Shown here: piece by piece, positions 1-58,421 of the stretch
Numbering within the stretch: the first letter of the stretch is position 1
Layout: the number at the start of each line of letters is the position of its first letter
DNA from: Octopus bimaculoides
Lineage: Eukaryota
NCBI RefSeq assembly: GCF_001194135.2
Contig: NC_068993.1
Location: 22,052,562-22,110,982 of the forward strand
DNA length: 58,421 bases
Direction: 5' to 3'
The notes under the pieces: model-generated
Database searches by the model: none
What the model saw: the letters and a program-made list of their open reading frames with translations, nothing else
What the model was told of the DNA's origin: nothing
Program-made: the position numbers and the translations under genes

Positions 1-77
<77 letters not shown>

Positions 78-120
78 GTGTGTATATGTGTGTGTGTGTC
101 TATGTATGTATATAAACACA
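1..120. repeat. (TA)n/(TG)n compound microsatellite
   Basis: Directly visible dinucleotide runs. Confidence 0.95.
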
Positions 121-929
121 CGTATTTATACATACATATATACATTTATACTCATATACATTCATGTATGCAAACGTATACAACCTATATATCAAAGAAA
201 AGAGTATCGGGTATATCTGGGTATACTGTGAAGTATATTGTCAATGATTCAACAAAAGAAGTAAACTATTGACTCACAATGATAAACATTGAAACGTTAA
301 GATTATTATAATCCCACCTTTTTATGTAGCTACAATCAATCGCAAAAAGTTTCAAAATATATATTTAATCAGATATCTTTTATCAAACACATTTTAACAA
401 TGGTATATGATATCTGATGTCTTGAAGGTAACAATCAGAAATAAACTTTACATTTTCAGATGTCGAACGTCAAAGAAATACCACTAAAATAAGGTTATTG
501 CTAAAGAGACTCCACTGATAATAATGTTGAATTGACTAATTTGATAAAAGTGTTTTAAAAAACACAATACAATAAGCTATCAAAATTTCTACGATGAGAT
601 AAAATGCATGATATCATTTATCAAGTATTGTAACCTGAAATTGCACGTGTACGATCATGAAACTTATATGCTTAGTTCATTTCCTGAGAGATTGATCATG
701 TCGGATATTATAAAATGTAATGAAAATTTAAGTAATTATATAAACAACATTAATTATTATTTATATATAACCGATGTCTTACCTGAGTTAAGTTATCAAA
801 GACTTATAATCATATACAGGCACACGCAACAATACACATCTATACATCTGTATACACAGACACACATATATATGTATGTGTATGTGTATATATAACAATA
901 TATACATATATGCATATATAATGCATATA

Positions 930-1197
930 TGTATATGCCCCTCTCTTGCACTCTCCTGTCTTAGAAAGAACTTTTTCTCCACCCTTTCCCTTCCGGCCAT
1001 TCCACAATGTAACCTCGTGGATATCGTTGGCGATTTTTTCTTCCACTGTCTTCCCTTCTTTGGACTTTCCTATGTTTCCGACGAAGAGCTCCGCTCGAAA
1101 CGTCAAATTCTCTTTCTTTCCTTTCCCGAGCGTCCAGTAACACAATCTGTATCACGTCTTCACGTTGTTGTTTTTTGTCGTTTTTCTTTTTTGAACT
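930..1197 (+). mobile_element. 3'-terminal (pLTR-like) fragment of a Penelope-like element
   Basis: Shares HHR-like motif GAAGAGC..GCTCGAAAC, downstream TTCCCGAGCGT and a T-rich tail with the 3' end of the PLE at 52018-53535. Confidence 0.7.
1075..1107 (+). ncRNA. Minimal PLE-type hammerhead-like motif (U4C core variant)
   Basis: TTT-CCGACGA-A-GAGC(TCC)GCTC-GAAA-CGT-C-AAA: core, 4 bp stem II, palindromic ACGT in place of stem III, only 3 bp stem I. Confidence 0.6.
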
Positions 1198-1386
1198 NNN
1201 NNNNNNNNNNNNNNNNNNNNNNNNNNNNNNNNNNNNNNNNNNNNNNNNNNNNNNNNNNNNNNNNNNNNNNNNNNNNNNNNNNNNNNNNNNNNNNNNNNNN
1301 NNNNNNNNNNNNNNNNNNNNNNNNNNNNNNNNNNNNNNNNNNNNNNNNNNNNNNNNNNNNNNNNNNNNNNNNNNNNNNCATACATA

Positions 1387-1750
1387 CACGAGAGTGGTAT
1401 GAAAAGTTCGAAGGCTGACTATGAAAGAGTGATGTTACAGCTGTGAATCTCGCATTAATTTCAACCCTTCTTATCATTAACTGCAATGTTTCTTTCCAGG
1501 AAAACTAACACCTGACTGTTTAAAGAAGACTTCAAATGTAAATAATAGTGACTACTCTTGAAAATGGACGTAATTTATCATCTTGGCATCTTGGTCTGAA
1601 CAAGTAACTTCAGAAAAAAGGGTTTACCCTCAAAGGCATTTATGCTGACATCGTTGCTACATTAGGGGATGATGCTTCAGCTTTATCAGCTGTGCAAAAG
1701 TGGGCAACTGAATTTAGGAGGGGAAGGGAGACCCTTGAAGATGATCCATC
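1387..1750 (+). mobile_element. mariner transposon 5' fragment (TIR-like end plus N-terminal HTH), pseudogenised
   Basis: ATG at 1564; with a stop and frameshift reads ..IYADIVATLGDDASALSAVQKWATEFRRGRETLEDDP, the mariner HTH/EDxPRSGRP region; truncated by a microsatellite. Confidence 0.85.
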
Positions 1751-3104
1751 CATGCATCCATACATACATACATACATACATACAAACATACAGACAGACA
1801 GACAGATAGATAGATAGATAGATAGATAGATGGAATATGTATCAGAATGTTAAAAGATACAAGCAATCACAACTTCAAGTCTCAATATGGAAAACATGCA
1901 AACTATGAAGAACCTTTTTTTTACGGATTTCAATTTATATCATAAAATGATCCATAGAGCTATAAAATAGTGTAAAATAGTGTTTCTGNNNNNNNNNNNN
2001 NNNNNNNNNNNNNNNNNNNNNNNNNNNNNNTATGTGTGTGTGGTGTGTATGTGTGTGTGTGCGTGTGTGTGTGTGTGTGTGTGTAGGTATGGTGATGCAA
2101 ACAGGAAAAACAGAGATCAAAATATCAGTATATTCAGCAGAAGTAACAGAGTGACTCAAGATCCGAAAGTTTCGCGTGCTTGCCAAGAGCCAGCTTAGCA
2201 AAGTTCCTGTCATATTCATGCCGATATGAACTATCACTGAGAAGGTTTGTGGAAGTATACAGCAAATAAAATTATTGTGTAGAAAAATAAAAAAAATAAC
2301 ATTTGAAAGTCTCTTCTCGCTGAAAGTGAATAACATGTATGAATATGTGGAATATTAAACGCATTGTTTGACATAGGAACAAGGAACATACAATCAGAAT
2401 CATATTATTGCAAACATGCAATAAAATAGTCATTTTTCTTTCATACACACTCTCTGGATTACATTTGAAAGTACAACTGACCCAAATCTTTTTACAACAT
2501 ATAAGTTTTACGTTTTACTGTACAAGGTTTACTTCCCAAGGGATTTCGTTTAGACTGCCATTTATGGAAAGCATTGAATCACAAAGAAGCATCTACTATT
2601 TACAATTGCTTTCAACTCTTCCCAGAATCAAAATAATGTATTCAGTTAAAATAATTCATTATTTATTTGGTAGACTTACTCTTCAATAATACTACTTCAA
2701 CTTGGCTTTTGCGAACTTCTTGTTAACAGTGCCCGTTTAACTTTCGTATTTAAGTCTAGAGCTGTATTTCTAAAAGGAGACTGTACTATCATTGAAGTTG
2801 GGCGTGGGTGTGTAATGTGAGTTGTTATAGAGAAGTTCTTTATATGTGACATGCTGTTGGGGGTGCTAATAAAAAAAAATCGAAAGCGGTTTTTTGAGGC
2901 AAAAGCACTTGAGAAATACCTGTCCAGCATTACACTAGTGTCAACTGCAATACGTCTAGTTGTCGGATTTTCAGCTCACAATTGCATTCAAAACAGTACA
3001 AAAGATAAAATAATTGATCGCAACCCTTTTGCATCATACGCGGTTTGTCGGTAACATTACCAAACTGAAATAGCAGTGCGAAAAATTATTTGTGAATAAT
3101 GTAC

Positions 3105-3166
3105 CGTTCTCTACTTCTCGCTGGCTCTCGTGGCAACTCCAAACAAGTTTGGGTATCGCCATAATG
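3105..3166 (-). CDS. Candidate exon (possible alternative last coding exon) of the minus-strand gene
   Basis: tttgttctttag acceptor, gtacat donor, GC-richer 62 nt; the phase-1 frame gives LWRYPNLFGVATRASEK*; the other two frames are open. Confidence 0.25.
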
Positions 3167-3404
3167 CTAAAGAACAAATTGCGAGGTAAATATGTAGAAA
3201 TATATTATTTAGGTATTGCAAAATAGCATAGTTTAAAAACTAAATAACTCTGTCATACACATGATTAAGCCTAAGTATGAAGTAAATGAGTCATCTGTCA
3301 GTTTCGAGGATGAGTATTCCAGTTATTTGACCATTGAGTTATAGTTTAAGTAGATATGTTCTCATCTTAATCCTGAAGTAGACTCAGCATAATCAATGTG
3401 TGAT

Positions 3405-3590
3405 AAAGATGGCTGTTTAAATTACAAGTACACGTCAATTGGTGGACTTCTACAAAATTCCCATCTACCCAGTTTCACTCAGAAAGGTTGACACGAGCTA
3501 ATCTAAAAGGCACTCATTCTAGGCGGTATATTGTGGCATCGAATCCAAATATCATGGTTACGAAGCAAAGTTTCTTTACAACTTGGCCAT
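3405..3590 (-). mobile_element. Degenerate tRNA-derived SINE
   Basis: Reverse complement resembles the head of the SINE at 5450-5612 (ATGGCCAAGTTGTAAAGAAACTTTGCTTCGTAACCATG..TTCGATGCCAC). Confidence 0.5.
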
Positions 3591-4151
3591 CAACATTGTC
3601 ACATTAAAACGTAATAATTGCTTGCATGCTTAATGTTACATAACTTCGATTAGGATAAAATCACGCCAGGTGGAGTGGTTTGGGTTTATATCCACAAATT
3701 CAATCAACATTTCTGTTGTGTAGTTTACCATAGTCGTTACCTGAATCAGTTCTAATACTAGCTCTATTATATTAAGCATTATTTTAACCACAACAAAGCA
3801 TTGCACATGCAATGCACACACATACAAAAAAAGGAAACTTATTAGTTAAGAGAAAGTCATACTGCAAACGCAGTGATGTTGTGTAAAGCATTCCATTTTA
3901 ACAGTCAATCAGGCTACAGTGAGAATATCAGCTTTGTGCCTAAAACATACTAAAGCCGACCGACCTATACTCACGCACAGAGTTTCAAAGCAGACGTCCT
4001 GACCTGGTAGGAATATAACTTGTAAAGTTTAGGAACTTCTAAAAAAAATGTTTTATTTAAGGAAACAAGAGTCTCACCATCTGATGGTAGAGTAAAACAA
4101 AATATGTGTGTGTGTGTGTGTGCGTGTGTGTGTGTGTGTGTGTGTGAGTGT

Positions 4152-4192
<41 letters not shown>

Positions 4193-5214
4193 GGCATGTG
4201 CATTAATTCATATATGTATGTACTCACATAAAAATATATGCGGATGAATGTGTGTTACACATGTGTTCATAAATAAATAAATATATAAATATATANNNNN
4301 NNNNNNNNNNNNNNNNNNNNNNNNNNNNNNNNNNNNNNNNNNNNNNNNNNNNNNNNNNNNNNNNNNNNNNNNNNNNNNNNNNNNNNNNNNNNNNNNNNNN
4401 NNNNNNNNNNNNNNNNNNNNNNNNNNNATATATATGCACACGTACGTATATATGTATTGATTACTCATTCAGATGACATTTATGATAGATTATATAACAT
4501 AAATATGACCAGCTGTAATATATTAATCTAACACGATATATTCACGGCATAGTCTTAAGGAATGTACTTGTCCATAAATACCTCGAGTTGAGGGTATATA
4601 TAAACATTTGAAAAGCTTACAGGAGGAAAATCTATGCAACGAAAAACAAATAAACACATTAATGATATTTGATAATAAAAATGGTTATTGATTCAAGATT
4701 TTAAGATTATTTTATAGTTTTAATATTTATGTTCTGTCGGAAAGTAAGTAATGAATTTCTTTAAAAGTTCAATAAAGTCAAACTTTAGTGGAAATGTCTT
4801 TCCTTCTTTGCCTAGAATTAGAAATATAAAGGTTATCATTAAAATGCAACAATCAAATTCCAGTGGATGTTATTTTACTGACATTGCAATATTTCTGATG
4901 GAAATGTTAGCAAGAAACCAATAAAATATATCTCAACTCTTTTTTCCGCTTTCCATCTGGCTTAGCAACAATCGTCACTGTCAAAAAATTGTGCACCTAA
5001 AACGATTCTTGGAAAACGAAATGAGTTTCTTTCAAGGGTATATCTGAAAGTCACCATAGCTGCTTTCTCTCCTTTTACTTTAAGAGTGAGACTACTTTTC
5101 TTCATAGTACCACTTCATTGGAAAGAATGAAAAGGTGGCCAACACACTAGAGTATGGTAGCTCTGTATCATTTTAGTCTCGGGTTCAAAATCCTATCGGT
5201 TATCTCTTTCTTTT

Positions 5215-5420
5215 TACTCTCTTTTAATTGCTTCAGTCACTTTGACTGCGGCCATGCTGGAGCACCGCCTTTAGTCGAGCAAATCGACCCTAGGACTTTA
5301 TCTTTGGAAGCCTAGTACTTATTCTATCGGCCTCTTTTGCCGAATCGCTAAGTTATGGGGAGGTAAACACACCACCATCGGTTGTCAAGCGATGTTCGGG
5401 GAACAAACACAGACACACAA
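5215..5420. mobile_element. Octopus SINE-like interspersed repeat (family also at 58220-58421)
   Basis: TTTAGTCGA..AAATCGA..AAGCCTAGTACTTATTCTA..TTTTGCCGAA..GCTAA shared with the copy at the window end; both end in CA-rich sequence. Confidence 0.8.
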
Positions 5421-5449
5421 ATATATGCACGCATACATATATATAAATA

Positions 5450-5612
5450 TATACGACAGGCTTCTTTCAGTTTCCGTCTACTAAATCCTCTCACAAGGCT
5501 TTGGTCGGCCCAAGGCTATAGTAGAAGACACATGCCCAAGGTGCCACAGAGTGGGACTGAACCCAGAACCATGTTGGTAAGCAAGCTACTTACCACACAG
5601 CCACTCCTGCAC
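5450..5612 (-). mobile_element. tRNA-derived SINE (second family)
   Basis: Reverse complement begins GGTGCAGGAGTGGCTGTGTGGTAAGTAGCTTGCTTACCAACATGGTTCTGGGTTCAGTCCCAC, with Pol III A-box-like and B-box-like motifs. Confidence 0.85.
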
Positions 5613-5709
5613 CTATATTATATTCATTTTATATTACCGAAGTCCACGAACTGAAACCTAATAGTATACTAAAATAATAACATTGAACTGGCTGAAAGCA
5701 TTTAAAGAA

Positions 5710-5910
5710 TTTTGGTTTCAAATTTTGGCAGAAGGCCAGCAATTGCGGAAGGGTGAGGTAAGTCGATTACAACGACTTTAGTACTTATTTTATTGAGATC
5801 GAAAGGATGAAGGACGAATTCGACCTCGGCGGAATTTGAACTCAGAGCGCAAACACGGAAAATTGCCGCTGAGCATTTTTCCCAGCGTGCTAACTATTCT
5901 ACCAGCTCTT
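5710..5910 (-). mobile_element. tRNA-derived SINE (main octopus family)
   Basis: B-box GAGTTCAAATTCCGCCGAGGTCGA on the minus strand; homologous to copies at 14511, 18998, 19232 and 37118. Confidence 0.85.
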
Positions 5911-5934
5911 AGTTTTGATAATTGCATTGCCATG

Positions 5935-6152
5935 TCTGGTGGCCAACTTTCAAAATCGTTAGCGCACCGGACAAAATATTTAGCGGAGCTTCGTCTGTCT
6001 TTACGTTCTGGATTCAAACTCCTCTGAAGTCGACTTTGACTTCTGTTCTCTTGGGGTCGATAAAATAAATGGCAGTTGAGTGCTGAGATCGATGTCATCA
6101 ACAATTCCCTACCCGCAAACGTTCAGGTTTTATGCCTACAGTATAAAGGATA
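5935..6152 (+). mobile_element. tRNA-derived SINE (main family), head-to-head with the 5710-5910 copy
   Basis: AATCGTTAGCGCACCGGACAAAAT..GGATTCAAACTCC..GGGGTCGATAAAATAA..GCCTACAGTATAAAGG. Confidence 0.85.
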
Positions 6153-6397
6153 TTTGTTTTTCCATTCATCCACCTTAACAAAGTTTTCTTTGCGGTGGTT
6201 GACGTAAGAAAATCTTGCTTACAAAATATCTGATTGATGTTAGTTCAGTAACTCTTCAAATCTTCTAAAGAGAAACATCAGCGTCATAATATTCTAATCG
6301 ATTCAAAAACATTTGTGGTTTGTGTGTATGTATGAAATTAGTAATACTATTATTGCGAAGTAATACTATTATCGCTGATGGATTGATCATCTTTGTA

Positions 6398-6477
6398 CTA
6401 CAGTCCAGTAGGATCTTTATATTTCCATTTACTAAGACAAGCGTAGTTCCACATGAGTAGTAGAAATTGTTTCCGTT
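6398..6477 (-). CDS. Candidate terminal coding exon of the minus-strand gene
   Basis: Strong acceptor gtttcatttgcag; phase-1 start joins exon 22690-22781 giving K-RKQFLLLMWNYACLSKWKYKDPTGL*; intervening exons cannot be excluded. Confidence 0.4.
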
Positions 6478-6718
6478 CTGCAAATGAAACTTGCTGGTTC
6501 AATAATTTGCAATGTTTCCCAGCATATTTCTTGTGAGTTTATGTTGGACATCTTTATAACATACGGTGTATCACTTCAAACTTATAAGAATTAACGTTAT
6601 TTGTTTTAATGTTACCATGTTATCTGTTGAACTGTTCCTACATGATTTATCAATTCATAGATGAGACAGTTATTTTATTAATATGTGTATAAGGGTAAAT
6701 ATCCACATAAAGGAAATA

Positions 6719-7574
6719 TAGGGTCCGGCAAAATGATCTGACACATTTTTGGATTAAAAACAAAAATAAAAAAAGTAAAGAAACAAAAAAAATAATTTAA
6801 TTTTGAAAAGTACGTATAATGCCATTTTGTTTCATTTGGTTTTAAAAATTAAATCTGTCAAATGGGAGCCGTCATTGTCCACACACTGTCGAAGGCGTTC
6901 ATGAAAGTTGTCCATAACTCGGCGGATCATTTCATTAGGAATGGCAGCAATTTCTTGACGAATGGCATCTTTAAGTTGTTCAATAGATCGAGGGCGATTA
7001 ATGTATACCTTTGACTTGAGGTATCCCCAGAGGAAAAAATCGCAAGGATTTAAATCAGGTGATCGGGCGGGCCAAAATTCCCATCGCATTTCGAGAAGTG
7101 TGGGCTGTTGCCCCATCCTGTTGAAACCAAACATTTTCCGTATCGTGGAGCATATTCAATTTGGGTTTGAGAAAATTCTCTAGCATCTCACAATATCGAT
7201 CAGAGTTCACAGTCACTGTAACGTTGTCTTCTTCAAAGAAGTACGGACCCCATATATCGAATTCTGATACCGCACAACACACAGTCACCCGAGGAGAATG
7301 CAAAGGGCGTTCATGCAACTCACGAGGGTTGTTTTCGGCCCAGTATCTGAAGTTTTGCTTATTCACTGTGGCACACAGATGAAAATGCGCCTCGTCACTG
7401 AACAACACAACAGATGCATTGGTGATATTTTGTTGCATTTCCAAACACAATGCTCTGCGAAAGCAAAATGGCATTATATGTACCTTTCGAAAATGAAAAA
7501 AGCTTTTTTGTAACTTTAATTTATTTGCCTTTTATTAAACCTACAAATATGTCAGATCATTTTGCCGGACCCTA
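6719..7574 (-). mobile_element. Tc1/mariner transposon, internally deleted, DD41D(rosa)-like
   Basis: TIRs TAGGGTCCGGCAAAATGATCTGACA at both ends with TA TSD; FSDEAHF, WFQQDGATAHT and WPARSPDLNPCDFFLWG motifs; HTH missing; deletion and frameshift between the 2nd and 3rd catalytic D. Confidence 0.93.
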
Positions 7575-7894
7575 TATTTGCTCTGTAAAATGATATATTT
7601 ATAGTTGTTCATTTTGGTCGTCATATATGCTGTTCAAATGTATTTTCTGCTGTATTGCGTTTAGATTTTATCTGTTACGTACCTAATTCATTTTATTGAG
7701 AGAACTTTACAGTGAAAATAAAGTGTTTCTAATAAAGATTTTGGAAAGTTTTTATAATGGCAAATACAGCAGAATCGTTGCACGCAAGATAAAATGCTTA
7801 GAGACATTTCATCTGTTTTTACATTCAAATTTCACATGTTATTGGGATCCACTTTGCCTTTCATTCTTTTGGTGCAGATCAAATACTGTAGTTG

Positions 7895-7960
7895 GCATAA
7901 TCGACTATCTCCTCCGCCCAAAACTTTTGGTATTGTGCCTATAGTGAAAAACGTTGTTAT
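7895..7960 (+). mobile_element. SINE 3' fragment ending in (TAT)n
   Basis: TAATCGACTA..TTGTGCCTATAGT matches the main SINE 3' end. Confidence 0.6.
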
Positions 7961-7965
7961 TATTG

Positions 7966-8013
<48 letters not shown>

Positions 8014-10605
8014 GCCTTTGCCCAGCTTCTAACGCTGAAGATATACTACAGTGTCAGCTGTTCATTACCAGTGAACTAAGGTAACACTCCTTCTTTTTCG
8101 AGCTCCTTCCGGAGTATTCGAGCGATTCCAAGCAGTGCTGTTTTCTGCAAGTGCTCTACCCTTATTGCTGCCCCAATTTGTTCCACGTACTTCTCGAGAT
8201 TTTTGCTCACTGTTCCCAGGGCTCCGACAATAATTGGTACTATTGTTACCCTTTTTATCGACCACGACTACTTAAATTCCCAAGCTAACCTATCATATCT
8301 CTCGACTTTTCTTTCTTCCTTATCGCATACCTTGTTGTCAGCTGGGCATGCTATATCTATGATCCAGCATAGTTTGTTTTCTTTCTCAATGACGACGATG
8401 TCTGGTTACCTTTTCTCTATCTCCTGGTCGCACTGAATCATAAAATCCCATAGGATCTTTGCATTATCATTTTTCGATGATGCCTTCGGATTTATATTCA
8501 TAAAATGGTTTTGCACTGTCAAGTCCATACTTGTTGCAAAGTGTACAATAAACAGTCCTTGCTATATTGTCATGACGCCTATTATATTCTTTCTGGGCTA
8601 GTGGCGTACATTGACTGGTAATATGGCATACGGGTTCGCTATTTTGTCCACAAATTCTGCAATTATCACTTTCGGATGTGTTGTCTATTTTGTATTTGAT
8701 GTAATTGATTCATAATACTTGCACTTGGGCGGGCACAGATTAGAGCCTCCGTTTCCGGTTTTAAATCACTTTCAGTCATCCGTAGCCATCCTTTTTTCTC
8801 AGACTGTTTTATCTTCAGCATTCCTATGAAATTGTCTATGAATTCTTTTCTTTATCCACCTATTTTCAGGTTCATTCATTCTCAAGTCCTTGTAAGGTGA
8901 ATTATCTTTGCAATCCTTCTTCCTACACAAGCCTGATCTTCTTACTTCCAATAATAGCGGTATTGCGGCATTTTTTATATGCCATACTGTGTTGTTGTTT
9001 TCTGCTTTATTGCTGTGTTCGTATCCAATAAGTCCTCTTCCTCTTCTTTTTCTTGGTACATACAGTCTGTCTGCGTCACTTCTTGGGTGGAGTATCCCAT
9101 ATGTAGTCAGCAACTTCTGTGTCTTTCTGTCTAAGCTCTTTAGTTCGTCTAGTGTCCAATCGATTATCCATGTTCCATATCTAAGACGTGAAACCGCCCG
9201 GGTGTTGATAACTTCAATTTTATTCCATCCGTTTAATTTCGACTTAAGTATTAGTCTCTGTCTGCGTAAGTACTCCACCTTAAATTTTTATTTCATTTCT
9301 TTCTCCATCAATTTATCCCTTTCCAATATCTCCAAGTACTCTTCTATCTGCTTCATAACCTCCTCCGACGGTATCGCTTGCCAGTCCATGCATTTGATTT
9401 TGCCTCTCTTCAAGACTAACACACCACACATTTTCAGTCCGAACCCCATTCTGATATCAGCACTGAAAGGATACACCGTATCAACGAGGGAACTGACTTG
9501 AGCTTTATCTTTACCATAAAGTCATCCATGAACAACAAGTGGCTGACTTTTTGTTGGCGGCTCTTGAATGCATACCTAGCTTTTACTTTCCTCAGAACCA
9601 GTGTTAGTGGTATCATGCACAGTACAAAGATCAGTGTGGACAGGCAGTCCTCCTGGAAGATGCCTCTCCCGATTTCTTTTGTCCCTAAACTTTTTCCATA
9701 TGCTGTCAGTTCCGTCCTCCAATTAGCCATACTTTTTCCAAGCAATCGCTCAAGATTCGATGCAATAGGAAATAGGTTCATGCTTTCCATTAGCCAAGAA
9801 TGTGGAATCATATCGTACGCCTTACAATAATTGACCCATGACATAGCTAAGTCAGTCTTCCTCCTCTTGCAGTCTCTAAGTACAATTTTGTCTACCAGGT
9901 GTTGATCCTTGGTACCTCTGCACTTACGCTTGCAATCCTTCTTCTCATGTGGAACGACTCTATTTTTTTGCAGATGTCCGTACATTCACTTTGGGACTAC
10001 TCCAGTCAATAATTTCCTCACAGGTAGCAAGCAGGATATCGGCCTGTAATTATCTACCATATTGCCATTTTCGATGTTCTTCAAGCACAGCACTGTCCTA
10101 CTGTGTTACTTGGTCGGCATTTAACAAGGTGTTAAGTTGTGCATATATTCATGCATGACATTCACCAAATCTTCTGATCCTGTAGCCTTGAACTTTATCT
10201 GGTCCCTGGGCCTTCCAGTTGCCCATTTTTCTGCTGATTTCTTTCACTTCCCTAACAGAAATGACTAGTTCTGCTTGTTTTGGAGAGACTACTATTTGTT
10301 TCAGTTCTTGCAACCATTCAGCGTCCTTTTTGTGCTTTTTGTCTTTGCTCCAGATGTCACTCCAAAACCTTTGACTTTCAATATTATCTGGTACCAACTT
10401 TTCATCTGTATACTCTCCATTTATTTCTTTTTAGAATCTCTTCTGATCTACTCTGAATAACCTATTCTGCTGGTATCCCTACATTCTTTGGTCGTACTTA
10501 CCATCTCTGCTTTCTTTGCAACGAGGCGCTGTTTCACTTCCTCCATTCCAACTTTCAGGCCCTTCCTTTCAATATCATACTTCTTGTTCAGTGCCCTGTA
10601 TTTAC
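7956..10605 (-). mobile_element. R4/Dong-clade non-LTR retrotransposon (RT, CCHC knuckle, restriction-like endonuclease), 5'-truncated, pseudogenised, (TAA)n tail
   Basis: KAYDMIPHSW, GIFQEDCLS and HLLFMDD RT motifs; DRLYVPRKRRGRGL; CRICG..HI..C knuckle; PDIVVIEK..IIDIACP nuclease motif; ORF ends ..ARILRKELEKEGVLP* at ~8076; many stops and frameshifts. Confidence 0.92.
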
Positions 10606-10606
10606 A

Positions 10607-10690
10607 CACTGGGTTGATGTGATCAATTGTCCCTTCCCCACAAAAATCCAGGACTTGTGCCTATAGTAGAAAGGATTATTATTATTGTAG
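10607..10690 (+). mobile_element. SINE 3' fragment
   Basis: ACTGGGTTGATGTGATC..CCCTTCCCCAC..CTTGTGCCTATAGTAGAAAGGATTATT. Confidence 0.7.
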
Positions 10691-11451
10691 TTGTTGTTGT
10701 TACCAGTGTATTTTATTTTGCCTTTCATACTTTCGAATTTGTAGTCAAGTGCCTCATCGATTTATACAAATATATATCGTCTCCAACTTTTCAATCTTTG
10801 CTCCATTGTTAGATATAACTGCTGATGATATTATTTTTGTGTTGTTTCATTTCATATGTTATGTTAGTCGTAGTTATCCATTAATTCAAGATCGATACTC
10901 ATCAATAATATACTGGACCAATTTGACTACTTATATCCTCCAGAATAATTTTCTATTCTTTAAATAATCTTTAATGATTTAAGCGAATGTTTGTCATGGA
11001 CAGCCATGTATTTCTGTATTATTTGGATGTACAATGTTAGGTGGAAGTGATTGTGATAGTGGATGTGAGTGCGAAGGCTCCAGTTTCTTTGTCATGGATA
11101 TTTTTATTATATTAACAGTTGTGTGGTTAAAATCACAGTAAATGCTCTGTTTGTGGTATTTTTAATTGAAAGGTTCGCATGATGATTGCTGGATTTTGCA
11201 GATGTTTCGTCACAAGTCCGCTAACGTTGAACTGATCTATAAGTAAATGTATTTCATTTATTATTATTCTTACTTATGTTCAAACAGAGTAGACCGTGCA
11301 AAGCTAATACAGTGTGTGTAATCCGTTTTTTTTTCCTTTTTTCCTTTTGTCCTTTAAAACAGCGGAGTTTCATCTGAAGTAAATGGAGCGGCTATTTCTT
11401 GCAGAACGTGCAACCATGCAGAGCTTCCTTTCTTTGCACAATTGTTAAATA

Positions 11452-12142
11452 CAGGGTCTGACAAAAGTAACTATATATTTTTATTTCAACATGATAAATG
11501 TAACATAGAAGAAATAAGCTACTACAATACAGAAAGTAACACAGAGTACACTAAAGCTTGTTGCAACATAAAACGTGATGTTTATTAAAGCTCCGTGTGC
11601 TCTCCGTGGAACTCAAATGCACTTTGCTAATCTTTCAGGAATTGAGCGGCATACTTTGGCGCACAGCTCCAACGACACTTGAGCAATGGCAGCTCGAATT
11701 TGTTCCTTAAGTTCAGCAATGTTGCGGGGCTTTGTTGTGTAAACTTTCTCTTTGAGAACGCCCCACAGGAAAAATTCGGGTGGTGTCAAATCCAGCGAAC
11801 GAGACGGCCACTCAAGCACAGGGCAGGTTGGCGTCCAGCCAGTTTCGCACAAGCGTAGCATAATGGGCCGATACTCCGTCCTGCTGAAAGTACAGACCCT
11901 CTGCTCCATTCTGCTGTTGTAATAACGGCAAAAGCAGCTTCTGTAGCATAGCCATTTCAAAACCGCAATCTTTTGTTCTTTTGTTAATCGGGTGGACATA
12001 ATCGATATAACAGTATATCTGAAATAGATGGAGGGGGATATAAGATTTCAGCTTTCAAATGATATATGAAATAGAAAAATTGAATAAGTATCAACAAAGT
12101 TACAAGCAAAAGAAAATATATAGTTACTTATGGCGGACCCTG
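11452..12142 (-). mobile_element. Non-autonomous Tc1/mariner deletion derivative
   Basis: Imperfect ~30 bp TIRs CAGGGTC(T/C)G..AAGTAACTATATATTTT with TA TSD; ORF 11999-11613 fuses the transposase N-terminus to the C-terminal EWPSRSLDLTPPEFFLWGVLKEKVY. Confidence 0.9.
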
Positions 12143-12842
12143 TAGTATCATAATATCATTGTGATGTTGATGAGGCCTAATTGCTTTGAATTGTGCATAA
12201 AATCTTGATCTATGTTATTTATTTCTTTATTTACATTATCTTTTTTATCATAGCCAATTCAACAATAGTCATCAGCACAGTGCTTTGAAAACCTTTTAGC
12301 GTTGAGAAACATTCTGGAACAAAGTAAATGATTTTGTTTCTTGGACAAAAAATTAAAAGGTAGACTTCGAATAGCCATCGACAAGATAGGATCTTAGAAC
12401 TATTCTATCAAAGAGAACGTTATATATTATCCATGAACTGAAACTACACCAATGCACGTATACCTTAATTAAATATCCTTAATAAACGTCTTTGTTTATT
12501 GATTTTTCCACACGATACATTTTCCTGAAAACAATGGAAATCAAAGAGACACAAATAACGACAAAAATAAAAATAACAGTCAGCAACAAAAAACACTTGA
12601 AACGTTAAAAAAGCATGAAGAAGAAAGTAATTAATTGTATTTTAATGCATCTGTTTCTGACGTTCAAATTATCTTTAACGACGTAGTGACTTTTTTACAC
12701 GAAAGCACCGCGACCACAGCTATCATCTTCCATCATATTCACTACCGCCACTAGATACAAATCAACACACACCACTAATATTTACCTGCAACAACAAAAA
12801 CACTTTCTTCCTCTCCACTAACACAACTACCACGACTACTTC

Positions 12843-12908
<66 letters not shown>

Positions 12909-12910
12909 AA
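12843..12910. repeat. (AAC)n(ACT)n microsatellite
   Basis: Direct observation. Confidence 0.9.
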
Positions 12911-13702
12911 CGACCATCACATCTACTAGAAATTCACTTGTATCTTTATCAGCTCCACATCTATCAACCGATAGCAGCAAAATTATTCTAACTAATATGA
13001 CCCAAAATAATACTTCTGCATGAAACACATCCCCAAATCGTTGTAATAAGTACCACAGTTAGAGCCTTCAAGATACATGAATCCATCAATCTTTGCATTA
13101 TATATATATATATATATATAAGAGGGAGAGGGAGAGAAATGTGTGTAATTGTATTTATATATACAAATATAAATATTACGTAACATATACTTATACAATA
13201 AATCATGATGTATATACACAAATGTATATATGTATTTATATATATAAGCATAAATATTACATTGTTTGTATATATATATATATATATATATATAATATGT
13301 CATACAGGTATATATAGAAATGCAGATATGTAACTATATACACATGCATAATTATATATAGTATATACATTTATGTCATATTCATGTATATGTACAAATA
13401 TGTGTATATACACAAGCATATATTTAAATAAAATATATACCCATATCCAGCCTCATCTTCGAATGATTCCCTATGATTTTCTGGCATTTATTTGGTGATA
13501 TGTTGCGCACAATACTACTTTGATTTTTTATATGTACTATGTATGTATGTATGTATATATCTATCTATCTACCTGTCCATACATATATGTATGTGTGTGT
13601 GTGTGTGTTAGTGTGTATGTGTGTGCGTGTATGTGTGTGTGTATACATACATACATACATACATTCATACATACATACATACATACCACATACACACACA
13701 TG

Positions 13703-13782
13703 TGGAATTTGAACTCAGAATGTAAAGACGGACGAAGCTTCTTGCCCGGTGTACTATCGATTCTGACAGCTCGCCGCCTTAT
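13703..13782 (-). mobile_element. SINE 5' fragment
   Basis: GGAATTTGAACTCAGAA..GACAGCTCGCCGCC is the reverse complement of the SINE head. Confidence 0.8.
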
Positions 13783-13795
13783 TCAAAAAAAAAAT

Positions 13796-13830
13796 AATAA
13801 TAATGATAATAATAATAATAATAATAATAA

Positions 13831-13861
<31 letters not shown>

Positions 13862-13955
13862 AAGAAGAAGAAGAAGAAGAAGAAGAAGAAGAAGAAGAAG
13901 AAGAAGAAGAAGAAGAAGAAGAAGAAGAAGAAGAAGAAGAAGAAGAAGAAGAAGA
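13796..13955. repeat. (AAT)n(AAG)n microsatellite
   Basis: Direct observation; explains the poly-K/R/E/F/L/S ORFs. Confidence 0.95.
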
Positions 13956-14510
13956 ATGATAATAAGAAGAAACATTGGAATTTGGGCAACAATAATGCAA
14001 TTTTCAAAGATGGTTTAGTCGTTTTCAGCTGTTACTTTATGTTATTGACCCAAAATGATGAATGGCTACGTTGACCTCAGCGGCTTTTGCACTTAGAATG
14101 TAAACAGTCGGAGCATTTCACCTGACGCTTTAATTATTCTGCCAATCCAACAACAACAATAATACCAGCAACAATAATAATGATCACTTCTAATACGTTG
14201 AATAATTGGTGGTTTAATCGAATAAATTGACCCCAGTTTCGGAACAGAGAGGAGTAATTAGCAAGTTGACGTCACCGTGATTTGAAATAAGAGCACACAG
14301 AGCCATAACACTGTGGGATATTCTCCCCGGAGCACTAACGATTTTGTCATTCCAAATAATATCAAATATTCGATCAGACAAACAATAATAAAATACACGG
14401 CAACTGAAGACTTTCTGTGACGATGCTAGAAATCCAAGCTTAAAGCGATGTTTCTTATCTTTTTGATATTGCTGTAAAGAGAAACATGGGGTGATGCAAA
14501 TATTTATAAA

Positions 14511-14710
14511 CCTTTCGACTATAGGCGCAAGGCTTGAGACTTCGGAAGAGGGGACTTAGTCGATAACATCGACCGTAGTGTTTCAATGGTGCTTAATTTA
14601 TCGACCCCGAAAGGATGAAAGGCAAAATCGAGCTCGGTGGAATTTGAACTCAGAACATAACCGCTAAGCATTTCGCCCGGCGTGCTAAAGTTTCTGCAAG
14701 CTCGCCAACT
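14511..14710 (-). mobile_element. tRNA-derived SINE (main family)
   Basis: Near full-length reverse-complement match including B-box and 3' GCCTATAGT end. Confidence 0.88.
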
Positions 14711-15007
14711 CAGTCTTAATAATAGGAGTAATGTTAATTTTATCGATAAATATCACAATAACAAAATGGGTACTAACATTCTCTGTTGCCATATTTCTGC
14801 ATTGACAGTATATCTACCATTAGGGTAACAGGAATTACATAATAACTCAACAAAAAGTAATCAAATGCTGCATACCATCAGCAGACTAAAATACCTGCAA
14901 CACTCTGGAGTATTTCTCATGAATTACTGACTTTCATTTTAAGTCCGACAGAATGATAGATGCTATCACATAATTACAATACCAACAATACGTGCAATAT
15001 AATTATT

Positions 15008-15153
15008 GATTTCAGATTTTGGCACGAGGCTAGCAATTTTGGGAAAGGGCGTAAGTAGATTTCACTGTTCCCAGTACTCAAATGATACACATTTTATCGA
15101 TCCCGGAAGGATGAGGGGCAAAGTCCACCTCGGCGGAATTTGAACTCAGAATG
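15008..15153 (-). mobile_element. SINE (main family), head lost in gap
   Basis: TTTATCGATCCCGGAAGGATGA..CCTCGGCGGAATTTGAACTCAG. Confidence 0.82.
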
Positions 15154-15338
15154 TGAGTATATATATGTATATATATATATATATACATATATANNNNNNN
15201 NNNNNNNNNNNNNNNNNNNNNNNNNNNNNNNNNNNNNNNNNNNNNNNNNNNNNNNNNNNNNNNNNNNNNNNNNNNNNNNNNNNNNNNNNNNNNNNNNNNN
15301 NNNNNNNNNNNNNNNNNNNNNNNNNNNNNNNNNNNNNN

Positions 15339-15370
<32 letters not shown>

Positions 15371-18300
15371 AATGAAATATTCAAACACTGAGATTTGAAG
15401 TTAGATGTCACTACTATTCATATCATCTGTGGATAAATTCAAAATTTGATGATATCACCAGTAGTAGCATTGGTGGAACGCAGTTATGATAGCTTTAAGG
15501 AGCTATGAAATATCGTAATGATGCTTAATGAGCATCTACCTGCTAGAAATAAGAGCCAAGTCTTAAATAATCCACCGTAGCGCACCAATATAACAGAGAA
15601 AAAGAGTATGCGAGGAAAACAGACCGAATTAAAACATTTAACAGCACAAATAAAAATAATATGCAATTACGGATATCCACAAACCAGAAGCTGACACACG
15701 GTTCCAAAAGCATAGAATTAGCTACACGTATTTCTGGCTGACACTTATACAATACACTATCTTGGTTTCTCTCTCATCTTCAAAATTTGTTTTTAATTAC
15801 CTCTCACCGTCCCTCTGCAGCTTTCAAATCATCTAGCTACTGACTAATCAAAATTACTCGCCCTCTATTTACATACTATGCAATACTTTTCCAACCACCC
15901 CAGAAACGCTATGGCAGTTCAAGTCAGTTAACTGCTCAGCTATTTTTCTATGTAACCCATGCAAAAGCATTTCAAGTAGTTATCTAACACTACGCAGATG
16001 ACCAAATCTCATAACCTAAATAGATCACCTCTAGCAAAAGTATATGCTAAAAACACTGCTTGTAATGCGTAAATGAAGTCTTACATCTCTACAAATTGGA
16101 TTGCTGTTACTCATAACCGTGACTCATACGAGATTATATTCCGTAGTGGAACAGATTACTTCGTACTAACTCTCCCAAATTACAGCCAATTCTCCTGGTG
16201 ATACCAAAATGTTTGCAAGCAACTGAATTATTTTATACACTATCATCAACCATGCTAGCTCCGGAAGCTGTACTGCTGCAAAGAAAGCTTCCAAAGTTAG
16301 CTAACTGATTTTCAACTAGCTACTTTTCGCAAGGTTTTGGAAAGCCCTATCAACATCTACCATTAATCTCATAACAATGTGAATTTGTATACAGCAAGTG
16401 TAGAATTCTTCCTAAGCAATCAGGATCATCTATTGACATGAATCTTGTACAAAATGAATGAGATATAATTAAGAAAATTCGTGAGTGTAATGTTTTTAAG
16501 ATACCTAAAATTACATGGGAGTTTTGGACAAAGAGAAAACAAGACATTACGGTAAACATTTTTACGAAGAAATCCCTAACTATATTGCGGCTGTATCAGA
16601 GGCAAACAAGAGCCATAACAATTAGTAAATAATACCACATTAGTATTTATGCTTTCTTTTTTTACACAGTACTCTATCTGCATATTTTTATTTACAAAAT
16701 ACATGTTTTGATTCTCATGAATAACTTTAATTATTAGAATAATGGTTTCCCTTTTTTTTTTTTTTTTCGTTGTAGTCAGATTTGGGGCAGAACTGTACAC
16801 ACGCAGATGCGCATGCGCTCTTTCATACACACATACAAACATGTATACGTTCGACTGAACTCTAAAAGAGGTACGCCAGCATAGCCACAGTGCAATAGCT
16901 GAAGTCAATAGATGATTGCAAGAAAATACAAGAGTTACGGAACTGCATTTAATTAGTGTACTGGTTGGCGTGTGAACATTGTCTTCTGGACAATATTTTC
17001 CCAAAGATGATAATAATCATGTGGTTGTTTGTAGTATGGTTATTTTTGTATCGAATACCTGGAATAAACTAAAGGAATTTGTCACGCATACAACCTGCGT
17101 TAATACAGACTTGGTGATGTACGTGAGAAAATATATTTTGCGGATAGTGTTATCTTCAGCTGTCGTTCAAAAATATTTCTATTGTTATAAAACCAAAACA
17201 AAAACAACAAAGAACAATATTTAATTTGTTTATTCATGAATAAATAAATAAGTGGATAAATAATAGTTGCTGCTTGTTTTGTTTTTCTTCCTCATCTAAA
17301 CTAACTTTCAGGACACCTTAGATGTCTGTATTTCATATCTCTTGACTATGTCCTTTGAAAAATATCATATTTTTACTAAAATTTCGACAAACACGTACAT
17401 ATATAGACATATCATATATGTATATAACTGTGTATATGTAACTGTCTGTGTGTCGGTGAATGCGCACGGGCACACGCACAAACACTCACACATACATAGA
17501 TATGTGCCTGTCTATGCGCATATGTATGCATTTATTATATTTATTATATAACACACACGTGTATATATATTATACAAATATAAACATATAATATATTGAA
17601 ATTAATTAAACATGAATACATATATATTTATGTTTATATACATATATACGTACATATTTATGTATGTATACAAGAATATATATATNNNNNNNNNNNNNNN
17701 NNNNNNNNNNNNNNNNNNNNNNNNNNNNNNNNNNNNNNNNNNNNNNNNNNNNNNNNNNNNNNNNNNNNNNNNNNNNNNNNNNNNNNNNNNNNNNNNNNNN
17801 NNNNNNNNNNNNNNNNNNNNNNNNNNNNNNNNNNNNNNNNNNNNNNNNNNNNNNNNNNNNNNNNNNNNNNNNNNNNNNNNNNNNNNNNNNNNNNNNNNNN
17901 NNNNNNNNNNNNNNNNNNNNNNNNNNNNNNNNNATATACATATATATATATACGTACATATATATATACATACATATATATATGATAATATATAATATAA
18001 CAAAATCTGCACACCACTTCAAACAATGTATGCATAAACATATACACACACACTCACACATATGTACGCATATTTGTATATGTAGATATATGTATATATA
18101 TATATATATATATATGACATACATATACAAACTTATTCAAACGTATATCTTTACATATGCAAATAGTAGGTGGTGGTGGTGTTGGTGTGTGTGTGTGTGT
18201 TTATGTATTCCTGTGTTTGTGTAGAACTTCTAATGCATTTAAATTAAAATATAAAAAAGAACAATTTTGGCAAAGTGACATTTTATATTGTTCAATTAAC

Positions 18301-18997
18301 AAACAGTATGAGCGCACCATTGTTAAATATATATGACGTTGATACCATATTGCATAATATATTGTTCTTTCTATTGTTATTGTTACATTGTTACTATTGG
18401 TATTGTTGGTAGTTGTAATAGTAGTATTGTTCTTGCCATTGTTATATCCTTTTGGATATTTGGTTATATTAGAAACAGTTTGGTTGGCAGAGGGAGGAAA
18501 TCAGGTAAGCCTCTAAGTTTGTAGCTATATAACTAAAAAGTGTTGAGAAAGACAAAAGATTAGACAAGTTAGTGATAGATACGAGCGTAATGAATCAAAA
18601 CAGAGAGGGAGAGAGAAGGAGAGAGAGAGAGAAAGAGAGAGAGAGATAGATGGAAAGAGAGAGAGAGAGAGGGAGAGAGAGAGGGAGAGAGAGAGAGAGA
18701 GAGAGATAAAGAAGGAAAAAAGAGGAAGGACAGATTTATAAATATTTAATTTCAGAGAAAATTATCCAAGCTAAAACACGTTTCTTTCAACCAGAACATT
18801 TTAATAATCTCTTATTAAATGAACTGATTTTTTTTTCTTTTGTTTTTGATTTGTTTTATACGTACCTTTGTTTTGTATAGTGAGTCTACGATGTCTACGT
18901 GTGTATTTATTCGTCTAAACTTATTTCAACTGTCCTCTTGGCGTTTTGTCTATTTTAACTCATAAACTAATCCTCTGTCTATCTGATGCCAGTGTTA

Positions 18998-19222
18998 GTT
19001 ACGAGGGGGCAGAATCATTAGCACGTCGGGCAAAATGCTTAACGACATTTCGTCCGTCTTTACGCCCTGAGTTCAAATTCCACCGACGTCGATTTGCTTT
19101 TCATTCTTTCGGAATCGATAAAATAAGTACTAGTAAACCATTGGGAGTTATTGTAATCGACTAACAACTCCCAAACACCCAACACCTCCACCCCAAATTG
19201 ATAGGCTTGTGCCAATATTTCG
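18998..19222 (+). mobile_element. tRNA-derived SINE (main family)
   Basis: GCAGAATCATTAGCACGTCGGGCAAAATGCTT..GAGTTCAAATTCC. Confidence 0.87.
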
Positions 19223-19231
19223 GATCTATCA

Positions 19232-19452
19232 CAGGCGGCAACCTAGCTGAATCGTTAGCACGCCGGGCAAAAATATGTAGCGGCATTTCGTATGTCTTTC
19301 CGTCCTAAGTTGAAACTCCCTCGAGGACCACTTTGCCTTTCATTCTTTCGGAGCCGATAAATTAAGTACCATTTGAGCTCAGGAATCGATAGAATCAACA
19401 ATTTTTTTCCCCCCGAAATTGCGGGGCTTTTGCCAAACTTTGAATGGAATAT
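19232..19452 (+). mobile_element. tRNA-derived SINE, tandem with the previous copy
   Basis: GGCGGCAACCTAGCTGAATCGTTAGCACGCCGGGC..TTTGCCTTTCATTCTTTCGG. Confidence 0.87.
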
Positions 19453-19924
19453 TTCTTTTCTTCCAACCATGTCAATCAACAATATTCTCCTTTGTCCTCT
19501 CTTTATCGACTTTCTTTTCTCTAATTTTCCCTATCCCATGCACATACAAGCATGCACACACACACACANNNNNNNNNNNNNNNNNNNNNNNNNNNNNNNN
19601 NNNNNNNNNNNNNNNNNNNNNNNNNNNNNNNNNNNNNNNNNNNNNNNNNNNNNNNNNNNNNNNNNNNNNNNNNNNNNNNNNNNNNNNNNNNNNNNNNNNN
19701 NNNNNNNNNNNNNNNNNNNNNNNNNNNNNNNNNNNNNNNNNNNNNNNNNNNNNNNNNNNNNNNNNNNNNNNNNNNNNNNNNNNNNNNNNNNNNNNNNNNN
19801 NNNNNNNNNNNNNNNNNNNNNNNNNNNNNNNNNNNNNNNNNNNNNNNNNNNNNNNNNNNNNNNNNNNNNNNNNNNNNNNNNNNNNNNNNNNNNNNNNNNN
19901 NNNNNNNNNNNNNNNNNNNNNNNN

Positions 19925-20007
<83 letters not shown>

Positions 20008-20008
<1 letters not shown>

Positions 20009-20802
20009 TGAGTCACCCCATAAATGGTGCGGTTATTTTTCAATTGCATAAACTACCTGCATCAACTTGCTATAAAAGCAGGTCGTAATTTTCCCTTGTA
20101 CTTATTCTAAGTACAAGTTTTGAAGAGTGCAGTTCGATTTCAAGTTATTCTTTGAAAGCTATAATGGAAATGCCAAAGGAGCATATTCAGCATATTTTGC
20201 GATGAATATTAATGCAGCATATGGGAATTGGACAATAAGCATAAACCAGAAGATGCGCCTCGTCCTGGAAGATCTATAGAGCTGAACGAGGACATCTTGC
20301 AAACGCTGATGGAAGGCAATCCCATCGTAACTGTTTAAGAACTAACAGAGGCGCTTGGATTTGGACATTCAACCATTCACCGACACCTGCACCTGAAGAA
20401 AAATGACTACCTTTGGTTCCAAGACGAAATGTGTTCTGCCATCACGATAACGCTCAGCCACATACAGCGAGGATGACATTCCCATGGCTGGAGCAGTTTT
20501 AAAGGAAACGATGCCCCATCCATCATATTTGTAGGACATTGCCCTATCTGATTATCATTTATTCTGCAGTCTTCAAAATCATTTGGACGGAAAAAATATG
20601 AATTCTGTAGACTAGGTGAGAACAGTAGTGGAGGAGTATTTTTTGTCACGGTTCAGTGAATTTTGAAAGAGGGGCTTCGCAAGTCTGCCACATAGATAGA
20701 AGAGCATTGTAGAAAAGGAAGGAGAGTATATTTTAGATTAAAAATGAACTTTCTGAAAATAAAAGAAATATAAAAAACCGCAATATTTATGGGATGACCT
20801 AA
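20008..20802 (+). mobile_element. Mos1-like mariner, internally deleted pseudogene
   Basis: Imperfect TIRs TTGAGTCACCCCATAAAT / reverse complement TTAGGTCATCCCATAAAT in TA-rich DNA; MEMPKEHI, EDAPRPGR, HHDNAQPH and HPSYL*DIALSDYHLF motifs. Confidence 0.9.
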
Positions 20803-21546
20803 TTTATATATATACATATATATATANNNNNNNNNNNNNNNNNNNNNNNNNNNNNNNNNNNNNNNNNNNNNNNNNNNNNNNNNNNNNNNNNNNNNNNNNN
20901 NNNNNNNNNNNNNNNNNNNNNNNNNNNNNNNNNNNNNNNNNNNNNNNNNNNNNNNNNNNNNNNNNNNNNNNNNNNNNNNNNNNNNNNNNNNNNNNNNNNN
21001 NNNNNNNNNNNNNNNNNNNNNNNNNNNNNNNNNNNNNNNNNNNNNNNNNNNNNNNNNNNNNNNNNNNNNNNNNNNNNNNNNNNNNNNNNNNNNNNNNNNN
21101 NNNNNNNNNNNNNNNNNNNNNNNNNNNNNNNNNNNNNNNNNNNNNNNNNNNNNNNNNNNNNNNNNNNNNNNNNNNNNNNNNNNNNNNNNNNNNNNNNNNN
21201 NNNNNNNNNNNNNNNNNNNNNNNNNNNNNNNNNNNNNNNNNNNNNNNNNNNNNNNNNNNNNNNNNNNNNNNNNNNNNNNNNNNNNNNNNNNNNNNNNNNN
21301 NNNNNNNNNNNNNNNNNNNNNNNNNNNNNNNNNNNNNNNNNNNNNNNNNNNNNNNNNNNNNNNNNNNNNNNNNNNNNNNNNNNNNNNNNNNNNNNNNNNN
21401 NNNNNNNNNNNNNNNNNNNNNNNNNNNNNNNNNNNNNNNNNNNNNNNNNNNNNNNNNNNNNNNATTCATGGATTCCAACAGGCTGCTCTTCTTATTCAAG
21501 TAGAAATCGCAATTATATTTTTAAATCAAGTCACATACCCATTAAA

Positions 21547-21557
21547 TAATAATAATG

Positions 21558-21606
<49 letters not shown>

Positions 21607-21870
21607 TGACGATGATGATGATGAAGATGATGATGATGATGATTATGATGATGATGATGATGATGATGATGATGTTCATGATCATGATGACGATGATAGA
21701 GATGATAATAATTTCAATTAAGCAAACACGCCATTGCGTCCTTGTGGCAAATGAATTGAAACACCTCTTCTTCTTCTTCTTCTTCTTCTTCTTCTTCTTC
21801 TTCTTCTTCTTCTTCTTCTTCTTCTTCTCCTCCTCCTCCTCCTCCTCCTCCTCCTTCTCCTCCTCCTTTT
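21547..21870. repeat. Compound (TAA)n/(GAT)n/(TTC)n/(TCC)n microsatellites
   Basis: Direct observation. Confidence 0.93.
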
Positions 21871-22689
21871 ACTCCTTCTTCCTCTAAATAACATTAAAAT
21901 TTAGCTTTATAGGTCAATACATTGAAAAGAAGTTATTCGAAATTGAAAATAACAATAGTACGTTCCACTCTGTCCATCCATATATCCTCCCGACCATATA
22001 AAGTCTTCTCAGCCTTACTTTAACTCCTTACTCAATGTGAGTGCATATCTCATTTCAAATATTAAAATATATACAGAATAAAGTGTACAGCGTACAAAGA
22101 GTTAGACTACAACTATATGCATAACATCGGAATACAAACAAAAGACATACGCATTAATGTTGAAAACAGAGATATAAATATTAAGACCAATTAAACAAAA
22201 CTATAGGAATGCCATTCCCAACAAATATTTCTAGAACTATACAAATCATTACCACGATGAAACAACAGATCGCCATCAACAAGGAAGTTTGTAGCTCAAA
22301 GGCCTCGACCCACAACATTTTATCTTTGTCAGTTAAAAATACATTTGTGGAATCATAAAGCTAAGCATAAGTAATCATCATAATTAGAACTTTAGCAATA
22401 TTTTATCGTTAGGTGTAAATTTGACGTCAGACAGCTCTCGGTTCATCTATACTATAATGAAGAAAGTTGCTTATTAATTAGGTATGTAACAGTTACCAAA
22501 ATTACTAAAGGAAAGGAATTATTAAAGGGTTGACCGACTGGAAATATTTTTATAAATTATTGTTCTAAAAAATTTCCTATAATTACGATTTCTCAAGTTC
22601 ATTGAATTTTTGAACTCCACCCCTTTGCAAATTTAGATATTCATTACATTCACAGCGTCTAGTTCTTCACAAATTAAAATATTCCTTAC

Positions 22690-22781
22690 TCGGACTACGG
22701 AGTATTCCATTTTCTTTTACAAAGTCTCTCGCTTTCTCTTTCAATGTTTTCATCTCAAGATTTAATTCGCTATTTGGAAAA
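22690..22781 (-). CDS. Coding exon of unidentified minus-strand gene (FPNSELNLEMKTLKEKARDFVKENGILRSP)
   Basis: 92 nt, ctgtcag acceptor, gtaagg donor, open frame, phase 2->1, compatible with the upstream exon. Confidence 0.68.
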
Positions 22782-23655
22782 CTGACAGTATATTCTATTA
22801 TTGTATACGTAATGTAAAAAAAAATGATTAAAAAGAGAGATTATGACTGTGATAAAATAATGAAAGCAATATTTACTAAGCAAGTGAGCACTATTATACA
22901 AATAAATAATTAGACGTAAAATATCATAAAAATTACTAGAATTGGGAGTCAAATGTGAAAATACTACCAAGTGCCTAGCGTAAAACCGCCCGGAGGGTGG
23001 TCTCTCAGTTAGTCAGTATTAATTATGCTTATACGTATATGTATATGCTGCTGTATGTGAGTGTGTTTGTGTATTTGTGCGTATGTGTGTGTGTGTGTAT
23101 GCGTGCGTGTGCGTGTTTGCATGCGTGTGCGTGCGTGTGTGTGCGTGCGTGTGTGCACATATGTGTGCCTGTGTTTGTACGTATGTCTGTAAATTATCTG
23201 AGTGTGTATATGTGTATGTCCATGTATACTAAAACTAGGTAAATAAATCGGGAGCCAGCTAAAAGCAAAGTATTTCGTTGGTGATTGTCCAATCTTTGGC
23301 CTCCCTTTCTCCTAAACTGCAATGCAAATCCGTTTGTGACCGACTTGCTTACTTTGCTTAAATTATACCAAATGTATAAACTCTAACTCCACTCAAGCAC
23401 ACCTCTTAGATAGATCAGTTAAGAATGTATCTTGACTTTTATATTTTGTAATCAGCATTAGCGCATACTATGTTCATTATAGTTGTTAAGTATGCAAAAT
23501 CTCTTAACTTGCACATACCGAATGAAGTCTGTGCGTCGTTTCTAAAGATGGTTTTTCGAAAAAAGCGGCATGCTTCTCAAGCATGACCAACTATTTCGAG
23601 AATTCTGATCCATCGTCAAAGGCAATGACCAAACAGTTTTTAATTGTGTGTGTGT

Positions 23656-23704
<49 letters not shown>

Positions 23705-26700
23705 AACTTGCCAATTTGTGCTTCCAAATTTTAAAGAAAGTAAGAAGTAATTTAGTTACTATTTCAAACTAGTGGAGTGACTACATTGAGCTTCACACTT
23801 TTCCTCGTAAATAATCAGTGTAATATATGGGTGTTTAAGGAAACTCAGCTACATGTTTCCATTGAAGAATGATACTGAAATCTCCTTTCATATGAGCAAT
23901 GAAAGTGTTTTATTCGTAACAACTCCGTTTTTATTCAGACTGACTATTCTAAGACTACACGATCCATCAGTCACAAGCATTTTAAAAGAGCAATGTGTGA
24001 TTTGAAGGAGATTTGATTTGCATTTTTAGAGACCACAGAAATTTCACGTTAGTTCGTGACTTCTATATTTGTAAGATAAGATATGCAGGGTTAATTTTAA
24101 CGTCTGTATCGAGATGTGGTTTTTGTTACAAGATTTCAGCTTACGAAGCTTTCATTGAAATCTTTATGGATAATAACCGAAACACTAGCAGAAGAGATAA
24201 ATTTGGGACGTATAATTTTTACTGTCTTGAAAATTAAAGGCTAATTGTAAAAGTGCAATCGCTCTGACTGATAGCATTTCAGGTTAAAAACGTTAATTAG
24301 GTTCAGACATGCTTTGAGAAGAGCAAATATATCACTGGTCACATATCTGAATAAAAAATTTGTTTAAAGGAGCCCGCACTGCAAGACTTTTACAAAACAG
24401 ATACCTTTCACATTGCAGGACGCCATGTTCGACTTAGTGAAGATTCTCTGCTTGCCATGAATACTAACCAAAAGCAATAATAGCTTAGCTAATCTGCATA
24501 AATATTGAGCTATGTACATGTCATTTTAGAATCGAAATATGGTGTGAAAGAGTGACATTTTAAAGATACTCGTGTAGAAGTGAGAGGGAGAAACAGAAAA
24601 ACTGGGTTTTTTTTAATAGAATCGAATATTCTGGAGGTGGAAATAAAGAGGAACCTATAGTTAATGAGTTAGTTCTATATTGATTAATGTATGGACCGCT
24701 CAGATGACGGACGCAAAACATTCTTTCAGTGGTTTGACGTCAACACCAAAATATATCATATCTCAATCCTACAATAACCTGTCTTTATGTCTATATCCTC
24801 TGTATTACAATCCTTGGTTTTCCATCATCATCTTTTTCTCCTTTTAATCAATCATTCCTCCCTTTTTCTTTACTTCTCTGAATGTTATCATTACCACAGC
24901 TATTACTCTTCCGTCTCTTTCTCTCCCTCGCTGCCTCTGTCTCCCTGCCTGTTTGTCTGTCTGTCTGTCTCTTTCTCGCTTCCTCTCTTCCTCTCTCTAT
25001 CCAAGGCATGTTTTCCACTACATTTCCTCGTCTTTCGCCATCATATATTCTTTCTGCTCTTGTATCAATTGCTCTTTCAGCATTCACACAGACTTCATAC
25101 TTGTTTGTTACTCCTACCTCATATTTTCCCACCCAATGAGGTAGCATCTCTTTTCCTCGTCACGCTATTTTCTGTGATTGCATTTTCGTTACTTGACTGC
25201 TAAAGTAGTTGGATAATTTCTCTTTGATCTCGTTTAGCTCATTACTAATTTCCTCTACGTTTTACGTCTCTGCATAACGTGTCTTAAATCTTTTATTGTC
25301 AATGGAAGACTATACGTATATGGATAAATCTCTGTTCGTTTCATTTCGTATTGTTCACGCTCTTTGCCCATCTAACAGAGAAAAATGTTCATTTTACCTT
25401 TACCTTATGTGTACTGATTTTCCTTCCATATGTCCGATTTTTTCGTGTACACACATCTATATACTGGCAGCACCATGCTTTTGACAGCACTGGATGGAAT
25501 AATGTTATCGAGAGATATTGAAATCTCGATGATGTCTAATCGACAATTGATGAAGTTAGTGAACATGCTTAAGTCAATTTGTACCATTGTCGCTATTCTT
25601 CGAATATTCTTTTCATTCATTTATCAAACTTTGAAAACACAGACGCTATGTGTGTGTGTGTGTGTTTGCGTGCGTGCGTGCGTGCGTACGTACGTGCGTG
25701 CGTGTGTGTGTGTGTATGTGTGTGTGTGTGCGTGTGTGTGTGCNNNNNNNNNNNNNNNNNNNNNNNNNNNNNNNNNNNNNNNNNNNNNNNNNNNNNNNNN
25801 NNNNNNNNNNNNNNNNGTGTATGTGTATGTGTGTGTGTGTGACTTCATAAATATCTTAATTTTCCATTTAATGGATTCTATCTCTGAAGATTAGTGCGAA
25901 TGAAATAAAAAAAATATTTTTATCAGCCATTACCAGTTTCCTTATAGATACTATTATATCACATATGCGCTCTAATCCGACTGTTTGATACAAATGACAA
26001 GCAACTCAATATATATGATTGTTTACTGAGGCTTCCAGTCTTATATTTAACTTGGCATTTTACATGCTTAGATGAAATTCAATTTTATATTCCAAATATA
26101 CTAATATTTACACAAGCATAGATGCATATGAATAGCTATATCAAATACTAGCGAATTATGGAGCAGCCCATTGTATTTGAAGGTTAGAATACAATAGCTG
26201 GAGACTATGTAGTTATTAATTCTTTAACGTACAATTTATTGTAAGCAGCCATCCACAAAAACATTGCGACAAACATTCCTTTGTCAGATTTCCTGTAAAT
26301 TAGCTTATTCACAAAATTTTATTTCAGAGAGTATTTGTACCTCCCCACTCCAATGGTTCGCTTATGAAAAACAAAAATTCTGCGAAGCATACAGTCAGCA
26401 ACCATACATTTCATTCAAAATTTCAGTTGTAGTATTTTATTCAGTAGAATCTAGATTTTTATTATCAATTTGTATTTGCTTGCTTTCTGTTGCTAGGGTT
26501 TATCATAATACTGATATGGTTACTAGCAGTCACAGGTCAAACAACCATATCGAATTTTCTCTTTGGTCATGGCTACTGTACTTTTAATCATTGGTCAACT
26601 GAATGAGGAAAGATATGAGTACTACACAGCAACAAAAACAACAGTGCTGATTGTGTTTATAATGATGAAACATGCATATCATTTTCATACATAATTACAG

Positions 26701-27207
26701 CTAAACTGATCGTTAGTGTTTTGACAACGAACAAAAGTGCAGTGTCAATGAGAAGATACTTCAGTTGATATATTATACTTGAGTATGTTACGCTATTTAC
26801 TGTTTCTGCATAACATTGTATTTTTATAAATGTATGATATGTTTTAATGGGGTTATGTACTTATAAGACCAAGAGAATAAAGAGAAAACAGATTGATAAT
26901 ACTTATTCTTTAGTGGGCTTCACAAACCAAAATGAAATGTCTGTATTTGCTCCAATATTTACCATCTCAAATCCGTGTTGCCACTTCATCAAATATGTTC
27001 TGCGACTTTGGTTAAATCAAATATTTTTGCTAAAATAATAAGTCCCTAGACAATTCTTTAAATTATTCTATAATACATATGGTAATTCAAGAATAAACGC
27101 AAATATACAGAAGTATGTATGTTTACAGAGACAGACACAGCCAAAAATATGAAAAACACACGTAAAAACTCTCTCCCTTTCTATTCATCATACATATAAC
27201 AAACAAT

Positions 27208-27254
<47 letters not shown>

Positions 27255-27480
27255 GGTAGACAGACAGACAGACAGTCTGTTATTTAGACTATCTGATACG
27301 CAGATGCATAGTATTGCTGCCACAATATTTGTGTTGTGTATATGTTAGTGCGTACATATACAATCAGTTCAATAAATAGATACATAATTATATGCAAACA
27401 CTTACTAATGATGTATCTTGGCACGGATAAGTACAAATACCTACAAAGTTCATTCGCAGACGATATGAATGAAAATATGG

Positions 27481-27577
<97 letters not shown>

Positions 27578-27986
27578 TAAACGTATATGTACGGATGTAT
27601 ATATGTATGTAAATTCACGTAGCTACGACCTTGCTAGCTGTAAACAAGAACATTGTTTTACACATTCTCATCTTTCAAAACAAAGAACACTATTTATCAT
27701 TTACTTAGTTATGCTTGTGAGTATTTTTATGTATATGCATTCGTGCAATAATATATCTATGTCTATAAGGCCTTAGGTCTGTGTATCCTTCGCTTAGACT
27801 TTTCGGAGAATGTAAACATTCCATTTAGTTCTTTTTCATTTTCATATTTTCCGTATAATTAGTCTATGTTTATTTGGAATGCGATTCATTATTATATCTC
27901 TTATTATGTATGTGTGTTTGAGCATAGTAAAACTGTTGGAGTTTATTCTATGAGAGGACTGAGGCCGGATTTCCATACCCACTTAC

Positions 27987-28082
27987 GTCTTCCATTTCAG
28001 TTGTAAATTAGTCTCAAATGGCATTACCCCTGTAAAAGTGGAACTTAATACTTCTAATGAAATGAAGTCGAGAAAGTTAATA
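27987..28082 (-). CDS. Coding exon (INFLDFISLEVLSSTFTGVMPFETNLQLKWK)
   Basis: 96 nt, ttattatttctcag acceptor, gtaagt donor, open frame, phase 2->2 bridging both neighbouring exons. Confidence 0.72.
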
Positions 28083-28319
28083 CTGAGAAATAATAATGAA
28101 ATTTAAATGTGAAACTTTATATCGACTGTAAGTAATGATGATAGACAAAGCACAAGATAACAATTTACAGTGACGCAACTGATTAAATCAGTAATTTTAC
28201 TATCGTACATTATATTTTTTGAGGTCGATGAAGAGGACAGTTGAGTACTATTATCAGTCCAGAGAAACAGCATGGTAGCATGACAAGAATTTGAACTAAC
28301 CACAATTTAAAGTGATAGT

Positions 28320-28539
28320 ATGTTGTCAACTTAATGTGACATTCCCATAAAAGAGAAAAATGCTATTGTCATTTAGCCCTAGGGAACACCGTTTCCTGTT
28401 GGACTTGACACATTTCCCGTGTCCTTATGTTTTCAAAGTGGAGATAAGCACCTCCACCCAGCAAAGCTAGAACCCAGAGACTAGTTTCAGAGTCATTGCT
28501 CATCATCAATCTGGAGTAGCATGGCTTGCTAGCTGTCGA
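28320..28539 (-). mobile_element. HHR-bearing short element, copy 1
   Basis: Homologous along its length to 34750-34975; 3' ~110 nt also matches the 36 kb and 57 kb copies. Confidence 0.8.
28474..28514 (-). ncRNA. Type I hammerhead-like motif (C3U variant)
   Basis: CCAGA-TTGATGA-TGAG(CAATGA)CTCT-GAAA-CTAG-T-C-TCTGG; stem I 5 bp, palindromic ACTAGT stem III. Confidence 0.65.
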
Positions 28540-28739
28540 TGCCTATCCACTTTTGAAAACATATATATTTCAAGTGCAATATATTCACTGATTTTTGAAA
28601 ATAGAAATAATATATGGCTTTGCTGGGTGGAGGTGCTTATCTCCACTTTGATGTGATTTTGTAGAATAAAGGTCTATCACATCAAAAGAGGCGATGAAAA
28701 TGCCTTTATTGGTATGTTTGGGGAGGTAGCTTAGGAGAT

Positions 28740-29640
28740 CCAGGTCATCCTTTACAATACTTGGTATTTATTTTAAGAGTATCTCAATGAAGTTGCTTAA
28801 TTTGTGTGTTTCACATTTTGGACCTGCCACACTTGGTCTCAGTTTGTGGTCAGTGGGGAGGTGTACAGTGATGCAGATTGAAGTGGACATTTTGCAAGCT
28901 TCGGTAATTGTTTTGCTCTTGTGAATTTCCGGAAGCCCGTAGAGGTTGCTGGGTTTGCCGTTAGGCCATTTCCATGTCGGCAAATGAGTGTATTTAATTT
29001 GGAAATTGTTGCTGATTGTTGGTAGTTGGCTATTCTTTCAGAGTTTTTGTATCGTTCCGTATCCATAATTACAACAGTACTACCCTTATCTGCTTCCTTG
29101 ATTGTGATGTCATGATTGGTTGGAACTGGTGGATGATTTCCTATTCCCTTTTACTGGTATTGAGTTTGGGTTTAGGTTGTGGTAATTCACCATAAGGGAA
29201 GTAGGATATGTAGTCACAAAATTTGTCCAGAGTTTTGTTCCTGCCTTTTGTAGGATTGTAATTGCTTTTATTGCGAACCATTGATTCGTCGTTATTATTT
29301 TCTTTATCAAAAAATTATTCTGTAAGGCGTAATTTACTGCAGAAATATGAGACACCATCATGTATTTCATTGAGGTTAGGGTACTGTGGTGTTGGAATGA
29401 ATTTTAATCCATTTGAGAGGATTTTAATTTGTTAGGTTGTCAGGTTTAGACTTGAAAGATTCAGTATTTTTGATTTTTTTCAGGGTTGGCATGTACCATC
29501 TAGTGTCGTAGACTCTGTTGTTTTGGCCTAAAAAATTATGGTTGTGATGTATGTGCCTTGTGTATCCTTATCAGACGGGTAGTCATGATGGGTATACTGG
29601 GCTTCGTATATTTCACCCCAGTGTCACTTTGATGGCATGC
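28740..29640 (-). mobile_element. Penelope-like element, N-terminal ORF and start of RT (pseudogenised)
   Basis: LSSLNLTT*QIKILSNGLKFIPTP, ITIKEADKGSTVVIMD, NLYGLPEIHKS and LRPSVAGP motifs typical of PLE ORFs. Confidence 0.9.
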
Positions 29641-29656
29641 ACTGCTCTCTCACTCA

Positions 29657-29665
29657 ATAATAATA

Positions 29666-29726
<61 letters not shown>

Positions 29727-29750
29727 TAATATTAATAATAATAATAATAA
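29657..29750. repeat. (TAA)n microsatellite
   Basis: Direct observation. Confidence 0.95.
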
Positions 29751-30029
29751 TAGTCAAGCTGAAGAGCGCGATTCGATTGTAATAAATATTTTATTGGTTG
29801 AATGATATTTCAACAGTAAGTCTGTCTTTGTCAAATCAAAATAAGAGGTGTTAAAAATTCAAAATTATAGAAATTTAAATTAAAGAATGAACGAGAGCAA
29901 CCAGCGTCCACACGCTGATGGAATGACATCATCAGTCATTAAGTTACAATTTTATAACAGGCGAAAAGAAAAAGAGGAAAGAAAAACAGAAGGAAGAAGA
30001 ATATTTAATCAAACAGTTTTGTATAAATT

Positions 30030-31080
30030 TGATGATATTCAGCTATCATTTTATTAATTCCTCCAAGGCGTGATGTTAATAACCCGTAAACATATTTCTC
30101 CTCATGCATTCTGAGAAGTGAAAGTGAAGCAGATTCAGATTATTTTCAGAGAATATACACTTTCAAATCTTTTTCAAAATTGCAGCCGTTTGAAACCAAA
30201 TGTCCAGCAAGTTCTGTCGAACTACTGTTATTATGCGTGACGTTGAATCTGTGCCCATTAAATCTAATCTTTTGTTTAATTGTTCTGTTGTAAAACCAAC
30301 ACAAATCAAGTTGGGTTTCGCGCATTCTGCCGCGTACACCAAATGGGAATATCTACCTGTCCCACCTTCTGTATAAATCATAACATTTCTGTTATGATTC
30401 TTGATGGAATTTACTTGACTCATGTTGCACAATGAGCAGGGCTTACCTCTCTTGCAGCTATTTTTTAAGTTACAACGTGCAGATACACCAATGTTCGTTT
30501 TCTTGGAGTCAGATATAGAGGTCAATAATTCTCTTATATTCTTATTCCGTCTAATGGCTACAATAGGTGACTGAGAAAATATCTGCTTGCAACGAGGTAA
30601 TTTTTTCGCACATGTTGGTGACTTTCTTGCAACACTTTTGAAAGGCCAGCGAAATTTAGGTACCAGTTAATCACTAAAGGAATTCTGCCATCTATGGTAT
30701 GGTGTTTGCTAATATTATGCGTGTAGGTTTGACTATCTTTGGTAATCTTAGCTATTTCGTTTGCTATTTCCTTTAATCGTGATTCACTTTAACGGCGATT
30801 GATATAATGGTGTACAAAAGCATTTGCATGTTTCCAATAATTCTCTGTCAGTACAAATTGGGATTTCGAATTTGACCGAATATGATGTAGATGATCAAAG
30901 CGGCGGTGGGGATAAATGTGGGATGACGTGGGCTTGCAAAATAAGACTGTCACTATTCTGACTCCAGAAAACTTAACTTTTGTGTCCAAAAATTCAGCGT
31001 TAGTTTTTGAAAAACTAGATGTAAATTTTATATTGGACTTAAAGCCATAGTTTTTGGTATAAGAGTCACATAAATGCATA
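30030..31080 (-). mobile_element. Penelope-like element, RT thumb plus GIY-YIG endonuclease (pseudogenised)
   Basis: IKFTSSFS..EFLDTKV..FCKPTSSHIY (RT C-terminus); LVYAAECAKPNLICVGFTTEQLNKR (GIY-YIG-like); EEKYVYGLLTSRLGGIN end motif. Confidence 0.88.
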
Positions 31081-31360
31081 ATTTTAACAAATACAATACA
31101 ATAGATGACAGAATTCCTTTAGTGATTAACTGGCACCGAAATTTCCCTGATCCCTCTTATCTCTTTTACTTCCTTTTTGTATTGAGTCACTAATGACATT
31201 AATTTTTCAGAGGTGTCGTCTGCATGAAACATAATATACAAGTCTATTAATAAACGTAGTACATTAAAAAAAAAAATGAGACTTCTTTGGCTGTCCGTCC
31301 ATATCGGCGTTGATTATACTTGTTCAGCAATCATCTCTGACAGGCTCGCATCTAGCCTAC

Positions 31361-31572
31361 CAGGCATTCTCTTGGTCGGCAGTATCGATGACGCCTGCTG
31401 CAAGTGAAGTTACTTGACGTAATGGAGAAGTGATGCTTATCGTGTCCTCTTTGTAGTCTTTCTTTTGTTTCTTCTCAATGGTTGGAATTACGAGCTTCAG
31501 TCGTCGTTGCCCTTCATCGCGCGCAGGGCCTTCTCCTCCCAGATATCTGAGGAGATAACGAAGTTCTTCATG
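31361..31572 (-). CDS. Coding exon (HEELRYLLRYLGGEGPARDEGQRRLKLVIPTIEKKQKKDYKEDTISITSPLRQVTSLAAGVIDTADQENA)
   Basis: 212 nt GC-enriched non-repeat island, ttag acceptor, gtaggc donor, 70 open codons, phase 0->2. Confidence 0.72.
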
Positions 31573-34500
31573 CTAACTTGAAATAATTAGGTAGCAATAC
31601 GTTTTCGGCCTTCGTGTCATACCATGTTGGGTCCTAAAAAAATACACTTTCAGTTTTATATTTCTAGGTAGAGAAAGAGTCACAGTTGGTACGAAAATGT
31701 AAATAGGTTTGCTTGATTACTACCGGTATCTACTTCAATATCAACAATGATGACTTATTGTCTTCAGAAACACATGCTGTATCGCAACAGTGGTGGATTC
31801 AGTGCATAGTGATATTTGCCCCAGATGTGTAGGCTATTCATTTCAAATCAAACCGACATTAACTTCGATTGATAACTTTCTAGATCCAGAAAGTATGAGC
31901 AAAATACTACCCCCAGATCTAGCCTTCTGCATACACGGCGTGTATGAAGTGGAAGGGTTTGGAAGCTGCCTATTCTCGTGGCTACATCAACTACAATCAT
32001 ACGTGTGTGTTTGTTTTCGTTCGCGGATTGGTTATTTTTATATACATTATATGTAAATGCACATGAATTTAGGGACAAATTCACACGCACACGTACATAC
32101 ATACACACATACATATGTGTGTGTACATATATATACACGTATGGGCAAGTATCTATATCTATGTCGATATTTATCATTTATGTATGCGTCAATTTGTATG
32201 CGCGTGTATTTTAAGAACATCGCAGAAGCGATACTCTATATACATCCGTACATCATGTACATCATACAGATATACATACACATTTTTATATTGTATCTAT
32301 GATTCAGGGAAAGATGAATACATTCTTCAAATAATTACAATACATCAAATATGGCTGATTTATCTCTGAGTCTCGTGCATTGCGCTCTAGCGATGTGCTA
32401 TCGTACAAACAAAAATGGGCATAGGCATGTTTGTGAATCTGACAGAAAACTACATTTCTTAATAATTTAAATAGATAAATGTGATAAAGATATATTAAGC
32501 AAACACACACACATACAGTATTTGTATTTCATCTTATTGAATCCTATTCTTCATAAAAGTGTGTGTGTGACTGTTTGCGTGTTTGTGTATGTATTCATGT
32601 GTCTCTGTATAGAAGAGTAAGTAATTAATCATCCAACCCAAAAATATTACGATCTACTAAGTCTCTCTTGGTCATAGTATGTTGCTAAGCTCTGTATGCC
32701 AAACTGCTTGTCTGATGCATTTGCCATATATTCCTAGGTGAGTTACAGTACAAAGTTCTAAGTGTCTTGCCTGAAGCCATTTGTCATAGAGTAGACTCCT
32801 GTCCTATGATATGATCACTCAACATCTTATCCACTCAATTATTTAATCTCTACATATAATGCCTTTTCTCTGCATTTCTGACTATAATCCCGTGTCTTAG
32901 TGTATGTACGTGTGTTCATGTATATAAGTATATTCTAAGTTATTATTTTTCACAGAGCATATCTGCAAGAACTGAAAATGCGGCGAATAAATTGCCATCT
33001 TCGACGGTTTCCAGCTATTTGAGTTCACCATACACCGTGCTCAGGAAAGAATTATATAGATTCAATGATTATTTTGTCTTCTCCTTAATGAAGACGGACG
33101 ACACTAACCAAATAATTTCATTATTTTTTTCAAGGACTGGTATTTATCTAGCGGGGAAATTAGTGTTTTAAGGAGCTCCTGAAGTCTTAATTTTAGGTTT
33201 AGATTCAGAGAAATTATTTTTATTTTCTTAATTTTTATGCCATCTCCTTCGGGAATAAGATATTAAGATGTTATATTTAATTTCCTCGAAAATTCTGTCT
33301 CTGCATACATACATACATACATACATATATACATACATACATACATTTCGTGTTACACTAAGAAGAGGTGTACTGTAACTTCGGATGTGTGTGTGTGCGT
33401 ATGTGTCTCTGTGTGTGTTTGTGAGTGTGTGTGTATTTGTGCGTGTGCGTGTGCGTATGCATATGTATATGTATGTGTGAGTGTGTACATGTGTGTGTAT
33501 ACACATGCACAAATACAAACATGCACACACATAGACACATATGTATATACAGTACTAACGAAAGTGACGTCTGGATAGAAATTTTTAGACTTTTAATTAT
33601 TATATTGCGACATACGTTTTTGTATCCCACTTGTGAGGATGTTTTTACGTTCATAGGATATTATTAAATATTATTTATAATATCTATGAATCTTGAACAT
33701 GCCTCTACTCTATGTGTATGCTTTATCATGCAATTAATATTAATAGTTTTTTTTTTACTATATTCATCCTAAGCAGTAAGGAGATCTACATATATATCCA
33801 TCCCATAGGATTACTCTGGAAGATTGGAATAAATGGTGGTAGCCGACACCAAGAAGTATAGGAGCTTTTATAAGTGCATTCAGAGGCATTGACCATATGC
33901 AAATTAAAAGGATATATATATATAAAAAGAGTGTACATGTACGTGTGTGTGTGTGTGCGCGCGCGCGCGCGCGTGTGGTCTTTAGGTAACGATCCGGAAA
34001 AGAAGTGCTCACTATCAATATAAATGTACATCATAACATTTTATTTATATTATTTTATTTATTGACCTGTCTGAAGGACCGCGTAGTACTCCAGAGATAC
34101 TGACCACATTTTAAATACCTCTTGTAGTTTCTCAGCTATGGCAATTTTGGACACAATAAAAAAAGCTACCCGTGACTCGTTGGGTCACCGGGAAATTTCG
34201 AATTTTGTTTCTTGGACATTTTTCTTTTCCGGGTTATTTCGCATGCTTTCAACAAAATTGACATCGAAATCACGCGTAAACGGCTCCTTTCTCCAGAAAA
34301 GGAAAGATTTGGCTGCTATTTCTTGCATGTCCTGCTACTACGTAACAGATATTTCAGGCTCTTTATCGCAAGTAGCTGTTACGTGGTTGCAAGGCGTGCT
34401 AGATATAGCAGCCAAATCTTTGGAGGTAAGATACGTTGAATGCACTAATAAAAAAAAAAACAGAGAAAAACTATTTCGCACCGAGCTTACGAACGGGACT

Positions 34501-34749
34501 TTTACGAGATATTTACCGTATTTTTAAAGTCATTTTCACTTTAAGATATCAGTCAAATATGCCAAAAAAAAATTTGTAATGGTATTCACTTTAAAATAAT
34601 TTTTAAAGACATTAACATATTGTCTGTTTAAGGAAAGCTAAAGCTAATATAGCAATAACATTCTTCCAATAATGTTACTGTTATATTTTTGTAGATCAGT
34701 GAATGTATTGCACTTGAAATTCTATAAGTTTTCAACAGTGGTTTAGCAG

Positions 34750-34975
34750 CGACATCTAGCAAGGCCAATCTACTCCACACTGATGAAGGTCAGTTACCCT
34801 GAACCTAGTCTCTGGATGCTGGCTTTGTTGTGTAGAGGTGCTTATTTCCCCTATTTGAAAACTTAAGGACACAGAACGCTTGTGTCTTGTAGCCAACTAG
34901 AAATGGTGTTTCGTGAGGCTAAATAACAGTAACATTCTTCCCTTTCGTGGGACTGGCACATTAAATTGGCAACAT
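34750..34975 (+). mobile_element. HHR-bearing short element, copy 2
   Basis: Colinear homology with the reverse complement of 28320-28539. Confidence 0.8.
34775..34815 (+). ncRNA. Type I hammerhead-like motif, mutated (GAAC for GAAA)
   Basis: CCACA-CTGATGA-AGG(TCAGTTAC)CCT-GAAC-CTAG-T-C-TCTGG. Confidence 0.6.
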
Positions 34976-35528
34976 GCCATCACTTTAATTCATAGTAATT
35001 TTCCATTATGCACCAGTTTGGCTAGGTAACATTGCAAGCAAGCAAGCATGATTCAAGGTGACTTTTAATGTATTATAGATCTATGGAACATAGTTTTTAT
35101 TCACGTAGGATTAGACTGACAGAAATACACCATGGAGAAACGAAAGTGAGAGACTAATTCCATGAATCAAAAATACATTCTAGATGAATAAGGAATTATA
35201 GAGGTACCTAATTTATAAATAGGACTCATCGATTTTAGTAGTCATGCTAAAAGTCACCTACGTTAGATGTGAAAACTAAGATAGCGTTTTAGAGAACCTT
35301 TATATTATATAATTATAGTTTATCAGCTTTAATGTGGATATAAATAAAATGCATAATTTCAAGTATCGGCTTTACCACTTTCTTAGTAACATTGTTTGCC
35401 ATACCTGTTTCTCTTTGTCTGTCTCTCTCTATCTCTGTTTTTAAGGCTTCTTTAAAAATTCATGCAGACTTTTTAATTATATATAATTCTCGTATAACTC
35501 ACGGTCATAAACTGTGACGAGGGCTTAC

Positions 35529-35597
35529 ATTATCTGAATCGGCTCCATTACGTGTCTGGTGCACATTCCATACCTCTGTTCTCTCCTTCATTCTGTA
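35529..35597 (-). CDS. Coding exon candidate (YRMKERTEVWNVHQTRNGADSDN)
   Basis: 69 nt, ctttag acceptor, gtaagc donor; only the phase 0->0 frame is open and it joins the 31572 exon. Confidence 0.55.
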
Positions 35598-36129
35598 CTA
35601 AAGTAATATTGTTGATAGTATCTGTGACTTTAGCAGTAGCTCATGTGAGAGCTTTAATCTGGTGATACAATGTTGTAAAACAATCAGTAGGCCGATAAGA
35701 GTGTCCGTTTAGGGTTAATGGCTTTCTAGAAATACTAAAAAGTTTCTTTTCTTTAAGTCACATAAAAAAATATTGTTGGCTAATATAAACCTTGATAAGA
35801 TAAAACGTTGGATAGCCAAAGGCGGGATGCTTGATATTTGGTCTTAGGAATCACAGTAGATACCGTATTAAACAATAACGACAGCATTTGTTAATAACAT
35901 AGTATTCTGCAGATTATATACGGGGCTGTTCTTATATCTGGGTGACTGAGAATGTAATTTTCTATTCAGAACGCAATACCGGCGCCGAAGTACAAAACTT
36001 TTGACTATCTTTCGTACCTGCTGATAATTCAGCATGATATGAGGCACAATGTGTATGTTTATATATATATATATGAGTATGTGTGTGTATGTGTGTGTGT
36101 GTGTGTGTGCGTACGTAGGCATCTCTGTA

Positions 36130-36158
<29 letters not shown>

Positions 36159-36165
<7 letters not shown>

Positions 36166-36564
36166 GTAGTATATTACCACTTAAGTGTGGCTGACCCCTA
36201 GGGGTGGATGTTACTGTTGCTTTTAGCCCCAGGAGGACATCTCCTCCAGCTGGCTTATCGACACACGACTGTGTCCTGTTTGCCAAGGGAGTTATCCCTC
36301 TCACCTCGACCAGCAGCACGAACGTATCCGGATTTCAGGGTTATTTCCCTTCGTCGGCGTTCGACAGCTGTCGNNNNNNNNNNNNNNNNNNNNNGATACG
36401 TTCGTGCTGCTGGTCGAGGTGAGAGGGATAACTCCCTTGGCAAACAGGACACAGTCGTGTGTCGATAAGCCAGCTGGAGGAGATGTCCTCCTGGGGCTAA
36501 AAGCAACAGTAACATCCACCCCTAGGGGTCAGCCACACTTAAGTGGCAATATACTACACTTTAT
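36159..36564. repeat. Near-perfect palindrome formed by two head-to-head HHR-bearing units (copy 3)
   Basis: Arms 36159-36328 and 36395-36564 are reverse complements at 169/170; centre CGACAG|CTGTCG at 36367/36368; 21 N gap in the right half. Confidence 0.9.
36319..36363 (-). ncRNA. Type I hammerhead-like motif (U4C variant)
   Basis: CGAACG-CCGACGA-AGGG(AAATAA)CCCT-GAAA-TCCGGA-T-A-CGTTCG; stem I 6 bp, stem II 4 bp, palindromic ATCCGGAT stem III. Confidence 0.78.
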
Positions 36565-36602
36565 CGTGCAGTTACTGTTAATACTTCATTTAGAGAATTA
36601 AC

Positions 36603-36634
<32 letters not shown>

Positions 36635-37117
36635 ATTAATAAACATACATATATGTGTGAGTGTATATATATGTATGTGTATATGTATGCATGTATGTAT
36701 GTATGTATGTATGTATGTATACACACATATGTATCTGCTCATTCTTTTCTTTGCTTGGTCCTTCTTTAAATACTAGCAGGAAAGTTTATCCTATTAAGTC
36801 CATTCCCTCTCTCAGTTCCACAAAACAACACACTGTTCGTGATTAAAGATTTCTCTAAGTATTTAAACCCTCATCACTCGAGACAAAATGCTCCTATTTT
36901 CTCTGTTACTTTAGATATAATATTAATCTTGTTACCATTTCGAATTAAAGAAAATGCATTGATTTAATTTTACAGCTGTAATATTTTTTTTATTATTTGA
37001 CTTTGCACATGTTAATTTCCTTAGTAGAAGCATACATTTCCCTATAGATTTCTCTGGCCACAAACTGTAAGGCCTGATGTTCATACGTGAATAACTTTAT
37101 TTATATGAATTACATCT

Positions 37118-37340
37118 GAAGGCGGCGAGCTGTCTGAGTCGTTAGCACCTCGGGGAAAATGCTTAGCGGTATTTCGTTCGTCTTTACGTTCTGTGTTTAA
37201 ATTCTGACAAGCTGACCTTGCGTTTCATCCTTTTAGGTGTGGATAAAATAAGTAACACTTGAGTACTGATGGCTGATTACGTCGGCCTACCTTCTCTCCT
37301 CGAACTTCGTGGCATTTTCCCAGAATTTGAGACCCATATT
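37118..37340 (+). mobile_element. tRNA-derived SINE (main family)
   Basis: GGCGGCGAGCTG..GTTAGCAC..AAATGCTTAGCGGTATTTCG. Confidence 0.87.
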
Positions 37341-37411
37341 AATTATATTTTACTTTCAGTATAAATATTCTTTTTCTTTATTCAGCATATGTCCATCAGA
37401 AACAGACTTAC

Positions 37412-37428
37412 ATATGGAATTGTTTTCT
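37412..37428 (-). CDS. Candidate 17 nt exon (KTIPY)
   Basis: tttttcatcatag acceptor, gtaagt donor, phase 1->0; splice signals only. Confidence 0.22.
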
Positions 37429-39155
37429 CTATGATGAAAAATGATTGACTACTTCTGTAAACCAATGATCAACACTTCCGTAAAAAAGTAAACCACAGAT
37501 TAATTTTCAGCTGGTTTATCATCCTTTACTAAATTGCTGTCTTTGTTGTCTTTTGCTACCAAGATTCTCAAGGTATATTAAAGGTTCGAACTGTTAACCA
37601 GCTCCACTGATGAGCTGACACCTTACAGCTTCTTCATTTGTGACCCCTTTTTTATCTTTAATTTATAACCTTGTTGACACACTGCTGACTTCTTTACGGA
37701 GTATTTTTATATTGAATATCTTGAAGTTGTTTTATTAGTTTGTTTCTCTTTGTTTTAGTGAGGATATGAAGTTTGGCCAAATTAAGCTGAAGTAATATTT
37801 GCCGATCGTTTTTACTTTGGTTGCTTACAGGACAGTATGTATTCTATTGGCAATTAGGTGGAAAAATTTTGGGTGTAAAATGTATCGTTATGTTAATGAA
37901 ATCGGCGTATACCGAGCCAAGAAATTTATACCATGCCAAGAAATCTAAAATACTTCATTGAGAATGAGAATACTCTATATCTAAACGACTAACTCTTGTC
38001 AAAAAGATGAGGATAAAAATCCGAAATTTAATTAATATAATTGCAGTAGTAGTTAAGTCTAAATTGTAGCAGCAGCATAATAATTTCGATTATTATATGG
38101 TACACCTGTGTATCCTATATACATCGCAAAGAGTCTACTCAGAAAGTTATATGGGTTTTCATAACCCCTAGTCACTTAGTGGACTCTTGACTCTAAATAA
38201 ATTTCTTATGACACACACAGATGATATGTTGAAACAGCTATACGCTACTGAGTTGAATATAGTAAATATTTCCTGCAGACCAACGGTGAGATAAAATCCA
38301 ATGCTGACTAGCAGGATTTGAACTCAGTTATTAATTAATATCATTAATTACTACTTAGTACTTTATCATCTCTGCCACCCTTACAGACCTGGTAATCGTT
38401 TCGCAATAAATTTTAATAGCAATGATAATGGTCTCAGATTTTGGCACAAGGCCAGTAATTTTAGGGAATTGGAGTTAATGACATAATTATATATTTTATG
38501 AACCAATTTTGGATGTTCCCGATATATCTAAGGACTGCACTTAACAGAGTTTCATATTATATATGAGAGAATTGATAAATTTCGTTGATTTGTTATTCGT
38601 TTTCTTTAGTTAAGATCTTGCAAGATCAATTCAAAAAGTGTTTCCCCAGCGCAGCGTAACAAGCGAGCTTGATAGTCTAAGTGGTGTCTAGACTATTGTG
38701 ATTTATAGGTCTTTGTAAAGATATAATTTATCATTCATGGTTTGATATGAACTTCTTAACTGATTAAGTCTAACGATATAACTTCTGATACACTTTAACA
38801 CGTATGACAGTCGTTAATTAAACTGTACATGGCTCTTAATACTCCAAGTTTACTGTCTCGTTCAGTCTCACATTCATTGATTTGCAATTGATGGGAATAC
38901 GTATTTTGTTTCAAATTGCGAAAGCCTTCGCTAATAGACAACGACATTTCAACACTAAAGTAATATGGCAACATAGAATATATAAGTAATAGTAGTTAGT
39001 TGTAATAATTGTTTTTGTTGTTCTAACAAATATATTCTATCAGTAGTTCATAATTTTATTTTGCCACCACGCTGTAGATTACATCACACACAATCTGTGT
39101 ATGTATGCATGTATGTATGCATGTATGTATGTATGTATGTATGTATGTATGTATG

Positions 39156-39190
<35 letters not shown>

Positions 39191-40768
39191 TTACATAGTG
39201 TATGTATGAATATGTATCATATTTCATCCCTGCCCTTATATCATACTGAACCAGTTAGGGGTGAATCTCTTGATTCTTTGATCATTGACCAAGCTAGTTT
39301 GTTTATCACATAATATGGACTACATGAGAAGTCTTTCTTCAACTTATATATTTTTTTTCCCTTCGTGTGTATCTTATCGCACATCACATTGTTGATAGGT
39401 GTTTCTTGTCTATTAATGCCATTACATTCTTCAGAAATATTACAAATATATATTTAAAAAAATGCATTTATTATATAAACAATCCTGCAGTGCTGAACAA
39501 TTAACGACCAGGAGGCAATCTTTTTATTGCTGATTTCGAGTCATATAACATTGTATTAATATGGAAGCGAGTGAGATTTACTGAATGTAAGTGTAACATG
39601 ATAAGCATCTGCATGAGTCAGCGTTGGTTAAAGGCAAATATAGCAAGTCTTAATTAATGTATATATTCTACTTTGTAAGCAACACTTAAAATAACGAAAG
39701 ACAGCCTAAAGAAATAAACCATAGAGAGAGATGCACATTTTCTTTCCTTAAACATCGTCGAGGAAGCAATAAATGCACATTCAAAGTCAAAGAAAGTTTA
39801 TAGAATTATAAATCATTGGTTAGGATGACACACATTACTCAGCAAGTTTAGGACGAGTAATATCGTCTTTTAGAGAGATGGGTTCATAAGGAGAAAATAG
39901 AGTAAGCATTCACAATGACACTTGATGCAGTGAATTTAAGATGAATTTTGACTTACATATGATTCTAATTTTAATAATTAGACATTTTTCATTAGTTGCT
40001 CTGATAATTATAGTACTATGAATAATTTCATTTGTATTTTATATATTTAAATGTTGGCCATCTTCTGAAACACAATGTCCTTCATTTTGAACCTTTAGAG
40101 ATTTTGTTGGCGCCGTATCTTTAATGTCGATTTAGTATTCATTCTCCAAATTATGCTCTTTTAAAATCATAGTGTACTACAAGCTGGTTATGAGCAATAT
40201 TATTATTCTGATGAATATCGCATTATGCTTCCAGCCTCAACATATTTCTGTATTATATCATATAACTATCAGGCTAGTTGATAAATTTACGTCTATTGTT
40301 TGTGTTGCTGTCTCACCTATTTTTGTTTATGGCTCGTAATAAAATCGAAATAGATTGCTTATTAACTTCCAAAATGCCTGTTATCATTTTTTGTTTTGTT
40401 TCATTATTTACAAAGTATCTCTAATAATATTCTGATTATCATGGTATCTATTGGAGGAAATCGAATAATATTTCGATTATCATGGTATGTTTTGGAGGAA
40501 ATCGAATGTTTTGGTTTTCCTGTTATCTATGGGAACATATCAAAGCTGTAATTAAAATTAATGCCATAAAAAAGCAAATTCGTCTAATAAGCTTTCAAAA
40601 ACTTTATAAAAGCTACAAAATCGAATACATTATCCAAATTTCTAATAAAACAATGTCATGAGAATGTCTAAGCATGAAAAGAGAGATTAGAACATTTATA
40701 AAAGGTGAAATCTTTACAGGATTCCTAGTTAATATAAATTGTACACTAGTTTTAGGAATGTAGCTTAC

Positions 40769-40774
40769 ATTCCT
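40769..40774 (-). CDS. Candidate 6 nt microexon (AGG AAT, RN)
   Basis: Long pyrimidine tract ..tttcatcttttacttttcag, then AGGAAT, then gtaagc. Confidence 0.3.
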
Positions 40775-41230
40775 CTGAAAAGTAAAAGATGAAATCATAA
40801 ATACAGAGGTGTGTATACGAAAATAAGACCTAGTGGCCTTATTTAGATGCCTATGGCTCTTGTACCTTCGTACCACTTTAATTTTGTGGCTTCGTTTGAA
40901 TTTAACAGTATGTCTCATACTTTACACTCGATGTTAGAACTTCACAATAAAATTACGGACGGGAGATTTTAATGCAGGGAAATCAAAATCAAACGTTCTA
41001 ATTATTCTTTTCGGTTTATCGGAAATAGTGATTTATTCATCAATCCCAGATAATCGATTAAATGCAAAGTTGGTCTCGATGGATTTTAAGTACAGAGCGC
41101 AGAAAGAGACGGGACAAAAAAGTGGAGTATTCTATCCAACATTCTGGAGACACTACCGCAAAAATACATTTTTCGTTTTCATATGTATGAGTGTGCATGT
41201 ATGGAAGTACTTTATCTGTCTGTCTGTCTA

Positions 41231-41302
<72 letters not shown>

Positions 41303-41419
41303 ACTATACACACGTACACGCAAAGTTATGTGAGTGTGTATGTATGTATGTATGTATGTATGCATATTTGTGTGTATACCCTATATATGCACATATATAT
41401 GTCTGTACGTTCATAAAGA

Positions 41420-41528
41420 TAGACAGACAAACAGACAGACAGACAGACAGGCGGACAGACAGACAGGCGGACAGACAGACAGACAGACAGGCGGACAGAC
41501 AGACAGACAGACAGGCGGACAGACAGAC

Positions 41529-41589
<61 letters not shown>

Positions 41590-41590
41590 T
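41420..41590. repeat. (AGAC)n/(AGAT)n microsatellite with GGCGG interruptions
   Basis: Direct observation. Confidence 0.93.
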
Positions 41591-43511
41591 GACTTTCAGG
41601 AAACAGAAACAACCTTTCTATGGATTTTCAATGTTTAAGCCTTCAATGGAGAGTATATAAAATTATTAAAAGTCAGATTGTTCAGTTTTTACTGTGATGT
41701 GAATGACAGTCATTTTTTGTATGTAAAGTAGGCTTCTAGATAAAATGAGAACAGCCTTTAAACGAGAACTGAAATTGCTGAAGCAATTCCCTTGTAATTT
41801 TTATGGACTTTACTTGCAATATTTATATTGATTTGATCTTCTAATTAGTACCTACCACATTGTAATAACAATAATTTCATTTATTATTACTCTCAGTCAG
41901 CATTTTGGATGGCAGCCATTTATCGAGATACTATTCTGTATAGAAAGCATATATATTGCTTATGTGAATGTATGCACTGTAGGTGCTTATTTTCATATGC
42001 GTGTTTATATTTATATGAGTATTTGTGTTCAAATTTTAATCGTATACATTTTGACGTTCGTCAAAATATCATCACAGCCACATACGAAGAAAATAGACTC
42101 ATATATCGTCATACATATGTATTTATGTGCCAGCATGTGTGTATGTGTATGTGTGTGTGTGCGTGTATGTATATGAACATATTTGCATACATGCGCGTGA
42201 CTTATGCGTCTTATTTTCTATGTGTGCGTATGTAAGAGTATGTATATATAAATAAAAACGAATTAAGTTAATTAATTCTCCCAAAAGCTCAATCGCTCCA
42301 AAACCTGTGATAAGGTTTGATAACTCGATTGCAGTTCTGGTTTCAAGTGTTATTCTTGATTCATTTTACTAATGATCCTCAACATATTTTGTCTTCCCTC
42401 ACTCCTAGTAAAATATATTAGCTACGTACCTAGCTTCTAGAAACCAATATCAGTTCCCCATGTCCTTCCTAGTTGTAGCCAGTCTTGTATGCCAACAAAT
42501 ATAATAGATTTCAGAAATATAAAGAAAAACAATATGAATATTATGTGATATCATATCTCCTGTGTTACAAATTAGATAGTTGCTGCCAATGTAAAAATAA
42601 ATAGATAAAACAATAATTAATATTACAAGCTCAATAGTTAATGATCGATATTTCATTGCAATAAGCCAAATATCTCTTAATGAAATTAATCACTCAAATG
42701 CATATAATCTCACGCGTGCATGTCTGTGTGGTGAACAAGCAGCCAAGAGCAGAAGTAATTAAACTATCAGTTTAGAAACCTTGAAAGGTTGTATGTACCA
42801 AAGTCTTAAAGGAAATTATCGGTAATATATTAGCATTCTTACCAATTGAGATTTATCTCATATAAGTCCATTTATGAAAGCTGGTTTAGCAACGACATTG
42901 CAGATCTGTGATTTCGTAAAAAAATAAACCTAACAATATCAATTGCATAGCATTTGAGTTGGAATAGATTAACTGAAAAATGAGACACTAACTTATTTAT
43001 TCCAATTTAAAATTATGTTCAGTAAATCATACATATCGAGGAAGAAGTCTTGAGAAAAATATTCTGAAATCGAGGATATTCACTAACAGAGAGTGAGATT
43101 GGAATTCAGCCAGATTCAAACATAGCTAGACTGATATTGTAGTGTATTCGATCATTTTGAAATTTGGCCAATGATTTATCGCAAGCATTCATCAGTGTGC
43201 ACAACCATAAAGCAACTCGGATGAATCCCTCAACGTCTATTTTATCATGCTTTATACAAGACCAAAAAGACTGCTATTAAAAATGGCGCATTTGCTACGT
43301 AAAAATATTTAATTAAATATACTAGGATAGATACAGCACTTAGGGCGGTGGTTTGGGAGGTTTGCCAACTATTTCGTGCAATTTGAGTCACCATGTTTAA
43401 GTGCCCTTGTCGAATAGCGAAACTAATTGAAATAATTTGACTTCACCATACATGAGGTAAGTATAGTTAGTGATACAGCAAACTTGATGCCTGCCAGGAA
43501 ACAATTCTCTT

Positions 43512-43515
<4 letters not shown>

Positions 43516-43599
<84 letters not shown>

Positions 43600-43600
43600 T
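43516..43600. repeat. (TC)n microsatellite
   Basis: Direct observation. Confidence 0.95.
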
Positions 43601-45764
43601 TGTGTTTCTGTGTCTGTATATGTCTGTCTGTCTCTGTCTCTGTCTGTCTCTCTGTATCTCTCTTTCTCCTCATACATTCACATTCCTTTAGAGAGCTGGT
43701 TACTGTAAAAAGTGTAATAAGTGGCGTGGGATATGAATCACTTCTGTTTCCTGACTTCAGAGATGTATGGTTCATTTAAGAAACGATTGACAGTGTCAGT
43801 TCCATAGCGAAAGTGTTACGGAGCACAAGAAAAAGGATTGGTCGTATTTTAGTTACATTCATGATGACATGACATAACTCATACATATTGCAAGGAAAAA
43901 GATTTTTGCCCAGTCTTTGTTTCATTGGGCTAAAGCCTGCACGAAGAGGTCAACTCGACTGTGGTAATATGCGTCTAATACTAATATTTTATATGGTTGG
44001 GGTTTTAAACTCATAACTACAAAGTACTACAGAAATGAATAGATAAATGCCAGTCCGATATCTGGCTGTTTCAATCGTCTGCTCAGCCATATTTTGTCAT
44101 AAAAGAGCGACAATACTGTGAACACTATCAGCGATTGTTTCATTATGGAAATATTAACAGTTTAAATAGTTACAGTAACCAGTTATGTTTAGTAAATACC
44201 GAATACTGCAAAGTTCAAAGAGTATCGATTGAAATGGAAAATGAAGAAAAAAAAAACACAGGCAAATTTAGGTTATTGCTTAGAATATTGCCATAGTTTT
44301 CAAAGCAAATGATACAATAGTAAATCTGTGATGATGGAGTATATTTATTTATTTTTGAGCAAATATGTTTTATAAAACAGAAACGATAGATATCTCTGGT
44401 AAGATTTGAAATAAGAGAAGTGAATTCTAGATTAGAAATATATATATATATATAGTTCGGCTCTCTACTATCACTTTTGGGAAATCAATTAGCAGAGAAT
44501 CTAAACATGTGAAAAGATTCAAACTTTAATTGAAGAAGTACTTCAAATTCACTCAGTTTCATTGTTTTTATGTAATAGCGTATCATTAGTGACGAGACTT
44601 GTAATAGGAGAAATCTCTGGCAGAAGGAAACTTTAACTATATCGTGCCATCACTAATTACTAAGAAAATGCAACGTCCACTTTAAGCTGATTTTCATCTA
44701 TTATATCTGACAGTCTACGTTACAGACATGTCCTTGGACCTTGACAAAGAAATGGAAAGAGATTATAGTGAGTGACAACAGATTCGATGTGAATTAAATT
44801 TACCCCAGGTTCTACCTGTGTTTCTATAAAATCAATGGTACATATATTTTGTTTTTATACTACAGACTATTCCGTCAATATTCCATTTTAACGCTTTTAC
44901 CATTTGTTTGAAATGTATCATTTTCTTTCCATAATTGAATGTTCAGCAGAAATTACAAATATATCCACAGTAAACGAAATAATTAATTTACCCAGTTTTT
45001 TCTTACTGTAAGTACATATATATATACACACACACACATAATATGGACTGTATACATAATGTTTATTTCACTCTGTTCCAAATTCAAATGCTTACCACTA
45101 GTTGTAAAGAGGTTCAGTAGTGACGAACAATTTTATTGCTGTAAGCAAAAGAAGCATTTGACGTGTGGAAGCGTTTGTTTCCACTCCACACACATCTTCA
45201 AATGTGTCAAATCACTATAAGAAGCTCGTTAATTCTATAATATAAAATCAATTATTTTTTTCCTCAACTTCCTGTAGTGGTTTGAAATTTGGGAATATGT
45301 GAGTTTTATGCAAACAAACTTGTCCCGGTATCAATCTACAGATATTTGAATATAATATCGCCAAATTCAGTTTCCTCGGTCTGAAAAAACCTGAAAAATG
45401 TCATAGCTACTGCCTCGCATCTGAAAATTATCTTTAAAATTACACACATACATGCATATTTCTTTAGAAACTAAACGGCTGGTCCTGATTTTCCATTGTT
45501 TCTAACTGCGTACACATATACTATTGGATGCAGACATGACTAAGTGATTAAGAAGCCTACATTACAATCATGAAGTCACAATTTTTTAATCATACCTCTT
45601 AGTATTTTGAGTATCGACTTCCTATATTGTTAAGCAAAACCTGCCCAGAAGCGCATGAAACTCTAACTGTAATTCAAAAGTTCAGCCTTACACAAAAGTT
45701 TCAGAATTACACAAAGAATGTACGTGTCCGTGGGATACTTAACCAGTCAATGTATAAGTCATAC

Positions 45765-45850
45765 AGTTGTTTGAACAACAAAGCGTTTATGCATCGTATG
45801 AATTTCTGCCTTTATACTTCGAAGGTCTCGTATTTTAACAGGATATCTAG
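45765..45850 (-). CDS. Candidate exon (RYPVKIRDLRSIKAEIHTMHKRFVVQTT)
   Basis: 86 nt open frame, gccag acceptor, gtatga donor, phase 1->0. Confidence 0.3.
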
Positions 45851-47355
45851 CTGGCAATTTAATTATAATGATGCGAAGTAACTTTAAAATCAGAGAAACG
45901 TATAATAATAAAATATCAAATATCTGTTACATACGGATATTCACCATGCTGACAATATCCACATTCTAACATCATTTGAAAAAAAGAACATAGAAAAAAA
46001 AATATGAACCAAATTTGCATACTATTAAGATTAAATCTGCTACAATGTAAATTTTGAAAACTTGCTATAATTTGTGTAACAATGTTTTTTTTCCGGTGAA
46101 CACTTTTACTACATCAGCCAGTTTTCATTAACTTACTTGTTGGCTGATCACTACTTCAATCGATCAAGAACGATCAAGTTTCTCCATTGATACTATAAAT
46201 ATATAAATAAGGTAATAAACAGAGGAAAAGAATTCCTTCAAAGAGGTGTGAAAAAACATCCAATTCACTGGTACGATGGTTGAATACCACATAAATATGG
46301 GTATAATGCAAATTACAAACAATAAATCAATCAAATAGGGAGATACAATTGATAATCCAATAATTTATTTATATTATGATATAACATAATATACTATGAA
46401 TATAATATAATATAAAATAAACAATTATTGAAACAACCGAAAATCAACACTTTATTTCGACTTATATACATTTTTTTATATATATATATAAACAATTCCA
46501 TTCCCTTATATATATGTCATATCAGTGAAATATTGAGTAGATAGACAAAATTTATTATGAAAGAATTACTGGATTGTAAAAAAGTTATTTCAAATGCCCA
46601 TGTATTGTGAGCGTGAGTGTTAGCCACTCAACTGCATATCAATTGAACTAAAAATTAATAAACAACAAAATTATAACGGACAAACTAATTAATTAATTAG
46701 AATCTACAACTATCGAAATATATTTCTATATATCTCAAATAATATCAACCCAAACTCATTTATGTCTAAGACAATCTTTCGTTATTATAATAACATACAA
46801 CAATAATATATATGTGCCTATAATTAAGTATCAGGGCCTTAATCTATAAACTGTAATAAAACGCGTAAAAAGATACAATGACGATTATATTTTTAATATC
46901 TAATAACTCTTCTATCTATTTAAAGTTATTTATATATAAAGTTGTTTAAAGTAACTAATAAAAGTGTTCTATATTTATTGCTTATCGGAGAGAGAATTCC
47001 GTAATAAATACGATTAGAAACTTAACATAAGATTTCTTTGTTTACTTAATTTATCGCATGGAGAATTCCGTAATAAATATGAAGATAAATTTAGCGATAC
47101 ATACACTGTTACAAAAATACCCCATAGATATAGAGTTAGGCTATAATAGGGATATCAAAATATTACTAGTTTTTTTTAGTAGTAACGAATTGTTTATAGA
47201 ACAAGAAATGTATACAAATCGAAAGAAATTTTTGGTTTAGGTTTGTTTAAATACTGTTTCGTTATATTATATTATTTTCAGAGTATATTATTTTATATTA
47301 CAATATAAATAAATTATTGGATTGTCAATTGTTTCTCTCTATTTAATTTATTGTT

Positions 47356-47390
<35 letters not shown>

Positions 47391-49225
47391 NNNNNNNNNN
47401 NNNNNNNNNNNNNNNNNNNNNNNNNNNNNNNNNNNNNNNNNNNNNNNNNNNNNNNNNNNNNNNNNNNNNNNNNNNNNNNNNNNNNNNNNNNNNNNNNNNN
47501 NNNNNNNNNNNNNNNNNNNNNNNNNNNNNNNNNNNNNNNNNNNNNNNNNNNNNNNNNNNNNNNNNNNNNNNNNNNNNNNNNNNNNNNNNNNNNNNNNNNN
47601 NNNNNNNNNNNNNNNNNNNNNNNNNNNNNNNNNNNNNNNNNNNNNNNNNNNNNNNNNNNNNNNNNNNNNNNNNNNNNNNNNNNNNNNNNNNNNNNNNNNN
47701 NNATATATATATATATATATATATATATAATACATACAAATAGAGAACAAATAAAGTAAAAAAGGAGAAAAATGATTTGGAAAGAAATTTTTAAAAATAA
47801 AGATGCCCGAAATGCCCGATCTCTTGTGTATATAAGAGATCATACTCGCATATATCTAATCTTTTTATCTAGAATAAACCTCTAAAACAATTTACTAAAT
47901 ATTTTTTTTTTTATTCATTACCTTTCATCCAACCTGTACTAATGGAATGTTGATGTGCTTTTAGAGTCGTTTGATATCTACTTCTAGCTTGTTGGTGCCG
48001 TTTCTCAGTACACTTAATTATATCTATATTGCTATACATCTATATTAATTCTTGTCGTTATGGTTTTTATTACATGCTGGCCACTGGTAGGGTCGTTATT
48101 TTTTAATGATCTTTATCTTTAATCATGCACACACACACACGCACACACTCACACACATATACATCCATGCATATATACATATATATGTGTGTATGTGTGT
48201 GTGTATGTATGTGAGTATAGATGCGTGTGCGTGCGTGTGTGATCTTTGATATACACAAGAGGTCATGCATTTAGAGTGTCTTTATTTTTTAAAATTGCTT
48301 CCCAAATCATTTTCTCTTTTTTTTTACTTTATTTATTCATTATAGACATTCTTTGTGCGATACAAACCAAACTGTATGTTTTTGTACTATTACATAGATA
48401 CACTTACGTTTCCATGAAACTCATAATTGCAAAAAATCTGTTTAATATTTCTATTTAATTTCTCGTAGTATAACCTATATTTATTATTTAGTCTAAATGT
48501 AAATTATTGATATGTTTTTCAAATATTGATTTAGGCTTAAACAAGCCTATGTAGCTTAACAATTTTATTAAAACCATTAATCTAAATTGACTTCATAGGA
48601 AATTATTTTATAATTTTTCACTCGTACGCACGCATCCGTAATATATGTATTCCTTTCTGTTCCTTTCTGAGAGATTGTCTGTTTTCGAATTCTGCTTGCA
48701 TTTATTTATTAAATATTCCTCTCAAAGTATCTTTCAATATTCAGTAGAGAGGCTGTGACCAACGAACCTTACAATTATTTTTGATAACTTATGCGATGTA
48801 AAGAAGATATGTGTACATATACTTTCTCTTATACATAAGCATCGATATTTATGCATTCGAAATAAATTGCGAATATAGGTATGGTCTACTATTAAGCAAT
48901 ACGTTCATAAACAGGACCCTCAATACTTTTTGAGCTAGTTTGTCGATTACAAGAATGACAGTAAGGCATTCACATCAACATCTGTATGAAATTATTTTTC
49001 AAATATTCATTGCTAAGAAAACGTAAAAGTGATGTATTTAACATCAACGATTAACTTATGCCGAAAATGCGCCTGTAATAACAGATAAATTAATCAAAAA
49101 ATGTTCTTCTGAGATTTCATTAAAGAAAATAATACCCCATGATTATAAGGATTACGAAGAAAAATTACCATTTTAAATTTTCTTGGTATTTGTTTATATC
49201 AATCGGGGAACATTTAGTTTTGGCT

Positions 49226-49262
<37 letters not shown>

Positions 49263-49773
49263 CGTTCGACTTGAGTAGTTCCTGAAAAAACTTTATATTA
49301 TTAAACAATTTTTTCCAGCAAGTATTACAAATTATTATTTGTGAATCCTTTTGAACAATTGTTGAACAATAGCTGGAAGATTATCAACCACTAGAGGTGA
49401 TCTGATCCTGAGAGAATGTCTTGAACAACTACATATTCATACAACCATGTGTGTCATATCTACGCATCAGTGTAGAATTACAACATATCAATGTAAAATG
49501 TCTGTGCATGCGTGCGTGCGTGTGTGTGTTTGTTTGTGTGTGTGTGTGTGTATGTGTATGTGTGTGTGCAGGTATGAGTATTAGATGGAATTTGCACTTT
49601 TGCATCGTTAACTATAAAATTCAAACTCAAATGAAAACACTAGATTAAAGGAAACTGCTATTTCATGTACAGCAAATCACGTCATAAGAGAGAACATGTA
49701 GCATTAAACTCAGACGACACTCTTCTGACAATCAGAGAGCAACTGAACATTATTTGTTACCGTAATTGCTTAC

Positions 49774-49829
49774 TCTGCTTAGTTCCCTTTCATTGATAAT
49801 GATGTAATAACGAATTCCTTTATCGAATG
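49774..49829 (-). CDS. Candidate exon (FDKGIRYYIIINERELSR)
   Basis: 56 nt open frame, ctgcag acceptor, gtaagc donor, phase 1->0. Confidence 0.28.
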
Positions 49830-50967
49830 CTGCAGTACAAATGGCAGCTGTCCAGATGTCTTTTATGTTGATATACGATTTAATGAATATATATATAAGG
49901 AGCAGATACCACTATCTGAGTGAAGCTTGATACATTTCATACACTTTATAGAATAAAATACTTAAAAACTAACGTATTTTCAGCATTTCCAACCCGATAG
50001 CTGCGCATGATGTATAATCGAGATCGAAAGTATGTTTCTGTGTTAGTTTCTTTTTTTCCATGTGGCTTTATAGGAAATGTTGCATTGTAACGATATTATA
50101 TTGCTGTGTCACTGATAAAGAAACCTTTCTCAGCAATCAAACTATTTATTTCTTTTGTAGTGAAAGAAAGCAATTTTATATTGAACCTTTACCTCCGAAT
50201 ATTACATATTGAATCAGCCATTTACTTTTGATTCATTCTGACATTGCATTTGTCTGATGTGGAATTATAAGTCTAAAACCTCGCATGTGTAACATAGAAA
50301 AGCTTTTGCATCAAGTTTTATTATTGTTGCCTAATAATCTCATTGCATGGTCGTTCTATCCCATAAGATTTATTTACGTTAATCTGAAATTACATTAAGT
50401 CAAGCTTTTCTTTATGCACATCAACATTCATGTATTGCTTCAAGTTATATGTTTGCATCCTCAGACTTCTTTAGAAGGGGAAGAAGTTATAAAGGGTCCA
50501 GTAACTCAGTGTGCATGAAAATAATTTTCTTGATATGTATTCCAAAGATTACCCTACACTACCATCTGAAGTTTGAATACATGTTTTTCTTTGAGAAACA
50601 TCTATAATTTTCACGTTCTATAAACCATATTTAAATAGTTCTGTAATATTGCAGAGTTACCCTAGAAGAGGTTCATCAGTTATTGTTGTTGGTAAAATGC
50701 AACGGGTATGTTGCGTTTTTATTGGTTGTATGTTGATCTTGTTTAAACTTGTGTCCTCTGTATTTTTAAGAGAAACTGTAATCTCTAATTTATTCAGTTA
50801 TGCAAACTGAGAACCATTCTATCAATAGAAAATATATATATTTTACTCCAACCGAAGGATCTGTATTAAATTTAATGGCATAAATATAATTATAATTATA
50901 TGTGTGTGCGTATGTGTGTGTGTATACATATATATGTATGTATATATGTACGTCTATTATATATACC

Positions 50968-51005
<38 letters not shown>

Positions 51006-52017
51006 NNNNNNNNNNNNNNNNNNNNNNNNNNNNNNNNNNNNNNNNNNNNNNNNNNNNNNNNNNNNNNNNNNNNNNNNNNNNNNNNNNNNNNNNNNNNNNN
51101 NNNNNNNNNNNNNNNNNNNNNNNNNNNNNNNNNNNNNNNNNNNNNNNNNNNNNNNNNNNNNNNNNNNNNNNNNNNNNNNNNNNNNNNNNNNNNNNNNNNN
51201 NNNNNNNNNNNNNNNNNNNNNNNNNNNNNNNNNNNNNNNNNNNNNNNNNNNNNNNNNNNNNNNNNNNNNNNNNNNNNNNNNNNNNNNNNNNNNNNNNNNN
51301 NNNNNNNNNNNNNNNNNNNNNNNNNNNNNNNNNNNNNNNNNNNNNNNNNNNNNNNNNNNNNNNNNNNNNNNNNNNNNNNNNNNNNNNNNNNNNNNNNNNN
51401 NNNNNNNNNNNNNNNNNNNNNNNNNNNNNNNNNNNNNNNNNNNNNNNNNNNNNNNNNNNNNNNNNNNNNNNNNNNNNNNNNNNNNNNNNNNNNNNNNNNN
51501 NNNNNNNNNNNNNNNNNNNNNNNNNNNNNNNNNNNNNNNNNNNNNNNNNNNNNNNNNNNNNNNNNNNNNNNNNNNNNNNNNNNNNNNNNNNNNNNNNNNN
51601 NNNNNNNNNNNNNNNNNNNNNNNNNNNNNNNNNNNNNNNNNNNNNNNNNNNNNNNNNNNNNNNNNNNNNNNNNNNNNNNNNNNNNNNNNNNNNNNNNNNN
51701 NNNNNNNNNNNNNNNNNNNNNNNNNNNNNNNNNNNNNNNNNNNNNNNNNNNNNNNNNNNNNNNNNNNNNNNNNNNNNNNNNNNNNNNNNNNNNNNNNNNN
51801 NNNNNNNNNNNNNNNNNNNNNNNNNNNNNNNNNNNNNNNNNNNNNNNNNNNNNNNNNNNNNNNNNNNNNNNNNNNNNNNNNNNNNNNNNNNNNNNNNNNN
51901 NNNNNNNNNNNNNNNNNNNNNNNNNNNNNNNNNNNNNNNNNNNNNNNNNNNNNNNNNNNNNNNNNNNNNNNNNNNNNNTATATATATATACATACATGTA
52001 TGTATGTATGTGCATAT

Positions 52018-53535
52018 AACTTTCCATCCTACCCTTCACTTCTCTTGCACTATTTCCGACACCTCAGTCGCCTTTCTTGACATCTCGGTCAGCATTCATC
52101 ACTCCACTCTCACTACCTTTATCCACTACAAACACACTGACTCACACTCATACCTCAACTCTGCAGTGACAACCATGACATTAAGACTCAGTCTCAACTC
52201 ATGGCTCGCCACTTCATCCTACGTGCATATCCCCTTACCACTATCCACACCGCCCTTGCCAGTGTACGTTCCGTGGACCGTGCATCTGCTCTCTTCCCCG
52301 CACCCACACCGCCGTCACCTGTCTCCCGTTTCCCCTCACCTACCACCCCACCACTCTACCTCTCCAACGCATCATTCTCCGAGCCTTCCGGTGACTCCAG
52401 TCCGACCACTCCACTTGGCATATCTTCCTTAACCTCCCTCAATCGAGCCAACAACCTACGAGACCTCTTGGTCCGCAGCTTCTTCCCTAACCCAACACCC
52501 CAACCGGATTCCTTCCTCTGCTCCCGTCCACGCTGCCGCACTTACCCTTACCTCTTCAACACCACCCTCCTCACAGGCACCCATCATCGACCCTATCATA
52601 TCACTGACTCCTTCAACTGCACTTCTAGCAACGTTATCTACTACATCTCCTGCTCTCTCTGTCCTTCTCTATACATCAGTCAAATGAGACACCGCTTGGC
52701 TGATTGGTTCGCGGAACACCTCTAAGGCATCTGATTCGGCAACGACATCCCGGTCTCGCGCCATTTCCACTCTATCGGTCACTTTTTAAGACACCTGTCT
52801 GTGTTCGGATTGTCCTTGTACAGGGGCCATCGGGACTCCTGTCTTCGTCGTGAGCAGGGATTAATCTTCTCTCTTCGCTTCTTTGCGCCACATAGGCTCA
52901 ACTCTCCTCCCTTCTTCATCTGACCCTCCTCCTCTCTCCTCTCTTCCTCTCACACCTACTTTCTCCCACCCACCTCTCCTCTCTTGCCCTGACACCTACT
53001 TCCTCTCTTCAATCCTCCCCACCCTCTCCCTTCATCGTTACCCACTCCCTCGTTACCCCACCCCTACACATTCTAACCCCACCATCCCTATACATCCCAT
53101 CCCATCCACACCCTATCCCTTAAACCCCACACTTGATTCCCCCACTCTCGCCTCCACACCCCAACACCACCACACCACACACCACCATACCACACCACAC
53201 TCCATCATACCACCCCGCATACGCTAGCACTGACCCCTTCCCAGCACCTATACCATCATCCACGCACCTACACAAGCACACATAAACCCTTCAATGTCAC
53301 CAGCCCCCTTCTACACGCACATACACGCTATCACACACACATGTACGCGCACCTTCGCTTTGGGATCACCACTACTTTATTATCTCTACTACTTTCCTTT
53401 CTGTAGAAGAGCGTAGGCTCGAAACATAAAAGACTTTCTCACTTCCCGAGCGTTAAACTAATACATCTCTGTTTGTTGTTTACACACCCATCTTCGTCTT
53501 TTGTTTGTTTGTTTGTTTTTTTTTGTAAATTCTCA
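52018..53535 (+). mobile_element. Penelope-like element 3' part: RT thumb, GIY-YIG endonuclease, C-rich 3' region, HHR tail
   Basis: FHPTLHFSCTISDTSVAFLDISV..HYKHTDSHSYL; CSRPRCRTYP; NVIYYISCSLCPSLYISQMRHRLADWFAEHL; REQGLIFSL; stops and frameshifts. Confidence 0.92.
53397..53432 (+). ncRNA. Minimal PLE-type hammerhead-like motif, decayed
   Basis: CTTT-CTGTAGA-A-GAGC(GTAG)GCTC-GAAA-CAT-A-AAAG; A6 changed to U; ACAT is likely CpG decay of ACGT. Confidence 0.55.
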
Positions 53536-53830
53536 CTATATAGATGTGCATGTGTGTGCGTGTGTGTGCGTGCGTGTGTGTGTATGACAAATGAAAGACG
53601 GAAGATAAAATATACGAGAATTTATTATTAATCACGACAATTGTGGTTAATAATTAATTCTCGTATATTTGCCATATACCTAACGATCACTGTGGAAGTG
53701 ACTGCTTTACCAGTAAGCTACCAGGCGTAAACCATTCGTTTTATTATCCATTATATGTGTGTGCGTGTTTGTGTGTGTGTGCATGTATGTGCGGTATGTG
53801 TGTGCGTATGTGTATATATGTATGTATGAA

Positions 53831-53905
<75 letters not shown>

Positions 53906-54581
53906 ATGTATATACATATATACATATATACATATATGTGAGTGTGTGTGAGTGTGCGAGTGTGTATAGATACATATTTATACTTATATGCACGTATGTT
54001 TACATATATACACAGACATGCACACACGCGTTCGCACATGCAAATGAGATTGCGGGTGTTGGATATATGTTTATATAGATCATTTCATATTCTTTTTGAA
54101 CGCATCAATAAGTTCTTCAAATGTAAACATTATTCAGTGTTCAATTGTAGATTATTCATCAATTCATGATCGATTTAAAAACATCAGATGCATCTTTGTA
54201 CAGAAAAATGAAATGAGATATGAATATAGGCGTACAAATATATTTATATATATCTTGTTGAAAGAAGCCGACACAAGGCTGGGTGTATGTGTGAAATACA
54301 AAATTCAACCCATACATACACTTATCCAAACATTCAATATAGGTATAATTAAATTTACTCATTCATGATTAACATGCTGATCAATGCATATGTGAGTAAT
54401 ATAAATATATGTACACGAAAACACACCATGCTGTGAAGCAAGTGTATGTAATATGACATTTGAAGTTGCATACAGTATAAAGCATAATGGAATTCATAAA
54501 TACACATATTTATTTCGCTCGCGAGCACACTTACTCATATATATGTATGCATGCATGCATATAAGTATGTATGTATATAAG

Positions 54582-54622
<41 letters not shown>

Positions 54623-55898
54623 ACACATACACACACGTGCACTTATTGTCTCTCATACAGAGGATTTTTTCATTTCTCCTTTATCAAAACATCGATATTT
54701 TATCACCCAATTTTCACTCCGTATGTTGTACCCTCACTTTCTTTTTTACTTTCTATTATCTTTCAACTCCCACGCTTTTTCATTTTCTTCCGAACTTTTT
54801 CCTTATGTTTTTACTCATGTTTTTCTTTGTATTCCTTCTTTCATTGCCATCTATTCCAGTTCCACATGGTTTCATTCCATTATTTCATTCTTGTGTTCCC
54901 ATTTCCTCCTTTTCTCTGTGTTTAACCCTTTTCCTTTCTTTTTAATGTTTGCTGAATTTAGCATGTTATTTCTTCTAACAACTTAATTATCTCAAAATAT
55001 CGCTTAAGCTCCCGATAATATAACGCTGTGTAACAAACAGTTACAGTCAGAGCAATAGCAATAAAAGAAACAAGAAATAAACAAGCATATCAGATCAAAG
55101 ATCTTCATTTTTACCCAATACTAAACCAAGATAGAGGAACATTCGACCATAAAATTAAAGAATAATAGAATTTTATAGTCATTCCTAAATTCTGGATAAT
55201 TTCGTAATTCATAATAAGGATATTAACCAATAAACCTAACGAGGTAATGTTTTGTCATAATTTTTTACTCGTTTTTTTTTTCTCGTAGCTAACTGCATTT
55301 ATTGAATGACAAGATATTTTAATTGTCGTTTTATCTCACATCCAACATATAACTATGGAAGAAAATCAAGAAAAATTACTAAATAGTTCTTTTTGCATGT
55401 AAGTATTATACTTCAGAATAGACAATGGTAGTTATTGTAGAGAGCCAAAAGAATTTACCAGTTAATTAAAATCAAACACGTAATGAAGAAAATGCATCAC
55501 CAGTTTTAGCTCACTAATTATGTCTAAACATCGAAATCAATATAAGTTTTAATGTGGACATTAATGGGACGAGTGTCTGGTATTTGGCATGTATGGAGAC
55601 AACTCAGGACATATTCCAGGTATATTAGACTGGGGAACATGTAAAACATAACATATACGTTTTTAATTTTGAAAATATCTTTATATAATTTCCAGCAGCA
55701 AGTCTTTGCCTTTACTCCGCCTGCCTGTCAATTGTCATAGACCGAAAAGGAATATTTTAACTCTAACTTATCTACAATCCAGCAAATTTAGTAAAATTAT
55801 ATTTAACTGATGAGGACTGATATAGTAGAAGCATGTAGGAGTTGTTATCATATTATCGAGAAACAGACTCACTCCACTCAGTATGCCTCAAATCTTAC

Positions 55899-55958
55899 CA
55901 AATTCGATTTCAGAGTTCCTTGCCTCGTTTCCTTGACGGTTTTTATTACAAAACCGTC
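55899..55958 (-). CDS. Candidate 60 nt exon (RFCNKNRQGNEARNSEIEF in phase 1, or DGFVIKTVKETRQGTLKSNL in phase 0)
   Basis: aatttcag acceptor, gtaaga donor, two open frames. Confidence 0.35.
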
Positions 55959-56098
55959 CTGAAATTATATGCATACATATATATATATACATAGATATAT
56001 ATATATATAAGTACACACACACACNNNNNNNNNNNNNNNNNNNNNNNNNNNNNNNNNNNNNNNNNNNNNNNNNNNNNNNNNNNNNNNNNNNNNNNNNN

Positions 56099-56131
<33 letters not shown>

Positions 56132-56278
56132 CATTGCTTTGTTCCCAAAGTCCACATTTGTTTGATTAGCGGATATGTGAAACTCTCCGTAACTGTTTTT
56201 GATAGACTTTACGGGATCAATAAGAGTATTCTGTCACTCAGTTCGTCTCTGTCTCTCTTCCTTTCTTATATCTATTAC

Positions 56279-56311
<33 letters not shown>

Positions 56312-56711
56312 TACACGGTCTCACACACACTCACACACATATATGTATGTATGTATGTATGTATGTATTAATGTATGTACTCTGTGACAATTTGAATGCT
56401 TGTGTGGGTGTTCCATTATATGAAACACGTAATAAGTTATACTGAAAGATATTCTATAAACAAGTTTTACAAATATCACCATTAAATGTAAAAGCATCTG
56501 TACAGCTCGTATTCATGATTCAACGTTGTGTTCCTGACAGTCTAATTAGAAAAGTGAGGGAAATTCCAATGCCTATCATGTATATATTCCGTGAATGAAT
56601 ATTTGTCCTTTCTTGGAGCCTATTTCTGATTTGTAAGTCAATTATAATCAGCTAAAAAAGCTAGTTGCAAGAAACCCACTTTAGTCACGAAAGCACTTCG
56701 AATTACTATAC

Positions 56712-56765
56712 CTTTGTGATGCCAAACGATATAAAGATGTGGCAAAACGTGCTCGAAATAGCAGT
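56712..56765 (-). CDS. Candidate 54 nt exon (CYFEHVLPHLYIVWHHK in phase 1)
   Basis: gtctttcag acceptor, gtatag donor, all three frames open. Confidence 0.28.
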
Positions 56766-56994
56766 CTGAAAGACTCAGAACGCGTGTATATATTCACGCA
56801 GAGATTTGGCTATGTATGTAGGAATGTATGTATGTATGTATATATGTATGTATGCTTTTGCCCCTATGTGTTCGAGCATGTGTCTGATCCAACCAATAAA
56901 TGTTCCTCTGTTTATGTTTTGCCAGCAAAATAGTAAATACATTCAAAGAAGACATTATTCTTTAATAATTATATTTCTTAAAGAGAGAGTTAAA

Positions 56995-57061
56995 TTATAT
57001 TAAATCTCTGAGCGAGAGATAAACACTAACAGTACGAAATCGTAAAATATATTTGCCAACT
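56995..57061 (+). repeat. 67 bp direct repeat, left
   Basis: 63/67 identical to 57353-57419. Confidence 0.92.
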
Positions 57062-57352
57062 AAATGTGGTGGTCCTATAGAGGACGATGTTACTGTTGTT
57101 TTTAGCCCCAGGAAGACATTTTCTCCAGCTGGCTAACGACACACAGTCTGTGTCCGATTATAATTTGCGCGGGAGATCATCGCTTCCATCTCTAGCCTTA
57201 TGTGACACACACAAATCCGGGTTTCTGGTTGGCTACCCATCTTCAGTGTGTGTTAATCACTGGCTAGTGATGGAGAACTCATTCCACTCGTAAAATACTT
57301 TATCCTTTTTCTAGCGACTCACTGTCTCTGATCTAGTAAAGTGAGAGATAAG
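57047..57352 (-). mobile_element. HHR-bearing short element, copy 4
   Basis: GATGTTACTGTTG.TTTTAGCCCCAGGA.GACAT.T.CTCCAGCTGGCT shared with the palindrome arm; HHR at its 5' side. Confidence 0.82.
57207..57253 (-). ncRNA. Type I hammerhead-like motif with canonical core
   Basis: ACACACA-CTGAAGA-TGG(GTAGCCAA)CCA-GAAA-CCCGGA-T-T-TGTGTGT; stem I 7 bp, stem II 3 bp, near-palindromic stem III, AUU cleavage triplet. Confidence 0.75.
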
Positions 57353-57419
57353 TTATATTAAATCTCTGAGCGAGAGATAAACAGTAACAATACTGAATCG
57401 TAAAATATATTTGCCAACT
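57353..57419 (+). repeat. 67 bp direct repeat, right
   Basis: 63/67 identical to 56995-57061. Confidence 0.92.
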
Positions 57420-57841
57420 TATTTCTTGTATATCGCTATTTGTGAACACGTAACTCAAGGGTCACTCGTCAGTGATTCAGTGCATTTTTGATTTGGGATT
57501 GTGTCTGGAAGTCATTGCAACTCACAAAAGCTCATTCGCAAACACATACACATAATATGTATATGTATTTGTGTGTGTGTGTGTGTGTGTGTATGTGTGT
57601 GTGTGTGTGCGTGCGTGTTTGCGTGCGTGCTTGCTTGCGTGTTTGTGTGCGTTTATGTATTTGTATGTGTGTGTGTACATGAATTTCCCTCCACCAAATT
57701 CCACTCATACATTGGTCAACCAAGGGAAATCGTATTCATGATATTAGCCCAAATTGTTCCACTCAGTCATTTGCCTGCTAATTGATTTTGATAGTCATAG
57801 ATTTGTGACTGCGCTTTTAAGACTTAAAATGTCGATGATAG

Positions 57842-57875
<34 letters not shown>

Positions 57876-57930
57876 GATGACAGCATCAACGAAGACGACG
57901 ATGACGACGACGACGGTGATGATGATGATA
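57842..57930. repeat. (GAT)n/(GAC)n microsatellite
   Basis: Direct observation. Confidence 0.9.
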
Positions 57931-58219
57931 AAGAGGGGGAAGAAAAGGAAAGAAGAACAAGCTGATTAAGAATCGAAATGAAGAACAAGCTGTTCAAGAA
58001 TATGAGACAGGTAACGGAATGAAGAAATGTCAACGACAAATCCATAATTCTTAACGTTTTAATTCCATTTATGATCAATAATAAGTTAACTTTAATAAAA
58101 TGGAGAATATTTCATCTACAATAGGAACGTGGAATTACTAAAACAAAAAAGATGGAGAGACAGGAATAGTAACTTTCTCATAGTAACAGTGAGAAAAATG
58201 ATTAACCATATCAATTTAT

Positions 58220-58421
58220 CATGTCGTTGCCCTTAGTCGAAAAAATCGAGACTACAACTTGCTCTTTGTAAGCCTAGTACTTATTCTAGTGGGTAACTTT
58301 TGCCGAACTGCTAAATTACGGGGACCGAACCATCGGTTTACAAGCGGTGGGTGGGGGTACAAAGACAGACACATACACACACGCCTACACATGCACACAC
58401 ACACACACACACACACACACA
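58220..58421. mobile_element. SINE-like repeat (same family as 5215-5420) with (CA)n
   Basis: CTTAGTCGAAAAAATCGA..TTTGTAAGCCTAGTACTTATTCTA..TTTTGCCGAACTGCTAA. Confidence 0.8.

Follow-up and report, generated by a model that had tools for sequence, protein, structure and literature searches.

A short non-coding repeat family with hammerhead motifs in Octopus bimaculoides, probably allied to Penelope-like elements

Within a 58,421-nt stretch of Octopus bimaculoides DNA (contig NC_068993.1, positions 22,052,562 to 22,110,982; hereafter the window), five homologous copies of a short repeat with a common 3' domain were identified at four loci by self-BLAST and nhmmer. We put the odds at roughly two in three that they are a short, non-coding and non-autonomous octopod retroelement belonging with the hammerhead-bearing relatives of Penelope-like elements (PLEs), either the animal 'non-LTR retrozymes' or pLTR-derived elements. 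The family and its hammerhead (HHR) motif lie far beyond chance expectation, while it is from the anatomy of the insertions alone that we infer mobilisation by PLEs. The observation made in the initial annotation of this DNA is confirmed, but its interpretation holds only in part: unit length, 5' boundary, SINE-likeness and abundance all had to be revised. The loci, numbered c1 to c4, are as follows.

28307-28592 (-): c1 unit, 286 nt, ATCAG to CACTTTAA; subfamily A; nhmmer E=2e-74
34695-34988 (+): c2 unit, 294 nt; subfamily A; nhmmer E=7.6e-77
36159-36373 (-): c3 left arm, 5'-truncated at the native palindrome CGACAGCTGTCG (36362-36373); 3' end CACTTTA against (TA)n
36374-36394 (no strand): assembly gap of 21 N, 6 nt past the palindrome axis
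36395-36564 (+): c3 right arm; matches the left arm at 99.4% identity across 170 nt (BLAST)
36565-36603 (+): 3' extension ('tail') of the c3 right arm, about 39 nt, then (TA)n; homologous to the c4 extension
56979-57419 (-): c4 insertion, 441 nt, comprising an 83-nt 3'-terminal piece (57419-57337), CTAG and a full unit (57332-56979)
28323-28378 (-), 34917-34972 (+), 36174-36228 (-), 36495-36549 (+), 57053-57107 (-): matches to the 3' domain pattern

Self-BLAST and nhmmer over the window recovered the same four loci as the initial annotation and no extra ones. The 3' domain of about 110 nt that it had described as common to them was borne out by the 24-base pattern GGCTAAAN{3,5}CANNARCATN{16,24}CACANTNANNTGRNAA, which matched five times in the window and never in 100 shuffles. 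The proposed element length of about 210-230 nt proved too short, as measured units span 286-355 nt. Neither is CGACA(G/T)CT the element start: c1 and c2 are 78% identical across 308 nt (BLAST), the true start is ATCAG, and the unit begins approximately 60-95 nt upstream of CGACAGCT. Comparison of c1, c2 and c4 defines the ends as ATCAG at the 5' side and CACTTTA(A) at the 3' side, enclosing a leader of 60-95 nt, a type I hammerhead, a small hairpin and a 3' domain of about 110-170 nt. The copies fall into no fewer than two or three subfamilies (c1/c2, c3 and c4), in keeping with the several proposed earlier; leader homology across them is weak (z=3.4 for c2-c4; not significant for c1-c4). GC content of the units is low (0.39-0.52). 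They are non-coding, as had been stated, with no conserved ORF and reading frames that vary between copies, and blastx against PLE proteins gave no match for them.

A hammerhead motif with a small palindromic helix III lies upstream of the 3' domain, at the homologous position in each copy for which that region is sequenced:

28474-28514 (-): c1, CCAGA-UUGAUGA-stem II-GAAA-CUAG-UC-UCUGG; core defective (C3U and a U.U at the stem II base)
34775-34815 (+): c2, CCACA-CUGAUGA-AGG..CCU-GAAC-CUAG-UC-UCUGG; A15.1C and one stem I mismatch
36363-36319 (-): c3 left arm, core CCGACGA (U4C); the sole sequenced hammerhead of this locus
57207-57253 (-): c4, ACACACA-CUGAAGA-UGG..CCA-GAAA-CCCGGA-UU-UGUGUGU; the only fully canonical core

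A strict descriptor (CUGANGA, stem II of at least 3 bp, GAAA, UH and a 5-bp stem I) found one match in the window, that of c4 (57251-57209, -), against 0.01 expected. Relaxing it returned c2, c3, c4 and one stray match, against 0.23 expected; the c1 motif was missed by the descriptor scan. Reading of the sequence verified the stem I pairs (CCAGA/TCTGG, CGAACG/CGTTCG, ACACACA/TGTGTGT), the stem II pairs (AGG/CCT, AGGG/CCCT, TGG/CCA) and the stem III palindromes (ACTAGT, ATCCGGAT, ACCCGGAT) given previously. The (C/U)(U/C)GANGA cores are likewise present, but three of the four deviate at a normally invariant position (C3U, U4C or A15.1C), and such changes affect even c3, the youngest-looking copy. 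The suggested check against the Rfam hammerhead models was negative: no copy was reported at the gathering threshold or at E<=10, including the 81-nt c4 motif on its own. The hammerheads of the present copies appear mostly decayed, and c4 alone might plausibly still be able to cleave.

Stems I, II and III and three hairpins of the 3' domain vary in sequence between copies while pairing is kept, as the initial annotation had noted for the stems. Two-sided changes that preserve pairing were counted at 17 of 38 hand-defined pairs; three of the 17, in P3, result from c1 slipping register by one base, which leaves about 14 sound ones. These fall in stem I (4/5), stem II (2/4) and helix III (2/3), and also in P4, P5 and P6. 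Paired cells amount to 91%, compared with 26-49% once the 3' partner is slid by 1-3 nt. With only four independent sequences, from which the helices themselves were also defined, this covariation is suggestive of compensatory maintenance rather than statistical evidence. The c4 hammerhead domain folds with z=-5.65 (0/200 shuffles fold equally well), and an interrupted extension of helix I of roughly 22 bp, formed by the leader paired with the post-cleavage sequence, closes the hammerhead. In c3, the extended-helix-I fold of this domain gives z=-3.0 against shuffles, and two c3 molecules co-folded are predicted to form a classic double hammerhead with helix III AUCCGGAU/AUCCGGAU. The 3' domain consists of hairpins P2-P6 and a conserved single-stranded stretch, GGCUAAA..CA..ARCAU, and is laid out in c4 as follows.

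57053-57155 (-): c4 3' domain, with P2 (GACACA/UGUGUC), P3/P4, single-stranded GGCUAAAA.CAACAGUAACAU, P5 and P6 (AC-rich CCACAUUUAGUUGG)

At c3, a head-to-head inverted pair sits inside a (TA)n tract, joined at the self-complementary native 12-mer. The earlier description of this palindrome (36159-36564) holds for the 3' domain, which is present on both arms, but a second hammerhead would be hidden by the gap and only one is sequenced. If the arms are symmetrical, the left-arm sequence indicates that 33 nt of the right arm, most of its hammerhead, are missing, versus the 21 N written; continuity across the gap is plausible. Three further gaps fall between the loci and touch no copy. The tail is found on the right arm only, and the alignment of that arm with c4 extends to 36605/57001. 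The c4 insertion is a partial tandem of 1.23 units with an 82-nt direct repeat at 91.5% identity (BLAST), and, although it exceeds one unit, it sits inside a single target-site duplication, (A)AGAAATA (7-8 bp, at 57427-57420 and 56978-56972). Next to c1 lies one further fragment:

28617-28651 (+): 35-nt inverted copy of c1 segment 28467-28433 (BLAST 35/35)

This piece lies 24 nt upstream of the c1 unit at the junction with a 3'-truncated PLE ORF, homology to which reaches down to 28642 and overlaps it by about 10 nt. The window contains two PLE remnants, one of them abutting c1.

Partial tandems and inverted 5'-truncated partners are among the insertion features listed for PLEs (Craig et al. 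2021, PMC8557442), and the anatomy seen here, including the one-sided tail and the AT-rich or microsatellite targets, matches that description. The earlier proposal of PLE mobilisation agrees with this anatomy, but no partner PLE carrying the 3' domain was present among the PLEs compared: neither the domain nor the hammerhead showed similarity to the two PLEs of the window or to five octopod PLE loci. The Poseidon PLE of Anolis carolinensis (Frangieh et al. 2024, PMC11167929) is alike by description: it has, in the same order, a hammerhead, structured RNA and, about 90 nt beyond the hammerhead, an AC-rich stem-loop in which the reverse transcriptase (RT) initiates internally. Its two start sites define an optional tail of 30-40 nt, and both DNA strands are cleaved and extended at AT-rich sites, which explains inverted pairs. 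However, the Poseidon module overlaps the ORF start and its RT starts about 90 nt from the cut, whereas the octopod module is non-coding and the distance from the cut to its 3' end is 166-178 nt, rising to about 235 nt at most once the extension is counted.

Animal non-LTR retrozymes measure 150-450 bp, lack coding capacity and carry a type I hammerhead (Cervera and de la Pena 2020, PMC7229834), and those of Xenopus derive from PLE pLTRs (Li, Clavereau and Pollet 2026 preprint, 10.64898/2026.07.22.740005). The octopod units resemble them in size, low GC, a target duplication of more than 4 bp and strongly self-paired RNA (PMC7229834), in a helix III of 1-2 bp with a small palindromic loop suited to dimeric cleavage, and in coexisting with PLEs, from whose pLTRs retrozymes derive. 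Retrozymes, however, are by definition arranged in direct tandem, from dimers to multimers, and are expressed as circular RNA, whereas the octopod loci consist of single units, a 1.23-mer and an inverted pair. Nowhere in the window do two hammerheads stand in direct tandem, and therefore no locus here could yield unit-length or circular RNA. We found no report of retrozymes in cephalopods in the literature searched. The PLE pLTR hammerheads (Cervera and de la Pena 2014, PMC4209133) are also type I and tied to PLE-type insertions, with opposite-strand pairs 100-700 bp apart and families in which compensatory changes are frequent; they also occur as solo motifs, thousands to a genome, and have low or dimer-dependent activity. 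PLE 'min-HHRs' (PMC4209133) differ in that helix II is long (6-8 bp), A9 is followed by an additional base, there is a G10.1-C11.1 pair, and helix III is minimal or absent. In the octopod motifs helix II has 3-4 bp and begins with A-U or U-A, there is no bulge, and helix III is palindromic. These motifs are nearer to the 'canonical' metazoan hammerhead type. Sm-alpha and its hammerhead-bearing relatives in Schistosoma, and satellite 2 of newts, are short repeats without coding function, dispersed or in tandem, that carry a type I hammerhead and a weak helix III favouring dimers, and Sm-alpha has a tRNA-like, polymerase III-type head. By description the octopod units are alike in being short and non-coding with a type I hammerhead, but no tRNA-like head was found in them. 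These repeats are cited in PMC4209133.

The main competing explanation, which we regard as rather unlikely, is that the copies are not a separate lineage but short by-products of an autonomous PLE: either its pLTR-to-ORF junction module (promoter-proximal leader, hammerhead and RT-initiation region), copied when RT begins at the first initiation site on a full-length transcript, or extreme 5' truncations. The order of parts matches that of Anolis Poseidon, whose hammerhead marks the junction of pLTR and ORF and whose RT begins about 90 nt past the cut, and c1, c2 and c4 have an AUG within or beside the core, as Poseidon does. Furthermore, most solo PLE-type hammerheads of animal genomes are considered truncated PLEs (PMC4209133), and a PLE ORF fragment abuts c1. 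Nevertheless, the frame from the core AUG closes after 17-49 codons at differing places, the c3 and c4 frames are not conserved, and the domain appears to change by compensatory pairs rather than by codons. The c4 3' end is followed by a leader and not an ORF (CACTTTA-CTAG-ATCAG), c1, c2 and c4 have one common 5' end not expected of random truncation, and the domain is absent from every PLE examined.

Very unlikely, in our view, is an ordinary LINE-mobilised SINE unrelated to PLEs, with the hammerhead-like motif a leftover or coincidence. Octopus genomes do contain unclassified SINE families by the hundred (PMC13282606), the units are of SINE-like size, and the C-box/D-box-like strings of the core produced a weak match to a snoRNA (SNORD109A, scoring 17.7 bits where the cut-off is 35 bits). 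The earlier label 'SINE-like' is nonetheless not supported: a search for a tRNA-like head found none, and the Rfam small-RNA search reported no match, including to 5S and 7SL. T4-T5 runs within the 3' domain would terminate RNA polymerase III, the LINE remnant of the window has no similarity to the copies, and the stems flanking the core covary; an inverted pair tailed on one side and an insertion exceeding one unit are traits of PLEs, not LINEs. Least probable of all is that the palindrome and partial tandem are products of a misassembled, gap-rich short-read scaffold and the ribozyme likeness arose by chance. Of the 12 gaps in the window one does lie at the palindrome centre, and short-read assemblies are known to be troubled by complex PLE insertions (PMC8557442). 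Yet the c4 repeat copies are 91.5% rather than 100% identical, the c3 arms differ by one base and the tail and so are not a simple duplicated read stack, and the low numbers of descriptor matches expected (0.01 and 0.23), together with homologous placement in diverged copies, exclude chance.

If the copies are indeed a non-autonomous relative of PLEs, an autonomous PLE would supply the reverse transcriptase/GIY-YIG endonuclease that copies the element RNA, and the 3' domain probably recruits it. The enzyme would recognise this structured domain and start cDNA internally, at or just after the AC-rich P6 hairpin, with two alternative start sites, CACTTTA and one about 40-65 nt downstream, giving rise to the optional tail. 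The inverted pair could result from priming of both strands at an AT-rich target, and the partial tandem may reflect copying of multimeric or circular RNA, or template jumping. The hammerhead, as a dimer or assisted by protein, would trim multimeric transcripts to unit length. The initial impression that the family is abundant was not upheld, as none was present in a further 94 kb of octopod sequence (O. sinensis, O. bimaculoides and Argonauta hians), and only one more copy was traced, via an O. bimaculoides ORF. The octopod element is real, but elements of its kind were already known from other animals.

Five copies of one repeat family were recognised at four loci, by reading the loci and by comparing the window with itself. 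The unit consists of a leader, a type I hammerhead (HHR), a small hairpin and a 3' domain with hairpins P2 to P6. Copies c1 and c2 make up subfamily A, with c3 and c4 in one or two further subfamilies, and two remnants of Penelope-like elements (PLE-A and PLE-B) lie in the same window.

Copies of the family, PLE remnants and a related feature (window positions)
28592-28307, minus strand: copy c1, 78% identical to c2 over 308 nt
34695-34988, plus strand: copy c2, the partner in that 308-nt alignment (78%)
36159-36373 and 36395-36564, palindrome: the two arms of c3, 99.4% identical to each other over 170 nt
57-kb locus, minus strand: copy c4, 76-81% identical to the c3 arms over 109-160 nt
~31500-30163, then UTR, then 29509-28642, minus strand: PLE-A, 3' part and 5' part of the ORF
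29440-29500, minus strand: start-codon region of PLE-A with a resemblance to the c4 hammerhead, also present just upstream of the genes in two octopod PLE loci outside the window (L001 and L004)
51979 to ~53500, plus strand: PLE-B, a second, Penelope/Poseidon-like PLE remnant

A hidden Markov model derived from the alignment, run with all filters off, recovered the same copies and no others in the window, and a 24-base pattern from the 3' domain had five matches where 100 shuffles had none. The repeat family seen in the initial annotation is thus genuine, with its boundaries now corrected. Its units measure 286-355 nt, inside the 150-450 bp range of retrozymes, with a GC content of 0.52 in c3 and 0.39-0.41 in the three others, and no conserved ORF was found in the copies. 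The suggestion that the family is SINE-like was not upheld: the label is wrong because there is no tRNA-like head. ARAGORN predicted 0 tRNA genes in the window, no tRNA, 5S or 7SL head was matched in Rfam at gathering score, and runs of T4-T5 occur within the element. A search of the window for a 3' end shared with a LINE found no similarity to the LINE reverse transcriptase (RT) remnant at 8799-9985 (-) (RVT_1, E=1.3e-7) or to any other part. Two mariner/Tc1-type transposase remnants were also observed, at 6832-7474 (-) and 11613-11999 (-).

The strict type I hammerhead descriptor matched the window once, in c4 (0.01 expected), while a relaxed descriptor matched c2, c3, c4 and one stray site (0.23 expected). 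The matches occupy a homologous position across the diverged copies. The stray match, at 15441-15496 on the plus strand (UUGAUGA ... GAAC), lies outside all copies and within the chance expectation of 0.23 per window. The full core, C3-U4-G5-A6-N7-G8-A9 ... G12-A13-A14 ... A15.1-U16.1-H17, is present in c4 only (CUGAAGA ... GAAA ... UU); the deviations are C3U in c1, whose stem II also has a U.U pair at its base, A15.1C in c2, along with one stem I mismatch, and U4C in c3. The three-helix layout is present: helix I is open-ended, helices II and III are closed, and every copy keeps stems I and II paired save single mismatches, with compensatory changes (two-sided changes that keep the pair: 4/5 in stem I, 2/4 in stem II and 2/3 in helix III). 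Helix I is extended, in that the leader, including its CGACAGCT motif, pairs with sequence beyond the cleavage site; compared with shuffled sequences, this extended fold gave z=-5.65 for c4, -3.0 for c3, -2.0 for c2 and -0.6 for c1. Helix III comprises 1-2 bp and a palindromic loop, and co-folding of two c3 molecules produced a classic double hammerhead held by an 8-bp AUCCGGAU duplex. In this architecture the octopod HHR resembles the 'canonical' metazoan type I ribozyme and is unlike the helix-III-less 'min-HHR' found in most PLEs (PMC4209133).

The Rfam hammerhead models did not match the whole window at gathering score, nor c1, c3 or c4 at E<=10 (c2 was covered by the whole-window gathering search only), nor the isolated motifs of 81 nt (c4) and 74 nt. 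No copy was therefore scored as a hammerhead by the Infernal check that had been proposed. A weak snoRNA-like match to the UGAUGA/CUGA strings of the core (17.7 bits against a cut-off of 35 bits) was dismissed, as were weak matches to microsatellite 'miRNAs'. The hammerhead motif noted at each locus is confirmed as a motif, with a more cautious view of its cores: it is homologous in position and its stems are compensated, but the full core is confined to c4.

In the 3' domain, single-sequence folds concur on P2 (GACACA/UGUGUC), on P3 (AGCC/GGCU) around P4, on P5 and on an AC-rich P6. P2 is invariant among copies, the stretch GGCUAAA..CA..ARCAU is conserved and unpaired, and each of P4, P5 and P6 shows compensatory changes between subfamilies. 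Over all helices 128/140 cells (91%) are paired, and shifting the 3' partner by 1-3 bases lowers the figure to 26-49%, although the helices were defined by hand from the same four independent sequences that make up the covariation sample, which biases the count towards pairing. The consensus that RNAalifold derived from MAFFT alignments was poor (-9.8 kcal/mol), since indels offset subfamily A against subfamily B. With compensatory changes in stems I-III and in P4-P6, the covariation noticed initially is seen again in these four sequences and hand-drawn helices, as suggestive evidence.

The ends of the element are best seen in c4, a 441-nt insertion made of an 83-nt 3'-terminal piece, CTAG, and then a full unit starting at ATCAG. 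It is bounded by two copies of (A)AGAAATA, a target duplication of 7-8 bp, and the presence of this 1.23-unit tandem inside one target duplication implies that more than one unit was inserted in a single event. The similarity between c1 and c2 does not extend beyond ATCAG on the upstream side or CACTTTAA on the downstream side, and neither copy showed a clear target duplication. The unit starts of c2 and c4 have TAGATCAG.GA in common; otherwise, leader homology between subfamilies is weak. At c1, a perfect inverted copy of the post-HHR segment 28467-28433 lies at 28617-28651, 24 nt upstream of the unit. This 35-nt piece sits between c1 and a 3'-truncated PLE ORF, the end of which overlaps it by ~10 nt (CAAAGTGGAG), and it may stem from a template switch.

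Copy c3 is a head-to-head pair within a (TA)n tract, both arms being 5'-truncated at a self-complementary 12-mer. The left arm crosses this native 12-mer, CGACAGCTGTCG (36362-36373), whose centre is the axis of the palindrome, and terminates in CACTTTA; the right arm runs ~39 nt further, in an extension homologous to that in c4. The 21 N at 36374-36394 form the only assembly gap that touches a copy, and after them the right arm restarts within helix III. Because of this gap the locus holds one sequenced HHR and not two. A symmetrical right arm would require 33 unread bases, which is compatible with an estimated gap length; the two arms are plausibly continuous. The gaps at 47391, 51006 and 56025 fall between loci. 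Several of the 12 gaps in the window, including these three and that at 15194, adjoin TA, CA or similar microsatellites, which fits a short-read scaffold.

This anatomy was compared with PLE insertions as described in PMC8557442 and PMC11167929. According to Craig et al. 2021, PLE insertions show 5' truncation, partial tandems and an adjacent inverted, 5'-truncated copy, a tail of 30-40 bp, often confined to one end, and insertion into microsatellites (PMC8557442). The octopod insertions are similar, with a partial tandem in c4 and, in c3, an inverted 5'-truncated pair, a one-sided tail and a (TA)n target. In the Poseidon element of Anolis, which cuts and extends both DNA strands at AT-rich sites, the HHR is assisted by protein, and insertion in vitro can proceed without it (Frangieh et al. 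2024; PMC11167929). The non-LTR retrozymes of animals are non-coding tandem units of 150-450 bp that carry type I HHRs, are low in GC and have target duplications of >4 bp, and are probably mobilised by PLEs (Cervera and de la Pena 2020; PMC7229834); those of vertebrates derive from PLE pLTRs (2026 preprint, 10.64898/2026.07.22.740005). The octopod unit is like them in size, HHR type, GC (0.39-0.52) and target duplication, and unlike them in having no direct arrays in the window, where single units, one inverted pair and a 1.23-unit tandem that has one HHR were found, and no direct tandem of HHR-bearing units.

A partner PLE was sought inside and outside the window. PLE-A (28642-31500, minus) is a degenerate PLE in partial tandem: its 3' part encodes the C-terminal part of the RT and a GIY-YIG endonuclease, with a stop at 30163, followed by a UTR with (ATT)n, and its 5' part comprises the first ~290 codons, ending in RT motif 1. 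The nearest relatives are 'uncharacterized' proteins with DUF8422 in O. bimaculoides, O. sinensis and Argonauta. PLE-B retains FLD..KPTDSHSYL, CX2C, a GIY-YIG-like YYISC... and a long CT-rich 3' region, its 5' part being missing in the gap 51006-51978; a protein search with its ORF returned no relatives. A hammerhead-like remnant, CTGTAGAAGAGCGTAGGCTCGAAAC, was seen in PLE-B near 53402-53426. With the repaired N-terminus of PLE-A as query, 15 octopod proteins were retrieved, which led to 94 kb of DNA at five PLE-A-type loci in O. sinensis, O. bimaculoides and Argonauta hians. Neither nhmmer, BLAST nor blastx detected similarity between the family and PLE-A, PLE-B or these five loci, which sample one PLE lineage. 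Six copies of PLE-A showed no HHR where the ORF starts, only a resemblance to the c4 motif that lacks the CUGANGA box; here ACAC(C/T)AGATGGTAC..CCAACCCTGAAAA recalls the c4 hammerhead (ACACTGAAGATGGGTAGCCAACCAGAAA) over ~30 nt, without statistical support. In Argonauta hians (GCA_054771915.1, locus L003, 18910-18945 minus), a strict type I hammerhead of a different family was observed: CTCTAC-CTGAGGA-UUUUUAAUAAA-GAAA-CGCG-UU-GUAGAG, with a 6-bp stem I and a palindromic helix III, and then an AC-rich stretch and a (TA)n tract ~60 nt downstream.

That the copies are plain ends of long PLEs, the outcome that the initial annotation would have counted against itself, is not borne out by continuity with or similarity to PLE-A, PLE-B or the five octopod PLE loci, in a sample of one PLE lineage. 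No PLE coding sequence adjoins c2, c3 or c4, and c1 was rejected as an interruption of the PLE-A ORF, since the ORF does not continue downstream. The 3' domain was likewise rejected as a PLE ORF start: c3 and c4 do not share a frame, each frame ends early, and octopod PLE proteins gave no blastx match. The assertion that the family is abundant is unsupported, because the 94 kb from the three octopod species contain no copy. Two metagenome scans with 3'-domain patterns gave no match. When antisense ORFs of c3 and c4 were used as protein queries, one match was returned, a 54-aa O. bimaculoides ORF in UniProt, without a DNA record, that corresponds to a c3-like copy translated in antisense and is the sole further trace of the family. 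BLAST identities were 85-92% for O. sinensis repeats and 97% for the O. bimaculoides ORF, which indicates that the window comes from a species of Octopus.

The proposal of a non-autonomous element that bears an HHR and moves in the manner of PLEs is for the most part correct as to kind: the copies are non-coding, carry an HHR motif and show PLE insertion anatomy, but a partner PLE was not found. As to SINE character, abundance and activity at the present day, the proposal is wrong or unproven. The Anolis Poseidon RT starts internally in an AC-rich stem-loop ~90 nt downstream of the HHR, and two RT start sites set the tail (Frangieh et al. 2024; PMC11167929). By our estimate there is a probability of about 0.3 that the 3' domain (P2-P6 with GGCUAAA..CAACAGUAACAU) is a comparable signal, which might be bound by a cephalopod PLE RT and direct internal cDNA starts at two sites. 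If so, the family would be a naturally minimised PLE template of ~300 nt, c3, with its two arms joined at the 12-mer and one of them tailed, would be a record of two-strand target-primed reverse transcription, and the family would define which RNA features PLE mobilisation in trans depends on, features so far mapped in only one lizard element.

The family reveals no new kind of mechanism. In the literature searched, the sole mention of hammerheads in cephalopods is an Rfam count for the giant squid genome, and neither retrozymes nor families of HHR repeats are reported from them. Octopus genomes are ~12% 'SINE', mostly unclassified (PMC13282606), and spotting HHR-bearing, PLE-dependent elements among such short repeats would improve cephalopod repeat annotation and carry the association of retrozymes with PLEs into a class for which no report of it was found. 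The family joins a ribozyme motif to a 3' domain that is compact and structured, it leaves clean insertion signatures, and it therefore offers a convenient natural system in which to ask what RNA a Penelope-type RT needs in trans.

Follow-up and report, generated by a model that had tools for sequence, protein, structure and literature searches.

The window analysed here, a 58,421-nt stretch of Octopus bimaculoides DNA (contig NC_068993.1, positions 22,052,562 to 22,110,982), has a GC content of 34%, is rich in microsatellites and is interrupted by 12 runs of N. Two copies of a non-coding repeat lie head-to-head on either side of one of these runs, and TA repeats abut both outer ends of the pair. 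A more diverged relative of the same repeat lies elsewhere in the window. The features of the two loci, with coordinates counted from the first base of the window, are the following.

36135-36161, no strand: (TA)n run of 27 nt at the outer end of the left arm, putatively one half of the microsatellite target.
36159-36367, minus strand (sense): left repeat copy, 209 nt to the axis, 5'-truncated at the ribozyme and without the 41-nt 3' tail.
36319-36363, minus strand: minimal type I hammerhead-like motif, from descriptor scan and fold, with predicted cleavage between 36325 and 36324.
36362-36373, no strand: palindrome CGACAGCTGTCG at the end of the contig; its inner CAGCTG is possibly the native distal helix I.
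36374-36394, no strand: assembly gap of 21 N, an estimated length (33 nt by symmetry).
36395-36564, plus strand (sense): right repeat copy, visible from a point 4 nt short of the predicted cleavage site of the hammerhead, with the core hidden.
36565-36605, plus strand: 41-nt 3' tail, present on the right copy but missing from the left arm; its homologue is the 3' end of the third copy.
36603-36627, no strand: (AT)n run on the far side of the tail, putatively the second half of the target; a TATG-type microsatellite comes next.
56979-57419, minus strand: diverged third copy, 76-81% identical over the body of the repeat, consisting of an 83-nt 5'-truncated partial copy and then a full 358-nt unit.
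57207-57253, minus strand: second descriptor match, a hammerhead-like motif in the third copy whose core is the canonical CUGAAGA.

The inverted-repeat arms delimited by a repeat finder (36159-36328 and 36395-36564) are 170 nt each and 99% complementary (99.4% identical), a match too long for chance to matter. Their sole difference is the A at 36176, which stands against position 36547, the reverse complement of which is G. An initial annotation of this DNA had described arms of 170 bp with one mismatch and a 12-bp palindrome directly before a gap of 21 N, and both descriptions are borne out, the left contig ending in CGACAGCTGTCG. When the axis is set between 36367 and 36368, the right arm begins at mirror position 39 and a perfect mirror requires 33 hidden bases, namely AACGCCGACGAAGGGAAATAACCCTGAAATCCG; the figure of about 33 hidden nucleotides given in the annotation is correct and the same sequence was recovered exactly. 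That annotation had also called the whole a near-perfect head-to-head palindrome, which is true of the arms but not of the structure taken strictly, as the right arm runs on for 41 nt in element sequence (36565-36605) and the left arm does not. The outer termini of the locus are AAAGTGTAG...CTACACTTT.

Past the axis, 6 nt of mirror sequence are visible in the left contig. Up to three of these bases, the inner CAG, may be native to the element, which leaves about three that are unambiguously mirror sequence. In the fold of lowest energy, CAGC is base-paired to a GCUG that lies immediately 3' of helix I of the hammerhead motif, and an independent Octopus copy, deduced from the protein entry P0001 discussed below, keeps at least AG before CTGTC and then departs from the mirror. 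Continuity across the 21-N gap, a second hammerhead within it and perfect symmetry are predictions, and we see a slightly better than even chance that the centre is perfectly palindromic and holds a second ribozyme. The pair may be of recent origin, to judge from one mismatch per 170 nt of aligned arm.

The hammerhead-like motifs were located with a relaxed, purpose-made hammerhead descriptor, for which dinucleotide shuffles served as the background; it gave two matches in the window against 0.22 expected in the shuffles. Read in the sense direction, the motif of the left arm is CGAACG / CCGACGA / AGGG-AAAUAA-CCCU / GAAA / U-CCGG-A / U-A / CGUUCG, in which CGAACG and CGUUCG form helix I, AGGG-AAAUAA-CCCU forms helix II, and helix III is a single U-A base pair with a CCGG tetraloop. 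The topology is that of type I, the GAAA, U16.1 and H17 are in place and both helix I and helix II are paired, but the core reads CCGACGA against the consensus CUGANGA, so that the conserved core breaks down at position 4, where U is replaced by C. U4 is a base of the conserved core, and classical mutagenesis predicts a large loss of activity when it is changed. As judged from this substitution the visible ribozyme of the palindrome is probably crippled, although the base lies 18 nt from the end of the contig and a sequencing error is possible. To speak of a sense ribozyme unit, as had been done before, is therefore an overstatement for the visible copy. No hammerhead was matched in Rfam, either over the whole window at the gathering threshold or in three small sub-windows at E<=10; this is uninformative because the third copy, with its canonical core, was missed as well. 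Minimal hammerheads of this form, in which a palindromic tetraloop caps a helix III of one base pair, are known from newt and axolotl repeats and from Penelope-like elements (PLEs), and often act as a dimer (PMC7229834; PMC6155905). The point of inversion coincides with the 5' edge of the ribozyme, as had been proposed; more precisely, it falls within distal helix I.

The third copy forms a partial head-to-tail tandem (period 358 nt), amounting to about 1.2 units with a single hammerhead, and lies outside any (TA)n run. Its motif has ACACACA and UGUGUGU in helix I and UGG...CCA in helix II, followed by GAAA, C-CCGG-A and UU, and it has the full conserved core of a type I hammerhead. The ending GAAA-N-CCGG-A-U-H is common to the motifs of the arm and of the third copy. 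Between the two, four positions in helices I and II have changed on both sides with pairing kept, and these compensatory changes support selection for the hammerhead fold in the repeat family. The motif occupies homologous positions in the arm and the third copy, which upholds the earlier view of the arms as copies of a hammerhead-type repeat. Comparison with the third copy also defines the limits of the other two. Approximately 95 nt of its 5' sequence are absent from the palindrome copies, and both arms are for this reason taken to be 5'-truncated at the ribozyme; its 3' region aligns with 36565-36605 (in a match to 56996-57155), which identifies these 41 nt as the tail of the element.

At the protein level the only relative of an arm pseudo-ORF is A0A0L8IHK6 (here P0001), from Octopus bimaculoides. 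In UniRef this 54-aa entry (A0A0L8IHK6_OCTBM) is annotated as an 'uncharacterized protein', and on comparison of its sequence it appears to be a spurious antisense ORF of another repeat copy, with a frame switch relative to the copy in the window. In the copy that encodes it an A-U pair of helix I has become G-U and pairing is retained. This Octopus copy elsewhere is about 97% identical, from which it follows that the repeat is multi-copy. A homologue search with the sense-strand ORF of the arm gave no relatives, an exhaustive HMMER search returned P0001 and low-complexity matches only, and exact protein look-ups of three window ORFs and of P0001, made in search of independent assemblies, gave no record. 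A conserved 23-27-mer DNA pattern had 0 matches in metagenomes and in a collection of prokaryote genomes. A tRNA-derived SINE was considered for the repeat and rejected, since ARAGORN found no tRNA-like sequence in the window. The unit looks like a solo pseudo-LTR (pLTR) or a retrozyme-like derivative of PLEs.

Penelope families are present in octopus genomes according to the literature. The repeat unit itself is non-coding and there is no ORF for a reverse transcriptase (RT) or endonuclease (EN) between or beside the repeats. Elsewhere in the window two ORFs, at 52004-52725 (plus strand) and 30163-31079 (minus strand), contain the motifs FLD..V...K.T..H.Y and C..C...NVIYYISC...YI.Q, which we take to recall remnants of the C-terminus of a PLE RT (RT-thumb) and of a GIY-YIG endonuclease. 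The two ORFs are weakly similar to each other (E=4e-4 in pairwise BLASTP); neither has a Pfam match at E<=0.01 or at E<=10 or a homologue at E<=0.001, and the PLE-like ORFs and the repeat unit have no DNA similarity. The ORF at 52004-52725 starts right after a gap of 973 N that is flanked by TA repeats. A different RT fragment, among the ORFs at 8799-9985 and 7055-7474 (both minus strand), matches Pfam RVT_1 with E=1.3e-7 and probably belongs to a non-LTR retrotransposon; an ORF near this fragment, in the same pair of minus-strand ORFs, is presumably mariner-type transposase-like, judged by eye and with no Pfam match. Two pairs of dispersed repeats (58229-58373 with 5267-5417, and 57555-57680 with 23037-23160), each about 75% identical over 125-150 nt, are unrelated to the hammerhead unit.

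The arms have a GC content of about 51% (51.6% for the left copy) against 34% in their flanks, which marks them as foreign to the DNA around them. The TA runs that abut the outer ends (36135-36161 and 36603-36627) lie within a larger compound TG/TA/TATG microsatellite, with a compound TG/TA stretch at 36049-36130, and the palindrome locus resembles a single insertion into a (TA)n target, where a target-site duplication is unreadable inside the microsatellite. At 36113-36187 (plus strand) Rfam gave weak matches to mir-297, mir-1277 and a coronavirus 5'UTR, which were rejected as RNA genes and attributed to TA/TG microsatellite noise.

We put at roughly 60% the probability that the palindrome is a single retrotransposition insert in (TA)n made up of two 5'-truncated, non-coding copies of the hammerhead-motif repeat, placed head-to-head and derived from PLEs. 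In such an event a PLE reverse transcriptase/GIY-YIG endonuclease, supplied in trans, would cleave the (TA)n target on both strands, each of which would prime cDNA synthesis. Initiation at a distal RT start site would give the right arm with its 41-nt tail, and initiation at a proximal site the left arm without a tail. Both cDNAs would proceed to the same point, the 5' edge of the ribozyme. Annealing at the self-complementary CAGCTG of distal helix I, or a template switch there, could then join their 3' ends, the product being a palindrome of about 420 bp. The 21-N gap would be accounted for as well, because a palindrome of this length defeats closure with short reads. That the structure is a by-product of PLE-type reverse transcription had been suggested before, and the suggestion fits the head-to-head copies, the tail on one arm, the bracketing (TA)n and the gap at the junction, an architecture that is already known. 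The snap-back or template switch then offered as the mechanism is one option only, and the tail on a single arm fits two-strand priming at two RT start sites better (PMC11167929).

The pair could also be an artefact of assembly: there may be one unit here, or units from two loci, with contigs that end in the repeat wrongly joined across the N run by a scaffolder or gap-closer. The gap is almost exactly central, the window is rich in gaps (12) of the kind left by short-read assembly, the (TA)n flanks are self-complementary and prone to mis-threading, the repeat is multi-copy with its copy of about 97% identity elsewhere in Octopus, and PLE structures are known to confuse short-read assemblies (PMC8557442, PMC3846280). 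Against this, the arms differ by one base and have different outer junctions, tail on one and none on the other, so that they represent two physical copies drawn from distinct reads, rather than a single copy placed on both sides. The left contig also carries mirror sequence past the axis, and the estimated gap of 21 is close to the 33 expected of a true, symmetric dimer, whereas one unit with these unique flanks on either side would be expected to give a strongly negative gap. A systematic habit of the assembler is not indicated either, because the gap at 36374 is alone among the 12 in having complex inverted duplicate flanks and none of the other 11 has duplicated flanks. Ten of the 12 gaps (1989, 4296, 15194, 17686, 19569, 20827, 25744, 47391, 51006 and 56025) are plain microsatellite gaps inside or beside TA, TG or CA repeats; the gap at 1198 comes after a T-rich run. 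Moreover, breaks of this type have been seen as the consequence of genuine inverted structures (PMC3846280). A haplotig duplication was rejected, as the left unique flank would have to be inverted too. We consider it unlikely that the join is an artefact and are fairly confident that the inverted pair is real.

If the pair is accepted, it could still have arisen from a single target-primed cDNA that, on reaching the end of its template, folded back or switched and copied itself into the second arm. Self-priming of this kind was favoured for the junction palindromes of inverted pLTRs by Arkhipova et al. (2013, PMC3846280), both arms of the octopus pair seem to end at the same point, and the self-complementary CAGCTG lies at the junction. 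However, an arm made by self-copying should include the 41-nt tail and flanking sequence, and the left arm halts 41 nt short, at an end that resembles a second initiation site. In addition, a 6-nt palindrome needs a loop to fold on itself but can pair between two molecules, and extension on two strands from two start sites has been demonstrated biochemically for a PLE (PMC11167929); a snap-back origin, though nearly related to the two-strand model, is accordingly judged improbable. The same tail weighs on an inverted duplication at the DNA level, by fold-back repair of a break or by replication template switching at CAGCTG after a single insertion. A short palindrome of the CAGCTG kind can act as the seed of a fold-back inverted duplication, and the arms are 99.4% identical, but copying outwards should have included the tail, an additional deletion of 41 bp exactly at the arm end would be required, and (TA)n stands at both outer ends as it would after one insertion event. 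We give this origin only a very small chance. Smaller still is the chance that the locus is a DNA transposon of the foldback or MITE type, with long terminal inverted repeats and TA duplicated at the target site, which it resembles in being nearly all inverted repeat with TA on the left flank. The related third copy is head-to-tail and not inverted, and it is collinear for at least 41 nt past the arm end and for about 95 nt past the axis; because it continues past both boundaries, the arm ends are not the termini of an element. A hammerhead motif is, besides, typical of retroelements. Priming on both target strands by a PLE enzyme remains the reading that we prefer.

As regards function, none is evident for the palindrome locus. 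When the gap is filled by prediction, the reconstructed 418-nt transcript is modelled as a single long duplex whose minimum free energy is about -444 kcal/mol, and an RNA duplex of some 200 bp would be predicted to bury a ribozyme that is already weakened by U4C. Processing of such an RNA by ADAR or Dicer, and a cruciform or hairpin in the DNA, are plausible. The A/G difference between the arms was considered as an ADAR footprint and rejected; it is U/C on the sense strand of the element, and one site carries no weight. A broader proposal would have CAGCTG set the point of inversion throughout the family, with cDNAs pairing end-to-end and routinely being fixed as dimers that encode perfect hairpin RNAs of about 200 bp, possibly feeding the highly active ADAR editing or the small-RNA pathways of the octopus; this we think very doubtful. 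If the join is real, the locus records a single PLE retrotransposition event in compact, natural form, in which two-strand cDNA priming, alternative RT start sites, one giving the tail and the other not, and a 6-bp self-complementary junction would be preserved together, and the inverted pair itself explains why the assembly breaks here. Such a record would agree with in vitro work on a vertebrate PLE and extend it to a non-autonomous element of a mollusc.

Among known systems, L1 twin priming offers a parallel from outside the PLEs. In this process, reportedly set out by Ostertag and Kazazian in 2001, both nicked strands are said to prime cDNA and the products to be joined at microhomology, giving inverted segments. 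The octopus locus is similar in the proposed priming on both target strands and the joining of cDNAs into inverted segments. It differs in that twin priming involves one RNA with internal second priming and leaves an inverted 5' segment beside a direct 3' segment, whereas both arms of the octopus pair carry the 3' part of the element facing outward. The retrozymes of animals, which have been argued to be derivatives of PLE pLTRs (Li et al., 2026, bioRxiv 10.64898/2026.07.22.740005), are closer in kind. Like the non-LTR retrozymes of animals, the octopus unit is non-coding, falls in the range of about 250-360 nt and may share the proposed pLTR origin (Cervera and de la Pena, 2020, PMC7229834; bioRxiv 10.64898/2026.07.22.740005), and like amphibian repeats it has a type I hammerhead-like motif whose helix III is a single base pair under a palindromic tetraloop (PMC7229834). 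Unlike retrozymes, which form head-to-tail arrays of units of about 170-400 nt and give circular RNAs, it occurs here as an inverted pair and at the other locus as 1.2 tandem units, and its GC content of 51% exceeds the value of under 45% quoted for retrozymes.

The PLEs themselves, in their endonuclease-containing form, provide the fullest comparison. Head-to-head inverted pLTRs, palindromes at the junction, an optional tail of 31 bp, solo pLTRs mobilised in trans and breaks in assemblies were all described by Arkhipova et al. (2013, PMC3846280), and the same features together with a bias towards (TA)n by Craig et al. (2021, PMC8557442). The palindrome locus resembles these insertions in its head-to-head, 5'-truncated copy, in the junction palindrome, interrupted here by the 21-N gap, in a tail at one end only (41 nt, where that of PLEs is an optional 30-40 bp), in the hammerhead-like motif within the repeat, in the (TA)n target and in the short-read break at the junction. 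The partial head-to-tail tandem that is also characteristic of PLE pLTRs is found at the third copy (56979-57419) and not at the palindrome. Unlike PLEs, the palindrome locus is a bare pLTR-like pair without an RT/EN ORF, its visible core has C for U4 and its centre is unsequenced. For the PLE protein PAc (Poseidon of Anolis carolinensis) it has been shown that both target strands are cleaved and extended, that cleavage by the hammerhead is dispensable and that RT has two internal start sites, set apart by the length of the genomic tail (Frangieh et al., 2024, PMC11167929). This in vitro mechanism fits the octopus locus, although PAc is from an autonomous element of a vertebrate and was studied in vitro, where the formation of an inverted dimer was not itself reconstituted (PMC11167929). 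Pairs of inverted pLTRs with a palindrome at the junction go back to the first descriptions of Penelope, and no new question is opened by this one; the head-to-head layout with tail, palindrome and (TA)n is an already described PLE architecture, of which the octopus pair adds a further example.
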